Origin: an uncultured Alphaproteobacteria bacterium
GTDB lineage: Bacteria > Pseudomonadota > Alphaproteobacteria > RF32 > CAG-239
Direction of reading: 5' to 3'
DNA: 64,000 bases
NCBI GenBank assembly: GCA_910577095.1
Contig: CAJTLY010000004.1
Coordinates: forward strand, 51,021-115,020
Part shown: in pieces, positions 1 to 64,000 of the stretch
Layout: each line of letters opens with the position of its first letter
How positions within the stretch are numbered: position 1 is the stretch's first letter
The notes under the pieces: generated by a model
Told to the model about the DNA's origin: nothing
Seen by the model: the letters and a program-made list of their open reading frames with translations, nothing else
Databases searched by the model: none
Program-made: the position numbers and the translations under genes

Positions 1-73
1 GCCGGTTCATCCCCAGCACCCCGGCGGCACGCAGCTGGGCGGGAGTTGCAAAATTCCTGAACCAGTTAAACAT
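1..73 (-). CDS. N-terminal fragment of an alpha-L-glutamate ligase-related (RimK-like) protein; the gene continues beyond the window start
   Basis: Reverse strand reads ATG at 73..71, giving MFNWFRNFATPAQLRAAGVLGMNR... The 'LGMNRRN'-type start is typical of the RimK-related ligase found with UUP1 and retropepsin-like partners. The start overlaps the stop of the upstream gene. Confidence 0.4.
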   Translation of the reverse strand, partial: MFNWFRNFATPAQLRAAGVLGMNR

Positions 74-1607
74 GGCGAGCGCCTTTTTTGGCAAGCGGCG
101 CAAACCGGGTCAGTTCGGTCAGGCGATAGCCGGTATAAGTTCCAAGCAGCATCACAATAAACAAAATCACCAGATTATATTCGTTAAAAGCAAACATGAT
201 ATGACGGATATATTCGTTAACAATCACAAAATAAGTGATCACCGCCACCAACACGCTGTAAACGATTTCTTTGGTTGCGTTAACGGCTCCGTCTTCTTCC
301 CAGGTGATTGACGCGCGTTCAATGATCCATGCCATAATGATAATCGGGAAAAACAGTGCCGAAGAAGCAATTTCCCACTTCCATTGATAGCCGACGATTG
401 CCAGGGCCTGCATAATCAGAATCACAAAAATGACCACAGCCGAAATGCGCGGCACCAACAGCAGATTAAGACGCGACAGCGCTGCCCGAATCAACAGCCC
501 GATACCGATAATCACCGAAAAACAAATCAACCCCGGCCAAAATCCGGTTTTGACCAACGACATTGAAATCAGCATCGGCGTAAAGGTCCCCATCGTCTGA
601 ATTCCCACCACGTTGCGCATCAAAACCACCGTCAAAATTGCCAGCGGAAAAATCATCAGCCACTTGAGGGCATTTTGTTCGTTAAGCGGCAGATTATAAA
701 TCGAATAGTCAAACCAGCTGCGGCTGTGAGACAATTCGGCACGATGCCCGGCCATCCGGAACGACGAACGGATTGACTTCATGACCGAGAATTTGGCAAC
801 CGAATCGGTTCCCCCTTCCAAATCGACCAACGACTGGTTACCGCGCTGAAAGATAATAAAATCACCCGGCAGTCCTTTTTTTCCGGTTTCCAGATTATAA
901 ACCTTCCACATCCCTTTGTTATAAACTTCCAGCATAATGTCCGGCACCAGCGTCTTTTTGGCTTCGGCAAGCTTAATCCCGCGCACCATCCGCCCCGACA
1001 CGCCTTTCAAAGCCAACAAATCCAAAACCGCCTGCGCGGTTGCTTTCGGCGTCCGTGGCGCCGCAACAAACGATTGTACCGTTTCATCAGGCGGCGTTTG
1101 GTTAAACAAAGCGATAATTTGCTGAACTTCGTCTCCTTCCCGCTCCGCTGCCGTCTCCAACAATTGGGCGGCAAGCGCCGACGTCTGTTCGTCCATCACC
1201 GGTTTCTGAGGTTTTGCCGGCGCAGCGGCCTCCGTTTTGCCGCGACTGTCAACGTTATCATAAAGCAAAATGCGATAATAAATATCCTGCGGTTTTTTCC
1301 GAGGCGCCGACGAAACAATCACCCGGTCGCTTTTTTTCTCAATTGTATACTTGGGTGCCACGATATCTTCATCAAGTATCTTAAAGCCGTCAATTTTCCC
1401 CGGCCGCGCCAATGACACTCGGATTTTTCGGCCGTCCGGCACAAAACTGATATGTTCCTCAATCGTCCATACATCGGTGGTTTTGCTGGGCGTAAAGTTA
1501 AACCCCCAATACGTCACCTTATAATAGGTGCTGAAACCGGCATAAAGCAGCGACAACAACAGCCCGATCGTTAAAAACGTCCTTACAGATTTCAATTTTT
1601 TTAACAT
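66..1607 (-). CDS. membrane protein: inactive transglutaminase-like N-terminal domain fused to a C-terminal multi-TM (7TM) domain (UUP1-like, RimK-associated)
   Basis: 513-aa ORF with an N-terminal signal/TM segment and a soluble domain, followed by about seven hydrophobic helices in the C-terminal 200 aa. It lies between the retropepsin-like protease gene and the RimK-like start. Confidence 0.5.
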   Translation of the reverse strand: MLKKLKSVRTFLTIGLLLSLLYAGFSTYYKVTYWGFNFTPSKTTDVWTIEEHISFVPDGRKIRVSLARPGKIDGFKILDEDIVAPKYTIEKKSDRVIVSSAPRKKPQDIYYRILLYDNVDSRGKTEAAAPAKPQKPVMDEQTSALAAQLLETAAEREGDEVQQIIALFNQTPPDETVQSFVAAPRTPKATAQAVLDLLALKGVSGRMVRGIKLAEAKKTLVPDIMLEVYNKGMWKVYNLETGKKGLPGDFIIFQRGNQSLVDLEGGTDSVAKFSVMKSIRSSFRMAGHRAELSHSRSWFDYSIYNLPLNEQNALKWLMIFPLAILTVVLMRNVVGIQTMGTFTPMLISMSLVKTGFWPGLICFSVIIGIGLLIRAALSRLNLLLVPRISAVVIFVILIMQALAIVGYQWKWEIASSALFFPIIIMAWIIERASITWEEDGAVNATKEIVYSVLVAVITYFVIVNEYIRHIMFAFNEYNLVILFIVMLLGTYTGYRLTELTRFAPLAKKGARHV

Positions 1608-1637
1608 ACGCAGTCCTCAACCACAAATAATGCCGAC

Positions 1638-2204
1638 TTAGCGCAAGGTGTTGGCAAGCGAAGTGTCGACAATTGCCCGACCGGTCAGAATATTGCGTCC
1701 GATCAGCCCCTGATAATTAAAGCGGTCACGTTCCGCCAGCGAAAATTGTTCTTTAATGATTTCATCACCCATTTTGATATCCATCACCACCACGATCCGT
1801 TCTTCGCGGCCGTTGATGCGTTTGACTTTCGGCTGACGCTTGATTTTCTTCTCAAAATGGTGTCTTTCGCCGCTCTCCCGGTTTACCAAATCAAAGGCGA
1901 CCCATTTTTCACCGTCGCGTTCAAACAAACGGTGATTGTCGGTATCAATCGAAGACGTTTCGGCACCGGTGTCAATACGCGACAAAAACGGAGATTTCAT
2001 CGGCAAAAAATAAACCGGTTCCACCGCGCCGATAACTTTCAACTGACGCTTTACCGGCTGCGGTTGCGGTTTGCTGACCTTGCTTTCCGGCATTCTCACC
2101 TCCACGCCCGGCACAATCGCCGGCCTGATTTCCTGCCGGGTTTGGCAGCCGCCTGCAATCAACAGCGCCGCGGCAAGGGTTGTCTTAAACAAAATATTAG
2201 CCAT
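1638..2204 (-). CDS. retropepsin-like aspartyl protease lipoprotein (DUF785 family, annotated 'ATP-dependent zinc protease'; RimK-associated)
   Basis: The ORF track gives 1638..2657, but a lipoprotein signal MANILFKTTLAAALLIAGGCQ begins at an internal ATG (complement 2204..2202). The family motif ...VNRESGERHHFEKK...RNILTGRAIVDT is present. The upstream part of the ORF is AT-rich and non-coding-like. Confidence 0.55.
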   Translation of the reverse strand: MANILFKTTLAAALLIAGGCQTRQEIRPAIVPGVEVRMPESKVSKPQPQPVKRQLKVIGAVEPVYFLPMKSPFLSRIDTGAETSSIDTDNHRLFERDGEKWVAFDLVNRESGERHHFEKKIKRQPKVKRINGREERIVVVMDIKMGDEIIKEQFSLAERDRFNYQGLIGRNILTGRAIVDTSLANTLR

Positions 2205-2339
2205 ATCATCTCTTTGATGTATTGTTTTTAATGTACCTTTATTTATCTTCAAATATACCCAAATGTAAAGCAAAAAAAATTTTATTGTGATCACTTTTTT
2301 AATGACTTTTTTTCTAAAAACCGCTATATTTGTACAAAA

Positions 2340-3392
2340 TTGAGAATCATAATCAGAATGAAAAAAGAAATGCCGTCCGACAAAACAAAATCCGCTAAAA
2401 TTTTGAAAATAAAAGTCCGCAAAAATCTCTATCGCCTGCGTAAGTTTCTCGCCGGGCTGACGATGGCGGGAACGGTAGCATCCTCCCCGCTCAACGCCCA
2501 GGCTCAACACAATACGGAAAAATCCCTCCGTACCCCGGCAGATACCGGTATGCTTGTCGCTGACAATCATGCCCCTGCAAACGCTTTCGTCGGATCGGAA
2601 GAAATGCTCGCTTACGGCAGACTGATCGAAGTCGACATCCAAAATGAAATCAACCAACGGGCCGACTGGTTAGTCGACGAGTACTTGAAAGCCACCTCCA
2701 AGCATCTCAAAGCCATCAAAAAAGCAACGGCAAACGGACAAAAAACCGCATATGTCAAAAACAATTTTTTCAATATCGTTTATCCCAACGGCGGCCTGTC
2801 CGGCAAAAACAACTATTGTATTACCGCCATTAACCGCGCTCTGATTGATGCCAACCGTTGCGGCGATCTCAACAAAGTGTTGCCGCAGTATACCACCGAA
2901 GGTGCACAGGCAGTCGAATGCAATCGTTTCATCGCTTATCTGACCCGGAAAGGTTTTGGGGACTGCATCCGGCAAGGTACAATCAATACCGCCGATCTCG
3001 AACCGGGAGACATCGTCATGACTCCCCGCGGCGGCGGTTATTTTCATGCCACCACCTACATCGGCAACGGCAAAGTTCGCAGTTTTAACCGTGACGGAGA
3101 ATGGGCATTGAAAAAACAAAGCGGTATCGTGATCAAACTTCGCCATATCGTCCAAAAGGCAATTTTACTCGAACTGCAAAACAGCCGTCTGATTGATATT
3201 GAAAAAGGCAACCTGCAGGTCATCTCGATACAGGAAGCTCAAAAAATGATGGAGTTTTTCTACAAAGGCCGTAAAATCGATAACGACAGCCGGCAAGCGA
3301 TGGCGGCCCTTCAGATCAAGTCTCCGCATTACCTTACGGCATCAGCAGCCGCCCGCTTCTCTGGAGCACGCCGAAACAGACGGGAAATATAA
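2340..3392 (+). CDS. hypothetical exported protein; a Cys...His pattern (NYCITAIN ... GGGYFHATTYIGNG) suggests a possible papain-fold (NlpC/CHAP-like) peptidase
   Basis: 350-aa ORF with a hydrophobic signal-like segment LAGLTMAGTVASSPLNAQA. The true start may be internal. Confidence 0.35.
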   Translation: MRIIIRMKKEMPSDKTKSAKILKIKVRKNLYRLRKFLAGLTMAGTVASSPLNAQAQHNTEKSLRTPADTGMLVADNHAPANAFVGSEEMLAYGRLIEVDIQNEINQRADWLVDEYLKATSKHLKAIKKATANGQKTAYVKNNFFNIVYPNGGLSGKNNYCITAINRALIDANRCGDLNKVLPQYTTEGAQAVECNRFIAYLTRKGFGDCIRQGTINTADLEPGDIVMTPRGGGYFHATTYIGNGKVRSFNRDGEWALKKQSGIVIKLRHIVQKAILLELQNSRLIDIEKGNLQVISIQEAQKMMEFFYKGRKIDNDSRQAMAALQIKSPHYLTASAAARFSGARRNRREI

Positions 3393-3461
3393 ATCGACCG
3401 GTTTAAATTCAAAGCCCCTGCGCTGCCGGGGCTCTCTTTTTACACCTCGCACTTTCCCGTT

Positions 3462-4691
3462 TCAGAAAAAGAAACTGGCACGTAAACTGACCACGGTATC
3501 ATAATCCGCTTTTCGGTTAAGAGCCGGATCAATATAAAATTGAATATCGGGCGTCAATGTCATCCATTTCGATATTCCCCAGGCCCAATAGGCTTCCACC
3601 ACTTTTTCGCTGCTGTGATAAATCTTATCACCCACGGCTGCTTCGTCAATTTTGTTATAGGCAAAAGCCAATCCGATCTGATCCAACGGATTGCGGTCAA
3701 TCGGATTATTGTAAACCATGCCCAACACCCACGACTGGTTAATTGTGGCCACCGACCCCGAAACGCCGTTAACCCGTCCGAACACCGCCAGCTTTTTGCC
3801 GATATTCTGATTAACATTGAGCGACCAGCCGTTCGTGGTCTGTTGCTGCTCTTTTACCCACGGCTGATTGTATAACAAAACCGAAATTTGAGTTTCGCCG
3901 ACGCCTTTAATCGTCGGAGTGTAGGAAACATAACCAAAGGTAGTATAATGTTTTTCATCAAGATGATTGACTCTGACACTGATGGCATCGACGTTCGTCG
4001 CATCCTGAGCCCCGGCGGCAAACGTCCATTCCGAGTTCGGAGTCGCTTGCATATAGGCGCCGACACCGGCGGTCGAATACGTTGAGCTGGCATTCTGTGA
4101 CAAAGCAAAATTGATAAAGTTCACTTGCTGGTTGGAATCATATTGGGTGCCGTCAAAGTTATACAGCGGAAACTGTCCCGCCGCTACGGTAAGCCATTTC
4201 CACGAACCGCCCAGCTGATAACTGTAATAAAGTTCATCAAACTCGTTTGACTTGGTACTGTAGTCGTTAATGTCACTCACCACACCGATGTTACTGCCGA
4301 TCCGGGCAGCCGAGGAACCGCCGTAACGGACAATATTGTAAGCAAAATTCAGAGTTCCGGTTCCATACTCATTGTCAAAAGTCGTCCAGGTAAAACTCGG
4401 ATAAATCATTGTCTGATAAGCGGTTTTGCGACCGTTCGGCGCACCGCGCTGCGGCATATAAGAAACGTCGACCGAATAATCAAAACCATATTCCTTGTTC
4501 AAATAATCCTTAAAATCCGCATAATCTTTGCCAAAATCGCTGAACGAAAAATGCCGGCGCGGCTGCGACACGTTGTCCGGCTGACGGGCACCGCGCGGCA
4601 GGCTGGCTGCGGGGATCGCCGAAGCGGCAGCGCTATGGGCAAACAACGTTCCGATCAAACTGCCGATTAACAAATACTGTTTTTTTGTCAT
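3462..4691 (-). CDS. outer-membrane beta-barrel porin (OprB/AaxA-like)
   Basis: Signal peptide MTKKQYLLIGSLIGTLFAHSAAASA. Composition rich in aromatics, Gly, Asn and Tyr. The C-terminal ...SLRASFFF ends in the terminal Phe typical of outer-membrane beta-barrels. It is adjacent and divergent to the decarboxylase/antiporter pair. Confidence 0.55.
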   Translation of the reverse strand: MTKKQYLLIGSLIGTLFAHSAAASAIPAASLPRGARQPDNVSQPRRHFSFSDFGKDYADFKDYLNKEYGFDYSVDVSYMPQRGAPNGRKTAYQTMIYPSFTWTTFDNEYGTGTLNFAYNIVRYGGSSAARIGSNIGVVSDINDYSTKSNEFDELYYSYQLGGSWKWLTVAAGQFPLYNFDGTQYDSNQQVNFINFALSQNASSTYSTAGVGAYMQATPNSEWTFAAGAQDATNVDAISVRVNHLDEKHYTTFGYVSYTPTIKGVGETQISVLLYNQPWVKEQQQTTNGWSLNVNQNIGKKLAVFGRVNGVSGSVATINQSWVLGMVYNNPIDRNPLDQIGLAFAYNKIDEAAVGDKIYHSSEKVVEAYWAWGISKWMTLTPDIQFYIDPALNRKADYDTVVSLRASFFF

Positions 4692-4870
4692 TATCTTTCC
4701 CTCTTGTCCGAAATTAAAATCTTTTTCAATTTAAATGCAAAAATCAAAATATAAAGGACAGGCCTGCACTTTTACATCTTTAGTATAATCGCGGCTTGAA
4801 AAAAACAGGGCGCTAATTACCTCATAGCCTGTAAAAACACAAAACAATTTTTTTATAAAGGAGAAACACT

Positions 4871-5452
4871 ATGACAGAAGGCGTTCGTTACCCGACTCTG
4901 GCATTTCAAACCGGCGGCGTCGGACAGGCCGATGAAGGAATTCCGCCGCAACCTTTCGAAACTTTCTGCTATGACTCGGCCCTCCTGCAGGCCAAAATCG
5001 AAAACTTCAATGTCATTCCCTACACCTCGGTTTTGCCGAAGGAATTGTTCGGCAACATCGTACCGGTCGACAAAGTCGTCAACCAGTTTAAACACGGCGC
5101 CGTTCTGGAAGTCATTATGGCCGGCAACGGTGCCAGCCGCGATGACCACAAAGCGATTGCAACCGGTATCGGCGTTTGCTGGGGCAAAGACGACAAAGGC
5201 GAACTGATCGGCGGCTGGGCTGCCGAATATGTCGAATATTTCGATACATACATTGATGATGACATCGCCAAAACCCATTGTGAAATGTGGCTGAACCGCT
5301 CGCTGAATCACGAACTCGAAATCCGCGGCGTTCAGAAACACAGCGAATTTCAACTGTACCACAACTACCTGAACATCACCCAGCAGTTTGGTTACAGTCT
5401 GACTTGCCTTGGCTTCCTGAATTTTGAACATGCAGATCCGGCCAAGGTTTAA
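4871..5452 (+). CDS. aaxB: pyruvoyl-dependent arginine decarboxylase (AaxB/PdaD family)
   Basis: 193 aa, the size of the PvlArgDC proenzyme. NFNVIPYT52-S53VLP places the Thr-Ser self-cleavage pair at exactly residues 52/53, as in chlamydial AaxB. It is immediately followed by an ArcD/AaxC-type antiporter gene. Confidence 0.7.
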
Positions 5453-5591
5453 TCGGCTTTGATGAAGACAATTGAGTTTGTCAGATCTCAGTTGTTTTGA
5501 GAAGCTGATCCCGAACGTGAGGCGGAACAATCTTTAACCGGTTGCTTCGCCTCCTTTCGTTAGAATCAATTTTACAAAAAAGGATGTAAAA

Positions 5592-7196
5592 ATGACTGAT
5601 AAAAATAATATTTCCTACCCCGATGCAGCGTGCGGCAGTTCAGGAATCCGTACCACCGCCGCCGGAAAAAACGACTTTTCCCGAAGCGAAACACTGTATG
5701 ACGGCTCTCACGCCGATAATGTTGCCGCCCGCAACCATGTTTCCCATCCCGACACGCCGCAAAACTCATCCGGCGGTCTCGGCGTTTTTGCTTTGGCGGC
5801 CATTGTCGTCAGCTCTATGATCGGCGGCGGCATTTATTCGTTGCCGCAAAATATGGCGGCCGGCGCTTCGGCCGGTGCAGTACTGCTGTCATGGATCATT
5901 ACCGGATTCGGCGTTTACTTCATCGCCAACACCTTTCGCACTTTGTCAGTAGCCAAACCGAACCTCACCGCCGGCATTTATATGTACAGCCGCGCCGGAT
6001 TCGGCCCTTATGTCGGGTTTACCATCGGCTGGTCATACTGGCTGTGCCAGATCTGCGGCAACGTCGGCTATGCCGTCATCACCATGGATGCCCTCAATTA
6101 CTTTTTTCCGCCCTATTTTGCCGGCGGCAACAATCTGGCATCCATCATCGGCGGTTCGATTCTGATCTGGGGCTTCAATTTCCTGGTTTTGCGCGGCATC
6201 AAACAGGCCACGCTGATCAATGCAATCGGCACTGTGGCCAAAATCGTCCCGTTGCTGCTGTTCATTCTGATTACGCTGCTGGTTTTCCATCACGATCGCT
6301 TTGATTTTAACTTCTGGGGTGAAAACACCCGCACTCTCGGCGGCCTCAGCACTCAGATTAAAAGCACCATGTTGGTTACTTTATGGGCTTTCATCGGCAT
6401 TGAAGGCGCCGTCGTGATGTCCAAACACGCCAAAAGCCCGCAAACCGTCGGCAGAGCGACCGTTCTTGGCTTTATCGGCTGTCTCGTCATTTATGTCCTG
6501 CTTTCGCTGTTACCGTTCGGCTATATGAGTCAGGCCGAATTAGCCACGATTCCCAACCCGTCAACCGCCGGTGTCTTGGAAAAAATCGTCGGTCCCTGGG
6601 GCGCGTGGCTGATGAACATTGGACTGCTGATTTCGGTACTGACCAGCTGGCTGGCTTGGACGATGATTACGGCGCAAATCCCGCAGGCAGCAGGCGCAAA
6701 CGGAACTTTTCCCCGCGAATTCGCCCGCGAAAACAAATATCAGTCGCCTTCGGTTTCGCTCTGGGTCACCAGTATTTTAATGCAAGCCATCATTTTGCTG
6801 GTCTACTTCTCCAATAATGCATGGAACACGATGCTCAGCATTACCAGCGTTATGGTGCTGCCGGCCTATTTCTCAAGCTGTGCCTATTTGTGGAAAATAT
6901 GCGAAGACGGCGAATATCCGGCCAACGCCTACATCCGGCGTTCCACCGCTCTGATCTCGTCGGTAATCGGTTCGATTTACGCTCTGTGGCTGATTTATGC
7001 CGCCGGCCTCAACTACCTGTTAATGGCCGTTGTCTTCATGGCGATCGGTATTCCGGTCTTTGTCTGGGCGCGCAAACAATCGGCCCCGGATCAAAAAGCC
7101 TTTACCATCGGCGAAGCGGCCCTGGCCTGCCTGTTGGTTGTGATTGCGCTTTGGGCACTCTATGCCTTTTCGCGCGGAATTGTCAATCTCAACTGA
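5592..7196 (+). CDS. aaxC: arginine/agmatine (basic amino acid/polyamine) antiporter, APC superfamily, ArcD/AaxC-like
   Basis: 534 aa with about 12-13 TM helices. GVFALAAIVVSSMIGGGIYSLPQNMAAGASAGAVLLSWIITGFG matches the ArcD N-terminal signature ...LSSMLGAGVFSLPQNMA... Confidence 0.7.
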   Translation: MTDKNNISYPDAACGSSGIRTTAAGKNDFSRSETLYDGSHADNVAARNHVSHPDTPQNSSGGLGVFALAAIVVSSMIGGGIYSLPQNMAAGASAGAVLLSWIITGFGVYFIANTFRTLSVAKPNLTAGIYMYSRAGFGPYVGFTIGWSYWLCQICGNVGYAVITMDALNYFFPPYFAGGNNLASIIGGSILIWGFNFLVLRGIKQATLINAIGTVAKIVPLLLFILITLLVFHHDRFDFNFWGENTRTLGGLSTQIKSTMLVTLWAFIGIEGAVVMSKHAKSPQTVGRATVLGFIGCLVIYVLLSLLPFGYMSQAELATIPNPSTAGVLEKIVGPWGAWLMNIGLLISVLTSWLAWTMITAQIPQAAGANGTFPREFARENKYQSPSVSLWVTSILMQAIILLVYFSNNAWNTMLSITSVMVLPAYFSSCAYLWKICEDGEYPANAYIRRSTALISSVIGSIYALWLIYAAGLNYLLMAVVFMAIGIPVFVWARKQSAPDQKAFTIGEAALACLLVVIALWALYAFSRGIVNLN

Positions 7197-7221
7197 TACC
7201 GGCTCAAATCATATGCCGATT

Positions 7222-7262
7222 TAAAAACGCAACAAGGAGAACGGTCAACCCGTTCTCCTTGT
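7222..7262 (-). terminator. rho-independent terminator (12-bp stem caaggagaacgg/ccgttctccttg) for the gene at 7279..7848
   Basis: Perfect stem-loop preceded on the plus strand by an A-run, which is a T-run on the minus strand. Confidence 0.5.
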
Positions 7263-7278
7263 TCGCCATACTCGAAAA

Positions 7279-7848
7279 TTACAATTCTTTCACGATCTGC
7301 TTAAACTCCCAGGCCTTGCCCCAGCCTTTTTTCATGAAATGCGCCGTCGCAACCGAAAAAAGGTCTTGGAACGTCACCGACATGTCAGCATCGTTAAAAT
7401 GACGCCGAACAATACGATAATACCGACAATGGCGCAGCAGGTTCCAGAATCCGCGCTTTGAGAGTTTGTCTACTCGTTGCTGACAGCGCTGAAGAAAAGC
7501 CATGTTCTTCTGCATCAGATTTTGCATCCCGTAGTTGGGGTCGAAAACGATCATTTCCTTCAGCAGCGTCCAGTCCTTCTGAAAGTCACTGAAAGGTACA
7601 ACCGACGCGAGAGAACAGGATGTTCCGCTGGGATCGATGTTCTGCCAGAAACCGGTATTGACACTGTAGTCCATGGCAGCCTTCATTCGCAAAAGCTCCT
7701 TGACATACTGCACAAAGCGCTGCACAAAAAGGTGCTTGTTCTCTTCCTTAAAGATTAAGCCCAACTCACCGAGTTCGCTCAATTGAAATACGCATGGTAA
7801 CATAATATATAAGATTAAAAATTGTTCATAGTGAATATGATACGTCAA
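7279..7848 (-). CDS. hypothetical protein
   Basis: 189-aa ORF with no recognisable motifs. The start is uncertain. Confidence 0.3.
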   Translation of the reverse strand: MTYHIHYEQFLILYIMLPCVFQLSELGELGLIFKEENKHLFVQRFVQYVKELLRMKAAMDYSVNTGFWQNIDPSGTSCSLASVVPFSDFQKDWTLLKEMIVFDPNYGMQNLMQKNMAFLQRCQQRVDKLSKRGFWNLLRHCRYYRIVRRHFNDADMSVTFQDLFSVATAHFMKKGWGKAWEFKQIVKEL

Positions 7849-7888
7849 TTAGACAAAAAGTCAACCTTTATTATTTCTGTCCGCTGAT

Positions 7889-10189
7889 TTAGTGTGTTTG
7901 CCATTGATCTGCGGTTCCTCTCACACCGTAATAATCGCTGTGTCCGCCGTTGTTGTCCGGCATTTTCAAATCTTCCGGTATCATCAGAATAATCCGGCCC
8001 GACCCGGCAAGCCCCGACGGCATTTTAGCAAATTGCCGCAGCATCAAATAAACTCTCATCCCGCCATATTGAAACGGCTCCCGATATCCCTGCGGGGACA
8101 CGCCGTCAATAAACGAATACCCCGCGGCTTTAATCGCCGCCGTATCTTCTTTACCAACCTTTCTGATTTTACCTTCCCTTATCAATTGTTCCAACCCGGC
8201 TTTCTCCGGCAGAATATCCAACGACAAAAATTCGCCGTCGACAATTTGCGGACTGTACTCATAGGCAGACAATTCGACTTCTTCACCGACCGCCGGCTGA
8301 GACAAAACCTGTACGTTCTTAAGGCCGATGTTCAATTCCTCCGCTGCCGCGGCAATTTCGTCACTCCCGTAATAATAATTCAGGCAACGGTCATTGCTGT
8401 CGTTCATATAATTGCCGTGGCGGTTTTTGGTCTGCACTTCGGCTTTCATTCCGCGGATCATCTGTTCATAATGGCCGCCGGCCAACACTGCCCGCAAATC
8501 GGTTTGCGGCGCGGTATAAATGTTCCAAATTATCGGATGATAAGCAGACAAAAGCAAAATGACGCATTTTCCCGGCCGGTTGACTTTAACATCGACGGAA
8601 TAAGTCAAACTCTGATCGCTGATAAACAGGTTATCCGCTTTGCCGTTGCCTTTGTACGAACTGTAGGCATAAACTTCGCAATCATCGCCGATGTTCTTCA
8701 ACTGGCAGCGAACCGGTTCCTTCTCCTTAAATTTCTCCGAATATTGCTTTTTATCAAACCACTGTACCGCCTTGTCATAAACGTCAAGCAGACAGCTGCG
8801 ATTCTCGCACCCCTGCAAACGATAGGCGGCATAAGCGGTATAAGTGTCGACAACTCGGCGTTCGTCTTCCCCTTTCACTTGCGCAGCCGCTTTTTTGAAC
8901 ACCTGATTTTTCTGCCGTAGTTCATCATCGGCACAAATCACTTTTTCGGTCATATTCGCCGGAAAGTTACAATCGACAAATTGCGGCGCTTTTTTTAGCG
9001 GCAGCATCATATAAGCATGCGAAAACATATCCGGTTTTCTCTTCATATCTTTAAATGTCTGTTCCAACTTAAGATTTGAAGGCGGAGTGATGCCGGGTGC
9101 CAAAAAGATGTTTTCATGCTCGACCCCTGCCGGCAAACGATCAATGTTTTCGGTTATCACATAACCGCTCAGTCCCTGCCCGGCATGCTGCCACAAAAAT
9201 TTATAATCAGACGATTTAAAATAAAAATTCTCATTATCCAGATTAACCACACCGTCACTTTTCATCTGCTCGATATCCGCCGCTGACAGTTTGCGGGCTT
9301 TACCGGCCTCAATCAGTTGTTTCCAGCCTTCTTCGCGCGGACGCAGTCCTTCCGTTTGCCGTCCTCCGGCCGCAAGGTCCGAAACCTCATACCGGTCAAG
9401 CGGCGCATTATCGCCGATTTTGCCGTCATAAATCACATTTGTCCGCCCGGCATCAATTTGGTGACGGTCCAAAAATTCTTTTGCCTGTTCCAACGTCATA
9501 TAACGGTTAAAACACATTTCGGCGTTTTTCGCCAAATCGGTTTTCAACCCAATCTTAACCGTCGTTTTTGCCGGATATCCGCGTACCGTCTGATAATCGT
9601 CGGCACCGACAAAAACCTGACGCAAATCCGTATCCTTTGTCACCAGCAGATTCCATACCCGCGCATATTGCGAGGACAAAAACAGATAAACGCATTTTCC
9701 CGGGCGATTAACCTTCAGCCGACTCTCAAAAGTATAATAATTGTCCGAAATCGATTCGCTGCGGCTGCGGTTGCCGGTATCTTTTTCACTTAAAACATAA
9801 ATCTCGCATTCGGGAGGAATTTGCAGCGTCTCACATCGTTCAACGTTCCCGAGAGACTGAAAAACATTTTTAATCGCATCATATTTTTCAACCAGACACT
9901 CTTCACGGCGGCATCCGGCTGCCTGACGATATTCATTCCCGATACGTTCTTTTACCCGTTCATGAAAATCCAAATCATCTTCAGACATCGCCGTTTCAGT
10001 CCACTGATCCTCGCTTCGGCGCAACGTGCCGTTCAGCGCTCTCAGTTTCGGCGACAAACAAACATATCTTTCTGCCGTCGCTGACAACTCAGGCTGATTA
10101 CAGTCCACTGCCGCCGCGACCGTTCCTGCCGACAGCACCCCTATGACTGCCAATTTCAACACTTTTTTCATCTGCCGCCCTTTCATCAA
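7889..10189 (-). CDS. large secreted protein with an internal domain duplication
   Basis: Signal peptide MMKGRQMKKVLKLAVIGVLSAGTVAAAVDC. Two paralogous segments are present: ...ISDNYYTFESRLKVNRPGKCVYLFLSS... and ...LFISDQSLTYSVDVKVNRPGKCVILLLSA... Confidence 0.45.
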   Translation of the reverse strand: MMKGRQMKKVLKLAVIGVLSAGTVAAAVDCNQPELSATAERYVCLSPKLRALNGTLRRSEDQWTETAMSEDDLDFHERVKERIGNEYRQAAGCRREECLVEKYDAIKNVFQSLGNVERCETLQIPPECEIYVLSEKDTGNRSRSESISDNYYTFESRLKVNRPGKCVYLFLSSQYARVWNLLVTKDTDLRQVFVGADDYQTVRGYPAKTTVKIGLKTDLAKNAEMCFNRYMTLEQAKEFLDRHQIDAGRTNVIYDGKIGDNAPLDRYEVSDLAAGGRQTEGLRPREEGWKQLIEAGKARKLSAADIEQMKSDGVVNLDNENFYFKSSDYKFLWQHAGQGLSGYVITENIDRLPAGVEHENIFLAPGITPPSNLKLEQTFKDMKRKPDMFSHAYMMLPLKKAPQFVDCNFPANMTEKVICADDELRQKNQVFKKAAAQVKGEDERRVVDTYTAYAAYRLQGCENRSCLLDVYDKAVQWFDKKQYSEKFKEKEPVRCQLKNIGDDCEVYAYSSYKGNGKADNLFISDQSLTYSVDVKVNRPGKCVILLLSAYHPIIWNIYTAPQTDLRAVLAGGHYEQMIRGMKAEVQTKNRHGNYMNDSNDRCLNYYYGSDEIAAAAEELNIGLKNVQVLSQPAVGEEVELSAYEYSPQIVDGEFLSLDILPEKAGLEQLIREGKIRKVGKEDTAAIKAAGYSFIDGVSPQGYREPFQYGGMRVYLMLRQFAKMPSGLAGSGRIILMIPEDLKMPDNNGGHSDYYGVRGTADQWQTH

Positions 10190-10316
10190 TAATTTTCATA
10201 AAAACATTTTACCTTCGTGAATAAAAAAAGCAAAAAAATTATTTTTGCTGCCCATTGCAATAAGACTTGCAGCAAATGGGTTTATTGATTAAAATCGTTC
10301 GCCGTGAGGAAAGAAA

Positions 10317-11618
10317 ATGCAAGAAACGTTACCGGAATTTACCGTCAGTGAAATCTCTTTTGCGATCAAACGCACGATGGAAGACGCTTTTGCCCGCGTT
10401 CGGGTCAAAGGCGAAATTTTCGGCTGCAAACGCGCCGATTCCGGTCATTACTACCTGTCTTTGAAAGACGAAAACGCCAACCTCTCCGCCGTCTGCTGGA
10501 AAGGAATTGCCGCCTCGCTGCCGGTCAGACCGGAAGACGGACTGGAAGTCGTCGCCACCGGCCGCATTACCACTTTTGCCGGCAAAAGCAGTTACCAACT
10601 GGTAATTGAACAAATGGAAGTGGCCGGCACCGGCGCCTTGCTCAAACTTTTGGAAGAACGCAAACAGAAATTTGCCGCCGAAGGCCTGTTCGATGCCGCT
10701 CATAAGAAAAAAATTCCGTATCTGCCGCGCACAATCGGCGTTGTCACCAGTCCGACCGGCGCGGTCATCCGCGACATTATCCATCGCATCACCGACCGCT
10801 TTCCGTCCCGTGTCATCGTTTGGCCGACTTTGGTCCAAGGCGAAGGCGCGGCAACACAAATTGCCGCTGCCGTCAACGGCTTTAATGCTCTGCCGGCCAA
10901 CGGCCCGATCCCGCGGCCCGATCTGCTGATCGTTGCTCGCGGCGGCGGTTCTCTGGAAGACCTGTGGTGCTTTAACGAAGAAATTGTCATCCGGGCGGTC
11001 TACAACTCCGCAATCCCGTTAATTTCCGCCGTCGGACACGAAACCGACACCATGCTGATCGATTATGTATCGGACCTGCGCGCACCCACACCGACCGGCG
11101 CCGCCGAATTTGCGGTACCGGTCAAAAGCGAACTGGATGCCGCGGTTCTCACATTGCAAAGCCGTCTTCTCAGCGCCGGCAACCGATATCTGCAAGAACG
11201 ACGAAGCCTTCTCGACGGACTGAAACGCGGCATCCCCAACCTGGAACAGATTTTAACCGAAAACATCCAAAAACTCGACGATCGCGTCGACCGTTTGCAT
11301 CTGAGCTTCAAAAATTATCTTGAAAATCGCAAAAACCAACTCAGTTTAAATGAAATTAAACCTTTTTACATTACCACTATACTCGACAAGAAAAACGAAA
11401 ACCTGCAAAACTTAAGTCTGCGGCTGGAGTCGGTCTCGGTAGAGTCTGTTTTGAAACGAGGTTTTGCCTGGATTAAAAATCAACGGCAAAAAACCGTCTA
11501 TAATGCGGCCGATGCCCGCAAAAGCGGCAGTCTTGAAATTGTATTTGCCGACGGCACGGTCAAAACCCGGCCGATAGTGAGGAAAAATGAATTACAAGGC
11601 GATCTGTTTGACAATTAG
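10317..11618 (+). CDS. xseA: exodeoxyribonuclease VII large subunit
   Basis: 433 aa with OB-fold N-terminus ([34 protein letters not shown]) and catalytic core ([14 protein letters not shown]...[16 protein letters not shown]). The xseB partner is at 55859. Confidence 0.85.
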
Positions 11619-12438
11619 CCTGCTGGCAGCAGCTGCCCCGACAACCGCATTGGAACTGTGCGGAGATTTCAATCAGGGTGAGATCATCATCGGCAAAACC
11701 GAAGACGAAGCGTCCGTCGTAACTTTCAATCAAAAACAATATCCGATTACCGAAGACGGCTACTTCATTCTCGCATTCGGCCGCGACCAACATGCCGAAG
11801 CCGAATTGCAGCTTTCATACCCTCACGACGCTTCCGTATTCTACAAACTCCCGGTTAAAACCTATCAATGGAACATTCAGCGCATTAACGGTGTTTCTCA
11901 GCAAAAAGTAACCCCCGATTCTTCGCATGACGCCGAAATCGCCCGCGAACAAAAAGACGTACGCCGCTCGCTCACCAACCTCGAACCCGGCGACTATTGG
12001 CGTCAGGGGTTCATCCTGCCGGTTAAAGGACGCATCAGCGGAGAATTCGGCAATCAGCGTATTTTCAACGGTATTCCCAAAAGCCCGCACAGCGGTACCG
12101 ACATTGCCGCTCCCGAAGGAACGCCGGTTAAGGCTTCCGGTGCCGGCAAGGTAATTTTGAGCGGCAAGAACTATTTCTACACCGGCAACATGGTGATTAT
12201 CGACCACGGTCAGGGGCTGCAAACCATCTACGCCCATTTGAAAGAAGCGAAAGTCAAAACCGGACAAACCGTCAAACAGGGGCAAATCATCGGCCTGGTC
12301 GGCCATACCGGCCGCGCCACCGGACCGCACCTGCATTGGGGCGCATCACTCAACAACGTACGTTTTCGCCCTCATTCTCTCTTAAACCTCAATCAAAAAG
12401 CATGCCGGAAAGTCTCCGGTCAGAATATGGCTGAATAA
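11587..12438 (+). CDS. M23 family metallopeptidase (LytM-like), exported
   Basis: Signal peptide, then [22 protein letters not shown] ... [15 protein letters not shown] ... [14 protein letters not shown] (HxxxD ... HxH motifs). Confidence 0.8.
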
Positions 12439-12440
12439 AC

Positions 12441-13316
12441 ATGACAAACTTACAAATCATCATTCTTTCTGCATTGCAGGGCTTCACCGAATTTTTGCCC
12501 GTCAGCTCTTCGGGGCACCTGATTTTGCTTTCAAAACTAACCTCCTTTCCCGATCAGGGGCTGGAAATAGACATTGCCGTCCATGTCGGCTCCATTCTGG
12601 CAGTGATGATCTATTTTGCCCGTGACATTTATGACATGGCCTGCGGCCTGACTGCCGACTTGTTTAAACGTTTCCCAAAATTGCAAAACCTCTTTATCAG
12701 AATTTCCACGCCCCGGCTGAAAGATTTTATTTTAAAACAACTCCCCGCCTACAACCCCAAATTGTTTTGGATGTTGGTTGTCGGCACCGTTCCGGCGATT
12801 GTTTTCGGACTTGCCTTGCATCATTTCGGCATGGACTGGCTGCGAAGCACTAAAATCATCGGCTGGAATATTTTGTTGTTCGGCATTTTATTGTGGATTG
12901 CCGACCATTATTCGCCGGCGGTACGCAAAATTGACGATATGACTTTCAAAGACGCCTTTTTAATCGGATTGGCGCAGTGTCTGGCGATGATTCCCGGCAC
13001 CAGTCGTTCGGGCATCACCATCACAACCGGCCGCTTTCTGAAGCTGGAGCGCCGCGAAGCCGCCAAATTCTGCATGCTGCTGTCGGTTCCCGCCATTGCC
13101 GGCGCCGGCTTGCTGGTCGGTTGGGAAATCTACCAAAGCGGTGACTACTCAAACCTGCATTATGTCTTAAGCGGGATCGGCTATTCGTTTGTCGCTTCGG
13201 TCGCTGCAATCTTTATTATGATGAAATGGCTCAAAAATTACACTTTCCTGCCATTCGTTCTTTATCGCATTGCGTTGGGCGTTTTACTGCTTTTGCATGC
13301 CTACGGACATATTTAA
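12441..13316 (+). CDS. uppP: undecaprenyl-diphosphate phosphatase
   Basis: 291-aa polytopic membrane protein with the BacA signature ...QGFTEFLPVSSSGHL... and ...PGTSRSGITI... Confidence 0.85.
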   Translation: MTNLQIIILSALQGFTEFLPVSSSGHLILLSKLTSFPDQGLEIDIAVHVGSILAVMIYFARDIYDMACGLTADLFKRFPKLQNLFIRISTPRLKDFILKQLPAYNPKLFWMLVVGTVPAIVFGLALHHFGMDWLRSTKIIGWNILLFGILLWIADHYSPAVRKIDDMTFKDAFLIGLAQCLAMIPGTSRSGITITTGRFLKLERREAAKFCMLLSVPAIAGAGLLVGWEIYQSGDYSNLHYVLSGIGYSFVASVAAIFIMMKWLKNYTFLPFVLYRIALGVLLLLHAYGHI

Positions 13317-13329
13317 ACCCGGCGTCAGC

Positions 13330-14130
13330 TTAATCGGTCGCTTCCGAAGCCTTGAAATTATAGAGGGGGATAATCCGGTCGGTAATTTCCACCGTTTCGC
13401 CGACGGCATCAATAATCACCTGCATATCCTTATAGGCCATCGGCGATTCGTCCGGTGTATCGGCCCCAACGCAGGAACTCCAGACATTTTGCATTTTTTG
13501 CCTAAATTCATCCACATCCAAAGTCTTGCGTGCCCGGAGGCGTGACAAAATCCGCCCGGCCCCGTGCGGCGCCGAACAGTTCCATTCCGGATTGCCTTTG
13601 CCGACCCCGATCAACGAACCGTCCCGCATATTCAGCGGAATAATAACCCGTTCCCCTTTTTGCGCCGAAATGGCGCCCTTACGGATAATCATTTCCCGCT
13701 TACCGGTAAATTCAATATAATTATGATGGGTAAAAATCGATTCTTCAACTCTCCAGCCCATATGCGAACAAATCTCATCGACAATCACTTCATGATTGCG
13801 GCGGGCAAACACTTCGGCAACTTTCATATGTTCAACATACAGATCAAGGTCCTCGCCTTCCAAACAACACAACTCCTCAGGCGGCGCGCACTTTTCCTTA
13901 TACGCCTTCAGTCACTTTGCCTTTTGGTGCGACGGCACTTCGCTCAAACCTTTTTCGCGCCCTTCGGTCACTTTTTGCTTATAAGTTTCTATTGCTTTCG
14001 CCTGATGAAACTCGCAAATCTGCTTGCCGAAATTGCACGAACCGCAATGAACCGACAACCATAAAAAACCGTTCTTACCGCGATTTATTTCCCAAAAGTG
14101 GTTCCCGTCCCCAAGCTGCCGATCGAGCAC
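13330..14130 (-). pseudogene. rtcB: RNA ligase RtcB, truncated and frameshifted remnant
   Basis: Two adjacent ORFs in different frames. 13912..14130 encodes ...LGDGNHFWEI...HCGSCNFG (the GNHF and HSGSRG region of RtcB). 13330..13872 encodes ...HHNYIEF...APHGAGR...ESPMAYKDM (the RtcB C-terminal half). The N-terminal ~165 aa are absent. Confidence 0.6.
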
Positions 14131-14510
14131 AAATGCCGTTCCAGACGCTCAAGATCGCCGATCTTCCGGCACACCCGTGCAACGTCAGCTAAGCGTTTCA
14201 TCCGCCAGCGCCGAAATATTTTCTCCTTACTTCTGTTTCCATCTCGTTTCTTCCTCTAGTTCGTCCGGCAACACCTTATTTTTAAACCACCCCGACTTTT
14301 TTCTTTTTCACACATCCGTCGCCAAGAATCAAGTCTCCTGCCGTCGATTACTGATGCACTTAGCTTTTTGTCCAAAACATATTATCCTTAAAGTAATTTT
14401 AATTAAATTAGCAATTATTTTGTGCCGATGTTTCAACAGTTAAACCCGGTTTTCAGATTTATGCAAAATAATGGCTTTTAAACCGAGTATTAATTAAAAA
14501 ACACAATATT

Positions 14511-14933
14511 ATGAAAAAGATTATCTGGATTATCCTGTTTTCGCTGAGCGCCGTACTTATTATCACCGGTATGTTTACCGTTGTTCCGGCCGGAAGTTGC
14601 AACATGCCGAAAATTCCCAGCAACACTTTCCAAACGAAAAGTGTTAATGAAATGGTCAACGAACTCCGTTCCGGCGGCATAACCGCATTGAACGCCGAGC
14701 CGGTACAATGTTTCAACCGCGAAGCCTATCCTTTCAATATCTGCTACGGTATCCAAAACCGACAGGAAATTTCGGAAAGGATTGATCTCGAGTTAAGACT
14801 TCTGATTCGTCAGGCTGTTGCCGAGTTTTCCGGAAACCGGCTTGATGAACAAAAGCTCGGAGAAAACGTAACCAGAGCGTTCAACCAAAAATTCAATACC
14901 GACGTCACAATCCTGACATTGGTAATGAAGTAA
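14511..14933 (+). CDS. hypothetical small exported protein
   Basis: 140 aa with an N-terminal TM/signal segment MKKIIWIILFSLSAVLIITGMF. Followed by a terminator. Confidence 0.4.
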   Translation: MKKIIWIILFSLSAVLIITGMFTVVPAGSCNMPKIPSNTFQTKSVNEMVNELRSGGITALNAEPVQCFNREAYPFNICYGIQNRQEISERIDLELRLLIRQAVAEFSGNRLDEQKLGENVTRAFNQKFNTDVTILTLVMK

Positions 14934-14960
14934 GGCTCAGAACGTTTTCGTTTTAATTGT

Positions 14961-14993
14961 AAGGCAGCCCCAAAGGCTGCCTTATCGTTTTCT
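14961..14993 (+). terminator. rho-independent terminator (aaggcagcc-ccaaa-ggctgcctt + T-rich tail)
   Basis: 9-bp perfect stem immediately downstream of the 14511..14933 gene. Confidence 0.5.
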
Positions 14994-15190
14994 GAACGCT
15001 TTTTGACTTTTTGCTTGCCTTTCCCGCCTGAAAACGCCGCCATGCCGACATAAAATAATCCGATCGCCGTTTTCTGCCACCATATGGGCGGCATCCGCCA
15101 TCCCGAACGCGACTTTCAAAAACCCGGCAGTCCTTTACCTTTGAAGAAGAAGCTTTTTCCTTCCACCCGCAAAAAAAAATATAAAAGTTA

Positions 15191-15219
15191 TTGACTAATT
15201 AAAAAAATCCGGTTATTAA
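15191..15219 (+). promoter_or_regulatory. candidate sigma70 promoter for tRNA-Leu (-35 TTGACT, 17-bp spacer, -10 TATTAA)
   Basis: Hexamers sit about 10 nt upstream of the mature tRNA 5' end. Confidence 0.4.
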
Positions 15220-16220
15220 AATATCCGTTGCCCTGATGGCGGAATTGGTAGACGCGCAAGTTTCAGGTACTTGTGACCGGTTTGGTCGTGGAAGTTCGAG
15301 TCTTCTTCAGGGCACCAATCTTGACAACCTCCTAAATTTGATAGGAGGTTGAAGTTTTTTCTCATTGAAATAACTGGATTTTTCCCTTCCATAAAAAAGT
15401 TCGCAAAAACAATATTTAAAATTCGTCTTTTTTCTTCAATTTGCGAACTTTTGAAAATCTCATAAGAATTTTGACTAAAATTCAATACCTTATCAATAGC
15501 TCTCTCCACAGAAGTATCAGGAGCTTGCAATGATTGAATTTTATTTTGTAAGTCAATCTTTTGCATTTCATATTCAGCATTTTTACTACGATATACTTCA
15601 GCAGATATAGTTTCTGCAATTAACAAGTCTAAAAGTTTCTTCTGTTTTTGTTCAACATCAGACAATTCATTTTTGCTTTTTTCTAATTGATAACTTGTTC
15701 TTCCGTGAGTTATCTCATATTGTTTTTTCAAACGAGTTGCTAAGCTAGCCTTTAAATCATCATCAAAACTAATGGATAAAAGAGATTTATGAACTTCGTT
15801 CAAGATAATTTGCTCACTAACATTGGTGCAATGCTCACAATCTTTCAGTTCTGTATGTCTTAAATAAACATACTTACCTTTTTTAGTGTATGGAGAAAGT
15901 AAGCAACCACAATATTTGCAACGGACTAATCCTCTAAAAATATAGGGTTCTTTAGTATGTTTTGAAGTTCTTTTGAATTTTCCTGTTCTTATTTCTGTGC
16001 ATTTGTCAAAAAGCTCTTTAGAAATAAGCTTCTCATAGATATGAGGAAAAAAAGTTTTATTGTAAAACATCACACCATAATAGAATGGATTTTGCAAAAC
16101 ACTTGCAAATTGTGATTTTGTCATTGGGTTTCCACTCTTACGATTTTTTAATCCCCATTGCTTAGATTTTTTAACCAATTCATCCATTGAGAATAGCCCA
16201 GTTGAGTATTCCTCAAACAA
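15216..16220 (-). CDS. large serine recombinase, C-terminal part (recombinase domain, zinc ribbon, coiled coil); frameshifted relative to the N-terminal ORF
   Basis: Zinc ribbon RCKYCGCLL...DCEHC followed by a coiled-coil segment. The ORF runs antisense through the tRNA-Leu gene, so the true C-terminus is uncertain. Confidence 0.6.
   Translation of the reverse strand: MFEEYSTGLFSMDELVKKSKQWGLKNRKSGNPMTKSQFASVLQNPFYYGVMFYNKTFFPHIYEKLISKELFDKCTEIRTGKFKRTSKHTKEPYIFRGLVRCKYCGCLLSPYTKKGKYVYLRHTELKDCEHCTNVSEQIILNEVHKSLLSISFDDDLKASLATRLKKQYEITHGRTSYQLEKSKNELSDVEQKQKKLLDLLIAETISAEVYRSKNAEYEMQKIDLQNKIQSLQAPDTSVERAIDKVLNFSQNSYEIFKSSQIEEKRRILNIVFANFFMEGKNPVISMRKNFNLLSNLGGCQDWCPEEDSNFHDQTGHKYLKLARLPIPPSGQRIF
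15230..15317 (+). tRNA. tRNA-Leu (anticodon CAG), class II with long variable arm
   Basis: Acceptor stem GCCCTGA/TCAGGGC, discriminator A, CCA end. Anticodon stem CAAGT/ACTTG with loop TTCAGGT (anticodon CAG). Long variable arm and a GTTCGAGTC T-loop region. Confidence 0.85.
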
Positions 16221-16780
16221 TTTTTTATTATAGGTCCTCTTTCAGGGTCAATAATAATTGTTTTCTTTCCCTTTTCATCTCTCACATTTAAATAACCAAT
16301 AGGTGCAGGACCGGGAAGTAAACCTTCTTTAAGCATTCTTTCCTCAGACCTTCTTACATTATCTCTGGTTGAATTAACAAACATATTTGCAGATAAAATT
16401 TGCATTTGCCACATTGCCAAATCAGAACTCTTAAAGTTCTTATCAATCACAAGTCCTTCCTTAAAGAAATGAAGAGCAAGTTTTCCTTTCTTCACAAGTT
16501 CTAAAAGCATTGGGAATTCATTAAAAGTTCTTTGTAATCTGTCAACAGTATCAACTACAAGAGCAGTTAATTTAGTCTGATGCTTGATGTAATTCACTGC
16601 TTCATAAAATTTAGTCCTTTTTCCGTGGAAAGAACTTTCCACAAAAGTAAATTCTTTTGCTATTTCCAGACCTTTTATTGAGCAATAGTTGCGTAACCTA
16701 TCTAGTTGAGCATCTAAAGAGAATCCATCCTCTTGCATTTCGGTGGATACACGAGCTAGAACAACAGCTTTCATATCCAT
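16148..16780 (-). CDS. large serine recombinase, N-terminal resolvase-type catalytic domain; frameshifted, joins ORF 15216..16220 at an A6/T6 homopolymer (16221-16226)
   Basis: MDMKAVVLARVSTEMQEDGFSLDAQ... contains the catalytic Ser motif. The two ORFs overlap 16148-16220 in different frames. Confidence 0.6.
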   Translation of the reverse strand: MDMKAVVLARVSTEMQEDGFSLDAQLDRLRNYCSIKGLEIAKEFTFVESSFHGKRTKFYEAVNYIKHQTKLTALVVDTVDRLQRTFNEFPMLLELVKKGKLALHFFKEGLVIDKNFKSSDLAMWQMQILSANMFVNSTRDNVRRSEERMLKEGLLPGPAPIGYLNVRDEKGKKTIIIDPERGPIIKNCLRNTQLGYSQWMNWLKNLSNGD

Positions 16781-17732
16781 TCTCCTAATTTACCTGTTTA
16801 TGCATTTCAATTTCTAATAATATCAACAATAGTTGGAAAACATCATCCCCAACTTCAGTTATTTTTTTTGAGTTTTTATTTTGATAATTAAGGCAATCCA
16901 TAGCACACCTTCAAATGAAAGTTGAAACTATAATTGCTATTTTATGGATATGTAATTTAAGGGTTAGAGGATAAAACCACCTCATTGAATGACGAGATAA
17001 TATATTAAAAGTTTTTAAAAGTCAAATTTCTGTAAAATTTTTTTATTAAGCAAAAACAGTATGTTATTCTGATTTGAAAAAATAAAAATTTTTCTGGCAT
17101 TTTTAATAAATAAATTTAGCAGAATAATTTTGCATATAGAAAATCAAATATGATACTATAAGAATAAATGACATACCAATCACAGATTTCATAATCTGTG
17201 CCACAAAAACGGGGAAACAGGCTTTTTTATGAGCACCCTCAAGCAGGGAACAAACTGAAAACCTATGAAGACTTGCCCATTGGTGTAAGCACCGCAAAGT
17301 AACTCCTCCAAAGACGGTCGGCGGAATATAAATAGGACACGGCTGATGATGTCAGTTAGAAAAATGAGGCTCTGTCTGTGCTCCTTGACAACCTCGGCAT
17401 TGTAGAATTTAGTTCTTGTTTGGATTTTACAATGTGCCAACCGAAAAAGCAGGTGGAAGGCTCATATTGGCGGTGTATGAGTTGTAAAGAAATTTACTAT
17501 AACCAAAACAAGAAAGCAAACTCAACGAAAATGCTATATTTTTTTACCCTCGTAAGTTGGGTAAAAAGAGCAAATCTAACGAAAATACTGAAATACATTA
17601 ATTAATCTAAAAAAATAAATTAAAAAAAATAAAACAAGCAATCTGTGATTGCGAAGTTTCTAGCTAAAACGAAACGTAGTGAGTTTTGGCTTAAGAATAT
17701 GATAAATACATTTATCACAAATAAGGAAATAA

Positions 17733-18005
17733 ATGAATAAATCAACAATGAATAACCAACTTAATTTAGTCATAGATGTAGCAAATAATTTAATCAAAGA
17801 AGGAAAAATAAATAGTTTTCGTGAATTTAGCTGCAAATATTTAAATAAATGCAGTAATTACCTTGGAACATTAGTTTACCAAAACAAATATCCAAGTATA
17901 GCATCTATTTTAACCTTATATCTTAAATTAAATCAGGAAAAACAGATGTCAAATTGGCAAAATAAACTGCTAGGTATATTAAAAAATTCTATTATTAAGG
18001 AGTAA
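17733..18005 (+). CDS. hypothetical protein (island cargo)
   Basis: 90-aa AT-rich ORF, tightly coupled to the following ankyrin gene. Confidence 0.3.
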   Translation: MNKSTMNNQLNLVIDVANNLIKEGKINSFREFSCKYLNKCSNYLGTLVYQNKYPSIASILTLYLKLNQEKQMSNWQNKLLGILKNSIIKE

Positions 18006-18007
18006 AA

Positions 18008-18634
18008 ATGAATGAGGGTAAAGATTATACAAGAAGAATTATAGATAATGCAGTAAGGGAAGATAGAAAAGATATCGGATATTTAGAAGATGAATTAGAA
18101 TTAATTGATATAGATGATTTATCATATTTTTATGAAGATAGGAAAAATAACATATTCAATATTTTTTTGACAAGTAAGTCATATCATTTACTTCTTCAAA
18201 TGTTAGATAGAGCCCTAATAAATCAAAATTTGAAAAATGGATATTCCTTAGCATCTGCGGTTGTTTGTAATTCAAATCTTCAACAATTTCAAAAAATCAT
18301 TGTATTAAGGAAAATGCTAAATTTAGGTTTTAATATAAATTGGAGAGATAAAAATAAAGAAACAATTTTATATCAAAGTATTAGACGAAACCTAAAAGAA
18401 ATTTCTATTTTTCTTTTAGAAAATCAAGCAAACCCCAATATTGGTAATGAGTTTAATGTTACACCTTTAATGATTGCTGGGTATAATGATATGATATACC
18501 TATCCTCATTACTAATTTATTATGGTGCTGATATAAATGCTAAAACAAAAATCAATAATTTGAGTATTAAAGATATCATAAGAGAATCAATAGGATTCAA
18601 TGTAGAAAATTTAATGACTGAATTTAATGATTAG
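18008..18634 (+). CDS. ankyrin-repeat protein
   Basis: Tandem ANK-like repeats: ...ETILYQSIRRNLKEISIFLLENQANPNIGNEFNVTPLMIAGYNDMIYLSSLLIYYGADINAKTK... Confidence 0.6.
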   Translation: MNEGKDYTRRIIDNAVREDRKDIGYLEDELELIDIDDLSYFYEDRKNNIFNIFLTSKSYHLLLQMLDRALINQNLKNGYSLASAVVCNSNLQQFQKIIVLRKMLNLGFNINWRDKNKETILYQSIRRNLKEISIFLLENQANPNIGNEFNVTPLMIAGYNDMIYLSSLLIYYGADINAKTKINNLSIKDIIRESIGFNVENLMTEFND

Positions 18635-18658
18635 AGAATTTGTTTAATTGATAAACTT

Positions 18659-18693
18659 AAAGCCTCAAGATTAGATAACCTTGAGGCTTTTAT
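18659..18693. terminator. bidirectional rho-independent terminator (aagcctcaa/ttgaggctt stem)
   Basis: Lies between the convergent genes 18008..18634 (+) and 18695..19030 (-). The stem is followed by a T-rich tail. Confidence 0.5.
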
Positions 18694-18694
18694 G

Positions 18695-19030
18695 TTACTG
18701 TAAATTTGCAGATACTTCAAATTTTACACTACCTATCTGAATTCTAATAGAATTTGGATAGAAATCTAGTAAGTAGCTATCACAATTCTTAAATTTTTTA
18801 ATTAATTTATGTAGTAATGCATAATCCGAAATAGTGTATATTGCCCTTAATTTATGTTCTTCACTTATATGATTTAAGACACTTATTGGCATTTCAATGT
18901 TTCTATACACGAAAATAATGTTATCTTCATATATCTCAATATAAAGAGTAGATTTTCTACCACCTCTTAAATTTTTAGTTATATGAGACAACTGTTTGCG
19001 TAAATCTTCTCCCAATACTTCAAATAGCAT
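18695..19030 (-). CDS. hypothetical protein (last gene of the helicase/MTase operon)
   Basis: 111-aa ORF 12 nt downstream of the helicase gene on the same strand. Confidence 0.3.
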   Translation of the reverse strand: MLFEVLGEDLRKQLSHITKNLRGGRKSTLYIEIYEDNIIFVYRNIEMPISVLNHISEEHKLRAIYTISDYALLHKLIKKFKNCDSYLLDFYPNSIRIQIGSVKFEVSANLQ

Positions 19031-19042
19031 AATAGTTCCTTT

Positions 19043-22000
19043 TTACTTAAAAACCTTATCTAAATCTTTTTCCAGAGTTCCTTTTTGAACAGAAGGTAAA
19101 GTGTCAAATAATCTTAAATTATGTTTATCAATACTCATTTTCTCATCAAAACCTAAAATATAAGCAGTTGCAATACGATAGATAATTTCTGTTGGAGCTA
19201 AACCATAAACTTGATTTGCAAAAATATGTTCTAATCTTTCTTGTTCATTTGGATATTTTTGTTTCAAATTACTGCTATTAAATAGTCTTTTTACAATTTC
19301 TGTAATGTAGAGACCTGATTTCATATATAAATCAATAAAAGTTCTATCTGAATTTTCAAAACATTCAGGACATTCTTTTTCTAAATTATCAACCATTTCT
19401 TTTACAACTTTTTTAGGAGTATAGATTTGGTTTGTTTTTTGCGGTGGAATATAATCAAATATATCTTCTATCTGTTCTTCATCAAAATAATTACTTAATT
19501 TAGTTCTTAAATTTAGAAATTCTTTTACAGAATCATTAAAGACTACTGGGTCAAATAAATTTCCAGCATAATGTTTTGTTTCACCTGTTTTATCATCTAC
19601 ATAATCCCCACCATCTCTTAAAAATCTAAATTCATCAAGAGTTATGCTGGTAACTTCCTTAAATACTTCATTTGGAATAATTGTATCAAAATTCTCTAAT
19701 GTTGTATTTTCGTCTCCATAAGCCATTAAAAATGAGGGGATTGTTCTTGAAAAACCTCTTAAATGGTCTCGAACACCTTCTTCAATACTTTTCTTTTCTC
19801 TTTGTTTAATGTCTGTTTCTGTTATTTCTACAATTGTCTTACCAGCTTCGTGAACGACTTGATTAATTGAATTCTTTAATGTTTCAGCTAGATTATTTTC
19901 AACAATAGATTTGGTTGCATCAAATTTTTGGTTAATAGCAGCTATTTCTTTTTCATTTTTTGCTTGCTTGATTTCTACATTTCTGTCTCGTTCAAGTCTT
20001 TCAATATCAATTTTATAAGAACCAAATTGTTTTTCAAAAGTTCTTTCGGCATCAGCATTTAATGTTTGAATCAGTTTCTTTTGAGCAGATTTGCTTAAAT
20101 CTTTTCCATATTCTTTTTTCGCAATTTCAATCATTGCCGAAGTTCCTATATGAAATTTTTCTTTCAAATCTTCTTTGATTTCATCAACTTCTTTTTTACT
20201 TTGAATTTCATCTTTTATTGTTTCAACTGTTTTAACTAGTTCATCTTCAATATTATTATATAATTTTTCTCCAAATATATCTGTAGCTTTACCAATAACC
20301 ATTTCCGATGGCAATTCAATTTCTCCCTCAGTATTAATATTGAGTTTATCTTTTGTTTCGGATGTAACTCCGATAGGCTCTTTTTGCGGGGTGAAATTTT
20401 GTATTATATCAATAACTTCTTTTGGAGCATTAAAGATATTACTGATATTTTGGAATAAAAAATTGCACATAAAGCCCTTACGAACAACTTCTTTTGCATA
20501 AATTTTACGAGGGATGGCAAGAACTTTTTCTGCATCAAGAGTTATCATTTCTCCTTCGTCATCTTCACCATACACGGGGAAGAAGTTAATTAACTCTCTG
20601 ATGTTTTGCTTACGGTCGTCTATACTTCCTTTACCAGCAGAAGTTGTAGTGTTTAAATCATTAGCAAATTGTTCAAAAACAACTAATGTTCGAGCAGGGT
20701 CAAAATCAAATACATAAGCATTTTCTTTACGAAATTGCTGTTGTCCATATTTAAATAAACAAGGATTCTGAGCTCTAAAAGCAGCTTGCATATATAGAGC
20801 AGGACTTTTTACATTGCTTAGCATTAATACAGCAGTCCATTCCGGCACAGTAACTCCTGTTGTTAATTGTCCAACAGAAATTGTAATTGTCTTGTCATTT
20901 TCTTTGATTGCCTTTACAACTTTATCAAAGGACTTTTGATTTTCTGTATCCTCATCTAAATTACCATCACCAGCAACTAGGACTATTTCATATTCCCTAA
21001 ATATTGGATGTTCTTTCAATTTCTTTGCTAATGCTTTGGCACTATCAACACGATTTAACAGCCAAAAAGTATGTCGTAATTCATTTCTAAGTTCTTCTGT
21101 TGAAAATGGAAATTTTGTTTGAGTGGTTAATGCTTCTAAAAATTTATCTACATCAGCATCATATTTGAATGAGCCATTTGAATTAGTGATGAAGAACTCA
21201 TTTAAATCAAATGCATAGCTTTCTGTTTCTCCATCATCATCAAAATCAGCACCTTTTTGTAGCTTATCTCTAATGATTTCAGACATTTGATAAGTATAAA
21301 GATTTAATTGAGGTAGAGTAGAATAAGGATTTTCTTCTTCTTTTGTTTCGTCCCATTCTTTTTTTGCCTTTTGTTCATCAGCATATGTCCAGTTGTATAC
21401 AGCTTTTTCTTCAAATTTTGAATTAGCCAAAGCTCTAAAAGGAGTTCCTGATAAATGAAGAGTATATTTCCTTTTTATATTATCAAAAGCAACATCAGCC
21501 CTATATGTATCAATACCTTCGTGAGACTCATCAATAATCAACAAATCCCATTTTAATTGGGCAATATGCTTTAATTTGTCATATTTTCCACCAAAATCTA
21601 TTGCACCTTTAAGGTCTTGTAATGATATAAATTCTATATATTTTCTTGCTGAGGGTGGTAAATTTTCTCTTTTTACAACACAAGGTTTGTTTTTTAGTGT
21701 ATCAACCTGACTAACAAAAAAGTAACCAGATTGAGTTCCAAAAAATTTTTCATAATCACTATACCACGAGGTTGCAATAGCTGGACGATGTGTAACTATT
21801 AGAACTGTTTTAGCATCTAATTGTTTACATAAATCATATGCTGAAAGAGTTTTACCAAATCGAGGTTTTGCATTCCATAAAAACTCAGGCTCATCATCTG
21901 CATATTGTTGAAAATATGATTTTGCTTGCTGCACAGCTTTTTGCTGTTCTGTTCTTAATTTATATTCTATTACGACATCTGTTTGAGCAATTCCTCTATT

Positions 22001-22336
22001 TGCCCTAAATTCATCGAATCGTTGCTTGGATGTTTGAGGTAGGATATGAAACCATTCTGTTCCTATTTTTCTCTCAATTCCAATTTTTTTCAAATAACAA
22101 TGAAAATCAGTATCGTGAAAAATATCTCCTGAACCATCATCATATATAGCATTGGCTTTCCACTCTATTTTATACTCTATATCAGCAGTTTGGGTTTGTT
22201 GCCTAACACGAGTTTCAACATCTTGTTCTGTAAAGCCTATCTTAGTCCAACCATTATGAGTAGCAATTTGAGGAGTAGTGTAGGCATAACACATAGGTAT
22301 TACTTTTTTGCTTGTCTTGATGTTGATTTTAGCCAT
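19043..22336 (-). CDS. GIY-YIG-like (T5orf172/MUG113) nuclease domain fused to an SF2 helicase; putative restriction/defence enzyme (Type III Res-like role)
   Basis: N-terminal GWTKIGFTEQDVETRVRQQ (T5orf172-type GIY-YIG core). Walker A NAKPRFGKT, DExH box LLIIDESHEG, motif III LSGTPF. Long C-terminal region of about 500 aa. Immediately downstream of the MTase ORFs on the same strand. Confidence 0.6.
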   Translation of the reverse strand: MAKINIKTSKKVIPMCYAYTTPQIATHNGWTKIGFTEQDVETRVRQQTQTADIEYKIEWKANAIYDDGSGDIFHDTDFHCYLKKIGIERKIGTEWFHILPQTSKQRFDEFRANRGIAQTDVVIEYKLRTEQQKAVQQAKSYFQQYADDEPEFLWNAKPRFGKTLSAYDLCKQLDAKTVLIVTHRPAIATSWYSDYEKFFGTQSGYFFVSQVDTLKNKPCVVKRENLPPSARKYIEFISLQDLKGAIDFGGKYDKLKHIAQLKWDLLIIDESHEGIDTYRADVAFDNIKRKYTLHLSGTPFRALANSKFEEKAVYNWTYADEQKAKKEWDETKEEENPYSTLPQLNLYTYQMSEIIRDKLQKGADFDDDGETESYAFDLNEFFITNSNGSFKYDADVDKFLEALTTQTKFPFSTEELRNELRHTFWLLNRVDSAKALAKKLKEHPIFREYEIVLVAGDGNLDEDTENQKSFDKVVKAIKENDKTITISVGQLTTGVTVPEWTAVLMLSNVKSPALYMQAAFRAQNPCLFKYGQQQFRKENAYVFDFDPARTLVVFEQFANDLNTTTSAGKGSIDDRKQNIRELINFFPVYGEDDEGEMITLDAEKVLAIPRKIYAKEVVRKGFMCNFLFQNISNIFNAPKEVIDIIQNFTPQKEPIGVTSETKDKLNINTEGEIELPSEMVIGKATDIFGEKLYNNIEDELVKTVETIKDEIQSKKEVDEIKEDLKEKFHIGTSAMIEIAKKEYGKDLSKSAQKKLIQTLNADAERTFEKQFGSYKIDIERLERDRNVEIKQAKNEKEIAAINQKFDATKSIVENNLAETLKNSINQVVHEAGKTIVEITETDIKQREKKSIEEGVRDHLRGFSRTIPSFLMAYGDENTTLENFDTIIPNEVFKEVTSITLDEFRFLRDGGDYVDDKTGETKHYAGNLFDPVVFNDSVKEFLNLRTKLSNYFDEEQIEDIFDYIPPQKTNQIYTPKKVVKEMVDNLEKECPECFENSDRTFIDLYMKSGLYITEIVKRLFNSSNLKQKYPNEQERLEHIFANQVYGLAPTEIIYRIATAYILGFDEKMSIDKHNLRLFDTLPSVQKGTLEKDLDKVFK

Positions 22337-22341
22337 AGTTC

Positions 22342-23328
22342 TTACTCCATAGGTTTAATCATAGTTTCAATGAAATCTATTTCTTCTTGGGTCAAACCAT
22401 ATTTCTTGTAAAGTTTCTCGTCAGTCCAAGATTCGTTAAAGTTTAGCCAAGGAACAAATTGGAAATTATTTATCGAAATATTCATCCCTGATAATGTTTG
22501 TAAAATCAAAAATCTAACAAATTTTGTCCTCAAATAATGATATATATTTTCTGTTTGTTCTTTATTTGTTGTTGGGCATATAATTAAATAGGATTGGTTA
22601 CAAATTTGATTAGGTTTTAATATTTCCATTCGACTTAAAACACGATACATTCCATTTTTATCAGGATTTCCAGCGTGCTCACAAGATAATTTTGAAATCA
22701 TAGTTTTATATAGGTCAATATTGTTTTTACCTTTTTCTACTTTGTTCCTTTCAACAAAGCCCCAACCTTTACTACTTACTATTTCACAGTCATCACCATT
22801 GGTTTTTTGGTCTGTTCCCTTAAAAGTTGATAAAAAACCAAAAGGAGTTTGGGGGCTACATCCTCCATCGTTTGATAGAAAGTTATTAGTAGAATTGGTA
22901 ACTTTATTAATTATAGAAATAGCCTCATTTCTTCGGATAAAGATTTTATGTTCATTTAATTTTCTTGAATATAATTTTCTTCCATTTTTATTTACACTAG
23001 TAAATTTGCATAATCCTTTATAAGCCTTATTCCAAAGGAAATAACAAATTCCTCCATTGATATCTACATTAGGAAAGCAATAATTCGAATCTATAAAATC
23101 TACAATTGTTTGAATTCTATCATCATTTAACATTTTTTCTCTAAAATCATCTAAGCCAACACCTCCTGAAAACCATCTGGCCGGAATAATCATTGTTAAT
23201 GCTGAAGGATTAGATTTTAAAGCTTCATCTACAAATTTTTGATAAAGGGGAATTGCTCCTAGACCTTTTCCAGCTTCATTAACTTGCATTTGATATGGAG
23301 GATTTCCTACAATATAATCAAATTTCAT
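22342..23328 (-). CDS. N6-adenine DNA methyltransferase, catalytic motif IV (NPPY) part
   Basis: Begins MKFDYIVGNPPYQ... Its ATG overlaps the stop of the upstream ORF (ATGA). Confidence 0.6.
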   Translation of the reverse strand: MKFDYIVGNPPYQMQVNEAGKGLGAIPLYQKFVDEALKSNPSALTMIIPARWFSGGVGLDDFREKMLNDDRIQTIVDFIDSNYCFPNVDINGGICYFLWNKAYKGLCKFTSVNKNGRKLYSRKLNEHKIFIRRNEAISIINKVTNSTNNFLSNDGGCSPQTPFGFLSTFKGTDQKTNGDDCEIVSSKGWGFVERNKVEKGKNNIDLYKTMISKLSCEHAGNPDKNGMYRVLSRMEILKPNQICNQSYLIICPTTNKEQTENIYHYLRTKFVRFLILQTLSGMNISINNFQFVPWLNFNESWTDEKLYKKYGLTQEEIDFIETMIKPME

Positions 23329-24407
23329 TTTTTATTTCCTTTCAAAAGGTAAAATTCAACAGCACCACTTTTATCTCGCCAATTTTTTATTTTGCAAAAC
23401 ATTGGAGGGTTGCTTTTCGGTAAATTGTTAAAAAGCTCTAATTGTCTGTCATCTTCATTGGAATCGCTAAAAGGAGCTGTATCTGTAAGCCCATCCATCT
23501 GCCAAATGTTCCACGCAATTACATTGGCTATTTGTTTGATTTGTGTTAGTGTTGGTTGTCTTTTGTGTTTGAATTTAAAGTTATCAATAAATGTCCAAAG
23601 AAGATTTTCTCTTGCTAAAAGCAAGTTATCTCCTTGGTATTCATAGCCATAAGTGGCTTCATATGCTCGTTTTGCCCAATTAAACCAATCTGTTTCATTT
23701 GTTGTATTTTCATTAACTATGCGAAGTTTTCTATCTAAAAGACCAATTCTTTTCTCTATTGGCAAAAACTCTCCGGTAGTTGTGTCATATCTGGAAACAA
23801 GATAAGGTGCTTCACCACAGGTTATTTCTAATCTTTTTGAATCAACATATTTCATCCAACCTTCTTTTTTGCTTTTCTTATCTTCTGCAAATTGTATAGG
23901 TTCTGTTGTTGGTATCCAATCGTGACCATTTGGGGTATTAAATACATTGGAATAACCAAACCATTCTTCATCACAATGGTTGTTCATTTCATTACAAATC
24001 CAAGAAGGAGTAAAAACCTCAGCCGATTTACGAGTTCTGTTTATTTGTTCATCTTTGGTTTTTGATATTCTTGGTTGGATTATTCTAGTGTTATCTTTGG
24101 TAATAAGTTCCGGAAGTATTTCTTTTTCAGCAGTATAGGCTTCTCCATATTTGGCATATTCATCACAAGCAAAACGAATGTATTTTCCGGTTGTCTTATC
24201 TTGAAGCAAGATTTTTAATAAAAAAGGACTAAGTTCTTCAATATCTTGCTCTAATATATCAATGTCTTCATCTTTTGATGCTGTAACATCATCTTTATAA
24301 TCTTCTAAATTGTAAATTTGAGCATATGAATCCCATCCCCTTACTTGTTTGCTTAAGGGTGTTTCTTTTTCTAATAGTGATATATTATTACTGACACATT
24401 CTAACAC
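23325..24407 (-). CDS. N-terminal partner/segment of the DNA methyltransferase (motif X-like VFTPSWI; degenerate motif I-like LEITCGEAPYL)
   Basis: 360-aa ORF ending ...GNKK* in an A6 tract directly before the next ORF's ATG. Combined length with the next ORF is about 689 aa, typical for Type III Mod proteins. Confidence 0.45.
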   Translation of the reverse strand: MLECVSNNISLLEKETPLSKQVRGWDSYAQIYNLEDYKDDVTASKDEDIDILEQDIEELSPFLLKILLQDKTTGKYIRFACDEYAKYGEAYTAEKEILPELITKDNTRIIQPRISKTKDEQINRTRKSAEVFTPSWICNEMNNHCDEEWFGYSNVFNTPNGHDWIPTTEPIQFAEDKKSKKEGWMKYVDSKRLEITCGEAPYLVSRYDTTTGEFLPIEKRIGLLDRKLRIVNENTTNETDWFNWAKRAYEATYGYEYQGDNLLLARENLLWTFIDNFKFKHKRQPTLTQIKQIANVIAWNIWQMDGLTDTAPFSDSNEDDRQLELFNNLPKSNPPMFCKIKNWRDKSGAVEFYLLKGNKK

Positions 24408-24422
24408 TGGGCTAATTCACCA

Positions 24423-24600
24423 ATTAACCCACCCTATTTTAGGGAATACTCATTTAAAATATTAATTTTGTGGGAATATGCTTATTTTCAAAGCATAAGA
24501 TAAGATTCTAATTGATTATTTTAGATTAATTTGTATGATATCAGAAGCGAGATAATTAATTGGTGAATTAATTATCTCGCTTATTTTTTTATGTATTTTT
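24423..24600. promoter_or_regulatory. inverted-repeat region between the MTase operon and the invertase gene: 15-bp IR (taattcaccaattaa ... ttaattggtgaatta) plus a perfect 15-bp-arm hairpin and a T-run
   Basis: IR copies at 24423-24437 and 24566-24580. Hairpin gcgagataattaatt-ggtg-aattaattatctcgc at 24557-24590, followed by ttattttttt. Confidence 0.45.
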
Positions 24601-24628
24601 GTTCAATCTGATAAATATTTAAAAAGGA

Positions 24629-25231
24629 TTGAATATGATATATGGATATATAAGGGTTAGCACACAAACTCAGGTCTTAGAGAACCAAAGATTAGCAATT
24701 TCAACATATTGTGAAGCAAATAATATAGAAATTAATAAGTGGGTAGAAGAAAAAATATCTTCAAGAAAACCTCTAAAAGAAAGAAAACTAGGCAAATTAC
24801 TCAAAAAGCTCAAAAAAGGAGATATCTTAATTGCATCAGAACTAAGTAGGCTTGGGCGTAATTTGTTAGAAGTTATGGGTATTTTGAAGGAATGTTTAGA
24901 AAGAGAGTGCCAAATATGGACATTAAAAGAGAACTATCGTCTTGGTTCTGATATCCAAAGCAAAGTTCTTGCTTTTGCTTTTAGTTTGGCTGCAGAAATA
25001 GAAAGACAACTTATTTCTGAAAGGACAAAAGAAGCTCTAAAAAGAGTTAAGGCAGAAGGAAAGCACCTAGGTCGTCCTTTCGGTCGTAAAAGTGCTTTCA
25101 ATGATTTAAAGAAAAATAAAGAGCGAATTCTACAATTGGCAGAACAAAATATTCCTAAAACACAAATAGCCAGAATGTTTAAGGTTGATAGAAGCACTAT
25201 TAGAAGGTTTATAAACCAACATAAAGATTAG
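24629..25231 (+). CDS. small serine recombinase (DNA invertase/resolvase family) with C-terminal HTH
   Basis: MNMIYGYIRVSTQTQVLENQ... (catalytic Ser), ...GKHLGRPFG..., C-terminal HTH ...KTQIARMFKVDRSTIRRF... Confidence 0.75.
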   Translation: MNMIYGYIRVSTQTQVLENQRLAISTYCEANNIEINKWVEEKISSRKPLKERKLGKLLKKLKKGDILIASELSRLGRNLLEVMGILKECLERECQIWTLKENYRLGSDIQSKVLAFAFSLAAEIERQLISERTKEALKRVKAEGKHLGRPFGRKSAFNDLKKNKERILQLAEQNIPKTQIARMFKVDRSTIRRFINQHKD

Positions 25232-25247
25232 AGAAATAGTGCATTAA

Positions 25248-25808
25248 CTATCTTTTTTTCAAATAACTGTAAACTGTAGGTCTAGTGATTTTAAATTGTT
25301 TTGCAATCCGAGAAATAGGCATTCCTTGACTATGCATATTATTTAATTCAGTAATTTGCTCACTACTTAGTTTGTTTTTTCCACCTTTGTATTTCCCTTT
25401 AGCTTTTGCTATTGCAATACCCTCTCTTTGTCTTTCTAATAGAATAGCCCTTTCAAGCTCTGCAACAGCTCCTAACATAACCATCATCATTTTTTGATAG
25501 GGGTCTTGTTTTTCATTTTCCTTAAAAGTCAGGTTTTCTTTATGAAAAATAATAGTAGCTCCTTTTGAGGTTATTTTTTCTACAAGATTCAATAAATCAC
25601 GAGTGTTACGAGCCAAGCGACTCATCTCGTGTATGTTAATGATATCGTTTGCCCTAATATTTGCCAACATTGCTTGTAACTGAGGACGATTGGTATCTTT
25701 ACCACTAATTTTTTCTTCATACACTCTGTCACAAGCAACATCTTTTAGTTGTCGTTCTGTGTTTTGCTCAATTGAAGAGACTCGTATATAATTAAATATC
25801 ATTGCCAT
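25248..25808 (-). CDS. small serine recombinase (resolvase/invertase family)
   Basis: MAMIFNYIRVSSIEQNTERQ..., ...GKYKGGK..., HTH ...ISRIAKQFKITRPTVYSYL... Convergent with the previous recombinase, 16-bp gap. Confidence 0.75.
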   Translation of the reverse strand: MAMIFNYIRVSSIEQNTERQLKDVACDRVYEEKISGKDTNRPQLQAMLANIRANDIINIHEMSRLARNTRDLLNLVEKITSKGATIIFHKENLTFKENEKQDPYQKMMMVMLGAVAELERAILLERQREGIAIAKAKGKYKGGKNKLSSEQITELNNMHSQGMPISRIAKQFKITRPTVYSYLKKR

Positions 25809-25814
25809 ACCTCT

Positions 25815-25906
25815 TAATGTAAAATCTATATTTAAGAATATATTTTACAATTGTAAAATCGTCAAGTAAAATAATTTAGATTTTACACTTTTGTAAATGT
25901 AAAAAC
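25815..25906. promoter_or_regulatory. res-like site: cluster of TGTAAAAT-type half-sites including a perfect 18-bp palindrome attttacaattgtaaaat upstream of the resolvase gene
   Basis: Copies at 25819-25827, 25842-25859 (palindrome), 25877-25887 (inverted) and 25893-25906. Three-subsite organisation over about 90 bp. Confidence 0.4.
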
Positions 25907-26024
25907 AGGGTATGCTTGGGTTTGTCAATTTAAATGAAGAGTTATAAGGGAATAAATTAATTCTATAGACTCTTTGGTATATTATAATATAATTGTTCCA
26001 TCAAAATATTGTATGAGGTATTTT

Positions 26025-28328
26025 ATGGTTGCAATTAAATCAATTAAAGAAATTAAAAATTTTGCATCTTTTGAAAATTTCGATGCCTCCATATCTCCAT
26101 ATAAAAATTTTCAAAAGTATAATATATTTTATGGATTAAATGGCAGTGGAAAAACAACTTTATCAAGATTATTATCATTTTTAAATGTAGGGAAAATACC
26201 TGATGATGAAGAAAGCAAAGAACAGTATCAAGATTTTAATCAATTGAAATTTAAAATAGAACTTGATAATGATGATATTGTTACGGTCTTCGATAATAAC
26301 CAACTAATAAATAAAATAAGAGTTTTTAATTCTGATTTTGTTAGTAGAAATGTAAAATTAGAAAAAGCAACAACTAAATCACTAATCTATAATATTAGCG
26401 AAAAATCAGATAAATTAAAAACAAAAAGAAAATATTATGAAAAAAATATATCTTATTGGCATAACAAAGATAACCAGTTAATTATAGATAAAAATATAGA
26501 AGAAAAAGATAAGATTCTTCAAAATAAATACCAAGATTTAGCAAGGGAAATAAAATACCTATTAAATTTATCAAATAGTTTTAACAAAAATTCTGTTAAA
26601 GACTTATTTAATCAACTTACTCAATGCAAAGAATTATCTGATGAAGAATTTCAAAAATTTGTTGCTATTTCTAAACAAGATGAAAAATATCTACTCGATA
26701 TTAATTTTGATAATTTAAGTGTTAATAGTCTGAAAAAAGATGAATTTGATGAATTGAAGAAAATTTTATTAACAAAAAAGACCAGAAATACAGGAGAAAA
26801 AGAAACTGTAATTAATTGGATATCAGATGGGTTGAAAATACATCAAAATGACCACACCAAATGCAAGTTCTGTTCTCAAGAGATACATCACGATTTTTGG
26901 AAAACTAGATTAAGTGAGATAGAACAGATTTTAAAAAAAGATATTGAATTTGAAACATTTGAACAAAATATAAGACAAATTATAAATAGACTAGACAATA
27001 AAATAAGATTTATAGATACATTTGATGTTAATATTACTAGCAATCAATTTTTGATACAATATCAAAAACAAGCTGAGTTGATTCTCTGCAAAATTAAAGA
27101 ATTGAAATCCCAAAGCAGACAATCACTTGAAATTATAAAATCATTATTTGAGAAAAAGTTATTTCAATTAGATGAGGCTATCGTTTTAGAAGATAGTGTT
27201 TTTGATTTGTCATATTTTTCAGAATGTAAAAAATTAAATCTTCTTATTCAGAGTAATAATATAGAATGTAATGAATTGAGTAAAATTAAAGAAGATGCTA
27301 AAAATAAAATTATTTCTTCTATATTATTTCCTCATATGGGAGAAGTGGCTAGAATAAAAAGCTATTTGGCAAAAGCTAATACAACAAAAGTTATGATTGC
27401 AGATAGAATTAGTAATTATCAAATAAAATTAGCTACTATTATAAAAGAATTAAATAATCAAAAAGTTGCTATAAATGAGATTGAAAACATTTGCGAACAA
27501 ATTTTTGGATATAAGAAATTTTCTTTTACTTTTGATGAGAATCTTAAATCGTATAAAATTACTAGAACTGGTAAAACATCTGCAAGAAACATCAGTGAAG
27601 GAGAACAAACAGTAATAGCATTTGCATATTTTATAGCTTGCTTAAAAGAAGGTAATTTTAACAGAGAAGAAGGGATTGTTGTTATAGATGACCCAGTATC
27701 AAGTTTAGACCAACAATATCTTTTTAATATTTACGTGGTGTTAATGAGAGAAGTTTTAAAGGAGAATTTGTGTTCTCAGGCATTTATTCTTACTCATAAT
27801 TTTTATTTTTTTAGAAAAGTACGAAATTGTTTAAAAAATATTTCTAAACTTAAGGATGAAACGAAAAAACAAACTTATGAAAATACATATGTTTCTGTTT
27901 ATTCTATTGAGAAAACGAATGGAAAAAGTGTTATTAAAGATGCATCAAAATATTTATTAAATTATGAAACAGAATATTTACATTTAATAAGAAAATTAAA
28001 TAAAGACCTTGTAGAAGCAGATAATGAATTTTCAGATGTGGGAGTTGGCAATGCTATTAGACAAGTGTTAGAAATATTTTTATCATTTAAATGTCCTGAT
28101 AAAAATAATCTTTTTACTAGATTTCAGAATGTAACTCCCAAACCAGATAAAAAATTTAAATATTTATATGATTTGGTAAATTCAATGAGCCATACAGATG
28201 AAATAGATACAGAAGTTGTAAACGGTGCTTATAAAAGGATTGCAGGAAAAAGTGACATCCAAGAGCTATTTGATTTTATCAAAGAAATTGATGCAGAGCA
28301 TTATGAAAAAATCAAAAAAATTGTTTAG
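26025..28328 (+). CDS. RloC-like ABC/AAA_13 ATPase with coiled-coil CxxC zinc hook; putative anticodon-nuclease-type abortive-infection protein
   Basis: Start chosen at MVAIKSIKEI with a GAGG SD 7 nt upstream. Walker A YGLNGSGKTTLSRL. CxxC HTKCKFCSQE inside a long coiled-coil insertion. Signature/D-loop VVIDDPVSSLDQQYL. About 767 aa. Confidence 0.5.
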   Translation: MVAIKSIKEIKNFASFENFDASISPYKNFQKYNIFYGLNGSGKTTLSRLLSFLNVGKIPDDEESKEQYQDFNQLKFKIELDNDDIVTVFDNNQLINKIRVFNSDFVSRNVKLEKATTKSLIYNISEKSDKLKTKRKYYEKNISYWHNKDNQLIIDKNIEEKDKILQNKYQDLAREIKYLLNLSNSFNKNSVKDLFNQLTQCKELSDEEFQKFVAISKQDEKYLLDINFDNLSVNSLKKDEFDELKKILLTKKTRNTGEKETVINWISDGLKIHQNDHTKCKFCSQEIHHDFWKTRLSEIEQILKKDIEFETFEQNIRQIINRLDNKIRFIDTFDVNITSNQFLIQYQKQAELILCKIKELKSQSRQSLEIIKSLFEKKLFQLDEAIVLEDSVFDLSYFSECKKLNLLIQSNNIECNELSKIKEDAKNKIISSILFPHMGEVARIKSYLAKANTTKVMIADRISNYQIKLATIIKELNNQKVAINEIENICEQIFGYKKFSFTFDENLKSYKITRTGKTSARNISEGEQTVIAFAYFIACLKEGNFNREEGIVVIDDPVSSLDQQYLFNIYVVLMREVLKENLCSQAFILTHNFYFFRKVRNCLKNISKLKDETKKQTYENTYVSVYSIEKTNGKSVIKDASKYLLNYETEYLHLIRKLNKDLVEADNEFSDVGVGNAIRQVLEIFLSFKCPDKNNLFTRFQNVTPKPDKKFKYLYDLVNSMSHTDEIDTEVVNGAYKRIAGKSDIQELFDFIKEIDAEHYEKIKKIV

Positions 28329-28331
28329 GTT

Positions 28332-28988
28332 TTAGTTTTTTACAAAATCTCTCATAGCTTCAATTAATTCATCAAAATTGGTAGAGGGTCTTATTCTCCA
28401 ATCTCCTAATTTGGAATTGTTTGTTCTTAATTTTTTAGCCCTTGAGATAGCTTTATCTTCATTATCATTAACCAGCATTAAATCTATATCAAACCTTTTG
28501 TTGGTTTTTGCATTATATCTAGGAAGATATATTTTTAATTCTTTTTCCAACTCATTTTTGGTGGTTGGTGTTTTATCTGAAAAATGCATCAAAGCCCACA
28601 ATTCAACAGACCTATTAGAACAAATGACTTTAATATTATTGTCTTTTGCTTCCTCAAAAGCCTTGTCAAAATTCTCTTTATCTTTCCCTCCTATGCTTCT
28701 ATCATCTTCATCAAACACAGCATAAAAAGTATCTAAATAATTTTTTGCTGGTTTCTTTGCTTCAATTAAATTTTCAACAATTTTTAAAGGTTCCGATTCA
28801 TATTTTGAAGCCACAATTTCAAATTTAGTCATAGCTTTAATATGATTTACACCATTTTTAGCAGCAAAATTTCTAATCCAATCAGTTAAATATTGTGGTT
28901 CAGTTACATCACCTTCGGTAAAAATAACCATTTTGGAAGCACTTCTTTCTTTTCTATTGTGCCTATTTTTTCTATCTAAACTAACCAT
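28332..28988 (-). CDS. RloB-like/TOPRIM-like protein (AbiLii/AriB-type partner)
   Basis: ...MVIFTEGDVTEPQYL... matches the RloB N-terminal 'vcEGekTEpnYf' motif. A DxD-type acidic motif AVFDEDD is present. Immediately downstream of the ATPase gene with a 4-nt gap. Confidence 0.65.
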   Translation of the reverse strand: MVSLDRKNRHNRKERSASKMVIFTEGDVTEPQYLTDWIRNFAAKNGVNHIKAMTKFEIVASKYESEPLKIVENLIEAKKPAKNYLDTFYAVFDEDDRSIGGKDKENFDKAFEEAKDNNIKVICSNRSVELWALMHFSDKTPTTKNELEKELKIYLPRYNAKTNKRFDIDLMLVNDNEDKAISRAKKLRTNNSKLGDWRIRPSTNFDELIEAMRDFVKN

Positions 28989-28991
28989 TAG

Positions 28992-30272
28992 CTATTCCTT
29001 TGCTTCCAAAATATTAGCTAATTCATTAATATCTCCCAAATATGGAATTGCTCCGAATCTGCCCTCTAAATAGCCTTTTTCATAATTAAAGCCTTCTCTG
29101 ATAGCCTTAAATTCAGTTAAAGGATAAACCTCAGAACATCCTTCTTCATTCTTTTCAACAAACCAAATTTCATCTCTCTTGAGAATATTTGATTTAAGGA
29201 TGGAAGTATTATGAGTGGTAAAAATAAGCTGTGCCCCACCAATATTAATATTGGGGTTATTAAACATCTCAACAATTTTAGCCAGCATCATCGGATGTAA
29301 CTTTTCTTCAAGCTCATCAATAATATAAATTCCACCACCAACTAAAATTGGAACAAACATAACCAAGTATTTTGCAAACTGCCCAGTCCCCCAGCTTTCT
29401 GAAGAAATAGGTAATTCATACTTTTTATTGTTTACCCCAATATGTTCAAAGTTAATTTTATAATGTTTTCCGGTTGGAGAGGTAGTAAAAGGTAGTGCAG
29501 ATGAATCTTTTTCTTCTTCAACTTTAATATCTGTAATTCCCAAATCTGCATATTTAATTAACTCAACAACTTTCTTATGCAAGGATTTGTCCTGATAAAT
29601 CTTTTCTGCCAAGCTATCCATATTAAACATTGTTTCTAAGATATTTATAAAAGTAACCTTACAAATATCTTTTAAGGCCTCAAAAATATTATGAATATAA
29701 GAAATTCCTCTTGTATCCAAAATATCAAGAACAAGCAAATCCTGTCTTTTGCCTAAAGAATCTTCTATATATTTAATATCAAATTTTGATATAATTTCTT
29801 TGTATGGTTTGTAAATATTGCTTTCAACTCTATCATAAATGACTTTTTTATTTTTATTCTGATATTCTGTTAAGTTTTCTGTCAGTATTCCTGTTTTATC
29901 AAAGCTAAATGATAAAATATATCTAATATCATCAAGACAGAAGTCTATTTCTATAGATGATGGTCTTGATGCAGATTCGTCATCTAATAAAAATGGCTTA
30001 TAAAATTCAAATGATGGTTTACTATCTGTTTTTCCTAACAAAGGCAAGACAATATCATTAAACACTTTAACAATATTGCTCTTTCCGGAAGCATTGGCTC
30101 CATAAAATGCAGTAACAGGAGTAATCAAATCATCTCCAATAGCATTAACTCTTCTAATATAAGATGTCGGGGTATTGCTATATTTAGATTCCGCTGTAAA
30201 AAATATTTCCTGTTCATCTTTAAACGACAAGATATTTGCAAATTTAACTCTTAATAAATTTACTTTAGCCAT
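28992..30272 (-). CDS. AAA_21/ABC-type ATPase (AbiLi/AriA-type)
   Basis: Start chosen at MAKVNLLRVKF with a GGAG SD. Walker A GANASGKSN. Walker B/D-loop IYIIDELEEKLHP. ...LIFTTHN... (H-loop). Confidence 0.65.
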   Translation of the reverse strand: MAKVNLLRVKFANILSFKDEQEIFFTAESKYSNTPTSYIRRVNAIGDDLITPVTAFYGANASGKSNIVKVFNDIVLPLLGKTDSKPSFEFYKPFLLDDESASRPSSIEIDFCLDDIRYILSFSFDKTGILTENLTEYQNKNKKVIYDRVESNIYKPYKEIISKFDIKYIEDSLGKRQDLLVLDILDTRGISYIHNIFEALKDICKVTFINILETMFNMDSLAEKIYQDKSLHKKVVELIKYADLGITDIKVEEEKDSSALPFTTSPTGKHYKINFEHIGVNNKKYELPISSESWGTGQFAKYLVMFVPILVGGGIYIIDELEEKLHPMMLAKIVEMFNNPNINIGGAQLIFTTHNTSILKSNILKRDEIWFVEKNEEGCSEVYPLTEFKAIREGFNYEKGYLEGRFGAIPYLGDINELANILEAKE

Positions 30273-30472
30273 TTTTTTGCTCCGGCAGTTGTTGTTTGTA
30301 ATCAAAATATAGAAATAAAAAGCAAAAAAATCAACACTTTTATTTAAAATTCGTAAAAAAATTACAAATTTTTATAAAAAACATCATTTTTTTTGATTTT
30401 ATTTTTGCAAATACTCTTAAAATAATGTAATATACCAAACATAAAATAACACTATTTATTAGGAGAAAAAAT

Positions 30473-30856
30473 ATGTCTGAAATTAAAACTCAAGAAGAAT
30501 TTGAAGCAAAAATAAATGATTTGGTTGATAAAATTAATAATGCTCCAACCAATTTAATAAGAGGTGACTTATTGGAGTTATGGGATGATTGCAGAGAAGC
30601 AGTATACTTTTGTCCTGAAAATGGCTATGGTCCTATCTATACAGAGCTCAGAGCTATTCCAGAAAATAATAAATTTTCTGAAATATTAGTATATATAAAA
30701 TCAGAATATTATCTGTTTTTGGAATTGAGAGACAATCTTGTCTATAAACCGATGTCATTTCTTGAAACACTAAGCTATGTTTGTGATGAGTATATATATC
30801 ATTTAAGGAATTCCTTTGAAGCAGCAGAAAGAGAACGAGAAAGAGAAAAAGCTTAG
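30473..30856 (+). CDS. hypothetical protein (island cargo)
   Basis: 127-aa ORF with AGGAG SD upstream. No motifs recognised. Confidence 0.3.
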   Translation: MSEIKTQEEFEAKINDLVDKINNAPTNLIRGDLLELWDDCREAVYFCPENGYGPIYTELRAIPENNKFSEILVYIKSEYYLFLELRDNLVYKPMSFLETLSYVCDEYIYHLRNSFEAAEREREREKA

Positions 30857-31115
30857 TTATGTATTCTGTTTTTTTGATATAATTATAAGCGATAATCGAC
30901 GCAAAATTTGCGGAGAATATGATGATTATTATCCGCAAGTCACTATATTTTAATTATTGCCACTCATTTATTACATTGGTCTCATCAACTATAGAGTTCA
31001 ACAATTCGTCAACTTTGGTGCACCATAACTCAAAACCCTCCCTTGCGGAGGGTTTTGAGTTATAATAAACCTCACTATTCCCTCTTCGTTCAATATAAGA
31101 TACTTTTTTCACAGC

Positions 31116-31148
31116 AAAAAGCCTCCCTTGGTCGGGGAGGCTTTTTTT
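31116..31148. terminator. bidirectional rho-independent terminator (A5-gcctccc-ttggtcg-gggaggc-T7)
   Basis: Serves the minus-strand gene 31180..31410 and plus-strand island genes. Confidence 0.55.
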
Positions 31149-31179
31149 AAAGAAGACATTGACTGTCTTATGATCATGT

Positions 31180-31410
31180 TCACGAAGCGGCGGAAGCAGT
31201 TTTCCGGTACAGGCATTTTCCGTTAAGATCCATACCGATCACTTTGGTTCCGATCCCGCGCAGGAAGTGGAGGGTAATCTCGTCTCCGGCTTCGGGTTTT
31301 CCATACTTCTTCTCCAGTCCGAAATGCATGATTCCGCCGGTAGGGTCTTCAGCGGTGATGCTCCACTTGTTTTCGGACATACTCTTCACTTTTTGAACAG
31401 TTATTTCCAT
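31180..31410 (-). CDS. hypothetical small protein
   Basis: 76-aa ORF in host-GC DNA, with a terminator downstream. Confidence 0.35.
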   Translation of the reverse strand: MEITVQKVKSMSENKWSITAEDPTGGIMHFGLEKKYGKPEAGDEITLHFLRGIGTKVIGMDLNGKCLYRKTASAAS

Positions 31411-31596
31411 ATTGTTGGTAATTAAAATAATAAAACTCTGCCTAAAATGTACAAAAAAAGTTTTTTTATGTCAAGCAATTATCTTCGTCGATTGACATTT
31501 TTCAGCCTGCCGCCGCCTCTCAATGCCAAACGTGCTTCTGGATCGGCGAACGGTATTTATATGGACATCGGCAATTTTTTTGCTTATATTATAATT

Positions 31597-32637
31597 ATGA
31601 CAGAATATCGTTTAGCCGCATCACTCCTCAATTGGTACCGACATCACGGACGCAGCCTGCCCTGGCGTGTCAAAGGCGGCGCTCATCCCGATCCTTACGT
31701 TGTTTTGGTTTCCGAATTTATGCTGCAGCAAACCACGGTCAAAACCGTACTCGATTATTTTGCCCCCTTTATGCGGCGTTTTCCAACCGTCGAAAGCTTG
31801 GCCGCGGCCGATTTGGAAGAAGTTTACCGCTATTGGCAAGGGCTGGGTTACTATACGCGGGCGCGCTCTTTACATATCACGGCGCAGACGATTGTCAAAG
31901 ATTTCGGCGGTCGCTTTCCGCAAACCCGCGAAAATGTGCTCAAGCTCAAAGGGATCGGCGCCTATACCGCATCCAGCTTTCTTGCCCTCGCCTTCAACCT
32001 GCCCGAGACCGTTATTGACGGCAACGTTATCCGCATTATCTGCCGTCTGTACCATTTGACAGCTCCGGTTGCAGAAATCGAAAACCTCATTCGTGAAAAA
32101 GCACAAACTCTCACCGATGCGCAACATCCGGCCGACTATGCTTCGGCAATTATGGATCTGGGTGCCGTTATCTGTACCCCCAAAAAACCGCAATGTCTGC
32201 TTTGTCCCTGGCAAAACGCCTGTTTATCCCGCGGCCTGCCGGAACTGGAACGAATTCCCGACCGTGCCAAACCGGCTAAAAAAGAAAAAAACGGCAGCGT
32301 TTACCTGATTTTTAACACCGCGGGCCAAATCCTGATTCGGAAACGTTCGGAAAAAGGGCTTCTTTCCGGTCTCTACGAGTTCCCCTGGACCGACGAAGGC
32401 ATGCTTGAGTTTAACGGGGCCGCAGACAGCGGAGAAACGGTTTCCCATATTTTTACCCATATACGCCTCAACCTCAAAATATATATCGTCCATACGGACG
32501 CTTCGCCCGTTGCTGACGGACAGTTCGTAAATATCGGAGAACTGTCCGGCTACCCATTCTCAACCTTAATGAAAAAAGTTTACGCCAAATCGTTACCGGC
32601 GGGGTCCGCAGCTTCCGACGTTTCCCCATCATCTTAA
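31597..32637 (+). CDS. mutY: A/G-specific adenine DNA glycosylase
   Basis: Start at MTEYRLAASLLNWYRHHGRSLPWR. HhH-GPD region. Fe-S cluster Cys motif CTPKKPQCLLCPWQNAC. C-terminal NUDIX-like domain. Confidence 0.8.
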   Translation: MTEYRLAASLLNWYRHHGRSLPWRVKGGAHPDPYVVLVSEFMLQQTTVKTVLDYFAPFMRRFPTVESLAAADLEEVYRYWQGLGYYTRARSLHITAQTIVKDFGGRFPQTRENVLKLKGIGAYTASSFLALAFNLPETVIDGNVIRIICRLYHLTAPVAEIENLIREKAQTLTDAQHPADYASAIMDLGAVICTPKKPQCLLCPWQNACLSRGLPELERIPDRAKPAKKEKNGSVYLIFNTAGQILIRKRSEKGLLSGLYEFPWTDEGMLEFNGAADSGETVSHIFTHIRLNLKIYIVHTDASPVADGQFVNIGELSGYPFSTLMKKVYAKSLPAGSAASDVSPSS

Positions 32638-32646
32638 AACAGTGCC

Positions 32647-32692
32647 CAAAAAAAGCGTCTTTCTCCGTCACCGGAGAAAGACGCTTTTTTTA
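32647..32692. terminator. bidirectional rho-independent terminator (A7-agcgtctttctccg-tcac-cggagaaagacgct-T7)
   Basis: 14-bp perfect stem between the convergent mutY and 32704..33801 genes. Confidence 0.6.
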
Positions 32693-32703
32693 CTTTGAGA
32701 ATG

Positions 32704-33801
32704 TTACTTCGCTGCCAAAGCCCAGCTTAACAGCTGCGGATTGGCCGCAATCAGAGCTTGTGCCTCATCGTTCAGAGCTTCTTTCGGCTCATACTTGAAG
32801 ATGCGCGAACACATTCCGTGATCGGCTTTGCTCAGGAAATACACGATCACTTCGGCGGAGAGATGACAGCCGCCATTATGATGATATGCATCATATTGCC
32901 AGACGTTCATCATCTTCTGCGCTTCCGGATACAGCACATTTCCTTTGACGAGATAGCATCTCCATTCTTCACCGCCGTCATTTTTAGCCGCCGTATTTCT
33001 GACCATCTGACGCTGCGAAAACTTTGACAGGGCTTCTTGCATCAAACCGGCCATATTCCGGCGGAATGTCTTCTCACACTCGTTTTCTTCGCATGAGTAG
33101 ACTTCGTTTTTCATCGCAAATACCTTAGCGATCAGACGAGTTGACAGGCCGTGACGCTCAACGCAATCCAGAAACAGGTCTCCCAGTCGGTAACGGAGCA
33201 AAATCTCCATCATTTCTTCCGAAGGAGTATATTTGTTGCAATACACCTCCAGAACATCGGTCAGCGAATGGCTTGCCAGAAACTCAAACTGTTTTCCGTC
33301 AAGTTTTACACCTGCAACCACCATCAAGATGCGAACAGCGTGGCCGTGAGCCTTCTCATGGTCACTGTTCCACAAAAGCTGTTTGGCATCGAAGCTCATG
33401 GCTTTGATCGCCTCAATCTGCTCTTCTTTACCGCTGACGGTAAAAAAATATTTCACCTGCTGTTTGGCAGAATAATTACTTATTCCGCGTACAGCCATGA
33501 AATGTTTTTTCCAATACATCGGCAGAACAGCCACAAACGGCGCGTAAAGATACTGCATAAGGTCCATATACACCGGGAGATCCCAGTCATACAGACTTTC
33601 TGCAGCCTTGCGCGGTGCCAGCAGGCTGTACGGGACGAAGAAGAGCGGGTTGAAGAAGATGAAGGTTATTACCGCCAAGGCAATAATGATCACGATCCCC
33701 TTTCCGGTTTCTTCCAGTACGCGACCGGCCCACTTAAGCACGTTCCATGCTTTGTTTGCTACTTTGTTTACACTCTCTTTTTTGTCGTTTGAAGTTGCCA
33801 T
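32704..33801 (-). CDS. hypothetical membrane-anchored protein
   Basis: ORF track gives 32704..33993. An internal Met (MATSNDKK...) is favoured because the 5' extension is AT-rich. One TM segment IVIIIALAVITFIFF. Confidence 0.4.
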   Translation of the reverse strand: MATSNDKKESVNKVANKAWNVLKWAGRVLEETGKGIVIIIALAVITFIFFNPLFFVPYSLLAPRKAAESLYDWDLPVYMDLMQYLYAPFVAVLPMYWKKHFMAVRGISNYSAKQQVKYFFTVSGKEEQIEAIKAMSFDAKQLLWNSDHEKAHGHAVRILMVVAGVKLDGKQFEFLASHSLTDVLEVYCNKYTPSEEMMEILLRYRLGDLFLDCVERHGLSTRLIAKVFAMKNEVYSCEENECEKTFRRNMAGLMQEALSKFSQRQMVRNTAAKNDGGEEWRCYLVKGNVLYPEAQKMMNVWQYDAYHHNGGCHLSAEVIVYFLSKADHGMCSRIFKYEPKEALNDEAQALIAANPQLLSWALAAK

Positions 33802-34107
33802 AAGATATAAATTTAATGGCGCCCAAGTCTCCGATTGGGTTAAAATTATTAAGCTGTCCGAGAGACAACGGCCAAAACCGTCCGTACAACTGCCTATCTT
33901 CAAAGTTACTTCAAATTCGGCCATAATTTCATCAATCGTCCGTTTGAGCAAAACCCAAAAACAACAATTAAAAATCAACCTAATAATGAACATACTCTTA
34001 AATAAACAGGTTTATGGTATCACTTTACGAAATTTTTGTCAAATATATAAATCTAAGAAAAACGCCTGTCGGTTTGCCCTGACAGGCGTCTTAAAAATTC
34101 GAGCGCT

Positions 34108-35025
34108 TTAATCCAACCCGACTAAACGACGCGCATAATCGGCGGCACAAAAGCGATCCAGGTCCTCAATTCCCTCGCCGACCCCGATATAATAAATCGG
34201 CGTCGGATTTTCGCCGGCAATTGCAGCCACCATTCCGCCGCGCGCGGTGCCGTCCAGCTTGGTCACAACCAACCCCGACACCGGAACACATTGTTTAAAC
34301 ACTTCCACCTGCGACAAAGCATTTTGTCCGGTCGTCGCATCGACGGTCAGCAAAGTTTGATGCGGTGCATCGGGAATAACCTTTTGCATCACTTTGACCA
34401 CCTTTTTCAATTCGTCCATCAGCCCGTTTTTATTCTGCAGCCGACCGGCGGTATCAATAAACACCACGTCGTCACCGACTTTCAACGCTTCTCTCAAACC
34501 GTCAAAACACAACCCGGCACTGTCGCAACCGTCCGCTCCGGCAAAAACGCGCACGCCGGAACGTTCGCCCCATACCCGAAGCTGCTCAACCGCAGCCGCC
34601 CGAAACGTATCACCGGCAATCAGCGACACTTTTAACCCTTCTGCCTTAAATTTGGTTGCCAGCTTGCCGATGGTGGTCGTTTTTCCGGCACCGTTAACAC
34701 CAACCATTAAAATCACAAACGGCTTTTTGCGGCGGTCAAGTTCCAACTTTTGTTCGCACGGTTGCAAGATTTTCTGTATTTCGGCTGCAAGGTTTTCTCG
34801 GATTTCCTGATCGGAAATTTCCTTATCCTGACGGATTTTAGCGAAACCTTTGACCACTTCCGCAGCCGTTTTTACACCCATGTCGGCAGTGATCAACAGT
34901 TCTTCCAACTCATCCAGCGTTTCCGCGTCCAAATGTTTTTTGGTAAAGATTCCGCTAATGCCGCCGCTGATTTTCTGTGACGACTTTTTCAGCCCCAATC
35001 CCAGCTTTTCCAACCATTTAACCAT
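34108..35025 (-). CDS. ftsY: signal recognition particle receptor
   Basis: GTPase motifs GVNGAGKTTTIGKLA, ...DTAGR..., ...TKLDG... Confidence 0.85.
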   Translation of the reverse strand: MVKWLEKLGLGLKKSSQKISGGISGIFTKKHLDAETLDELEELLITADMGVKTAAEVVKGFAKIRQDKEISDQEIRENLAAEIQKILQPCEQKLELDRRKKPFVILMVGVNGAGKTTTIGKLATKFKAEGLKVSLIAGDTFRAAAVEQLRVWGERSGVRVFAGADGCDSAGLCFDGLREALKVGDDVVFIDTAGRLQNKNGLMDELKKVVKVMQKVIPDAPHQTLLTVDATTGQNALSQVEVFKQCVPVSGLVVTKLDGTARGGMVAAIAGENPTPIYYIGVGEGIEDLDRFCAADYARRLVGLD

Positions 35026-36061
35026 TAACCGTTTCTCCTTTCTCGCGCAGTTTTTTCGCCCGCTCGCGGCGCGTTTCCACCGGCACTTGCGGCATCAGCG
35101 CCGCCGGCGTGCCCGGCCGTTCCGAATACGGAAACACATGAAGCCGTTCAATTCCCGCCTCGTCCACCAGCTTAAGCGTGTTGGCAAACGCCTCATCGCT
35201 TTCGGTCGGAAAACCGCAGATAAAATCGGCGCCGAACGTTGCTTCCGGTCGCACGGCGCGAATTTTCGAACACAAACTTATAACATCTTCGCGGCAATGA
35301 CGACGGCGCATCCTTTTCAACACCAAATTGTCACCCGACTGCACCGACAAATGAAAATGCGGATAAATGTTTTTATATCTGCCGACTAACGCAATAAACG
35401 CCTCGTCCACTGCCGCCGGATCCAGCGACCCGAACTGCAACGACGGCAATGCCGGAAAAGTTTCGACAATCTTATTGACCAGCCCGCTGAACGACGGCCG
35501 GTAAGAACACGCGTCAACGCCGGTGAGACAAATTTCTTCAAATCCCTGTTCCAGCAAAACGCCGATCTGTCGCAAAACGTCAGCCTCGGGAACCGAACGG
35601 TTGTTGCCGCGCGCAAACGGCACAATACAATAAGTGCAGCGGTGGTCGCATCCCTGCTGAATTTGCACAAATGCCCGCTGCCGTCCTTCAAAACCGGTAA
35701 TCAGAAAATCGTCATATTTATCATAATCAAAAATATCGCCGACGACCGTCTTTTCGGAAATCTCGCCGACAATATATTTCTCAAGTGCGGCTTTTTCACG
35801 GTTTCCCAACACCAAATCCACTTCCGGCATTCTGGCAAAAGACTTCGGATTGATCTGAGCGGCACAGCCGGTTACCACAATTTTCGCCTCAGGGTTCTGT
35901 TTGCGCAGTTTACGCACCGTTTGCCGACACTGCCGTTCCGCCTCACGGGTAACCGCACAGGTGTTGACAATCACCAGATGTTCCATCCCGGCAAACTTCT
36001 CTTTTAAAATTTCAGATTCATAGCTGTTAATCCGACAGCCTAAAGTTACCACTTCAACCAT
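35018..36061 (-). CDS. radical SAM methylthiotransferase (MiaB/RimO/MtaB family), short form
   Basis: N-terminal MTTase domain VVTLGCRINSYESE...IVNTCAVT. Radical SAM CDHRCTYCIVP. Only 347 aa, so it appears to lack a C-terminal TRAM domain. Confidence 0.65.
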   Translation of the reverse strand: MVEVVTLGCRINSYESEILKEKFAGMEHLVIVNTCAVTREAERQCRQTVRKLRKQNPEAKIVVTGCAAQINPKSFARMPEVDLVLGNREKAALEKYIVGEISEKTVVGDIFDYDKYDDFLITGFEGRQRAFVQIQQGCDHRCTYCIVPFARGNNRSVPEADVLRQIGVLLEQGFEEICLTGVDACSYRPSFSGLVNKIVETFPALPSLQFGSLDPAAVDEAFIALVGRYKNIYPHFHLSVQSGDNLVLKRMRRRHCREDVISLCSKIRAVRPEATFGADFICGFPTESDEAFANTLKLVDEAGIERLHVFPYSERPGTPAALMPQVPVETRRERAKKLREKGETVNG

Positions 36062-36185
36062 TGTCTTTTTTCCTCATAACTTGCCTGAATATAGGTAATA
36101 ATTCCCAACTTGGCAAGCATAAACGGCTTCGAGGTTAAATAAGCATCCGGGCAAACTTTCCGAACACATCGTTCAATATCGTTTT

Positions 36186-36980
36186 TTACGGCATAACCCG
36201 GCTTTCGATATCCTTGAAATACTGCACGTTTTCCGACTTCAGTTCACTGGTGGCGGCTTCGTCGCAAACCACAATGCCGTAACGATGCATCTGCAAAATA
36301 CTGACCGGCCACATATGGTTGATTCCGCATTCCACCGCATGATGAAGCGCCCGTGCCTTTTTGGGGCCGGTAACCAATATCATAACTTCTTCGGCATCCA
36401 TAATAGTGCCGACGCCGACCGTCAGCGCCATTGTCGGCACTTGGCTTTCGTCACCGTCAAAAAAGCGCGAATTTGCTTTAATCGTATCTTTGGTCAGGGT
36501 TTTGACCCGGGTGCGCGAAGATAACGAAGAAGCGGGTTCGTTAAACGCAATATGACCATCCTCGCCGACCCCGCCGACAAACAGATTAATCTTCCCGTAG
36601 CGGCGGATTTTTTCTTCATATTCGGCACACTCTTTTCCGAAATCGCGGGTCATCCCGTTCAAAATATTAATGTTTTCGGGACGAATATCGATATGTTTGA
36701 AAAAGTTTTCTTCCATAAAATAGTGATAGCTCTGCGGATGCGCCGGCGGCAGTCCGATATATTCGTCCATATTAAAAGTCACCACATTTTCAAAAGAAAG
36801 TTTTCCCTCTTTCACCATCTCGATCAGGCGCCGATACATCCCGAGCGGCGTCGAACCGGTCGGCAGCCCCAAAACAAACGGCCGTTCTTTGGTCGGACGA
36901 AAGGCCTTAATCTTAAAGGCCACATAATTGGCCGCCCACAAAGAACATTCGTCATAGTCGTTTTTGATAATCACTCTCAT
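36186..36980 (-). CDS. nagB: glucosamine-6-phosphate deaminase
   Basis: 264 aa: [20 protein letters not shown]...LGLPTGSTP... Confidence 0.85.
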
Positions 36981-38137
36981 AATTTTTTCTCCCGTATAAA
37001 TTTACCGCCGGCCATTGTATCAACCAGGTTAAAGTTCTTGTCCATAATAATCAGATCGGCGTCATATCCGGGAACAATCATCCCCTTGCCCGCCTGTTTC
37101 ATAATTTGCGCCGGGTTGACCGACGCCATCCGGATCGCGTCTTCCGGACTGACTCCGTATTCGATCAGATTGCGAAAACCGTCGTACAGCGTAATCCCCG
37201 AACCGATAATCACCTCATCGGCCTTGCGTTTGAAACATTTGTCAAAATAAAAATCGGCATCCGCCGGCGGCTCGGCATGAGCATATTTCAAAGCATCGCT
37301 GATCAAAACCAACTTGCCGATCGGTTTGCTTTGCATCAGCAGCTTGATTAAATTCGGGTTGGTGTGCACGCCGTCACCGATAAACTCGCACGAAATCTCC
37401 GCATGAATCAGCCCGGCTCCCACCACACCCGGTTCACGATGATGCAGCGGCCGCATCGCATTGAACATATGGGTCAAATGCATAATGTTAACCTGCATCC
37501 CTTCAATCATCTGTTCATACGTGGCATCGGTATGCCCGGCCTGCAGGATAATGCCGCGTTCAATACAATAAAGCGCCAGTTCCCGCATATTTTTCAATTC
37601 CGGCGCCACCGTCATATTGATAATTTTTCCCCGCGCCGCTTTATAAATACGTTCCATCAGACCCAAATCAACCGGAGATATGCCCTCCGCCAGCTGACCG
37701 CCGATTCGCGCCGGCGACAAAAAAGGCCCCTCAAGATGAATCCCCAAAATCTGCGCCCCGGTTTCCCGGCCCATCGCTTTCAAAACGGCTTTGATTTTTT
37801 TCATCAGGTCCGCTTCCGGAGTTGCGCCGATGGTCGGAATAAACGAGGTTATGCCGTACCGCGCCAGAAAAGAAGACATTCCGAGAATTGAACGATAATC
37901 GCCGTCATCGGTACTGAAACCGCCGCTGCCGTGAATATGCGTATCCATAAACCCCGGAATCACGTTGGCACCGAGCAAATCAATTACCCGCACTTTGGAA
38001 GAAAACTTTTTTTGCTGAAACCTTTTTTCGTTGTAAACATCGGCAATTTTGCCGTCCTTGATATAAATCGCACAGTTCTTCATGACCGAAAAACCGGTAT
38101 ATACATTCGCATTATGCAGACATACGGCGTCATCCAT
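36977..38137 (-). CDS. nagA: N-acetylglucosamine-6-phosphate deacetylase
   Basis: 386-aa amidohydrolase: ...[13 protein letters not shown]..., ...HLEGPF..., ...[10 protein letters not shown]... Confidence 0.8.
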
Positions 38138-38328
38138 GCCCTAACACTCCATAATTTTTACACTGTTATTATGACGTGACCGTCCGCTTTTGTAAAGCGT
38201 AAAAGATCGGAAAAAATATTTTGTTCAAGAGATATTCCCTGCAACAAACTTTCCTTCAGCTTCTGCAAAATACAACTTTTGTTCGCTCCCCTCCCAAAGC
38301 GGCTTAAGAAGCATAACCTTCAAACCGC

Positions 38329-38366
38329 AAAAAAAAGAGCGGTCTTTCGCAGACAGCTCTTTTTTC
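38329..38366. terminator. probable terminator (A8-stem-T5)
   Basis: aaaaaaaagagc-ggtctttcgcagac-agctcttttttc downstream of the 38382..38696 gene. Confidence 0.35.
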
Positions 38367-38381
38367 ATCGTTGCATACAGC

Positions 38382-38696
38382 TTATCGCTTCCAGCCTTTC
38401 ATAACCGAACGCACAAAGTCCGCATACTGTCGCAGATCGGGCAGGAACCACAACAACAGGGCAAAAACCAACATTGCGCCGGAAATGTAAAAACTCCACA
38501 GCGGAATCTCTACAAACAGCCAGACCAGACCGGCACCGACATGTGCAATTGCCGTATATTCATACAGTTTTTTTGCACAAACATAGCAAACATGCCAGCC
38601 GCCGGACCACCGGTTGTCACTCAACTGAAAAACTAAAGTGACAAAACCGAATATGAACGCCAGCATAAAGCAAATAAGCATCATCACAAAGTTCAT
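38382..38696 (-). CDS. hypothetical small membrane protein
   Basis: 104 aa, three predicted TM helices. Confidence 0.4.
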   Translation of the reverse strand: MNFVMMLICFMLAFIFGFVTLVFQLSDNRWSGGWHVCYVCAKKLYEYTAIAHVGAGLVWLFVEIPLWSFYISGAMLVFALLLWFLPDLRQYADFVRSVMKGWKR

Positions 38697-38769
38697 AGGC
38701 TTTAATTTTTAAATAATTCTTCAACGTTTGTAATTTTAGACACAAAAATCATAAAAAGCAATAATTTTT

Positions 38770-39260
38770 TAAAATCGTTCCTTCTATCCGTCGATTCCAA
38801 CCGCCCTTTTTCCCCATTCCCGCTTGCTCTTCCCCTTCTTCTCTGCCCCTTTTTCTCCGTTTTTCTTTATCTTCCCCTTTACTCTCCATCCCTTTCCTCC
38901 CTGCCTGCCCACCACCGTCTCTCCTCTACCTATTTCCTTTGTCTGACAGCCGTTTTTCTCCGTTTACCGTCACTTATTCTCTTCTTTTTCTGTTCTTCGC
39001 CTCCTTCAGCCCCTGTCCTCTTTTCAGTTTTCTCTCCTCCTGTCCGCCGCTTGTCTCAACCTTCCGCCGCCCCTGTCCTCGTTTTCCGCCTTTTTCCCTT
39101 ATCGTCGTCGGCCGTTTTTCCCTTTCCCTGCTTCCCCCTTTTCTCCTCCCCCACTTACCGTCTCCTCTCTTTCCGCTTGTTCCCTCTCCCCTCTTTCTTT
39201 TCTGCCTTTTCTACGCTTTTTTCGCTCTCTTTCCCAACTTTCCTCCTTTGTCTCTCACTG
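38770..39260. repeat. ~490-bp polypyrimidine (plus strand) / polypurine (minus strand) tract with degenerate internal repeats
   Basis: The plus strand is almost exclusively C/T over about 490 bp (e.g. ccccttcttctctgcccctttttctccgtttttctttatcttcccctttactctcc...). The degenerate unit gcccctgtcctc(g)ttttc recurs at 39011 and 39071. It lies in the intergenic space between the PFOR 3' end and the 38382..38696 gene start. Confidence 0.6.
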
Positions 39261-39552
39261 GCGCAAATTTCTGTCCGCATTATTTTTTGTTGTCATAACC
39301 GCCCAAGCATGATATTTTTCCCACATCAAAAATTATCCTGACACTATTAACTCTAAAACATTAAAAACATGACCGTACAAACTCTCATTCTGCTGACTGT
39401 CATCGTCATACTGGCCGTCATATGCCTCTGCCAGTTTGTAATCATCCGCAGACAAAGAAAAGAAATCAGACAATACAAAATCGAACAGTATGTCTCTTTC
39501 TCCCATCATTAAGCGTAGTGGCCGACACACAACGTCCGCCGTTTTAAAAACT

Positions 39553-39582
39553 AAAAAAGCACCTCCGAAGAGGTGCTTTTTT
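39553..39582. terminator. bidirectional rho-independent terminator (A6-gcacctc-cgaa-gaggtgc-T6) downstream of the PFOR gene
   Basis: Perfect 7-bp GC-rich stem flanked by A and T runs. Confidence 0.55.
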
Positions 39583-39595
39583 ATTGTGGGTTGGC

Positions 39596-42500
39596 TTATT
39601 CGGCTGCAGAAGGATCGTTTTCTTCAACCTTGTATTCGGCCATGTGCTCCAGCAGGCTGCGTTTTTCCTTAACGTTTTCCTGAGCCTTGTTAAGTAAGGT
39701 CTCATAACGTTCCGGATTCATTTTGTTCACAACCTGGAACCGGGTTTCGTTCGACATATAGTCGGACAACGGTTTTGTCGGCGCTTTAGAATCCAGCATC
39801 AGCGGCGCTTTGCCTTCGCGGATGTTTTCCGGATTGTAGCGATACAACGGCCAGCTGCCGGTTTCAACCGCATTCTTCTGGTGTTCCAAACCGTCTGCAA
39901 GGTTAAAGCCCTGAGCAATACAGTGCGAGTAGGCAATAATCAGCGACGGACCGTCAAAGGCCTCTGCTTCGTTCAAAGCCTTGATCGTTTGCATATCGTT
40001 GGCACCGACCGAAATCTGAGCCACATATACGTTACCGTAAGACATCGCAATCATGCCGAGGTCTTTCTTCGGCAAAGCCTTACCGGCGGTTGCAAACTTG
40101 GCCGACGCACCCATCGGGGTCGCTTTCGACTGCTGTCCGCCGGTATTGGAGTAAACGCCGGTATCCATAACCATGATATTGATGTTCTTGCCGGAAGCAA
40201 TCGCATGATCCAAACCGCCGAAACCGATATCATAGGCCCAACCGTCGCCGCCCAAGATCCAAACCGACTTCTTAATCAGATAATCGGCCAGTTCATTCAA
40301 ATGTTTGGCTTCGGCACTGTCCATAGCTGCCAGTCGGTCGCGCAGAGCTTTGACGTTGGCGCGCTGGTCATCGATTTCAATATCGGTTGCCTGCGGATTG
40401 CTCAAGATTTTTTCAACCAACTCGGCACCGATCCGGTCTTTCTGTTCTTCCAGCAGTTTTTTGGCAAAAGCCGTCTGCTGGTCAATCGAGAATCTCATTC
40501 CCAAACCAAATTCGGCATTGTCTTCAAACAGCGAGTTTGCCCAAGCCGGACCATGACCTTTTTCGTCTTTGGCATAAGGTGTGGTCGGCAGGTTGCCCGA
40601 ATAAATCGAAGAACATCCGGTTGCATTGGCAACGACCATCCGGTCACCGAACAACTGGGTCAGCAATTTGACATACGGCGTTTCGCCGCAGCCGCCGCAA
40701 GCGCCCGAGAATTCGAACAACGGCTGAATCATCTGTGTGGTCTTGGGCAGGTTTTTGGCAACTTCGGTACGTTTAACGTACGGCAGGGTTTCAAAGAACT
40801 TCCAGTTGGCAACCTGTTGTTCCAGATGATTTTCGATGTGGTCCATGTTGATGGCTTTTTTCGCCGGATCTTCCTTATTTTTGGCCGGGCAGGCAGAAAC
40901 GCACAGACCGCAACCGGTGCAATCTTCCGGCGAAATTTGCAGAATGAACTGCTTGCCGGCAAATTCCTTGCCTTTGTACGGCGCCGATTTGAAGCCGGCC
41001 GGCGCGTTTTTCAGTTCTTCTTCCGAAGCAACTTTCATACGGATCACGCCGTGCGGGCAAACCAGCGAACACTTGCCGCATTGAATACAGGTAGCCGGAT
41101 CCCAAACCGGAATTTCGGTCGCAATGCAGCGTTTTTCATACTGAGTGGTTCCGGTCGGCCAGGTACCGTCGACAACTTCGGCAAAAGCAGATACCGGCAG
41201 CTGATCACCGCGGTCGGCAATCAGTTCGGCCGTCAGTTTCTGAACAAATTCGGGCGCATTGGCCGGAACCGGCGCCTGACGGTTGAAAGTCGAGGTAACC
41301 GTTGCCGGATATTCAACTTTGTGCAGATGAGCCAGCGAAGCGTCCACCGCGGCAAAGTTCTTTTGAACAATCGCATCGCCTTTCTTGCTGTAAGTTTTCT
41401 TAATCGCATTCTTGATCTGAGCAATTGCTTCGTCTTTGGGCAGAATATTCGAAATGGCAAAGAAACAAGCCTGCATAATGGTGTTAATGCGCTGTCCCAT
41501 ACCGGTTTCGCGGGCAACTTCCACCGCATTGATGGTATAAAAGTTCAGTTTCTTGTCAATAATTTCCTGCTGAACTTCGCGCGGCAGATGATTCCAAACT
41601 TCCGAAGCGGCATACGGTGCATTGAGCAGGAAAGTCGCGCCGGGTTTGGCAATCTTCAGAATGTCAACCTTGTTCATGAAAGGGAACTGGTGGCAGGCAA
41701 CAAAATCTGCCTTATTGATCAAATAAGCCGATTTGATCGGATTGTCGGAAAAACGCAGGTGCGAAGTGGTCATCGAACCGGACTTGCGGGAGTCGTATAC
41801 AAAATAACCCTGTCCGTATTTGCCGGCGTCTTCGGCAATGATCTTAATCGAGTTTTTGTTGGCCCCTACGGTACCGTCGGCGCCCAAACCGTAAAATACG
41901 GCACGAACGACGTCTTTCGGTTCGGTATCGATTGAATCGTCAAAAGCCAGTGACTTGTGGGTCACGTCATCGGTAATGCCGACGGCAAAACCGTTAATCG
42001 GCTTGGCGGCAAAACCGTTGTCAAACACGGCTTTGACCATACCCGGGGTAAATTCTTTGGACGACAGGCCGTAACGACCGCCGACGATTTTCGGCATATT
42101 GGCAATCGCGCCGTTGGCAAATGCCTGGGTCAGCGTCGCAACAACATCCAGATACAACGGCTCGCCGATCGAACCCGATTCTTTGGTCCGGTCGAGAACC
42201 GAAACCACTTTAACCGACTTCGGCAAAACTTTGAGGAAAGACTTTTCCGGGAACGGACGATACAGGTGAACTTTCAAAACGCCGAGTTTTGCTCCCTGAG
42301 CATTCAGATAGTTAATGGTTTCTTCAACCGTTTCGGCGCCCGAACCCATAATAACGATAACCTGTTCGGCATCTTCGGCACCGGTATAGTCGACAACATG
42401 ATACTGACGGCCGGAAATCTTGGCAAACTTGTCCATTTCTTCGGCAACAATTCCTTCAACCTTGTCATAGAAAGGATTGCAGGCTTCACGACCCTGGAAG

Positions 42501-43177
42501 AACACGTCGGGGTTCTGAGCGGTACCGCGGATAACCGGAGCTTCCGGACGCAGAGCGTGTTTGGCGTTGAAAGAATAATCCACGCCTTCCAGCATCGCTT
42601 TCAAATCGTCATCGGAAAGCACTTTGATTTTCTTAATTTCGTGAGAAGTGCGGAAACCGTCAAAGAAATGCATGAACGGAACGCGCGAACGCAAAGTCGA
42701 AGTCTGGGCAATCGCTGCCATATCGTGAGCTTCCTGCACCGAATTGGAACACAGCATCGCAAAACCGGTCTGACGGCAGCTCATCACGTCGGTATGATCG
42801 CCGAAAATCGACAGGGCATGATAAGCCAGCGAACGTGCGGCAACATGCATGACAAACGGCGACAGTTCGCCGGCGATTTTGTACATATTCGGGATCATCA
42901 GCAACAGTCCCTGCGAAGCGGTAAAGGTGGTGGTCAGCGCACCGGCCTGAACAGAACCGTGGCAGGCACCGGCAGCGCCGGCTTCCGACTGCATTTCCTG
43001 AACTTCGGGCACAATCCCCCACAGGTTTTTCTGCTTGGCGGCAGACCATGCGTCAGCCCACTCGCCCATCGGCGACGACGGGGTAATCGGATAAATAACG
43101 CATACTTCGTTCATACGATGGGCAACCGAAGCGGCGGCTTCGTTACCGTCCATCATTTTCATTTTCACTTCTGACAT
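39596..43177 (-). CDS. nifJ: pyruvate:ferredoxin (flavodoxin) oxidoreductase, single-polypeptide PFOR
   Basis: 1193 aa. Two ferredoxin-type CxxCxxCxxxCP motifs (CIQCGKCSLVCPHG; CTGCGLCVSACPAK). TPP-binding domain ...GGDGWAYDIGFGG... Confidence 0.9.
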   Translation of the reverse strand: MSEVKMKMMDGNEAAASVAHRMNEVCVIYPITPSSPMGEWADAWSAAKQKNLWGIVPEVQEMQSEAGAAGACHGSVQAGALTTTFTASQGLLLMIPNMYKIAGELSPFVMHVAARSLAYHALSIFGDHTDVMSCRQTGFAMLCSNSVQEAHDMAAIAQTSTLRSRVPFMHFFDGFRTSHEIKKIKVLSDDDLKAMLEGVDYSFNAKHALRPEAPVIRGTAQNPDVFFQGREACNPFYDKVEGIVAEEMDKFAKISGRQYHVVDYTGAEDAEQVIVIMGSGAETVEETINYLNAQGAKLGVLKVHLYRPFPEKSFLKVLPKSVKVVSVLDRTKESGSIGEPLYLDVVATLTQAFANGAIANMPKIVGGRYGLSSKEFTPGMVKAVFDNGFAAKPINGFAVGITDDVTHKSLAFDDSIDTEPKDVVRAVFYGLGADGTVGANKNSIKIIAEDAGKYGQGYFVYDSRKSGSMTTSHLRFSDNPIKSAYLINKADFVACHQFPFMNKVDILKIAKPGATFLLNAPYAASEVWNHLPREVQQEIIDKKLNFYTINAVEVARETGMGQRINTIMQACFFAISNILPKDEAIAQIKNAIKKTYSKKGDAIVQKNFAAVDASLAHLHKVEYPATVTSTFNRQAPVPANAPEFVQKLTAELIADRGDQLPVSAFAEVVDGTWPTGTTQYEKRCIATEIPVWDPATCIQCGKCSLVCPHGVIRMKVASEEELKNAPAGFKSAPYKGKEFAGKQFILQISPEDCTGCGLCVSACPAKNKEDPAKKAINMDHIENHLEQQVANWKFFETLPYVKRTEVAKNLPKTTQMIQPLFEFSGACGGCGETPYVKLLTQLFGDRMVVANATGCSSIYSGNLPTTPYAKDEKGHGPAWANSLFEDNAEFGLGMRFSIDQQTAFAKKLLEEQKDRIGAELVEKILSNPQATDIEIDDQRANVKALRDRLAAMDSAEAKHLNELADYLIKKSVWILGGDGWAYDIGFGGLDHAIASGKNINIMVMDTGVYSNTGGQQSKATPMGASAKFATAGKALPKKDLGMIAMSYGNVYVAQISVGANDMQTIKALNEAEAFDGPSLIIAYSHCIAQGFNLADGLEHQKNAVETGSWPLYRYNPENIREGKAPLMLDSKAPTKPLSDYMSNETRFQVVNKMNPERYETLLNKAQENVKEKRSLLEHMAEYKVEENDPSAAE

Positions 43178-43358
43178 TTTATTTCCTTGTTAATGTTAAC
43201 CATGTTTAGAAAAAAATTTCTGCCATTCCTATAGCACGACAGAAAGCAAAAATCTATCAAAAAATGACAAATTTGAAGATATTTTTATTTGTTAACCTAT
43301 TCTTTGCACTTTTTTTCTAATATGATAAAAAACTGAAATATTCGGAGAGACAACACCC

Positions 43359-43646
43359 ATGAAAAACAACCTGTCCGCCCTCATTTTTGCCCTGCTTGTT
43401 GCCGGCTGTTCCGCCGCGCCGGTTGACAAAACCCCGCAAACGCAAAACGGTAAGCTCTATTCCTGTATGCTGGAACGCTTTCACGAATTGAAAGACGACG
43501 GCACACTGGCTCAAACGAAAGACGATTGGGCTTTGGCCGGTGAAGTTCAGCAACAATGCATTCGCAAGCTTGATATGCCTGCCGACAACTTTAACACTTT
43601 GCAGGGAATGAACGTCGGCGTCAGCATGATCGGATCCATGCGCTGA
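43359..43646 (+). CDS. hypothetical lipoprotein
   Basis: Lipobox LLVAGCSAAP. 95 aa. Confidence 0.45.
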   Translation: MKNNLSALIFALLVAGCSAAPVDKTPQTQNGKLYSCMLERFHELKDDGTLAQTKDDWALAGEVQQQCIRKLDMPADNFNTLQGMNVGVSMIGSMR

Positions 43647-43668
43647 CTTTTACTGCCCTGAGCAAGGT

Positions 43669-44538
43669 TTATACAGCTTCCAGTAAATAATCGGCTTCTA
43701 TCCGCAAATCTTTCATGTAGGCGCGCAAGTCGTCAAATTCGCCTTCGTCGGTCATGTTTTTGTAACTGATTCCCGAAGTTACCAACGCGGTCTTCAACCC
43801 CAGACTGGCAGCCCCCAAAATATCGGTTTCCAACGTATCGCCCACCATCAGGATTCTTTCGGGCGCGATATTTTCATATTCCTCCAAGGCGGCAACAAAT
43901 ATCTCCGGATACGGTTTGCCGAAATACTCCGTTTCACCGCCGATTTCCTCATAATAACGCGCCAGACTTCCCTGACAGACGACCGGTTCGTCATAACCGC
44001 CGACATAAGCGCGCAAGTCGGGGTTGGCACAAACCAGCGTCAATCCCTGTTCGGCAAATTTCCGCAACTCGCGCTTGAAAGGCTCAACCGTCAAAACATT
44101 TACCGTCTTTCCTTCCCGGCAGATTTTCGGAATACCGATAAAAACAAAATCGGCCGCGGCGGGTTCGCTGACTTCAACATAACGGCTGTCGGCAAACAAA
44201 GCGGCTTCCTTTATTCCGTAAACATAATATCTCAGCCGCCGACGATCAGCAGAAAAGCAACGGTATGCCAACTCTCCCGACGAAAAAATCCGATCATAGT
44301 GAACGCCTTTTTCCAAACCGCGGACCGACTGAACTTTTTCCATTGCTTTCACCCGTTCGGTTCCGTTGGAAAGGATAACCACCTTTTTGCCCGCCTGCTT
44401 CAACGCCGCCAAATGCGCAGCCGCATTCTCATATAAACGGCTGCCGTCCCACAACACCCCGAAAACGTCAAAAACAAATAAGTCAAAATCGTTTTTTAAA
44501 GAAAGAACATTTTTCAAAGTTGTAATATTCGCTGGCAT
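43669..44538 (-). CDS. HAD-superfamily hydrolase, subfamily IIA
   Basis: N-terminal DVFGVLWDG (DxD... motif I). ...ILSNG... C-terminal ...MVGDTLETDILGA... Confidence 0.65.
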   Translation of the reverse strand: MPANITTLKNVLSLKNDFDLFVFDVFGVLWDGSRLYENAAAHLAALKQAGKKVVILSNGTERVKAMEKVQSVRGLEKGVHYDRIFSSGELAYRCFSADRRRLRYYVYGIKEAALFADSRYVEVSEPAAADFVFIGIPKICREGKTVNVLTVEPFKRELRKFAEQGLTLVCANPDLRAYVGGYDEPVVCQGSLARYYEEIGGETEYFGKPYPEIFVAALEEYENIAPERILMVGDTLETDILGAASLGLKTALVTSGISYKNMTDEGEFDDLRAYMKDLRIEADYLLEAV

Positions 44539-44562
44539 TTTTTATTTTTCCCGTTATCATCA

Positions 44563-45333
44563 GTGGGCAAGGAGAACATGTTTATGGCCGATTATACTCA
44601 AGACTACTTATTAGACAAGAAAATAAAGATTTTTCAACCGAACGACGGTTATCGGGCCTCTTCGGATGCCGTATTTTTGTCTTCCCTGCTTGACGGCGCG
44701 GCTCCCGGAGAAAAAATTCTCGATGTCGGTTCAGGCACCGGAGCGGTTTCGCTGTGCCTGGCCCACCGTTTTCCCCAAACTTCAATTACCGGAATCGAAA
44801 TCCAACCCCGTTTGGCGGAACTGTCGGCCATGAGCGCCGACGCCAACGGTTTTGACAAGCTAAAATATATCAACGCCGATATCCGGCAACCGCTCAACGA
44901 ACTTGCCAACGGCAGTTTTCATCATGTGATCACCAACCCGCCCTACGCCGATCGCGACATGCCTTCGCCCAACCCGAGCAAGGCCGCCGCCCACAACCTT
45001 CAACAGTTCGACCTTTCGGCATGGATTGCCTTTTGTTTGAAAATGTTGCGACCGCACGGTTATTTTTATATTGTCAACCGTGCCGAAGCGCTGGACCAAA
45101 TCTTGGCTTCTTTATATAAAAAAGCGGGCGCCGCCGTTATTGTGCCGCTTTTTTCCAAAACCGGACAAACGGCAAAACGCGTTTTGATTTCCGCCCGCAA
45201 AGATTCAAAAGCGCCGACGCGCATTTTTCCCGGCTTGACCGTCCACGATTCTTCCGGCGCTTATACCGAACGTGCCCACGGCATTCTACGCGAAGGACTG
45301 TCGCTTTTCTACGAAACCAGCTCTGCAAAATAG
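44563..45333 (+). CDS. tRNA (adenine37-N6)-methyltransferase (TrmN6/YfiC-like)
   Basis: ILDVGSGTGAVSLCLA (motif I) and VITNPPYADRD (motif IV NPPY). Confidence 0.7.
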   Translation: MGKENMFMADYTQDYLLDKKIKIFQPNDGYRASSDAVFLSSLLDGAAPGEKILDVGSGTGAVSLCLAHRFPQTSITGIEIQPRLAELSAMSADANGFDKLKYINADIRQPLNELANGSFHHVITNPPYADRDMPSPNPSKAAAHNLQQFDLSAWIAFCLKMLRPHGYFYIVNRAEALDQILASLYKKAGAAVIVPLFSKTGQTAKRVLISARKDSKAPTRIFPGLTVHDSSGAYTERAHGILREGLSLFYETSSAK

Positions 45334-55408: not shown

Positions 55409-55458
55409 GATACGGCCGTCGTTTTTCACAACAAGTTTTTTCTGTCGACAACCACCGT

Positions 55459-55737
55459 TTAATCATAAATATCGTCAAGCATTTTCAACAGCTTGGTTGC
55501 ATTGTTGTTCTTGATCGAATAATAAATGGCCTGAGCTTGCCGCCGGGTATCGACAATTCCGGCAGAACGAAGCACGGCCAAATGCTGGGAAAGGGCAGAT
55601 TGGCTGAGGCCGATCATCTTTTCCAGATCACCGACCTTGCGTTCGCCGTCCCGCAGAATATACATAATTTCCAGACGTTTTTTATTTCCCAGGGCCCTCA
55701 ACATTTTTGAGCCTTGTATCACAGCCGGATTTTCCAT
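55459..55737 (-). CDS. ArsR/SmtB family transcriptional regulator
   Basis: 92 aa with wHTH ...LRALGNKKRLEIMYIL...VGDLEKMIGLSQSALSQHLAVLRSAGIV... Confidence 0.75.
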   Translation of the reverse strand: MENPAVIQGSKMLRALGNKKRLEIMYILRDGERKVGDLEKMIGLSQSALSQHLAVLRSAGIVDTRRQAQAIYYSIKNNNATKLLKMLDDIYD

Positions 55738-55858
55738 TATTTTCCTCTCCTTGAGATCTAGCGGATTATAGAGATATCGGTTATGGTATGTATTTAGTAT
55801 TGAAATTTCAAAATTAAACTAATAATATTATTTATTAATAATACAAGGAGCCAAATAA

Positions 55859-56104
55859 ATGTCAGCAGAAAACAACGGCGAACTGAGCTTCGAAGAAGCG
55901 CTCGGACGCCTGGAAAACATCGTCCGCGAACTCGAAGCCGGGCGGATTAAGCTTGACGATGCCGTCAAAGCCTATGAACAGGCGGTTAAACTCAAGAACT
56001 TTTGCGAACAAAAGTTACAGGACGCCAAATTAAAAATTGAAAAAATAGAAATCACACCCGACGGCACTCCCGTTCTTACCCCTTTGGACAAGACCAATGA
56101 CTGA
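55859..56104 (+). CDS. xseB: exodeoxyribonuclease VII small subunit
   Basis: 81 aa: ...LSFEEALGRLENIVRELEAG...LDDAVKAYEQ... Upstream of ispA, as in many proteobacteria. Confidence 0.85.
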   Translation: MSAENNGELSFEEALGRLENIVRELEAGRIKLDDAVKAYEQAVKLKNFCEQKLQDAKLKIEKIEITPDGTPVLTPLDKTND

Positions 56105-57005
56105 CGACGACTTTAAAACGGTTCTCAACCGCTATGCGACCCGTTTCAATCAGGAAATCGACCGTTTTTTTCCGTTTCCCGAAGGGGAAGAAAAACGGGT
56201 TGCTCAGGCAATGCACTATTCCCTGACCCGGGGCGGCAAACGCTTGCGCCCCTATCTGGTTTTTGAGACCGCCGCCCTGTTCGGCGTTACCTTTGAACAG
56301 TCTCTCAATACGGCAATGGCGCTTGAAATGCTTCACACCTATTCACTGATTCACGATGACCTGCCGGCAATGGACGACGATGACCGTCGCCGCGGTTTTC
56401 CGACCTGTCATAAACAATTTGACGAAGCAACCGCCATTATTGCCGGCGACGGCCTGCTGACCTACGCTTTCGAAATTATGAGCCGGCCGGCCACGACACC
56501 TAATCCGGCTGTCCGCTGTTATCTGATCGAAATGCTGGCCAACGCCGCCGGTGCTTTCAACGGCATGGTTGCCGGGCAAATGCTTGACCTGATTTGTGCT
56601 GCCTACAGTTCCGGACGCCGCGATACCGAAGAATTGATCAAACACATTGAGGAAATGAAAACCGGACGTCTGCTGCGTTACGCGGTCGAAGCCGGCGCCG
56701 TTCTCGGCGGCGCAACCGAACAAGAGCTCCGTGCCCTGCTGGCCTATGCTCGCCGGATCGGCATTGCGTTCCAGATCACCGACGACATTCTGGACGTTAC
56801 CGGCGACGAACGGACGATGGGCAAAACCTTGCATAAAGACGAAAAACAAAACAAATTTACTTTTGTCAGCCTATACGGTTTAGACACCGCGCGCCGTATT
56901 GCCCGCGAATTAATTGCAGCGGCACGGCAAGACCTTGAAATCTTCGGCGACCGTGCCCAAAATCTAAAAAATCTGGCCGCTTATATCATTGAACGTCAGC
57001 ATTAG
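56097..57005 (+). CDS. ispA: (2E,6E)-farnesyl/geranyl diphosphate synthase
   Basis: FARM LIHDDLPAMDDDDRRRG and SARM ...FQITDDILD... Confidence 0.85.
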   Translation: MTDDDFKTVLNRYATRFNQEIDRFFPFPEGEEKRVAQAMHYSLTRGGKRLRPYLVFETAALFGVTFEQSLNTAMALEMLHTYSLIHDDLPAMDDDDRRRGFPTCHKQFDEATAIIAGDGLLTYAFEIMSRPATTPNPAVRCYLIEMLANAAGAFNGMVAGQMLDLICAAYSSGRRDTEELIKHIEEMKTGRLLRYAVEAGAVLGGATEQELRALLAYARRIGIAFQITDDILDVTGDERTMGKTLHKDEKQNKFTFVSLYGLDTARRIARELIAAARQDLEIFGDRAQNLKNLAAYIIERQH

Positions 57006-57016
57006 AGGAGACCGCC

Positions 57017-57862
57017 ATGAAAAAATTGTGGACTATTGTGACTTTGCTGGTTCTGGTTGCTTCCGGCAGCCGCGCCCAAATCGAATTTGAAGAAATCAAA
57101 AGCCGCACTCAGGAAAAACTGCACGTCACCGGCTTTTTCGACTATTTTCCGTTCGGACAATACGAAAACAATGTCTATTCAGGGGTTTTCAAACCGTTTA
57201 TCGAATATTTTTCCGACCACGGTCAATATGTGCTCGATTACCTGCCGGTCAGCATGAGCTACGAAGACACTATCCGCGAAGCCTCCAAAGGCGAAGCCGA
57301 CGTCGTTCTCGGCATGTATGCCGAAACCAGCCTTTACACCGACCTCAAGTTCATCTATCCGGCTGCCATCGACAATCCGATTCACATTGCGATGCTTCCG
57401 TCAAAAATCGGCAGTCTCCGTTCGCTGGAAGACCTGAAGAAGATGAAAGGTGCCATTCACGCCAAAGAACGTTTCAGCGGTTATGTCAATGATAAACTGA
57501 AAGATTTTCAGATCGAATATGTTGATAATTCATACGATCTGTTCGGCAAACTGATCCGTGGGGAAATTGACTACATCTTTACCAGCATTTACTTCGGCAC
57601 CATAGAAGCAGCCAAGCTCGGCCTGCGGCCGCAAATAGCCTTTTCCAAACAAAGCATCTGGACCGTGCCGGTGTTTATCGGCATTTCCAAAGCTTCGGTC
57701 CACCGCGAATATTTGTCCCATACCCTGAGCAAAATGCTTGAAAAACCCGAAATCCGCGAAAAAATTAAAAATGATATGATCAATATCGTCACCAAGGTGG
57801 AAGAACAATATAACGGGACTGTTCCCCCGGCTTATGAATTGCCCCAAAATGCAGACAAATAA
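57017..57862 (+). CDS. periplasmic solute-binding protein (ABC transporter / family 3 substrate-binding domain-like)
   Basis: 281 aa with a signal peptide MKKLWTIVTLLVLVASGSRAQ. No adjacent permease genes. Confidence 0.5.
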   Translation: MKKLWTIVTLLVLVASGSRAQIEFEEIKSRTQEKLHVTGFFDYFPFGQYENNVYSGVFKPFIEYFSDHGQYVLDYLPVSMSYEDTIREASKGEADVVLGMYAETSLYTDLKFIYPAAIDNPIHIAMLPSKIGSLRSLEDLKKMKGAIHAKERFSGYVNDKLKDFQIEYVDNSYDLFGKLIRGEIDYIFTSIYFGTIEAAKLGLRPQIAFSKQSIWTVPVFIGISKASVHREYLSHTLSKMLEKPEIREKIKNDMINIVTKVEEQYNGTVPPAYELPQNADK

Positions 57863-57984
57863 ATAATAGACGGCGCTAAAAAAACAAACATCAAATATTC
57901 TGTTACACAGAGTTCTTGACCTGAGACAAACAAGTTGCTAAATTATAACTCAGATTTGTAAAAACATTCGGGGGTAAGACATAT

Positions 57985-58650
57985 ATGGTTCTTTTGATAC
58001 ATCATCCGGTATCTGCCGTATCGCGCAAAATCCGCCTGTTGATGGCGGAAAAGCGTATTTTGTTCGTATTAAAAGAAGAAGAACCGTGGAACCTGTCTCC
58101 CGAAGTATATAAACTCAACGTAGCCGGAGAATTGCCGATTTTTATTTTCGACGGTAACGTGGTCTCCGGCAATTACGCCATTACCGAATTTCTTGAAGAA
58201 GTCAATCCCGACGTGCGGCTGATTAACGGCGATGCCCGCCACAAGGCGGAAATCCGGCGCCTGACCGAATGGTTTGACGGAAAGTTCGCCAAAGAAGCCG
58301 GTCGCAGCCTGATCAACGAAAAAATATACAAACGTTTCAGCAAAGGGTTGGCACCCGATTCCAAAATATTGAAAACGGCCCTCAATAACCTGAACTTTCA
58401 TATGGAATATATCGACTGGCTGTGCGAATCCCGCAATTACCTGGCCGGCGACACTTTTTCTTTGGCAGACATCACCGCCGCCGCGCATCTGTCGGTTATC
58501 GATTATCTGGGCGACGTCCCGTGGGAGGGCTATAAAAACGCCAAACTGTGGTACTCGAAAATCAAATCGCGTCCCAGTTTCAAAGAAATATTAAAGGACA
58601 ACATCAAAGGAATTCTTCCTGCAAAACATTATGCCAACTTGGATTTTTAG
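57985..58650 (+). CDS. glutathione S-transferase family protein
   Basis: N-terminal thioredoxin-like GST domain ...HHPVSAVSRKIRLLMAEKRI...ELPIFIFDGNVVSGNYAITEFL... and a C-terminal helical domain. Confidence 0.7.
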   Translation: MVLLIHHPVSAVSRKIRLLMAEKRILFVLKEEEPWNLSPEVYKLNVAGELPIFIFDGNVVSGNYAITEFLEEVNPDVRLINGDARHKAEIRRLTEWFDGKFAKEAGRSLINEKIYKRFSKGLAPDSKILKTALNNLNFHMEYIDWLCESRNYLAGDTFSLADITAAAHLSVIDYLGDVPWEGYKNAKLWYSKIKSRPSFKEILKDNIKGILPAKHYANLDF

Positions 58651-58652
58651 AT

Positions 58653-59096
58653 ATGAAAAAAATTTTGCTTCCTCTTGCCGCAATAACTCTTCTGGCTTCC
58701 TGTTCCTCCTGGCGCGAAGGCGACGGACAAATCGTCTACCACTGGGAACGTTATAACACGGGCGTCGAAAAGTTTGCGCGTGACCATAACTATTGTATGC
58801 ACCAGGCCGAGGCATTTAAACTGCTTCCGCGTTTCAAAACCTTGTTTCACTCCATGTTTTATTCGGAAGAAGAAAAATTGTTTGTCCGCGCCGACTGGAA
58901 TGCCGACCGCGGCATTTGGGCCACTTACGTCCCTTACACCGGTGCTCAGCCTTTGGTTGTCAACTATCTGCGTGACGACGCCGAAGTCGATCCGGCCGAC
59001 TACAGCAAATGCATGAGAGACAGAGGTTATACCATCCGCAACTACGACATTCCGGAAATCACCAACATCCGGCTGCACGGACGCCCCTCTATCTGA
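58653..59096 (+). CDS. hypothetical lipoprotein
   Basis: Start at MKKILLPLAAITLLASCSS (lipobox LASC), within the longer 58548 ORF. Confidence 0.5.
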   Translation: MKKILLPLAAITLLASCSSWREGDGQIVYHWERYNTGVEKFARDHNYCMHQAEAFKLLPRFKTLFHSMFYSEEEKLFVRADWNADRGIWATYVPYTGAQPLVVNYLRDDAEVDPADYSKCMRDRGYTIRNYDIPEITNIRLHGRPSI

Positions 59097-59098
59097 CT

Positions 59099-60496
59099 TC
59101 AATAGCCACCGCCGACTGCTTTATAAAAAGTAATCACGTTGCGATAAATGCCGCCTTCCGATTCGGCGAGGTTGTTTTGGGCTTCCAGGAGATTTTGTTC
59201 GGTCATCAGCAAATCACTGAATTCGATCAACCCTTCCTTGTATTTGTCTTTCATCGAAACCAGCACCTTCTGCATGCTGCGCACCGACCGCTGCAGCGAC
59301 TGATAGCGTTCATATTCCTTACGTACAGAAACAGTGGCGTTTTTGACTTCCTCTACCGCTGTCAGCAGCGTATTTTGATAAAGGTAAACATATTCTTCCT
59401 TAACTTCTTTATTGAGTTTTACCTGATTGATCAAACGACCGAAATTAAACAGCGGCAAACTGACCCCGGGCGCAAAACCATAAGCCGCCGACGATGACGA
59501 ACCGATATCCGAAAACTTTTTGGCCTGCCAGCCCAACATGCCGCTGAGACTGACATTCGGAAACAATTCCGCCACCGCTTCCCCGATCGCGGCATTGCGG
59601 GCAATCAGAGCATTTTCGGCCATTCGCACGTCGGGACGGTTGCGCACCGCATTCAGCGGGTAATTGTACAAGTTTTCAACTCGGAAAACAAACGGTTTTC
59701 CGATCATATTGCGACGGGTTCTTTCCAGTCCCGAAACGCTTCCCGGCAATTCCCCGGTCAAAACGGCAAGCGCATTTTTATAGGCTTCTTCCTGTTGTTC
59801 CAGCGCCGGCAGCAGCGCTTTGGTCGTCTGTACCGCATATTCCGCCTGATTGAGAGCCGCGGTATCGGCTAAGCCGTTGTCATACTTTCCTTTCACCGTC
59901 TGATAAATTTCCTGCTGCAACCGTAGATTTTCTTTCGTAATCCGCAATTGTTCCTGCACCGTTCTCAAGCCGATATAGTCACTGCTCACCTCCGCGGTCA
60001 TCGACAGCATCACGTTGATCAAATTGTCGGCAGCCGCGGTATAAAGTGCCCGCGACGCTTCATTCAGCCGCCGTCCGCCGCCCCAAATATCAATCTCCCA
60101 CGAAGCGTCAAGCCCCGCTTTGTAATAATCCTCGACCAAACGCGGCGTATTCTGTCCTTCGGAAAGATAATTGTAATTATAGCCGCCCTCGGCATTCAAC
60201 TGCGGCACAAATTGGGCTTCGTTGATCATCATCGTATAACGCGCCTGCTTAAGTTTTTGGGTCGCCGCTTTAACCGTCGGGCTTGAAGTTATCGCCTTAT
60301 TGACCAAACCGGTAAGGGTCTCATCGCCAAACTGTTCATACCAGCGTACCGAAACCGGAAACGTCTCCGCCTGCTGCAAGGACAACGCCGCCGCCATTTG
60401 CTCCTGGCCGTAAAATTCCGGCCGCGTATAATCCGGTCCTACCGTGCATGACACGGTCATCAGCAAAGCAGATAAAAAACATATTTTTCTATTCAT
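59099..60496 (-). CDS. RND efflux outer-membrane factor lipoprotein (OprM/NodT family)
   Basis: Start at [18 protein letters not shown] (lipobox) with a GGGAGG SD. Duplicated TolC-like helical/beta repeats. Downstream of the RND pump gene. Confidence 0.8.
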
Positions 60497-63400
60497 TTTT
60501 GCCTCCCTGCCCGTCATCAAGAGTAATACCGTCCGCCAACTTCGGATCCGGCTTAAACTTGTAGCCGCCCGACCATTCCTTAATTTGTTCAAATAAAGCA
60601 AAATATGCCGGAATAAAAATGATGCCGATCACGGTTGCCGCAATCATACCGTAAAAGACCGAAGTTCCGATTGCAATCTGACTTGAAGCGCCGGCGCCTT
60701 TGGCAATAATCATCGGAAACACGCCCAAAATAAACGTGAGCGCGGTCATCAACACCGCCCGAAAACGTTCCGACGCCCCTTTGACCGACGCTTCCAGAAT
60801 ACTGGCGCCGTCTTCCCGGTAAGCTTTGGTAAACTCCACGATCAAAATCGCGTTTTTGGCCGCCAGGCCAATCAACATAACCAAACCGAGCTGGGCATAA
60901 ATACTCAGCGGCTGTCCCATCAAATGCAATCCGGCCAACGCGCCCAAAATAGCAAAAATTGTCGAAAACATGACCGAAAAAGCCAGCATCCAGCTTTCGT
61001 AAAGCGCCACCAAAAACAAATAACAAAAAACCAGTGCCAGCATAATCAGAAAAATAACCAGCCCCGAGGCTTCCACTTCTTGCAGACTCAAGCCGGTCCA
61101 TGCAATCGTATATTCGGTGGGCGAAAGCGTTTCCCGTGCCGTTTTCTCAACGGCGTCAATCGCGGTTCCGGTACTGACGCCACTGGCCACTTCGGCAGTT
61201 ACCGACGCGTCGGTATACTGGTTATAACGTTTAATAATCTTGGGCATCATTACCGTCCTCACATCGGCAAAACTGCCGATACGGATCATCTGCCCGCTGC
61301 CGGAACGCACATACATGTTCTTCACGTCTTCAATCTTGCCGCGATACGTATAATCGGCCTGAATAATCACTTTGTTCACCTGTCCGGTCAACGTAATATT
61401 GTTGACATAACGCGAACCGAGATTGTTTTGCAGAGTCTCAAACAGTTCCGCCACCTGAATTCCATACGCTTCAAGTTTAGTCCGGTCGATGTCCAAATAA
61501 AGGTGCGGCGCATCGGCGGTATAAACGCTGAAGGCATAGGCCAGCGAAGGATCACTGTTCAGCTTGCCCAAAAACTGCTGCAAATGTTCAAACATCTGGT
61601 TGGAACTGGTCTCCTGGTTAACCGCCAGAAACTCCAACGACAAACCGCTGCTGTTGCCGATCCCCGGAATCGCCGGCGGAGCAAAGAAATTAAGGCTGAC
61701 ATCGTTGCGTCCGGCAAATTTCCGCGTTAATTCCGCCGTAATCGACTCAATCGACAACTGCGGTGAAGTTCGTTGTGCCCATGGCTTGAGACCGATAACG
61801 CCCATCGCGACGTTTTCGCCGGCACCGCCCAACAGGCTGTACCCGGCCACGCTGATAAAATACTGCACTCCGTCAACCTTCATTGCCCCGTCGGCAATTT
61901 GTGCCAACACCCGGTTGGTCTGATTGATGCTTGCGGTATCGGGCAATTGCAGGTTGGCAAAAACAATACCCTGATCTTCTTCGGGCAAAAAAGAGGTCGG
62001 CGTCAGCTTAAACCCGACCGCCAGCACCGCAATCGTTATCGCGGTTACAACCACGGTTACCATAAGCTTGGAAGAAAAATACTTAACCGCACCCAAATAT
62101 TTTTCTTTGCCGCGATCAATCACGTCGTCAAACCATTTGAAAAAACCGCGCGGCTGTTCCTGCTTGTCGCCGCGCAGAAAAATAGCGCACAACGACGGAC
62201 TGAGCGTCAGTGCATTAAACGCCGAAAAAACAATTGAAGTGGCAATCGTCACCGCAAACTGCTGATAAATCTTACCGGTAATTCCGGCCATCAGTCCGAC
62301 CGGCACAAAAATCGACAACAAAACAAAAGTGGTGGCAATGATGGCGCTGCCGATCTGCTGCATCGCCTTGATCGCGGCGCTGTGAGAGTCCATTTTTTCA
62401 TATACCATCAAATACTGTACCCGTTCCACGACGATGATCGCATCGTCAACCACCAGCCCGATCGCCAAAATCATCGCAAACAAAGTTAAGATATTGATGT
62501 CAAAGCCCAACGCATAAATCACAGCAAAGGTTGCGATCAGCGAGACCGGAATTGTAATCAGCGGAATCAGGGTTGTTTTGGCTTTTTGCAAAAAGATGTA
62601 AGTGACCAACACCACCAGAGCAAAAGTAATGATCAGGGTTTCGATAATTCCGGCAATCGAAGAACGAACGTACAGGGTCGAATCGTAAGCCACCTTCAAC
62701 TCCATGTCACCGCCGAACGTCTTTTGCAGCGCCGTAATTTCTTTGCCGACGTTATTCATAATATCCAACGAATTTGAACCCGGAGTCTGGCTCAAAGCCA
62801 TAATCACCGCCGGTGCATTGTCAAACTTGGCGTTCATCGCATAGGTGTCGGCGCCGAGTTCAATCCGGGAGACGTCCTTTAAGCGGACAATTCCGCCGTT
62901 TTCAGAAGTGGCGACCACAATATTGTTAAAATCGTCAACCGTATTAAGCAAACCTTCGGCGGTCAGCGACAACACGAGGTTGGTTCCCTGCGGGCTGGGT
63001 GCGGTACCGATACCGCCGACCGAGGCCTGAACATTCTGGCTTTTGATGATATTGACAATATCCGAACTGTTGAGTCCGAGCGACGAAATTTTTTCGGCAT
63101 TCAGCCAGATTCGCATACTGTACTGCGGACCGAAAATCTGCACATTGCCGATCCCGTTCACTCGTGACAGCGGATTTTTCAAATAAGCGTAAGCATAGTT
63201 GCTCAAATACAAATCGTCATAAGTGTTCTGCGGCGATCGCAACGCCAGCAGCGCCAGCATGTTCGACATCTCGGTCGTGACTTCCAGCCCTTCCTGCTGT
63301 ACGATATCCGGCAATTGCGACATCACCTGCTGGATACGGTTCTGTACTTTCACCTGCGCAATATCGGGATCGGTGCCGATGTTGAAAGTAATTGTCAATT

Positions 63401-63668
63401 TGTAACTGCCGTCGTCATTGGAGCTGGAAGTCATATACAGCATATTCTCCACCCCGTTGATCTGGTTTTCGATCGGCACCGCCACCGTATCGACCACCAC
63501 TTGGGCGCCGGCCCCCGGATACGACGTGCTGACGACGATTTGCGGCGGCGTTATCTGCGGATACTGAGAAACCGGCAGCACCGCAATCGCCAGTATGCCG
63601 AGCAAAATCATGATAATAGAAACCACGCCGGCAAAACGCGGCCGGTCAATAAAATACTCCGAAAACAT
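60489..63668 (-). CDS. RND multidrug efflux transporter permease subunit (AcrB/MexB family)
   Basis: 1059 aa with 12 TM helices and two large periplasmic loops. N-terminal [28 protein letters not shown] is typical of AcrB. Confidence 0.9.
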
Positions 63669-64000
63669 CAGTTTTTCTCCTCTGCCGCGGCGGCGCTTTT
63701 CAACGTGATTTTAAATTTTCCGGCCTCGTCTTGCGAATTCATGCGGTCGAGAACAATGTTGTCACCGGGCTTAAACGTATTTTTCAAAACATAGTTGTTA
63801 TTTCCGTATTCGCTTAAGATTTCAGCCTTTACCTTACTGATACGGTCACCGTCCGCCACATAAACATAATTGCCGTCCGGTTCAAGGCAGACCAGATTTT
63901 TGCGTACCACGATTCCGCGATATTTCTTTTCAACCAGAACATCAACATACGCATTGGCCACCAGCAGCTTGTCGGGATTGGCAAAATCGGCATAAACAGC
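63668..64000 (-). CDS. RND efflux periplasmic adaptor (membrane fusion protein), C-terminal part; the gene extends beyond the window end
   Basis: C-terminal MFP-like beta-barrel/MP domain sequence ...[34 protein letters not shown]... The open frame continues to position 64000. The stop overlaps the pump start (ATGA). Confidence 0.7.

Follow-up and report, generated by a model that had tools for sequence, protein, structure and literature searches.

How did a 15.7-kb AT-rich block with putative defence genes come to lie immediately behind a tRNA-Leu(CAG) gene, and was it placed there by the split recombinase gene that runs into this tRNA? The window analysed here, i.e., the whole stretch of 64,000 nucleotides, stems from an uncultured gut alphaproteobacterium. 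A preliminary description, made from the sequence alone, proposed a tRNA-Leu-associated island of foreign composition, with a frameshifted large serine recombinase (LSR) at its border and defence genes as cargo, and this overall picture is supported by our analysis. The reading we prefer, to which we assign a probability of roughly 85%, is that of a cassette-type integrative island inserted into the 3' end of tRNA-Leu(CAG) by the LSR of its left end, via an attachment site (attP) located in frame within the LSR gene. The features are collected in Table 1.

Table 1. Features of the island and its borders (positions in the window).
Feature	Position	Strand	Evidence or remark
tRNA-Leu(CAG), intact	15230-15317	+	ARAGORN; Rfam tRNA, 50.4 bits; last 6 nt GCACCA = 15312-15317
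LSR C-terminal part: recombinase domain, zinc ribbon, coiled coil	15216-16220	-	Pfam, AlphaFold2, Foldseek
P' arm of island	15318-15361	+	terminator scan; same bases encode LSR residues on minus strand
LSR N-terminal catalytic domain (ARVST... catalytic serine region)	16148-16780	-	Pfam Resolvase, E 8e-17
LSR frameshift site, A6 run	16221-16226	-	intact LSR needs A7
Conserved region upstream of LSR, including ~38-aa ORF	16781-17159	-	73% nucleotide identity, 11 related loci
DUF6626 protein	17733-18005	+	Pfam
Ankyrin-repeat protein	18008-18634	+	Pfam
Restriction-modification-like operon	18695-24407	-	Pfam, PADLOC
111-aa ORF of this operon	18695-19030	-	
ResIII/Helicase_C protein, 1097 aa	19043-22336	-	Pfam
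Methyltransferase, Eco57I-type, 328 aa	22342-23328	-	translationally coupled
Methyltransferase, 360 aa	23325-24407	-	operon gene, translationally coupled to next
Invertible 158-bp segment	24413-24570	.	exact 15-bp inverted repeats 24413-24427 and 24556-24570
Small serine recombinase, DNA invertase type	24629-25231	+	Pfam Resolvase and HTH_7; phrog_125
Small serine recombinase, DNA invertase type	25248-25808	-	Pfam Resolvase and HTH_7; phrog_125
AAA_13 ABC-type ATPase, 784 aa	25974-28328	+	Pfam AAA_13, E 3e-87; PADLOC PDC-S06, E 7e-106
AbiLii (RloB)	28332-28988	-	PADLOC, E 1.5e-18; Pfam
AbiLi (AAA_21)	28992-30305	-	PADLOC, E 1e-78; Pfam
127-aa ORF, last island gene	30473-30856	+	called as gene in L001, L002
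P arm and attR core (GCACCA, 31020-31025)	30954-31025	-	LSR frame encodes excised-form tail WCTKVDELLNSIVDETNVINEWQ, then stop
Native tRNA-Leu terminator hairpin (B' side)	31025-31063	+	perfect 17-bp inverted repeat; terminator scan

An insertion at the tRNA-Leu(CAG) end

The island DNA (15318 to 31019/31020, about 15.70 kb) has a GC content of 0.290, compared to 0.489 in the flanks. In 500-bp windows, island (mean 0.289, sd 0.035, maximum 0.34, n = 31) and flanks (mean 0.489, sd 0.037, minimum 0.392, n = 95) form separate distributions with zero overlap, which bears out the proposed deviation in composition. The GC content falls less than 100 bp from the tRNA 3' end, as previously described, and recovers at 31000-31100; the right border itself, however, is not at 31050 but at 31019-31025. 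The hexamer GCACCA at both borders is the sole block common to the two junctions, and the arm sequences beside its two copies also resemble each other. The half-site-like similarity noticed earlier is real, but short.

Comparison with related genomes gave a split answer. Other species from this gut clade of alphaproteobacteria have a terminator and mutY directly behind tRNA-Leu(CAG), and hence the region in our window represents an insertion. In L009 and L012-L015, GCACCA|TA and a hairpin stand directly 3' of the tRNA; the orthologous hairpin, of the same type, here lies beyond attR, displaced by 15.7 kb. The 3'-terminal 30 nt of tRNA-Leu are identical to those of the sister species L005 and L008. 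The species under study, in contrast, has this island, at this position, in every readable assembly of the strain or species (24 + 24 contigs, 48/48). With 99.8-100% identity over 20 kb, the assemblies represent one lineage and give little information on polymorphism. No excised circle was found for this species among them, and a search of metagenome contigs for the exact attB junction gave 0 matches. The region is a real insertion, a foreign-composition island at the 3' end of tRNA-Leu(CAG).

A history in which the AT-rich block belongs to the native chromosome or was built otherwise, for example by a lost tyrosine integrase or by homologous recombination, with the LSR as mere cargo, is extremely improbable. 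Such an origin would fit the lack of an empty site in the 48 contigs of this species and the direct repeat of only 6 bp at the island ends. Yet empty sites exist in other species, the island contains no tyrosine recombinase gene, and a 6-bp identity with palindromic arms has the look of an LSR site. Moreover, about 100 independent homologues, at several tRNAs, show this geometry of the junction between LSR and tRNA.

The recombinase gene and its attachment site

The first island gene was described as an LSR gene that is split and runs antisense into the tRNA, and Pfam domains and two overlapping ORFs in different frames agree with this. The catalytic part matches the catalytic domain of TP901-1 integrase (3BVP, E 6e-7), while the C-terminal ORF reveals a Pfam Recombinase domain (E 5e-10) and a Zn_ribbon_recom match (E 7e-5) just under the curated cut-off. 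The AlphaFold2 model has a mean pLDDT of 78.5, with residues 482-520 below 50. By Foldseek it matches the full-length LSR-DNA complexes 9Y66, 9DXD, 9DXH, Bxb1 (9IU2), PhiC31 (9TEP), and LI integrase (4KIS), with E values from 3.5e-19 to 1.5e-12. Upstream of the LSR, counterparts of the conserved region were found in L020-L028, L033, and L036, and the ORF of about 38 aa is called as a gene in L004, L019, and L020.

The C-terminal ORF crosses the whole tRNA in antisense orientation and ends with the stop codon at 15216-15218. Its last 33 codons (15219-15317) are antisense of the tRNA, beginning with a W from TGG opposite CCA, and 15317|15318 coincides exactly with a codon boundary. Reconstruction of attP yields an imperfect palindrome, GTCAAGATTGGTGCACCAAAGTTGAC, composed outward from the central GC of the P arm ACCAAAGTTGAC and the P' arm ACCAATCTTGAC, and this site falls within the LSR reading frame, at its 3' end. 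The tail predicted for the excised form starts with WCTKVDELLNS, similar to WCTRVDELLNSIVDES in homologue P0012 and WCSEVDELLNS in P0048. The predicted P'|P junction occurs as contiguous natural DNA in eight other contigs, L020 (encoding P0012) and seven metagenome contigs, all with the same excised-form tail. All attP-type junctions so far can be accounted for by tandem arrays, without recourse to free circles.

We propose that attP and the tRNA end recombine within GCACCA, which comprises the last two acceptor-stem base pairs, the discriminator base, and CCA. This would regenerate tRNA-Leu, set an island hairpin behind it, and move the native terminator to the far border. Judging from the two tail forms, integration replaces the last ~23 LSR codons by the 33 antisense-tRNA codons. 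In attL, the crossover region would correspond to GCACCA at 15312-15317, its exact dinucleotide being a prediction. The B half-site is probably formed by the conserved T-arm and the acceptor end (..GACTCGAAC..GCACCA); the Leu and Thr B arms share GAC at positions 10-12. The hairpin predicted at 15325-15351, a 10-bp stem followed by a T-run, is borne by the island and kept through paired changes in L005, L020, and L021 (CCTCC/GGAGG to GCTCC/GGAGC); it presumably replaces the displaced native hairpin as terminator. One property counts against this scheme: attP is symmetric about GC, itself a palindromic dinucleotide, and such a centre would abolish orientation control in the LSRs characterised so far. 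No elements in opposite orientation were found among the close relatives P0001-P0056, where each readable tail is of the tRNA-antisense or P-arm type.

As the antisense-tRNA tail is modelled with pLDDT below 50, its exchange is probably tolerated by the enzyme. Alternatively, tail swap and antisense read-through might be regulatory rather than incidental and serve as an integration sensor, either by altering LSR stability or activity or through silencing of the integrated LSR by strong convergent tRNA transcription; by analogy, this could be likened to the integration-dependent immunity of mycobacteriophages. We regard this as rather doubtful. The embedding of attP in the LSR ORF throughout the clade, the codon boundary at CCA, and the conservation of the attP-form tail over its first ~12 residues, with partly synonymous substitutions, speak for it. 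The 36 conserved bp, however, are those of the P half-site, and constraint at the DNA level suffices as an explanation. Integrated LSR tails also differ wholly between tRNA targets, and the tail is modelled at low confidence.

By sequence comparison, the LSR belongs to a large clade from gut metagenomes, nearly all members of which likewise abut different tRNA genes. Among 120 homologues, no fewer than 87, some with as little as 37% identity, carry T-loop-antisense tails, and five carry attP-form tails. These antisense tails are not artefacts of gene calling: the sequences read have no conserved stop codon ahead of the tRNA. ARAGORN assigns the target as Leu(CAG) in our window, L021, L023, L033, and L037, as Thr(CGT) in L019, and as Gln(TTG) in L038. 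Within the cluster of LSRs that share 90% identity or more with ours, at least five different tRNA-derived tails occur. L019 shares a 3.4-kb core with our island at 97% nucleotide identity in another host (GC 0.40), where an intact, 99% identical LSR resides at tRNA-Thr; this similarity points to recent mobility of the element type. The identical LSR protein P0016 occurs at the same site with different cargo in different samples. A serine recombinase beside a tRNA was initially called uncommon, which is right and even understated, since this adjacency, with attP in the gene, is a hallmark of the whole clade. In the literature searched, we found no account of this widespread LSR group and its targeting of tRNA gene ends. 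What appears to be new here is the attP inside the LSR frame, the integration-linked tail exchange, and the pattern across the family.

The present copy, however, is broken. The intact homologue P0001, 99% identical, reads PIIKKLFEEY at the break, which requires A7; a deletion of one nucleotide in the A7 run, as deduced from this comparison, split the LSR. The split is identical in every assembly read, including independent Logan and ENA assemblies (DNA 100% identical), and the island is therefore probably immobilised in this lineage and now fixed in place. It is unlikely that low-level full-length enzyme still arises by a -1 ribosomal slip or one A added in transcription, giving ...IIKN/K-LFEEY... 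and leaving the island attenuated rather than immobilised. The sequence at 16221-16232 does suit this reading: the zero frame A_AAA_AAT at the A6 site resembles an IS1/dnaX-like -1 slippery heptamer, and a -1 shift returns translation to precisely the frame that the intact homologue uses downstream. Apart from the break, the catalytic and downstream domains are undamaged and share 99% identity with P0001. An unbroken gene is nevertheless the norm: P0001, P0002, P0004, P0012, P0016, and others have contiguous ORFs with KK at this position. Furthermore, A6 is a short run for transcriptional slippage, and many other family members are truncated fragments, so that decay is common.

Relation to known integrative elements

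SCC elements (SCCmec and relatives) are moved by Ccr large serine recombinases. They are cassettes without transfer genes of their own that insert at the extreme 3' end of a housekeeping gene, rlmH/orfX, which stays functional, and they show variable cargo and tandem or composite arrays at one site. Our island resembles them in being LSR-driven, in lacking own transfer genes, in using the end of a conserved gene that stays functional, and in variable cargo and arrays of tandem or composite type; family members even receive the label cassette chromosome recombinase B in automatic annotation. It differs by its target, a tRNA gene end, by its single recombinase gene, by the attP in the ORF, and by its gut alphaproteobacterial host. 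With staphylococcal plasmid-borne LSRs, its LSR shares only about 22% sequence identity.

Classical tRNA islands (P4-type elements, NBU1 at a tRNA-Leu 3' end, those covered by Islander/TIGER) use tyrosine integrases and regenerate the tRNA (PMC4383910). They share with our island the insertion at a tRNA 3' end, the integrase gene beside the tRNA, and a displaced flank marking the far border, whereas the LSR, an identity block of 6 bp instead of tens of bp, and the supply of no more than the last 6 tRNA nt by the element set our island apart. For M. abscessus, parts of one study give 16 of 23 tyrosine-integrase attB sites as overlapping tRNA or tmRNA genes and, in these parts, name no tRNA site among six serine-integrase sites (PMC10654092). 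The filamentous phiRSM phages do combine a serine recombinase, of the small resolvase/invertase type, with a tRNA-Ser end as attB (PMC4471427), but their enzyme lacks recombinase and zinc-ribbon domains, the core has 13 bp, and attP lies between genes of a filamentous phage. In the "suicidal" tyrosine integrases of SSV type, reported to be exclusive to archaea, att lies inside the integrase gene and integration at a tRNA partitions the ORF (PMC8371274). There, the integrase is lost through partition; here, the exchange affects only ~23 C-terminal residues, a tail modelled at low confidence.

Cargo and invertible segment

Profile matches suggest a variable cargo of anti-phage modules, with likeness to AbiL, PDC-S06, and Type ISP/IIG-like systems, and the PADLOC check suggested earlier recovered AbiLi/AbiLii, PDC-S06, and MTase_II/REase_MTase_IIG in the island. 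The restriction-modification-like module matches MTase_II (E 2e-105 and 7e-38) and REase_MTase_IIG (E 3e-38 and 7e-20), with neither a nuclease domain detected nor PDB sequence relatives found. Unlike Type ISP, its methyltransferase/helicase functions are split over three or four genes, but they form one polypeptide in the sister island L023. The 784-aa ATPase also matches PrrC (E 1e-12, residues 502-749) and is a candidate defence protein of an RloC/PrrC-related family. Of the cargo first listed, the restriction-modification-like module and the RloC-like protein thus stand, and the pair at 28332-30305 is AbiL. PARIS was rejected for this pair, as AriA was a secondary match only and AriB gave none. 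The DUF6626/ankyrin pair also lies beside the LSR in L019, L020, L023, L024, and L037 and is missing in L021, L022, and L025-L027. The 127-aa ORF has no match in Pfam, PADLOC, NCBIfam, or PHROGs.

Neither a recombination directionality factor nor a transfer function was identified in the island, nor were phage or conjugation genes. LSRs are classically phage integrases, the DNA invertases match PHROG families, and a GenBank record labelled "Bacteriophage sp." contains a 72% identical LSR; all this would suit a decayed prophage or phage satellite with the LSR as integrase remnant. We consider such an origin very unlikely: the record is a chromosomal fragment with LSR, tRNA-Leu, and uppP, structural, lysis, and replication genes are absent from this and the related islands examined, IMG/VR yielded no close relative, and true phage LSRs do not exceed 36% identity.

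The two further serine recombinases mentioned in the preliminary description are present, but of the small DNA invertase type (phrog_125 "DNA invertase", E 2e-48 and 1e-60). The inverted repeats upstream of the methyltransferase genes are unique within the window. The segment between them holds a predicted sigma-70-like promoter (24512-24539, promoter scan), and the right repeat lies inside a terminator-like hairpin (24545-24582). In metagenome contig L001 the segment is reversed with both flanks collinear; hence, both orientations exist in nature. Inverted repeats, an adjacent invertase, and two natural orientations resemble inverton phase variation, and the promoter of the methyltransferase/helicase module is probably switched by a DNA invertase. 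One of the two invertases adjoins the demonstrated invertible segment. The second invertase gene (25248-25808) is 94.7% nucleotide-identical to one in the L019 island.

Insertion at the tRNA-Leu(CAG) gene

The 3' end of tRNA-Leu(CAG), the sole tRNA gene detected in the window by ARAGORN and confirmed by Rfam, borders an island of approximately 15.70 kb (15318-31019/31020) with a GC content of 0.290 versus 0.489 in the flanks. In 500-bp windows, the GC content of the island never exceeds 0.34 and that of the flanks never falls below 0.39, i.e., the distributions do not overlap. The fall starts less than 100 bp past the tRNA 3' end, and the values rise again between 31000 and 31100. Both junctions have only GCACCA in common (15312-15317 and 31020-31025); no long direct repeat beyond this 6-bp core was found at the borders, as expected for a large serine recombinase (LSR). 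Coordinates of the features are collected in the following table.

Features of the island and its borders in window coordinates
Feature	Position	Strand	Remarks
LSR, C-terminal part	15216-16220	-	PF07508 Recombinase, E 5e-10; zinc ribbon PF13408, E 7e-5 (23.6 bits, below the cut-off of 25.3)
tRNA-Leu(CAG)	15230-15317	+	
Hairpin and T-run in the left element arm (P')	15325-15351		10-bp hairpin
LSR, catalytic part	16148-16780	-	PF00239 Resolvase, E 8e-17
GC-rich patch	17170-17450		GC about 0.47
DUF6626 and ankyrin pair	17733-18634		
Methyltransferase operon	18695-24407		two coupled methyltransferase genes, 1097-aa ResIII helicase-like protein, 111-aa ORF
Invertible segment	24413-24570		158 bp
Sigma-70-like promoter	24512-24539	+	TTGATT-16-TATGAT, consensus match
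Two DNA invertases	24629-25808		
AAA_13 ATPase	25974-28328		PDC-S06, RloC/PrrC-related
AbiLi/AbiLii	28332-30305		
Orphan ORF	30473-30856		127 aa
Hairpin at the right border	31025-31063		perfect 17-bp stem

The host clade was found by scanning species-representative genomes with the flanking MutY and consists of uncultured gut Alphaproteobacteria whose MAGs carry the names 'Azospirillum sp.' or 'Alphaproteobacteria bacterium' in the databases. In most genomes of this clade, tRNA-Leu(CAG) is located just upstream of mutY. Empty sites were identified across species: in the related loci L009 and L012-L015, GCACCA is directly followed by TA or TT and a hairpin terminator, and the start of mutY is at most about 180-390 bp away from the tRNA in L013 and L015. 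A hairpin of the same kind follows the second GCACCA of the window, and therefore the native tRNA terminator has been displaced by 15.7 kb. Within the species, the island is present in 48 of 48 contig reads, the assemblies being essentially one clone; no empty site was found there, and the exact attB junction gave 0 matches in metagenome contigs.

The preliminary description had proposed a tRNA-adjacent, AT-rich insertion, and the composition step, the sharp borders and the empty sites in other species bear this out. It had named the same genes at this site in relatives as the finding that would speak against an insertion. All same-species assemblies that were readable indeed carry the island, but the site is empty in other species. 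Its reading of the island is thus supported, and the finding is real.

The island apparently brings its own tRNA terminator. The hairpin in the P' arm lies directly 3' of the tRNA and is embedded antisense within the coding region of the LSR. Stem pairing is kept in L005, L020 and L021 despite two-sided changes (CCTCC/GGAGG to GCTCC/GGAGC), and the stem of L005 reveals a change from A-T to G-C. Such compensated changes argue for selection on the hairpin structure.

Closer relatives carry remnants rather than clean empty sites. L005 has kept the left arm of the island and a remnant of about 250 bp (9415-9665), and L008 contains a 1-kb mini-island (8606-9590) along with a relic attR, the right border site. 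Thus, the tRNA-Leu(CAG) site is a repeatedly used hotspot. In L021 (near 4707) and L033 (1247-1492 and 6756-8321), islands are arrayed in tandem, the P arm of a newer one being fused to an older LSR remnant, which implies that an occupied site, composed of tRNA and P', can be reused. Further traces of serial integration at tRNA-Leu(CAG) are visible in L011 (449-540 and 3372-3419), and the relic attR sites of related species each precede a different terminator hairpin. At the orthologous tRNA-Leu of a sister species, where an identical LSR protein (P0016) is found, the cargo differs between samples: at one extreme there is almost none, other samples have AbiL with an AAA_14/DUF4143 ATPase, and at the other extreme a canonical 1616-aa Type ISP enzyme, as encoded by the sister island L023, is accompanied by a PIF1 helicase and small recombinases.

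The recombinase gene and its attachment sites

The enzyme combines the features of the LSR class, namely a catalytic domain, a recombinase domain and zinc ribbon with coiled coil, and short dyad att sites. The serine of its ARVST motif (residue 10 in the homologue P0001) is invariant in alignment A1, and the catalytic domain of TP901-1 integrase (3BVP) is matched with an E-value of 6e-7. The AlphaFold2 model, built on a 30-sequence alignment (mean pLDDT 78.5), has the LSR fold with long helices at residues 339-386 and 392-416. Foldseek returned full-length matches to the LSR-DNA complexes 9Y66, 9DXD, 9DXH, 9IU2 (Bxb1), 9TEP (PhiC31) and 4KIS (LI integrase), with E-values ranging from 3.5e-19 to 1.5e-12.

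An intact, translatable LSR gene is missing from the window. Two ORFs overlap in different frames due to a -1 frameshift at an A6 run (16221-16226); A7 is required at the break, where the 99%-identical intact homologue P0001 has PIIKKLFEEY. The C-terminal ORF stops 12 nt past the tRNA 5' end. Independent assemblies from Logan and ENA, with 100% identity to the window across 20 kb, show the same split; the break is thus a real mutation of this lineage, and an error confined to one assembly does not explain it. A frameshifted LSR as the boundary gene, as suggested before, is confirmed by the Resolvase and Recombinase domains, the A6 break and the antisense run through the tRNA. On the minus strand, the zero frame at 16221-16232 reads A_AAA_AAT and is similar to the heptamers at which -1 slippage occurs in IS elements and dnaX. 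Slippage by -1 at this site would yield a full-length recombinase with one K-to-N change; as the protein would be restored, the split gene could retain residual activity, which we consider improbable.

The junction at 15317|15318 falls precisely between two codons of the LSR frame, in which TGG (Trp) corresponds to the CCA of the tRNA. As long as the element is integrated, the recombinase terminates in ...GGCQDW-CPEEDSNFHDQTGHKYLKLARLPIPPSGQRIF*, the last 33 residues being derived from the antisense tRNA. The predicted end after excision is ...GGCQDW-CTKVDELLNSIVDETNVINEWQ*, read from 31025 down to 30954. Tails of this attP form occur naturally in the homologues P0012 (WCTRVDELLNSIVDES...) and P0048 (WCSEVDELLNS...). 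Residues 482-520, around and after the Trp, have pLDDT values below 50 in the AlphaFold2 model; the exchanged tail is therefore not part of the confidently modelled fold.

When attP is rebuilt from the left side of attR and the right side of attL (the left border site), it reads ...GTCAAGAT TGGTGC ACCAAAGTTGAC... in LSR sense; its junction contains ...CAAGATTGGTGCACCARAGTTGA..., and it is 22/26 palindromic around GGTGCACC. Outward from the central GC, the element half-sites are ACCAAAGTTGAC (P) and ACCAATCTTGAC (P'), while the host half-sites are CCTGAAGAAGAC (B, tRNA-Leu), CGCAAAGTGGAC (B, tRNA-Thr of L019) and ACCATAACTCAA (B'). The pattern xCxAAxxxxGAC is common to the P, P' and B half-sites. 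As far as can be read from the sequence, this layout is the anatomy expected of LSR sites. Within the window, the test pattern for further att-like sites matched attL only.

Contiguous P'|P junctions are present in L020 and in seven metagenome contigs, the latter retrieved with a degenerate 34-nt pattern, such that the rebuilt attP is not hypothetical. We also considered a free circular form as the source of these junctions. They lie on long contigs of chromosomal origin, beside either LSR remnants or a newer island linked to a tRNA, and thus point to tandem arrays instead of circles.

The symmetry centre of attP is a palindromic GC. In the LSRs studied so far, a palindromic centre would abolish orientation control. 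Every readable tail of the close relatives is of the tRNA-antisense or the P-arm type and orientation is uniform; no oppositely oriented element was seen among these tails.

Distribution of the recombinase family over tRNA genes

A search with the repaired LSR yielded 786 proteins at E <= 1e-20. Among the best 120 of these 786 homologues, down to 37% identity, at least 87 have antisense-tRNA tails when a strict pattern is applied (about 100 on visual inspection), five have attP-type tails, and the remaining ones are truncated or unclear. The T-loop appears in the antisense tails as D-S/L-N, with constant spacing from the junction. Direct tRNA calls identified Leu(CAG) as the target in the window, L021, L023, L033 and L037, Thr(CGT) in L019, and Gln(TTG) in L038, the LSR of which is 45% identical.

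At least five different tRNA-derived tails occur in the cluster of proteins with at least 90% identity to the window LSR, and a single lineage at this level of identity uses several tRNA genes, among them Leu variants and Thr, in hosts of differing GC content. L019, from an NCBI genome and with a flank GC content of 0.40, carries an intact, 99% identical LSR seated in tRNA-Thr. It has in common with the window a 3.4-kb core that is 97% identical in nucleotides and comprises the LSR, small ORF, DUF6626 and ankyrin genes, beyond which its cargo is mostly unlike that of the window. A near-identical core at tRNA-Thr in another host implies recent movement of the LSR lineage between hosts and tRNA genes. 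The features common to the targets are GCACCA and the T-loop (GACTCGAAC in antisense), and both are presumably recognised by the enzyme.

The boldest reading, to which we assign a probability of about 0.45, is that these proteins form a large, generalist clade of LSRs acting on tRNA ends. Such enzymes would use the T-loop and the acceptor end with CCA as an attB half-site and carry attP, with an apparently palindromic core, in their own ORF. The same reading includes the use of several tRNA genes by one lineage and the reuse of attL, by which defence cassettes would stack in tandem at one tRNA.

tRNA genes are textbook targets of tyrosine integrases; for serine integrases, most known sites are protein-coding or intergenic. 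The literature searched, thin in subscription journals, describes neither an LSR clade targeting tRNA ends, an absence that is not proof, nor an attP inside an LSR ORF. This is in agreement with the earlier assessment that a serine recombinase at a tRNA is uncommon. Such cases may already be contained in the TIGER/Islander databases without comment. The main LSR survey (Durrant et al. 2022) nowhere mentions tRNA, and a study on M. abscessus (PMC10654092) reports tRNA-overlapping attB sites for tyrosine-integrase systems.

Several known systems share traits with the island. Tyrosine-integrase islands have the same target class, the tRNA gene. The phiRSM phages likewise place a serine recombinase at a tRNA, but use a small resolvase-type enzyme and a 13-bp core (PMC4471427). 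The 'suicidal' tyrosine integrases, described as exclusive to archaea, likewise have an att site inside the integrase gene (PMC8371274). In its mode of action the element resembles SCC-type cassettes, being LSR-driven, occupying the 3' end of a housekeeping gene, and having variable cargo and tandem stacking.

Neither the window island nor the related islands examined contain phage structural, lysis, replication or conjugation genes. IMG/VR revealed no close relative and one weak partial match; the identity of genuine phage LSRs does not exceed 36%, and that of plasmid relatives 36.5%. The best 'phage' match, L028 (MT837677.1, 'Bacteriophage sp.'), was rejected as a bacterial chromosomal fragment: its LSR reads into tRNA-Leu(CAG) (2302-2389), and the downstream ORFs of 291 and 285 aa resemble the uppP and M23 peptidase genes of related loci in size.

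If the boldest reading is true, an LSR specialised on tRNA 3' ends would find a suitable insertion site already present in many different bacteria, and its clade would constitute a second, mechanistically different route for islands at tRNA genes as well as a bacterial counterpart of the archaeal att-inside-integrase layout. It would account for a defence locus with readily exchanged cargo in the little-studied Alphaproteobacteria of the gut. For LSR biochemistry, it raises the questions of how polarity is set when the core is palindromic, how attL can serve as a target and how several tRNA sequences are tolerated. In engineering, an LSR with a conserved tRNA end as attB could insert DNA into many unmodified bacteria.

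Cargo genes and the invertible promoter

The window contains a defence island that was delivered by an LSR, is now probably grounded, and includes a methyltransferase/helicase module subject to phase variation. It is ordinary in function, yet a clear example of an unusual integration system.

The methyltransferase/helicase module combines an N6-adenine methyltransferase with an SF2 helicase-like motor, as shown by Eco57I (E 1e-20), MTase_II (E 2e-105) and ResIII (E 5e-15) domains and by matches to the REase_MTase_IIG profile. These functions are divided among three or four ORFs and not united in the single polypeptide of Type ISP/IIG enzymes. No nuclease domain (Mrr/PD-(D/E)xK) was detected in the module by Pfam, NCBIfam or PDB sequence search, so the preliminary term 'RM-like' is the right level of claim. 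NCBIfam added nothing on the cargo, and the PDB sequence search of the helicase came back empty.

The invertible segment separates the beginning of the methyltransferase operon from the first of the two invertase genes. Its ends are exact 15-bp inverted repeats, unique in the window and 59 bp away from the invertase gene. In the metagenome contig L001 (SRR31800350) the segment is reversed with both flanks collinear. Inversion is thus directly observed, and inverted repeats, an adjacent invertase and both orientations together define an inverton. The promoter within the segment faces a terminator-like hairpin overlapping the right repeat in the window; in the L001 orientation it would face the methyltransferase operon. 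Judged by these elements, the two orientations would correspond to ON/OFF states. Imperfect 18-nt inverted repeats (89%; 25973-25990 and 30422-30439) bracket the AAA_13 gene and AbiL; they might serve an invertase as a second substrate or have arisen by chance in AT-rich DNA, and no reversed variant of the block 25973-30439 was seen that would mark a second inverton.

The AAA_13 protein matches PF13166 over residues 33-748 (E 3e-87) and a PrrC profile over residues 502-749 (E 1e-12), and appears best assigned to the PADLOC candidate family PDC-S06 (E 7e-106); sequence search found no PDB relative. The AbiL genes lie on one strand, separated by 3 bp, and are supported by PADLOC (AbiLi E 1e-78, AbiLii E 1.5e-18) and by the Pfam domains AAA_21 and RloB. 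Of the 'AbiL/PARIS-like pair' described before, AbiL holds. PARIS was rejected because AriB is absent: the partner matches RloB/AbiLii only, and AriA is secondary (E 9e-28) behind AbiLi.

Since PHROGs searches of the small unknown ORFs were empty, no candidate for an excisionase/RDF emerged. The GC-rich patch between the LSR and the DUF6626 gene stands out from an intergenic GC content of 0.2-0.3 and is found only in the variant of the element shared by the window and L019. A structured RNA was rejected for this patch, with no Rfam match up to E 1 and fold z-scores of -0.26 and -0.43.

RtcB repairs tRNAs cut by anticodon nucleases. Fragments of an RtcB RNA ligase pseudogene are located between uppP and tRNA-Leu (13330-14130, minus strand), with Pfam profile positions 228-425 at 13330-13872 and 150-227 at 13912-14130. 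Their position beside an island with an RloC/PrrC-related gene may be coincidental.

Beyond the LSR core, L019 and the window have in common only the second invertase gene (L019 1430-2196 versus window 25156-25924, 94.7% nucleotide identity) and a short piece of the RloB gene (L019 3-87 versus window 28338-28422). This overlap suggests an exchange of modules between islands, possibly along with small recombinases.

What the first reader, a model, noticed from the sequence alone, without database searches (positions are those of the whole stretch)
19043..24407. Atypical restriction-like module: GIY-YIG(T5orf172)-SF2 helicase fusion plus a two-ORF N6-adenine methyltransferase with an A6 tract at the junction
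**Seen in sequence.** The 1097-aa protein combines a T5orf172-type GIY-YIG core (GWTKIGFTEQDVETRVRQQ), Walker A (FGKT), a DExH box (IIDESHEG) and motif III (LSGTPF). It lies directly downstream of two translationally coupled ORFs. The second ORF starts MKFDYIVGNPPYQ (motif IV of N6A methyltransferases). The first ORF ends ...GNKK* inside an A6 run, and the ATGA overlap places the second ORF in the -1 frame.

**Inference.** Inserting a single A (A6 to A7) would fuse both ORFs into one protein of about 689 aa, the size of a Type III Mod. The mod-then-res gene order matches Type III R-M, but the nuclease is an N-terminal GIY-YIG rather than a C-terminal PD-(D/E)xK domain. This GIY-YIG-helicase plus split-MTase arrangement is not a textbook R-M class, as far as I know, and may be a phase-variable, possibly undescribed defence variant.
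Basis: partly seen in the sequence, partly recalled or inferred. Interest (0 to 1): 0.75.

Follow-up and report, generated by a model that had tools for sequence, protein, structure and literature searches.

The report
Split-methylase, helicase-nuclease restriction system with inverton
This is a three-gene restriction-modification system of a very widespread but untested family, in which the DNA methylase is normally made as two pieces, and its on/off switching most likely comes from a flippable 158-bp DNA segment upstream, not from the short run of A's.

Summary

**The locus.** The operon has three genes. ORF3 is a SAM-binding half of a gamma-class N6-adenine methyltransferase. ORF2 is the NPPY catalytic half plus a DNA-recognition domain. 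The 1097-aa protein carries a T5orf172/GIY-YIG nuclease, an SF2 motor, a helical coupler and a second, degenerate SAM-binding half.

**Family.** It is very large, found in at least 578 species across phyla and on plasmids. Its best structural match is the Type ISP enzyme LlaBIII. It is not Type III.

**The split.**
- Most relatives have the same break before MKFD..GNPPY, made by many different stop arrangements.
- Other relatives fuse ORF2 to ORF3, or to the helicase protein.
- What stays constant is two N-halves and one C-half. I infer that ORF2 serves both methylase and nuclease, as HsdS does in Type I systems.

**The A6 tract.** It is at chance level and invariant. The A7 and A4 fusion products are absent from 15 billion proteins.

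**Phase variation.** A 158-bp inverton (24413-24570) has perfect 15-bp inverted repeats. It lies between ORF3 and a serine invertase gene. An otherwise identical contig carries it flipped.

Verdict: new variant of a known kind; interest moderate to high.

The parts
24629..25231 (+). Small serine recombinase (ResA), the candidate invertase. It is transcribed divergently from the R-M operon. The likely true start is the ATG at 24635.
   Evidence: Pfam Resolvase 1.3e-34 plus HTH_7. A homologous resolvase sits directly upstream of the methylase gene in L001-3 and in L012-14, L016, L029, L033, L035, L037, L040 and L046.
24413..24570 (.). 158-bp invertible segment (inverton). It is bounded by perfect 15-bp inverted repeats: TAATTCACCAATTAA on the + strand at 24413-24427 and its reverse complement at 24556-24570. 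The near end lies 6 nt upstream of the ORF3 GTG start.
   Evidence: Contig L008 (Logan SRR31800350) carries exactly this segment inverted. The rest of the 5.4-kb operon differs by 1 mismatch. L011 ends exactly at the repeat. L005-7, L009 and L010 have the window orientation.
24512..24539 (+). Promoter-like site TTGATT-16 nt-TATGAT inside the inverton. In the window orientation it points towards the invertase gene. In the L008 orientation it points into ORF3.
   Evidence: Consensus scan. The number of such sites is at chance level (3 found, 3.1 expected), so function is inferred, not shown. Two weaker minus-strand sites (24544-24515 and 24465-24436) point to ORF3 in the window orientation.
24545..24582 (+). 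17-bp-stem palindrome followed by a T-run. It looks like a terminator on the + strand, contains one inverted repeat of the inverton, and exists only in the window orientation.
   Evidence: In L008 the extended palindrome is lost.
23325..24407 (-). ORF3, 360 aa: stand-alone N-half (SAM-binding lobe) of a gamma-class N6-adenine methyltransferase. Motif X is AEVFTP, motif I is LEITCGEAPYL, motif II is YGYE and motif III is NIWQMDGL.
   Evidence: PADLOC MTase_II PDLC03390, E 1.9e-105. Homologues are mostly stand-alone proteins of 310-365 aa. The invariant motif residues align with the small N-half proteins of class B, which match Pfam N6_Mtase and MmeI_Mtase.
23328..23333 (-). A6 run at the ORF3/ORF2 junction, with the ATGA stop/start overlap. 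An SD-like AAAGGA lies about 10 nt upstream of the ORF2 ATG.
   Evidence: The tract is at chance level, does not vary, and no fused product exists in public data.
22342..23328 (-). ORF2, 328 aa: C-half of the methyltransferase, with motif IV GNPPYQ at aa 8-13, plus a CamA-like DNA-recognition domain.
   Evidence: Pfam Eco57I 1.2e-20, profile positions 73-171. PADLOC MTase_II PDLC03375 and the C-terminus of REase_MTase_IIG PDLC03626. The same TRD type occurs fused to the helicase protein in class B relatives.
22414..23290 (-). Exchangeable specificity cassette: the body of ORF2 between the conserved ends GNPPYQ and ...YGLTxEEIxFIE.
   Evidence: Window against L006: flanks are 94% and 97.5% identical at the DNA level, with no DNA similarity across 23290-22414. 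The two ORF2 proteins are 30% identical.
21992..22336 (-). R protein aa 1-115: T5orf172/MUG113 (GIY-YIG superfamily) nuclease domain.
   Evidence: T5orf172 matches 28 of 37 family members and MUG113 matches 25 of 37. Y17, K32, G34, D75 and E94 are invariant; R43 and H79 are at least 90% conserved. The AF2 model shows beta-beta-beta-alpha-beta-alpha at pLDDT about 90.
20387..21964 (-). R protein aa 125-650: SF2 (ResIII/SNF2-like) ATPase motor.
   Evidence: Pfam ResIII 5.4e-15. K162, D269 and E270 (with H272 at >=90%), and Q517 and R521 are conserved. Foldseek hits include LlaBIII, ZorD, Snf2/Chd1, HsdR EcoR124I and SauUSI.
19748..20308 (-). R protein aa 677-863: four long helices, a coupler-like region between the motor and the methylase-like lobe.
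   Evidence: AF2 secondary structure, pLDDT about 85-90.
19046..19474 (-). R protein aa 955-1097: a second, degenerate methylase N-half (N-half'). Motif X is NQIYTPKKVV, the motif I variant is FIDLYMKSGLY, and the motif II position reads YGLAP. The protein ends exactly where motif IV would begin.
   Evidence: In relatives of 1360-1560 aa this region runs straight into MKFDxxIGNPPYQ plus a TRD. In those fusions Pfam N6_Mtase spans N-half' plus the C-half in 14 of 14. AF2 shows a three-strand half-Rossmann fold. hhalign against the ORF3 family gives E 1.3e-4 (probability 54%) with collinear motifs.
18695..19030 (-). 111-aa ORF 13 nt downstream of the R gene. Its function is unknown and it is probably lineage-specific cargo rather than a core component.
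   Evidence: No Pfam, NCBIfam or PADLOC hit. It is present in L005-L012 and L014 only.
25248..25808 (-). Second small serine recombinase (ResB), convergent with ResA.
   Evidence: Pfam Resolvase 6e-36 plus HTH_7. It is present only in the closest relatives, L005-L011.

Best explanation
The locus is a complete restriction-modification system that resembles Type ISP enzymes. It belongs to a large, horizontally spread family that has not been tested experimentally. It has three proteins.

**Components (shown).**
- ORF3 supplies a canonical SAM-binding N-lobe.
- ORF2 supplies the NPPY catalytic lobe and the target-recognition domain.
- The 1097-aa protein carries a T5orf172/GIY-YIG nuclease, an SF2 translocase, a helical coupler and a degenerate copy of the N-lobe.

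**Mechanism (inferred).**
- ORF3 and ORF2 assemble into a two-subunit m6A methylase that protects host DNA.
- ORF2 also docks on the degenerate N-lobe of the big protein. This rebuilds a LlaGI/LlaBIII-like enzyme that reads the same site.
- On unmethylated DNA that enzyme translocates using ATP and cuts with the GIY-YIG domain.
- Because one ORF2 serves both complexes, exchanging the ORF2 cassette changes methylation and restriction specificity together.

**The split (shown).** The two-ORF methylase is the normal, conserved gene organisation. ORF2 has its own SD-like sequence and ATG, and the ATGA overlap fits translational coupling. The A6 run has no switching role.

**Phase variation.** An inversion of the 158-bp segment at 24413-24570 is shown to occur. 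That the adjacent serine recombinase catalyses it, and that it re-orients promoter elements relative to the operon, is inferred. Which orientation is ON is unknown.
For: **Anatomy.**

**Conserved split.**
- The top 120 ORF3 homologues are almost all stand-alone proteins of 310-365 aa. They come from Alphaproteobacteria, Muribaculaceae, Planctomycetia, Listeria, Priestia and others.
- All 80 species-level loci keep the order N-half, C-half, helicase. By my hand count of that listing, roughly 36 are split and roughly 24 fused.
- Junctions use many different stop arrangements. An SD-like sequence plus ATG is present in both split and fused forms.

**Two N-halves, one C-half.**
- Class B proteins of 1430-1455 aa fuse the helicase protein to the C-half.
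- They are always preceded by a 244-306-aa stand-alone N-half with canonical motifs. This holds even on an 11.6-kb plasmid.
- N6_Mtase spans N-half' plus the C-half in 14 of 14.
- The AF2 model of that region has pTM 0.77. It matches CamA (E 9e-18, TM 0.56), then BrxX/PglX, BpuSI, LlaGI and DrdV.

**Big protein.** AF2 gives pLDDT 85.7. The top PDB match is LlaBIII over about 1090 columns. Nuclease and ATPase catalytic residues are conserved.

**Degenerate N-half'.** The invariant G198 of ORF3 aligns with the conserved K1006. The motif II glutamate E256 has no counterpart.

**Cassette swap.**

**Inverton.**. Analogous repeats next to divergent resolvases occur in L029 and L035.

**A6 tract.**
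Against: - No experiment exists for any member of this family in the literature I could search.
- Pairing of ORF2 with the helicase C-terminus in trans rests on natural gene fusions and single-chain models. No complex prediction or biochemistry supports it.
- Loss of SAM binding by N-half' is read from sequence only.
- In loci with a fused methylase, a free C-half would need internal initiation. This is suggested only by a Met kept 0-3 residues before KFD in all 26 fused junctions.
- Promoter-like sites in the inverton are no more frequent than chance.
- Only one inverted allele was recovered.
- The related DnmA-YeeB-YeeC cluster of B. subtilis showed no restriction or anti-phage activity (PMC9973331).
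Confidence: 0.7

Rival explanations
1. The methylase is a single Type III-like mod gene held OFF by a frameshift in a slippery A6 tract. Slippage from A6 to A7 turns modification, and so the system, ON.
For: One extra A does fuse the ORFs. Among close relatives, A5 and A6 tracts go with split genes and A7 (L014) with a fused gene. Other lineages carry true repeats in this gene. L067 and L074 have pentanucleotide repeats at the same junction, at contig ends. L041, L059 and L072 have G8/G9 tracts in the C-half.
Against: The A6 run is at chance level. All four near-identical contigs examined show A6, and the exact 360-aa ORF3 product is indexed in 71 collection blocks. The A7 and A4 products are absent from about 15 billion proteins. 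The split is the majority state and is made with many non-homopolymer stops. ORF2 has its own SD-like sequence and ATG. The methylase is gamma-class, not a Type III Mod.
Confidence: 0.04
2. The helicase-linked N-half' is not a pairing partner for ORF2. The only methylase fold is ORF3:ORF2. The C-terminus of the big protein is an adaptor that binds the assembled methylase, or DNA, in some other way, much as HsdR binds M2S.
For: N-half' has non-canonical motif I and II residues. The operon encodes only one C-half for two N-halves. Loci with a fused methylase leave no obviously free C-half.
Against: In thousands of class B relatives N-half' is covalently followed by the C-half. It is modelled and profile-matched as one continuous methylase domain. 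There the canonical N-half is the free protein.
Confidence: 0.17
3. N-half' plus ORF2 is itself an active methylase, as in true Type ISP enzymes. ORF3 then acts as an accessory or regulatory subunit, for example by competing for ORF2 to set the methylation/restriction balance.
For: The DLYxKSG motif is strongly conserved, with G1008 invariant, which argues for a ligand-binding role. Type ISP enzymes methylate with their own domain (PMC3874165).
Against: The key glycine is replaced by lysine, and the motif II acidic residue is missing. A canonical stand-alone N-half is kept in every architecture, which is hard to explain if it were dispensable.
Confidence: 0.07
4. The module is a decaying, non-functional remnant of an R-M system.
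For: The island's large serine recombinase is frameshifted in this window. Some relatives have broken methylase genes, for example Collinsella, where a C4 run replaces the C5 run inside the NPPY codons. B. subtilis DnmA-YeeBC is inactive (PMC9973331).
Against: All three ORFs are intact, catalytic residues are conserved, and the operon is identical across independent samples.
Confidence: 0.02

Closest known systems
Type ISP restriction-modification enzymes (LlaGI, LlaBIII)
   Same: The domain order is the same: nuclease, SF2 translocase, coupler, gamma-class N6A methylase, TRD. LlaBIII (4xqk) is the best PDB match of the modelled 1097-aa protein over its whole length. LlaGI and LlaBIII also match the methylase-TRD model.
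   Different: The nuclease is T5orf172/GIY-YIG, not Mrr-type PD-(D/E)xK. The system has three polypeptides (two in class B), not one. The methylase fold is cut between motifs III and IV. The motor-linked N-lobe is degenerate, and an extra canonical N-lobe protein is always present.
DnmA(YeeA)-YeeB-YeeC clusters (MmeI-like methylase + SF2 helicase + T5orf172/GIY-YIG protein)
   Same: The same three activities sit in one operon, with the methylase gene first. It was proposed in 2009 as a Type I-like system using single-strand modification (PMC2731913, PMC9973331).
   Different: There the methylase is one intact MmeI-like polypeptide, and the helicase and nuclease are separate proteins. Here the nuclease and helicase are fused, and the methylase is split and partly grafted onto the helicase protein. 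I did not test direct homology.
Type I R-M (HsdR/HsdM/HsdS)
   Same: One specificity-bearing subunit is shared by the methylase and the restriction complex. The nuclease is motor-driven. Specificity changes by TRD exchange. Phase variation by inversion is known for hsdS (PMC7672463, PMC7641763).
   Different: The shared subunit here also carries the catalytic NPPY half of the methylase fold. The proposed sharing works by completing a half-Rossmann fold, not by an S-M interface. There is one TRD, so the site is probably asymmetric and continuous.
CamA / M.TaqI-type gamma-class adenine methyltransferases with a C-terminal recognition domain
   Same: CamA is the best fold match for N-half' plus the C-half (E 9e-18, TM 0.56). 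Motif I of ORF3, LEITCGEAPYL, resembles the M.TaqI motif I as I recall it from memory.
   Different: Those enzymes are single-chain orphan or Type II methylases with no motor or nuclease partner.
Invertible promoters (invertons) of gut bacteria
   Same: A short segment flanked by inverted repeats lies next to a recombinase gene and upstream of an operon. Both orientations are found in nature.
   Different: Most reported epigenetic invertons shuffle Type I hsdS coding sequence (PMC7672463, PMC9881135). This one is a non-coding 158-bp switch upstream of a Type ISP-like operon, and it is driven by a small serine recombinase.

Membership tests
Type ISP R-M | Single polypeptide carrying all activities (PMC3874165) | tested here: not met
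   The window has three ORFs. Relatives have two or three genes.
Type ISP R-M | N-terminal Mrr-like PD-(D/E)xK nuclease | tested here: not met
   The N-terminus is T5orf172/MUG113, of the GIY-YIG clan.
Type ISP R-M | SF2 translocase followed by a gamma-class N6A methylase and a C-terminal TRD | tested here: met
   ResIII, E 5e-15. LlaBIII is the top fold match. The methylase is completed only with ORF2 in trans, or in cis in class B.
Type ISP R-M | ATP-dependent translocation and collision cleavage between head-to-head sites | not testable with these tools
   This needs biochemistry.
Type III R-M | Beta-class Mod methylase (N6_N4_Mtase, motif IV before motif I) | tested here: not met
   The motif order is X-I-II-III (ORF3) then IV (ORF2). 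Pfam matches are Eco57I and N6_Mtase, not N6_N4_Mtase.
Type III R-M | Res subunit: SF2 helicase with a C-terminal PD-(D/E)xK nuclease | tested here: not met
   The helicase is present, but the nuclease is an N-terminal GIY-YIG type and the C-terminus is a methylase half-domain.
T5orf172 / GIY-YIG nuclease superfamily | Match to PF10544 or PF13455, with the catalytic Tyr, Arg, His and Glu conserved | tested here: met
   The window protein scores 19.1 bits against a cut-off of 20 (marginal). T5orf172 matches 28 of 37 relatives and MUG113 matches 25 of 37. Y17, K32, G34, D75 and E94 are invariant, and R43 and H79 are at least 90% conserved. The predicted secondary structure is consistent. No fold search was run on the isolated domain.
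Gamma-class (Eco57I/N6_Mtase) N6-adenine methyltransferase | NPPY motif IV and catalytic lobe | tested here: met
   ORF2 has GNPPYQ. PF07669, E 1.2e-20.
Gamma-class (Eco57I/N6_Mtase) N6-adenine methyltransferase | SAM-binding motifs X, I, II and III on the same polypeptide | tested here: not met
   These motifs are on ORF3, a separate protein. Fused relatives show that the two parts form one domain.
Gamma-class (Eco57I/N6_Mtase) N6-adenine methyltransferase | m6A methylation of a defined motif | not testable with these tools
   This needs a SMRT or nanopore methylome.
Simple-sequence-repeat phase-variable mod gene | Repeat tract longer than chance, with length varying among near-identical sequences | tested here: not met
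   There are 14 runs of A>=6 against 12.7 +/- 3.3 expected. All four near-identical contigs examined show A6, and the exact ORF3 product is indexed in 71 blocks. The fused products are absent. Read-level heterogeneity was not testable.
Inverton (recombinase-driven invertible switch) | Segment flanked by inverted repeats, found in both orientations, next to a recombinase gene | tested here: met
   Perfect 15-bp repeats. L008 is inverted, while the window, L005-7, L009 and L010 are not. L011 breaks at the repeat. ResA is adjacent.
Inverton (recombinase-driven invertible switch) | Carries a promoter whose orientation controls the downstream operon | tested here: inconclusive
   Promoter-like sites occur on both strands at chance frequency. 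An orientation-dependent terminator-like hairpin is present.
DnmA-YeeB-YeeC cluster | Intact MmeI-like methylase plus separate helicase and T5orf172 proteins | not tested
   The architecture differs. No sequence comparison with YeeA, YeeB or YeeC was run.

The most novel reading that the evidence does not exclude
One polypeptide carries the catalytic half of a methyltransferase fold plus the DNA-recognition domain. It is shared between two alternative SAM-binding half-domains. One is canonical and free, giving the protective methylase. The other is degenerate and tethered to a GIY-YIG nuclease-translocase, giving the restriction enzyme. If so, self/non-self specificity is coupled by complementation of a split Rossmann fold. 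That would be a new way to build an R-M system: evolvable by a single cassette swap, and present in hundreds of species. In fused-methylase loci the free half would come from internal translation initiation.
Probability: 0.4. Interest if true: 0.8.

Novelty: new variant of a known kind. Interest (0 to 1): 0.6.

Why it matters
- **Abundance with no experiments.** The helicase protein has 3099 representatives at 50% identity. The family occurs in at least 578 species of gut and food bacteria and one archaeal MAG, and on lactic-acid-bacterium plasmids. It is annotated only as 'DEAD/DEAH helicase' and 'restriction endonuclease subunit M'.
- **A clear mechanistic question.** The invariant 'two N-lobes, one C-lobe' layout raises a testable question: how is one recognition module used for both methylation and cleavage?
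- **Possible tools.** It suggests a source of programmable, cassette-swappable m6A specificities.
- **Annotation.** Pipelines, and first readers, will keep calling the conserved split a frameshift or pseudogene. NCBI left the gene pair uncalled in GCA_017935485.1.
- **Gut epigenetics.** The inverton adds a promoter-type epigenetic switch, in an uncultured gut alphaproteobacterium, to the known hsdS shufflons.

Tried and rejected
- **Host check.** The flank has no E. coli match. The nearest records are gut 'Alphaproteobacteria bacterium' MAGs.
- **Direct comparison of the helicase C-terminus with ORF3.** BLASTP and Pfam scans gave nothing. Only profile-profile comparison and natural fusions revealed the relationship.
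- **NCBIfam.** It gave no useful name.
- **Profile searches against PDB sequences.** The N-terminal domain, ORF3 family and class B tail profiles gave no real hits; there was one spurious Mfa2 match.
- **Counting inverton orientations.** Two metagenome scans failed. The 25-mer found nothing, and the 15-mer repeat found only single chance matches.
- **A longer inverted-repeat pair.** The pair 17600-17625 / 24506-24531 (26 nt, 88%) would bracket the whole operon. I judged it a likely AT-rich chance match, because no rearrangement is seen in L005-L011.
- **L001 against L002/L003.** The different gene calls upstream are not an inversion; the DNA is identical.
- **Two tandem C-half genes in L081.** They are 94.5% identical duplicates, not alternative specificities.
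- **Literature.** Searches for this architecture found no description.

Full report
**1. Observation**

The window contains a low-GC island (27-31% GC, about 14.5-31 kb) in a 49% GC genome. On the minus strand lie three tightly packed ORFs:
- ORF3, 24407..23325, 360 aa.
- ORF2, 23328..22342, 328 aa, starting MKFDYIVGNPPYQ.
- A 1097-aa ORF, 22336..19043.

The junction reads GGAAATAAAAAATGAAA, that is A6 with an ATGA overlap. One extra A gives a 688-aa fusion.

Pfam finds ResIII in the big protein and Eco57I (profile positions 73-171 only) in ORF2. PADLOC's REBASE-derived models match three ways:
- ORF3 end to end as a 327-position 'MTase_II' (E 1.9e-105).
- ORF2 as another 'MTase_II', and as the C-terminus of a 1359-position 'REase_MTase_IIG'.
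- The helicase as the middle of that same IIG model.

**2. The split methylase is the normal state**

The top 120 ORF3 homologues are almost all stand-alone proteins of 310-365 aa, from many phyla. Only a few are fused.

A genome scan with a helicase alignment confirmed relatives in 578 stretches. The 80 best loci, each from a different species, span Alphaproteobacteria, Melainabacteria, Firmicutes, Actinobacteria, Spirochaetes, Bacteroidetes and a Methanocorpusculum MAG.

Wherever the upstream DNA is present, the gene order is N-half, C-half, helicase. By my hand count of the listing, roughly 36 loci are split and roughly 24 fused.

The break always falls just before M-K-F-D-x-x-I-G-N-P-P-Y. 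It is made by many different sequences: in-frame TAA or TGA stops, short intergenic spacers, and 4- or 11-nt overlaps. An SD-like GGAG/AAGGA lies 6-12 nt upstream of the ATG. A whole clade ends the N-half with ...KNEI* by reading 11 nt into ORF2.

The split is therefore evolutionarily stable, not a recent frameshift.

**3. The A6 tract**
- It is one of 14 runs of A>=6 in the operon. Shuffles give 12.7 +/- 3.3.
- The exact 360-aa ORF3 product is indexed in 71 collection blocks.
- Contigs L008-L011 all show A6.
- The hypothetical A7 and A4 fusion proteins are absent from about 15 billion sequences. ORF3 and ORF2 are each seen on 28 contigs.
- Over evolutionary time the A-rich Lys-codon linker does toggle. 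L006 and L012 (A5) and L013 (A6) are split, and L014 (A7) is fused. Since ORF2 has its own start, this is not an ON/OFF switch.

True repeat-based switches do exist elsewhere in the family:
- (CAACG)11 in L067 and (GCACA)12 in L074, at this same junction. Both lie at contig ends, and there the C-half has no ATG of its own.
- G8/G9 tracts at the DIKGG codons of the C-half. L072 is in frame, and L041 and L059 are frameshifted.

**4. The 1097-aa protein**

AlphaFold2 with a 52-sequence alignment gives pLDDT 85.7 and pTM 0.77. The domains are:

| Residues | Domain |
|---|---|
| 1-115 | GIY-YIG-like beta-beta-beta-alpha-beta-alpha |
| 125-650 | Two RecA lobes |
| 677-863 | Four long helices |
| 975-1097 | Three-strand half-Rossmann fold |

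- The best PDB match is the Type ISP enzyme LlaBIII, aligned over about 1090 columns (E 7e-12). ZorD, Snf2/Chd1, HsdR and SauUSI follow.
- The N-terminal domain matches T5orf172 in 28 of 37 family members and MUG113 in 25 of 37.
- Y17, K32, G34, D75 and E94 are invariant; R43 and H79 are nearly so.
- T5orf172 belongs to the GIY-YIG superfamily, and the T5orf172 protein Gp88/Odn of phage ICP1 is reported as an origin-directed nuclease (PMC8263062).
- Walker A K162, D269/E270 of the DExH box (H272 at >=90%), and Q517/R521 are conserved.

**5. The C-terminus is a second methylase N-half**

A search of 1.84 billion representative proteins found 3099 relatives in two length classes: about 1100 aa and about 1360-1560 aa.

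In the long class (P0254, P0268, P0270, P0290, P0321) the region equivalent to window aa 955-1097 runs directly into (M/L/V)KFDxxIGNPPYQ, a variable domain, and ...YGLSxEEIxFIE.
- Pfam N6_Mtase spans both parts in 14 of 14.
- An AF2 model of the last 500 aa of P0270 has pLDDT 82 and pTM 0.77.
- That model matches CamA (E 9e-18, TM 0.56). BREX BrxX/PglX, BpuSI, LlaGI/LlaBIII and DrdV follow.
- hhalign of this N-half' against the ORF3 family gives E 1.3e-4 (probability 54%), with motifs X, I, II and III collinear.

N-half' looks degenerate. Its motif I is D-L-Y-x-K-S-G, so the invariant G198 of ORF3 corresponds to the conserved K1006. The motif II glutamate (ORF3 E256) has no counterpart.

**6. 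The invariant: two N-halves, one C-half**

Every long-class gene examined is preceded by an overlapping 244-306-aa gene. This includes Caldibacillus, Clostridium tetani, an Anaerolineaceae MAG, and Loigolactobacillus and Lactiplantibacillus plasmids. That gene encodes only a canonical N-half, with GEVFTP, LEPAAGEGxF, YGIE and NIxQGNFL.

Three layouts therefore exist:

| Layout | Genes |
|---|---|
| Window type | N, C, R-N' |
| Fused methylase | N~C, R-N' |
| Class B | N, R-N'~C |

By Rosetta-stone logic, the C-half contacts both N-halves. My best reading (inference):
- N:C is the active methylase.
- R-N':C is a Type ISP-like restriction enzyme that uses the same recognition domain.

All 26 fused-methylase junctions keep a Met 0-3 residues before KFD, behind an SD-like motif. 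Class B has M, V or L at that position. This fits internal initiation supplying free C-half, but it is not proven.

**7. Specificity cassette**

The window and L006 are 94-97.5% identical at the DNA level across the resolvases, ORF3, helicase and beyond. They share no DNA similarity across window 23290-22414, which is the ORF2 body. The two ORF2 proteins are 30% identical, with conserved ends.

The window's TRD type also occurs fused in a class B protein. Recognition domains therefore move as cassettes between otherwise near-identical operons and between architectures.

**8. The real switch: an inverton**

Comparing the window with contigs that carry the identical ORF3 showed the following:
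- L009 and L010 are 100% identical over 5598 nt.
- L008 (Logan SRR31800350) has a 158-bp segment precisely inverted. In the window this is 24413-24570. The rest shows one mismatch.
- The segment is bounded by perfect 15-bp inverted repeats, TAATTCACCAATTAA / TTAATTGGTGAATTA.
- L011 begins exactly at one repeat, as expected for an assembly bubble.

The segment lies between the ORF3 start (GTG at 24407) and a divergently transcribed small serine recombinase at 24629-25231.

The more distant relatives L005-7 keep the same repeats, and L012 keeps a related core. L029 and L035 have analogous 16-17-bp repeats, 163-179 bp apart, next to divergent resolvases. A resolvase gene directly upstream of the operon recurs in several lineages.

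The segment carries a TTGATT-16-TATGAT site.
- In the window it faces the recombinase gene and runs into a 17-bp-stem hairpin plus T-run, which exists only in this orientation.
- In L008 it faces ORF3.
- Weaker sites face ORF3 in the window orientation, and the site count is at chance level.

That inversion occurs is shown. That it controls expression, and which state is ON, is inferred and unresolved.

**9. Comparison with known systems**

It is not Type III: the methylase class and the nuclease type and position are both wrong.

It works most like Type ISP, defined as a single chain of Mrr nuclease, translocase, gamma-methylase and TRD (PMC3874165). It fails two defining features, single polypeptide and Mrr nuclease.

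It shares its parts list with the DnmA-YeeB-YeeC clusters. Those were noted in 2009 as MmeI-like methylase plus helicase plus GIY-YIG protein (PMC2731913). They were inactive in B. subtilis, and that paper cites a study reporting phage-sensitivity effects of dnmA and yeeB deletions in Vibrio crassostreae (PMC9973331).

REBASE-derived models already catalogue the pieces. I found no paper describing the split or shared-lobe architecture, or any experiment on this family.

**10. Verdict**

- The module is a new variant of a known kind: a Type ISP-like R-M system with a T5orf172 nuclease and a three-part methylase.
- The A6 phase-variation idea is rejected for this locus.
- A recombinase-driven inverton is the likely switch.
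- Interest is about 0.6. The family is abundant and uncharacterised, and its architecture poses a sharp, testable mechanistic hypothesis.

Noticed in passing
window 15216-16780 (minus strand); indel near 16222: The island's large serine recombinase is split into 210-aa and 334-aa ORFs by a 1-nt deletion in an A-run: A6 in the window, A7 in L006, where the gene is an intact 515 aa. This is a genuine homopolymer frameshift in the same island. It may immobilise the island, or it may be a sequencing error.
   Followed up: partly
window 25974-28328 (+): A 784-aa AAA_13 ATPase matches PADLOC PDC-S06 (E 7e-106), with a weaker PrrC match, so it resembles RloC/PrrC. In L005 and L006 this slot holds two unrelated genes of 533 and 344 aa, so cargo has been exchanged within an otherwise 94-98% identical island.
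   Followed up: partly
window 28332-30305 (minus strand): An AbiLi/AbiLii-like pair (AAA_21 ATPase of 437 aa plus RloB-like protein of 218 aa). This is a second defence system in the island.
   Followed up: no
window 17733-18634 (+): A DUF6626 protein (90 aa) and an ankyrin-repeat protein (208 aa) are conserved next to the operon in the closest relatives. Their role is unknown.
   Followed up: no
window 17600-17625 and 24506-24531: A 26-nt inverted-repeat pair, 88% complementary, would bracket the whole R-M operon. One arm lies inside the inverton. It is probably an AT-rich chance match, since no large inversion was seen in relatives.
   Followed up: partly
L067:1-55 and L074:1-60: Pentanucleotide repeats, (CAACG)11 and (GCACA)12, lie exactly at the N-half/C-half junction. 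There the C-half lacks its own ATG, and both contigs end in the repeat. This is likely true slipped-strand phase variation in those lineages.
   Followed up: partly
L041:7246, L059:7259, L072:7182: Poly-G tracts (G8, G9, G8) lie on the conserved DIKGG codons of the C-half. The gene is intact in L072 and frameshifted in L041 and L059.
   Followed up: partly
L066, L069, L070, L071 (Collinsella aerofaciens): The methylase is disrupted inside the NPPY codons: a C4 run where C5 is expected (GGTAATCCCCATATCAG). The defect is identical in four genomes.
   Followed up: no
P0241 (1381 aa): This helicase-family member carries a different C-terminal extension of about 285 aa in place of the NPPY half. 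It includes a DFKVSK stretch that resembles a PD-(D/E)xK motif, so it may be a variant with a second nuclease.
   Followed up: no
L081:6961-9136: Two tandem C-half genes, 94.5% identical, lie between the N-half and the helicase gene in Anaerococcus sp.
   Followed up: yes
L005 (GCA_017935485.1) 7679-10001: No gene is listed for the split methylase pair in this NCBI MAG record, presumably because it was treated as a frameshifted pseudogene. If so, this is an annotation artefact that probably affects the whole family.
   Followed up: no
L001-L003: A relative with a fused 724-aa methylase and a co-directional resolvase sits next to a terminase gene and a ParB-N6_N4 methylase gene. A human-faecal phage record (MT835780.1) encodes a 62%-identical helicase protein. 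Some members are therefore phage-borne.
   Followed up: partly

Follow-up and report, generated by a model that had tools for sequence, protein, structure and literature searches.

A naturally inverting, promoter-like segment beside an Mpi-family invertase gene as a probable ON/OFF switch of a restriction-modification operon in an uncultured gut alphaproteobacterium

Comparison of public contigs demonstrated that a 128-bp segment, located between a Type II-like restriction-modification operon and the gene for a serine DNA invertase of the Mpi family, inverts in nature with exact end-points. The segment was found in a 64-kb stretch of DNA (hereafter, the window) from an uncultured gut alphaproteobacterium. 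We consider it probable that the segment is a promoter inverton that acts as an ON/OFF switch of the operon, and that the window represents the OFF state. As in promoter invertons, the segment is short, bounded by repeats and present in nature in both orientations, and a site-specific recombinase gene lies nearby, in a linkage that is kept across genomic contexts. From sequence features, we infer the promoter activity, the transcription termination, the assignment of ON and OFF to the two orientations, and which gene is phase-variable and in which direction.

The intergenic region 24408-24634 separates the minus-strand operon from the plus-strand recombinase gene. Its features, and the genes on either side, are as follows:

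19043 to 22336, minus strand: third gene of the operon (the cargo), a 1097-aa ResIII-type helicase (Pfam ResIII, 5.4e-15; PADLOC REase_MTase_IIG, 7.3e-20)
22342 to 23328, minus strand: second gene of the operon, the C-terminal half of an Eco57I-type methyltransferase, with NPPY motif (Pfam Eco57I, 1.2e-20; PADLOC MTase_II and REase_MTase_IIG)
23325 to 24407, minus strand: first gene of the operon, the N-terminal half of a Type II N6-adenine methyltransferase (PADLOC MTase_II PDLC03390, 1.9e-105)
24408 to 24431, minus strand: extended left palindrome, TGGGCTAATTCACCAATTAACCCA (TGGGcTAATT-CACC-AATTAaCCCA), its last base directly adjoining the methylase start codon
24413 to 24427, unstranded: left recombination site IRL, TAATTCACCAATTAA (TAATT-CACC-AATTA+A), a perfect 15-bp inverted repeat of 24556-24570 that bounds the inversion in contig L001
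24428 to 24555, unstranded: invertible segment, 128 bp between the repeats and 144 bp from core centre to core centre
24512 to 24539, plus strand: promoter-like element P_R, TTGATT (24512-24517), 16-nt spacer, TATGAT (24534-24539)
24545 to 24590, plus strand: state-specific, intrinsic-terminator-like hairpin with 17-bp stem, GGTG loop and T7, its 5' arm on the invertible segment and its 3' arm fixed
24556 to 24570, unstranded: right recombination site IRR, TTAATTGGTGAATTA (TTAATT-GGTG-AATTA), with core GGTG at 24562-24565
24601 to 24634, plus strand: invertase leader hairpin, GTTCAATCT...AGGATTGAA, whose predicted fold sequesters the Shine-Dalgarno AGGA at 24625-24628
24635 to 25231, plus strand: Mpi-family small serine DNA invertase of 198 aa (Pfam Resolvase with C-terminal HTH; NCBIfam NF009949)

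The locus lies within an island of 30% GC (about 15.3-31.4 kb) in a surrounding genome of 49% GC, and the island has as neighbors a tRNA-Leu(CAG) gene and a large serine recombinase that is split. The invertase gene is followed on its right by a second serine recombinase, by a PDC-S06/AAA_13 gene and by an AbiL pair. A 95%-identical locus is present in the metagenome-assembled genome RGIG9125, from water-deer rectum. The methylase begins with GTG at 24407, the start given in the preliminary description of this DNA; its two halves are fused as a single 683-aa protein in one relative (L016), and the helicase, presumed to be the restriction subunit, accompanies the methylase in L011, L016 and L189-L192. 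A search against Rfam gave no match in the intergenic region, and elsewhere returned only the tRNA-Leu at 15230 and weak sub-threshold matches. A weak NrrF-like match had hinted at a Neisseriaceae origin, which was rejected: no DUS or USS uptake sequences were found in the 64-kb window, and the lineage is one of gut alphaproteobacterial metagenome-assembled genomes.

We refer to the window orientation as state A and to the flipped orientation as state B. The strongest evidence for inversion comes from L001, a contig from the Logan assembly of SRR31800350, which over 12,597 bp differs from the window by two SNPs and an exact reverse complement of 24428-24555, with the flanks otherwise identical; two other contigs (L002 and L003) match the window without a difference (100% identity) across 12.6 kb. 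The preliminary description had proposed an invertible switch served by the neighboring invertase, and had recommended a search for the inverted form among strain and metagenome variants. That form was found in L001, and its exact inversion supports the proposal, as do, independently, the junctions on a further contig, L019, whose invertase variant falls into one 90%-identity cluster with that of the window. For its first 35 nt, L019 reads as the reverse complement of sequence that it also carries further on (right-outer half-site, T-run and leader), and at CACC this passes into the left-inner half, so that a state-B junction is found on the same contig as an ordinary state-A right junction. 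Such a contig is what an assembler yields when the reads contain both orientations. Its two sites share only TAA..CACC..TTA, indicating exchange within the 4-bp core and excluding homologous recombination. The exact 198-aa invertase is present on many public contigs. An exact scan of the JGI metagenomes and IMG/VR with the right-junction 25-mer gave no match, and the left-junction 19-mer identified one true relative (L008) and six chance matches among species-representative genomes. Three other contigs (L107, L108 and L018) end in or near the segment, and L015 begins exactly at GGTG, which hints at branching of the assembly graph; we did not count these as evidence.

The arms of IRL and IRR are 100% complementary and 128 nt apart. 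The right palindrome, 24545-24582, has perfect 17-bp arms (24545-24561 and 24566-24582) around the loop GGTG (24562-24565), and is followed by T7 (24584-24590). All of the elements quoted in the preliminary description exist, but its coordinates for the repeat, hairpin and promoter were 10 bp too high: the repeat copies lie at 24413-24427 rather than 24423-24437, and at 24556-24570 rather than 24566-24580, and the hexamers TTGATT and TATGAT, which do lie between the repeats, are at 24512-24517 and 24534-24539. The palindrome is perfect and precedes a T-run, as described there, but its arms measure 17 bp and not 15. Exact inverted repeats of at least 15 bp arose in 2 of 2000 dinucleotide-preserving shuffles of 24408-24634, and hairpins of at least 17 bp in none of 2000, the longest being 12. 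At up to two mismatches, the IRL/IRR 14-mer occurs at only two sites within the 64-kb window. The sites have the geometry of Hin/Gin-type crossover sites, being imperfect dyads (TAATT-C[AC]C-AATTA and its inverse) with an asymmetric 2-bp centre, and by analogy with other serine recombinases the crossover would proceed through a staggered cut at the central AC/GT dinucleotide (AC at 24419-24420 in the left site). In L011, L016 and L100, too, the left site is palindromic and lies at or over the start codon of the cargo. The core GGTG was considered as a Shine-Dalgarno sequence for the cargo and rejected; it fits in L035, but in the window the spacing is too long (9 nt after GGTGA).

The invertase matches PF00239 over residues 2-144 (1.2e-34) and HTH_7 over residues 150-191, and the YxRVS motif of small serine recombinases is present, with Y5, R7, S9 and T10 invariant in 28 homologues. 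Its score against the equivalog model NF009949 is 279.9 bits, above the cut-off of 272, with coverage of positions 1-197 of the 203-position model; the neighboring second recombinase scores 70.9 bits. NCBI likewise names the 95%-identical locus in RGIG9125 as an Mpi-family master DNA invertase. The best solved relative is the Gin invertase 4m6f (E 1e-15), a distant match even though the alignment spans the protein. The preliminary description was correct in recognizing a serine invertase, but NF009949 places it in the Mpi family rather than with Hin/Gin. The gene had also been placed from 24629, where the open reading frame opens with TTG; the conserved start, however, is the ATG at 24635 (MIYGYIRVS), and in public collections the 198-aa form was found and the 200-aa form was not. 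The distance to this start is 52 nt when measured from where the right palindrome ends, and 64 nt from the corresponding edge of the 15-bp repeat. In the examined relatives of at least 66% identity, a GGTG-centred site lies 50-110 nt upstream of the invertase start, with a degenerate right copy in L189 and L190, and the invertase keeps its adjacency to the GGTG site in contexts that lack the second recombinase. The latter has its own repeat cluster upstream (TGTAAAAT / ATTTTACA, 25818-25900) and is missing from most related loci. We infer that the enzyme that flips the segment is the invertase encoded at 24635-25231.

To examine the promoter-like element, we used an alignment of nine relatives that spans the right end of the segment to the invertase start. 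The -35 hexamer TTGATT is invariant, the -10 hexamer follows TAnnAT, and the spacer is fixed in length and variable in sequence, which is the pattern expected of a real promoter. Promoter-like matches as such numbered 14, compared to 11.4 expected in shuffled AT-rich sequence, and the raw match of P_R (9/12) is not above chance in AT-rich DNA, so that it is conservation that argues for P_R. From its position, transcription would start at about 24545-24547, at the first bases of the right hairpin. In L001, P_R is on the minus strand, about 30-36 nt upstream of the methylase GTG. A further promoter-like site, weaker than P_R, is TTAATA-18-TAAAAT (24465->24436), which in state A is directed at the methylase, and sites of the type TTGACA-16-CAGAAT/CATACT are found at the corresponding cargo-facing position in L011, L016 and L019. 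With such sites present, some expression of the operon may persist in state A.

The hairpin at 24545-24590 was the sole terminator-like site found in a scan of 24000-26200, and a terminator-like scan of L001 found no site. Predicted folding energies for the right junction are -21.3 kcal/mol in state A versus -10.6 in state B, where a weaker hairpin still folds before the T-run. Across relatives, 5 of the 17 pairs in the right stem show compensatory two-sided changes, a level reached in 0 of 500 shuffles, and the T-run is preserved in the clade of at least 90% identity. The left sites do not track the covariation of the right stem, which points to the hairpin, as opposed to recognition by a protein, as the target of selection. 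The models are consistent with the right hairpin acting as an intrinsic terminator in state A. An alternative raised in the preliminary description, that the hairpin is only a terminator or a res subsite, is right in so far as the hairpin is terminator-like; the word "only" fails, since one arm is fixed and the other invertible, making the hairpin part of the switch. In the methylase leader, the left palindrome has a predicted energy of -13.3 kcal/mol (z -3.6) in state A versus -4.5 (z 0.26) in state B, and a hairpin abutting the GUG start codon of the mRNA is predicted in state A only. In the nine relatives, every cell of the alignment of the invertase leader hairpin is paired, with 7 of 9 pairs invariant and 2 changed on one side only. 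The possibility that the hairpin RNA serves as an antisense regulator of the cargo leader was ruled out, because the common 15-mer has the same sense in both RNAs.

These features can be combined in a mechanism in which the Mpi-family invertase would recombine the two CACC/GGTG-centred dyad sites and flip the 128-bp segment, which would carry a single conserved sigma-70-like promoter (24512-24539). In state A, the promoter would aim at the invertase gene, with a transcript that starts at the 17-bp hairpin and U7, so that most transcription would be stopped. As one stem arm is on the segment and the other is fixed, this putative terminator would exist in state A only. The leader hairpin may additionally sequester the ribosome-binding site of the invertase in this state. 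Toward the operon, state A would offer no conserved promoter, and the left-site hairpin would form at the start codon, leaving expression OFF or low. In state B, the promoter would come to lie ahead of the methylase GUG, the leader would be unstructured, the terminator would be gone, and the operon would be ON.

A different reading of the same inversion is that the segment has two outward promoters that are exchanged by the flip. The operon would then be expressed in both states at different levels, and the main effect would be on the invertase, whose expression would depend on orientation, being prevented by the terminator in state A and free of it in state B; the population would thereby be biased to state A, as in the orientational control of fimE in E. 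coli. We consider this rather unlikely, although several observations are compatible with it. In state A, the window, L011, L016 and L019 have cargo-facing promoter-like sites in the leftmost part of the segment; state A predominates among the assemblies whose orientation was read; and the promoter-like scan gave no evident invertase promoter outside the segment. The last point also weighs against the simple ON/OFF reading, as a return from state B would require the invertase. However, the left-end candidates lack conservation when loci of different cargo types are compared (ambiguous in L101, weak in the window and in L008), and are no better than chance in AT-rich DNA. Furthermore, in P0063-type relatives the segment is about 50 bp long and has a single promoter-like site, which points away from a similar methylase; such short, single-promoter segments favor the simple ON/OFF flip.

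We consider it very unlikely that the inverted form reflects a one-off rearrangement or an assembly artefact, in which case the repeat and hairpin would be no more than a terminator or operator upstream of the recombinase. It is the case that a complete state-B locus was verified on one contig (L001) among those whose orientation was read, and that L019, which ends 35 nt into the inverted sequence, could represent a longer inverted duplication. Against this, the end-points of the inversion match the repeats exactly, and the presence of state-B junction k-mers in an assembly requires reads that contain them. Homologous recombination would need more shared sequence than the 15 bp available here, or the 4 bp of the L019 type; the neighboring gene is in all cases a dedicated invertase; and the CACC/GGTG pair around short promoter-bearing segments is conserved down to 66% identity. 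Least credible of all are res-type sites of a resolvase acting in cointegrate resolution or excision: the enzyme belongs to the resolvase/invertase superfamily, a second serine recombinase is next door, and the sites lie between divergent genes, as does the res of Tn3, but they are inverted and not direct, the observed product is an inversion, there are two sites of equal geometry and not three subsites, and the second recombinase has different repeats and is missing from most related loci.

The ON/OFF switch can also be considered in light of related loci. Beside invertase genes of 66-76% identity, a CACC...GGTG inverted pair encloses a short segment, about 50 to 130 bp long, and throughout the clade of at least 66% identity the switch always adjoins the invertase gene. 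The cargo of these relatives varies:

L022: MmeI-like Type IIG enzyme
L023 and L035: HKD-SNF2 nucleases
L030: glycosyltransferase operon
L189-L192: methylase-helicase pair as in the window, downstream and on the same strand

In L191 and L192, a 26-bp repeat flanks about 50 bp, leaving room for one promoter-like site; the right copy of L189 and L190 is a degenerate one, with no GGTG core at that position. Judged by eye, the segment promoter of the assembled orientation is directed away from the cargo in L022, L030, L035 and L191/L192, and is ambiguous in L023. An inverted repeat of any kind of at least 11 bp was found beside the gene in 13 of 70 loci, and five of these 13 (the window, L022, L023, L030 and L035) are the CACC/GGTG pairs of the clade. 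More distant Mpi-family genes (at most 62% identity), including those from IMG/VR, plasmids and phages, are mostly without an adjacent repeat. The closest annotated plasmid and phage genes of the family are at most 62% identical, and the IMG/VR relatives are all at most 63% identical and outside the CACC-core clade.

The distribution of cargo suggests that one invertase/site cassette may have been reused in front of several defence systems. A more general proposal, which we put forward tentatively and to which we give somewhat less than even credence, is that the Mpi-like clade defined by at least 66% identity and the CACC/GGTG core consists of self-contained, horizontally mobile cassettes of invertase and switch that gate phage-defence genes, and that in the subclade of the window a single flip governs three layers of control. 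Both sites in this subclade are embedded in palindromes, so that one inversion would act in several ways at once. If this is true, the same event would move the promoter, dismantle the terminator that shields the invertase gene, and open the hairpin over the cargo start codon, and orientation-dependent expression of the invertase would set the switching bias.

The switch is a new example of a known mechanism of gut-bacterial gene switching, and combines known tricks. According to PMC5903667, Mpi of Bacteroides fragilis is a master invertase that acts in trans on at least 13 dispersed regions, and the Mpi-controlled invertible promoters of this species (Coyne et al. 2003) are cited in PMC5903667 and PMC12632263. 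Similar to those invertons, the locus described here combines an enzyme of the same family with a short segment (about 130-200 bp in this class) that carries a promoter, putative in the present case, and is flanked by inverted repeats, in a gut bacterium, with the invertase gene outside the segment. It differs in that the invertase gene is fixed beside one switch, with two sites in 64 kb, whereas Mpi acts in trans; in addition, the host is an alphaproteobacterium, the cargo is a restriction-modification operon instead of a capsule locus, and the CACC/GGTG core is without ACGT. The consensus of the B. fragilis Mpi sites reportedly contains ACGT-type motifs; no ACGT motif is present in the intergenic region here, where the repeat core is CACC/GGTG with AT-rich arms.

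A terminator composed of a stem and poly-U at the junction of repeat and segment, present in one orientation only, has been described for cwpV of Clostridioides difficile (Emerson et al. 2009; PMC2784873). A one-orientation terminator at the corresponding junction is predicted here, and in cwpV that orientation holds most of the genomic DNA. However, the cwpV promoter is outside the switch and its terminator silences the cargo, whereas here the promoter-like element is inside and the predicted terminator lies between it and the invertase gene. The recombinase also differs, as RecV is a tyrosine recombinase encoded elsewhere, and the enzyme here is an adjacent serine invertase. The Hin, Gin, Cin and Pin systems, among them Salmonella hin and phage Mu gin, are similar in their small serine invertases with C-terminal HTH and in their dyad crossover sites with an asymmetric central dinucleotide, and in hin a promoter on the flipped segment drives the flanking genes. 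Those systems require a Fis-bound enhancer, and their segments contain or abut the invertase gene and are 1-4 kb long, compared to 128 bp for the segment described here.

Phase-variable restriction-modification is itself well represented, for example by the Type I hsdS shufflons (PMC7672463, PMC7641763, PMC9881135). The switch described here would resemble such systems in producing reversible, recombinase- or repeat-driven heterogeneity in a clonal population. Other cases include the hsd inversion of Mycoplasma pulmonis and mod genes with repeat tracts. The hsdS-type inversions shuffle specificity coding sequence, mostly by means of tyrosine recombinases, and others use slipped-strand mispairing, whereas here the coding sequence is intact and a 5' segment, with a putative promoter role, is flipped, presumably by a serine invertase.

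Our finding is of a sequence-verified inversion that would place a whole Type II-like restriction-modification operon under ON/OFF control in an uncultured gut alphaproteobacterium, and to our knowledge invertons are little described in alphaproteobacteria. It is a compact arrangement for a recombination site to double as a terminator arm, and as far as we know this has been documented mainly for cwpV. If the cassette is indeed reused, the CACC/GGTG core and the invertase clade could serve as a marker for phase-variable defence genes in metagenomes. Where restriction-modification is phase-variable, members of one clonal population come to differ in phage sensitivity, in DNA uptake and in genome methylation, and the switch may therefore be relevant to phage-host dynamics and to the interpretation of methylomes of metagenome-assembled genomes.

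The invertase leader (24601-24634, from the T-run to the ATG) is nearly invariant among relatives, and is predicted to fold by pairing of GTTCAATCT with AGGATTGAA, which would bury the Shine-Dalgarno sequence. One A-to-G change, found in the leader of the related public contig L020, is accommodated as a G-U pair. The relatives L022 and L030 lack the terminator-type palindrome and have a different 10-bp hairpin, CTTATAATCA...TGATTATAAG, which lies 9-10 nt before the ATG of the invertase gene and overlaps its ribosome-binding site. This hairpin would be an alternative means of holding invertase translation low.

Variation was also observed within the invertible segment and at its recombination sites. 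The motif TGTCA(A/G)AAG(N)TG(G/A)CA is conserved mid-segment, at the left-centre, in L011, L016, L019, L100 and L020, and is absent from the invertible segments of the window and of L008. It contains TTGACA on the cargo-facing strand, and could be a second promoter or a site for an accessory protein. Some variants have mosaic bases beside the core, at the right site in L103-L105 and at the left site in L100 and L107. The right site of L103 reads TTAAAC-GGTG-AGTTAA, its inner side resembling a left site, the left site of L100 reads CTAAAC-CACC-AATTAG, and that of L107 has a T-to-C change within the repeat (TTAATCGGTG). These mosaics may reflect past exchanges, drift or locked switches.

Several short public contigs end or begin at or within the switch. 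L015 and L018 start there, the first bases of L015 being exactly GGTGAATTAATT, and L107 and L108 stop 11 and 25 nt, respectively, past the left repeat. Such breaks are compatible with assembly-graph branching caused by mixed orientations, though they are not proof of it.

The neighborhood of the switch contains two further recombinases, a tRNA gene and an ankyrin-repeat gene:
15216-16780, minus strand, large serine recombinase in two overlapping ORFs (210 + 334 aa)
15230-15317, plus strand, tRNA-Leu(CAG)
18008-18634, ankyrin-repeat gene
25248-25808, minus strand, another small serine recombinase, 186 aa in length and outside the Mpi family

The 3' end of the large serine recombinase overlaps tRNA-Leu(CAG) at the border of the 30%-GC defence island, and this split protein, which is possibly frameshifted, is probably the integrase of the island. 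The second small recombinase gene is convergent with the invertase gene, and its upstream region (25809-25973) contains at least five half-site-like repeats, TGTAAAAT/ATTTTACA, at 25818-25900, a group that resembles a res-type or operator cluster. Similarity between L008 and the window ends at 25916 and resumes at 28342; the PDC-S06 gene is thus replaced in L008.

The cargo methyltransferase (22342-24407, minus strand) is encoded by two ORFs with a 4-nt overlap (ATGA), as it is in L011. It is a single ORF, of 683 aa in L016 (724-2775) and of 674-697 aa in L189-L192. Because PADLOC has a separate model for each half, the two-ORF form may be natural. The 10-bp direct repeat ATATGATATA occurs at 18489-18498 and again at 24633-24642. 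In P0012, a public 344-aa fusion protein encoded on an 87.5-kb contig, the ankyrin-repeat gene is joined to the start of the invertase at ATATGATATA. Some strains have thus lost the entire restriction-modification operon together with the switch (~6.1 kb) via microhomology.

Follow-up and report, generated by a model that had tools for sequence, protein, structure and literature searches.

The question raised by this locus is what a long and strongly strand-asymmetric stretch of DNA, rich in pyrimidines on one strand and in purines on the other, is doing between two genes of a bacterial genome. We analyzed it within its surroundings, which we refer to as the window, that is, the whole stretch of 64,000 nucleotides from an uncultured Alphaproteobacteria bacterium, and compared it with related loci, which are numbered here with the prefix L. 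Between positions 38770 and 39260 (491 nt) the + strand is 84.3% C/T (A32 C205 G45 T209, or C 42%, T 43% and G 9%), and the maximal-scoring segment within this interval, the core tract of 453 nt (38804-39256), is 86.1% pyrimidine on the + strand and purine-rich on the - strand. The richest 490-nt interval of the window has a pyrimidine fraction of 0.847 against a mean of 0.521 (sd 0.051) over the 64 kb, which places it 6.4 SD above that mean; outside the tract the fraction peaks at 0.657 in intervals of the same size, and the runner-up among the purine or pyrimidine segments of the 64 kb measures 43 nt and scores 23, as compared with 138 for the tract. The compositional anomaly is real and unique within the 64-kb window. 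The original prediction had described the + strand as nearly all C/T and almost pure; the skew is confirmed, but the purity is not, since 77 purines interrupt the 491 nt (about one per 6 nt), the longest uninterrupted pyrimidine runs measure 24, 22 and 18 nt, and the overall purity is 86%.

An unusual composition of this kind could be produced by assembly or sequencing, an explanation to which we give next to no credence here. Several contigs (L002, L005 and L009) break off or continue as unrelated sequence within the tract, which indicates that assemblers have trouble with it. Against an artefact, the complete 672-nt intergenic sequence of the window is found without any difference in L001, which was obtained from an independent run with an independent assembler, so the tract cannot be ascribed to assembly, and homologous tracts are present in assemblies of several projects (NCBI, ENA and Logan) and of two hosts (human and mouse gut). 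The exact 104-aa protein encoded beside the tract has entries in 81 blocks of the assembly index. Whether the sequence is real, which the original prediction had left to be checked, can thus be answered affirmatively.

The order of features on the - strand is the gene for pyruvate:ferredoxin oxidoreductase (PFOR), the tract, a 104-aa membrane-protein ORF, nagA and nagB, and the coordinates of all features are collected in Table 1. The tract had been placed 3' of the PFOR gene and 5' of a small membrane-protein gene on the - strand, which is correct but incomplete, because a 47-aa ORF and a bidirectional intrinsic terminator lie between PFOR and the tract. The 47-aa ORF has no Shine-Dalgarno sequence, and in the lineage of L003 and L010 its 5' part and its promoter are deleted while the tract persists. 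The family of the 104-aa protein is tiny (4 clusters at an identity of at least 82%). Between the membrane-protein gene and nagA, a lysozyme-domain gene and one or two copies of a 285-aa gene are present in some loci and absent from others.

Table 1. Positions of the tract and of the features in and around it (numbering of the window)
Feature	Position	Strand	Description
104-aa multi-pass membrane-protein ORF	38382..38696	-	Directly follows the tract on the purine strand
Candidate promoter of the 104-aa gene	38733..38761	-	TTGCTT-17-TAAAAT, read from the sequence; TTGCTT-16-TAATAT in the L004 lineage
Promoter-like site firing into the pyrimidine-rich strand	38737..38765	+	TAGACA-17-AATAAT, a 10/12 consensus match only; overlaps the AT-rich block
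Hairpin (9 bp) at the 3' border of the tract, purine-sense strand	38769..38800	-	UUGGAAUCG, GGA-containing loop of 14-15 nt, CGAUUUUAA
Core tract	38804..39256	-	A197 G193 C40 T23, 86% purine by base counts; identical in L001
Micro tandem array	38827..38857	+	14 nt x 2.2 (Tandem Repeats Finder)
Copy pair of the repeated unit	39000..39084	+	39000-39024 and 39060-39084, 25 nt each, 80% identical, spaced by 60 nt
Promoter-like site for the 47-aa ORF	39290..39318	+	TTGTCA-17-TATTTT with TG upstream; TTGCCA in the L004 lineage
47-aa hydrophobic/basic (membrane) ORF	39369..39512	+	44/47 residues identical in the L004 lineage
Bidirectional intrinsic terminator	39552..39583	.	14-bp stem with T runs on both sides; common to PFOR (-) and the 47-aa ORF (+)
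Pyruvate:ferredoxin oxidoreductase (PFOR), 1193 aa	39596..43177	-	Pfam POR_N, PFOR_II, POR, EKR, Fer4; upstream of the tract, same strand as the purine-rich side

The candidate promoter of the 104-aa gene sits in an AT-rich block of ~100 bp between the tract and the gene that is conserved in all lineages; our consensus scan missed it because its -35 hexamer matches at only 3 of 6 positions. With this conserved promoter located downstream, the 104-aa mRNA need not include the tract. For transcription of the purine strand from upstream, the candidate is TTGGGC-16-AATAAT, a weak site that was read by eye, that the scan did not report and that lies in the stretch deleted from the L003/L010 lineage; an upstream promoter is consequently not conserved, the candidate region being missing from L003. 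The terminator scan returned no canonical terminator after the tract on the purine strand. The tract is most simply seen as lying between two back-to-back promoter regions and not inside a demonstrated transcript. With regard to a replication origin or terminus, the GC skew of the + strand stays uniformly negative throughout the window and does not change sign at the tract, and DnaA boxes do not form a cluster near it.

The possibility that the tract encodes a low-complexity protein, either rich in Ser, Pro, Leu and Phe if read from the + strand or rich in Glu, Lys, Arg and Gly if read from the - strand, is effectively refuted. ORFs of 119 and 96 aa are indeed open across the tract on the + strand, and gene callers occasionally place ORFs in it (L009 and L026). 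Open frames on this strand, however, are a compositional necessity, because pyrimidine-rich DNA cannot form stop codons, and all three frames of the pyrimidine strand hold only 0-1 stops each. The purine strand has stops in every frame (2-6 in 22 of the 24 frames given by 8 sequences, and 1 in each of the other two), and the indels that separate close strains (4, 14, 49 and 139 nt) include no multiple of 3, so that every frame is shifted. The ORFs across the tract have no Pfam matches, and the annotation of L001 contains no gene call inside it. The dismissal of these ORFs as low-complexity artefacts in the original prediction is thereby borne out.

The internal organization of the tract is also less regular than had been proposed. 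Units of the type gcccctgtcctc(g)ttttc were said to recur about every 60 bp; a repeat-family search of the window gives exactly 2 occurrences, which do lie 60 nt apart but do not form a periodic array. A periodic unit of ~60 nt was rejected, as lag 61 does not stand out in the autocorrelation and the unit has two copies only. Tandem Repeats Finder detects just two micro-arrays in the tract of the window, one of 14 nt x 2.2 and one of 11 nt x 2.3, and L008 carries a 14-nt tandem duplication at or near the position equivalent to the former. Mirror symmetry, which is what the proposal of an H-DNA or triplex structure depended upon, does not exceed compositional expectation: perfect mirror repeats with arms of at least 8 nt and a spacer of at most 8 nt number 0 in the tract (mean of 1.9 in shuffles), and imperfect ones, with arms of at least 12 nt and at most 2 mismatches, number 11 against 7.0 +/- 4.2 in shuffles. 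The mirror repeats known to form H-DNA (PMC4060949, PMC7015867) resemble the tract in having purines on one strand and pyrimidines on the other, but differ in that the tract has no mirror symmetry above chance and is interrupted about every 6 nt, with clean runs of no more than 24 bp. With neither mirror symmetry nor long clean runs, canonical H-DNA is unlikely, and the mirror-like description and the premise of H-DNA are not supported.

The distribution of the tract among relatives is narrow. In a genome-collection scan the 104-aa gene was found in only two other species-level genomes, MGBC160833 (L003) and Azospirillum sp. UMGS149 (L004), and both have at this position a tract of ~375 nt with a purine content of 85-88%. 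The tract-bearing clade comprises these three close lineages, in which PFOR, nagA and nagB share ~96% nucleotide identity and four-fold sites diverge by 10-17%. The next lineage (L011/L012, NagA 84% identical) has, upstream of nagA, a 102-aa homologue of the 104-aa gene, without the tract and without PFOR as a neighbor; the adjacency of PFOR is not ancestral. The tract is likewise absent from L013-L015 and, downstream of PFOR, from L017/L018, relatives with PFOR C-termini 85-88% identical in which PFOR directly adjoins the next gene. In a sister lineage, L016 and L019 (PFOR 93-95% identical), PFOR is succeeded by a different terminator and then, on the same strand, by a repeat rich in G (41%; purines 64%) in which (C/G)GGAA occurs 13 times against 2.1 expected; both contigs end inside this repeat. 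We do not claim homology between it and the tract of the window, the two sharing only matches of 8-16 nt with E > 0.2. No match was obtained with the tract as blastn query, in distant mode, against plasmid and phage collections, and the literature searched yielded nothing comparable on homopurine tracts of such length in bacteria or on sponge RNAs rich in purines.

Within the clade the length of the tract changes readily. The L004 lineage contains a 139-nt unit in 1 copy (L020, tract of 216 nt), 1.9 copies (L004 and L026, 375 nt) or 2.9 copies (L027, 514 nt), which are 97% identical to one another in L027 and 95% in L004; NagA of L020, L026 and L027 is 98-99% identical to that of the window. 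L003 and L010 differ solely by a 49-nt tandem duplication. In L008, whose flanking genes are 99.9% identical to those of the window (a single difference over 461 four-fold sites), the tract has accumulated 5 substitutions, a 4-nt insertion and the 14-nt tandem duplication mentioned above. Substitutions are also frequent: between the window and L003 the tract mismatches at 69 of 348 positions against 116 of 904 four-fold sites (Fisher p = 0.002), and between the window and L004, where the tract is barely alignable, at 157 of 367 against 98 of 620 (p ~ 1e-20), although in low-complexity alignments raised mismatch counts may be due in part to misalignment. Transitions and transversions stand at 48:21 in the tract and 75:41 at four-fold sites (p = 0.52), a ratio that is no different and that therefore gives no detectable extra protection of the purine class; selection on this class by way of a transition excess was rejected for the same reason. 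A purine content of 85-90% is nevertheless kept in all three lineages despite the heavy turnover. These comparisons show that the tract changes at the neutral rate or faster, through point changes as well as duplications and deletions of the slippage type, and that its neighborhood is plastic and prone to rearrangement, as judged from gene presence and absence, the deletion in the 47-aa ORF and the changing adjacency of PFOR. The original prediction had named absence, or variability without consequence or transcription, in close relatives as what would speak against it; as to absence and variability, the survey of related genomes largely agrees, with tracts of 216-514 nt among close strains and none in the next lineages.

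Signals that would point to a specific RNA were also looked for. Rfam searches at a permissive E <= 1 of the window region, L003, L004, L016 and L019 gave chance-level matches only, one of them on the PFOR terminator hairpin. The RNA of the - strand is predicted to fold very weakly (-79.5 kcal/mol for 644 nt, z = -1.1). The purine strand of the 453-nt tract contains 33 GGA, 13 GGAG, 7 AGGAG and 5 GGAGG; the 33 GGA are to be compared with 33.8-35.7 expected from composition, and no excess over mono- and dinucleotide shuffles was seen for GGA, GGAG, AGGAG, GGAGG, GGGG, G-quadruplex or mirror counts (z of -1.3 to +0.8 for GGA and Shine-Dalgarno-type words). Mildly high are CGG (14 against 7-9) and GAAAA (14 against 7-9 or 8.6). 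At the 3' border of the tract, the hairpin listed in Table 1 has a fold energy between -5.3 and -2.9 kcal/mol for the sense strand, as compared with 0 to -1.7 for the antisense strand, and one of its pairs varies from C-G (window, L003) to U.G (L020) and U-A (L004); in the 4 distinct sequences 100% of the cells pair and 1 pair is changed on both sides, with a shuffle control that is not significant. The conserved border motif TTGGAATYGACGGA recurs elsewhere in the window at chance level. In every lineage PFOR, the 104-aa gene and nagAB all have the purine strand as their sense strand, and the repeat of L016 and L019 has the same polarity.

These observations bear on three functional readings, one of which holds that transcription of the - strand, starting at a weak promoter upstream or reading through from PFOR, yields a long purine-rich RNA that is unstructured, resists Rho and owes its action to composition. 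Such an RNA might serve as a sponge or decoy for a protein that binds GGA or purines (CsrA-like, or the distal face of Hfq), as an anti-Shine-Dalgarno decoy for 30S subunits or as a leader of the 104-aa gene and nagAB, with the repeat copy number setting its capacity. We consider this rather unlikely. The constant sense polarity, the abundance of GGA-type words in an organism that uses GGAG-type ribosome-binding sites, a composition (G 43%, C 9%) opposite to that of a Rho-loading site, the weak folding, the sense-only terminal hairpin with GGA in its loop and one compensatory pair, and the different G-rich repeat that follows PFOR at L016 and L019 all agree with it. The motif counts, however, equal compositional expectation, the sole candidate promoter upstream is weak and deleted in L003/L010, no canonical terminator follows, the conserved promoter downstream allows the 104-aa mRNA to begin after the tract, and there is neither sequence conservation nor an Rfam match. 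The CsrB/RsmZ-type sponge RNAs are similar in being a few hundred nucleotides long and rich in GGA (33 in 453 nt here), but the GGA count of the tract is only compositional, its GGA motifs lie outside hairpin loops except in the terminal hairpin (a purine-only sequence cannot form hairpins), and a dedicated conserved promoter, a terminator and an Rfam match are lacking. Queries with csrA (of E. coli and B. subtilis) and hfq by tblastn found neither gene in the ~64 kb and related loci, which are a small part of the genome. The more specific form, a composition-defined and rapidly evolving sponge RNA of the - strand that would titrate 30S subunits or a purine- or GGA-binding chaperone at a dose set in each strain by the repeat copies, with the GGAA repeat of L016 and L019 as its functional analogue, appears to us a long shot.

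The location of the tract between the two promoter-like sites, one directed toward the 47-aa ORF and the other toward the 104-aa gene, also invites a reading at the level of DNA, in which a rigid or curved purine-pyrimidine element, or one prone to triplexes or R-loops, absorbs negative supercoiling, binds nucleoid proteins or tunes the promoters. Here the A residues are periodic at ~10-10.5 nt, with a period of 10.5 nt in the window (p = 0.016), 9.8 in L008 and 10.0 in L004 (both p < 0.002) and no significance in L003, figures for which several periods were tried and of which that of L004 is inflated by the 139-nt duplication; the phases of the A-runs cluster (Rayleigh p ~ 0.006), and the count of GAAAA is raised. 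The literature offers partial parallels. Homopurine octamers are over-represented in prokaryotes as dispersed 8-mers, with no excess beyond 8 nt, and homopurine strings have been linked to rigid non-B DNA and HU binding (PMC2843746); the tract has A-rich homopurine strings of this sort, with A4-5 tracts and GAAAA-type words. Intrastrand triplex motifs, which are short, conserved, multi-copy and G/C-rich, have been linked to genomic instability and local rearrangement (PMC4666352), and this would suit a purine-pyrimidine-biased tract in a plastic neighborhood that is rearranged among close relatives, but the tract is single, long and non-conserved. The absence of mirror symmetry, clean runs of 24 bp at most, a periodicity that is missing in one lineage and inflated in another, the loss of the 47-aa gene and its promoter from L003/L010 while the tract remains, and a length of 216-514 nt that permits no fixed geometry lead us to regard a DNA element as unlikely. 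The + strand might be the functional one instead, either as a C-rich, G-poor RNA on which Rho would load (a rut region) and silence antisense or divergent transcription toward the 47-aa ORF and PFOR, or as a pyrimidine-rich leader of the 47-aa ORF, and to this we assign only a very small probability. By composition alone the + strand RNA fits a rut region (at least ~80 nt, C-rich, G-poor and unstructured; PMC5909445 deals with Rho and antisense transcription), the - strand RNA being the opposite. The promoter-like site with 10 of 12 matches points into the tract, and the want of a Shine-Dalgarno sequence on the 47-aa ORF also speaks for this reading. Against them, a better-placed promoter-like site for this ORF lies downstream of the tract, the tract outlives the ORF in one lineage, PFOR is already protected by the bidirectional terminator, and ~80 nt would be enough for a rut site, so that the tract is five times longer than needed.

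On balance, we think it somewhat probable that the tract is a young, clade-restricted and non-coding spacer, minisatellite-like, purine-skewed and driven by slippage, with at most a role at the level of composition. It sits between the terminator-promoter region of PFOR and the 47-aa ORF on one side and the promoter of the 104-aa gene on the other, and it grows, shrinks and turns over as purine-rich segments are duplicated in tandem or lost through slipped-strand mispairing or unequal recombination, which the 14-, 49- and 139-nt duplications and the 1-3 copies of the 139-nt unit show. Because the clade is young and new sequence would be copied from sequence that is already purine-rich, with mostly transitions, which leave the purine/pyrimidine class unchanged, among the point changes, the strand bias could persist without selection, and a purine content of 85-90% would need none per se. 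No sequence, frame or RNA fold is maintained, so any role should lie in composition or length, for instance that of an unstructured spacer of variable length separating two promoter regions. The restriction to three close lineages, the length polymorphism, the faster-than-neutral change, the want of a specific signal and the plastic neighborhood support the spacer reading. Several points count against it. Slippage alone leaves the origin of the first purine-rich seed unexplained; 450 nt at 86% purity are far outside the rest of the window in score; selection on an RNA would predict the same retention of purines, always on the sense strand; and the sense-only border hairpin with its C-G/U.G/U-A series and the periodicity of A residues in three of the four tracts (window, L008 and L004, not L003) fit it poorly. 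These residual hints of function (polarity, hairpin, A periodicity and Rho-type composition), none of them strong, together leave room for a composition-level role, be it that of an unstructured purine-rich RNA, of a curved or rigid DNA spacer or of a barrier to antisense transcription.

Among known kinds of sequence the spacer has a ready counterpart. VNTR loci are bacterial intergenic minisatellites whose variable-number tandem repeats are used in strain typing. The tract resembles them in being intergenic and non-coding, in the variation, among close strains, of the copies of units that measure tens to >100 nt (139-nt unit x1, x1.9 or x2.9, and 49- and 14-nt duplications), in evolving faster than its flanks and in the head-to-tail arrangement of copies in L027, L004 and L003. 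Unlike a typical VNTR, the tract of the window is degenerate, or "cryptically simple", and not a clean array, and 86% purine over 450 nt is atypical. It fits the known kind of bacterial VNTR or cryptically simple DNA and is unusual within it for strand purity and length.

As analyzed here, the functional significance of the tract is small. If it were true that the purine strand is an abundant RNA, it would be an unusual regulatory RNA defined by its composition, with a dose set by the repeat copy number. In practical terms the tract offers a strain-resolving length marker for an uncultured gut lineage, and metagenome assemblies repeatedly break contigs or form chimeras at it. The lesson that we draw is that composition by itself is no ground for inferring H-DNA or a non-coding RNA, and the tract is a clean example of low-complexity DNA arising and churning within a compact bacterial genome.

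Downstream of the pyruvate oxidoreductase (PFOR) gene and the purine-rich tract, the 104-aa membrane protein has evolved rapidly relative to its nucleotide divergence. Comparison with its relatives gave protein identities of 88% and 82% at a nucleotide identity of 92-95%, and four-fold divergence was only 7-9%. Because the protein identity is low for this nucleotide divergence and the C-terminus carries a 2-residue indel, our comparison suggests that the protein is under weak constraint. An AT-rich 33-bp segment contains a candidate promoter for this gene and a promoter-like site in the opposite orientation, the -10 of one overlapping the -35 of the other.

A 47-aa ORF encodes a basic tail after a hydrophobic helix, has no Shine-Dalgarno sequence and shares its terminator with PFOR. 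In the close lineage represented by L004, 44 of the 47 residues are conserved, and in the L003/L010 lineage a deletion removes the 5' half of the ORF together with ~130 nt at the start of the tract. By appearance the product is a putative type-I-toxin-like peptide.

Within the tract, three metagenome contigs of this locus (L002, L005 and L009) stop or run into unrelated sequence, and L002 and L005 each begin with ~100 nt that lack a match to the tract locus. These breaks are probably chimeric joins formed through shared low-complexity k-mers.

Coordinates of the features discussed, in the window or in the related contigs
Feature	Location	Strand
104-aa membrane protein	window 38382-38696	-
Segment with candidate 104-aa promoter	window 38733-38765	-
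Segment with promoter-like site	window 38733-38765	+
47-aa ORF	window 39369-39512	+
47-aa ORF counterpart	L003:5402-5520	
Contig breaks in tract	L002:1-110; L005:1-125; L009:1	
G-rich repeat	L016:6290-6516; L019:3530-3780	that of PFOR
Extra-gene regions	L020:1484-3356; L021-L023:510-3356; L026/L027:1607-3356	
Low-GC island	window 14000-32000	

A different, G-rich repeat lies 3' of the PFOR terminator in L016 and L019, contigs of a sister lineage with a 93-95% identical PFOR C-terminus. It has a period of ~146 nt (75 nt at 91%) and contains the motif (C/G)GGAA 13 times, versus 2.1 expected, at a spacing of 8-30 nt. Both contigs terminate within this repeat, which is not significantly similar to the tract in the window.

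Elsewhere in the window, GC content falls to 23-39% (~49% in the flanks) over a segment encoding serine recombinases/resolvases, AAA_13 and AAA_21 (Abi-like) ATPases, an ankyrin-repeat protein, and an Eco57I-type methylase fragment adjoining a ResIII helicase-type restriction subunit. The segment appears to be a mobile defence island.

Close strains (L020, L021-L023, L026/L027) carry additional genes, not present in the window, between a 106-aa membrane gene and nagA. One encodes a lysozyme-domain protein of 316 aa (or 275 aa; PF00959; PHROG endolysin match, 4e-14), and another, present in one or two copies, a 285-aa protein of unknown function. The small membrane protein and the adjoining lysozyme, located beside genes for GlcNAc catabolism, resemble a holin-endolysin pair.
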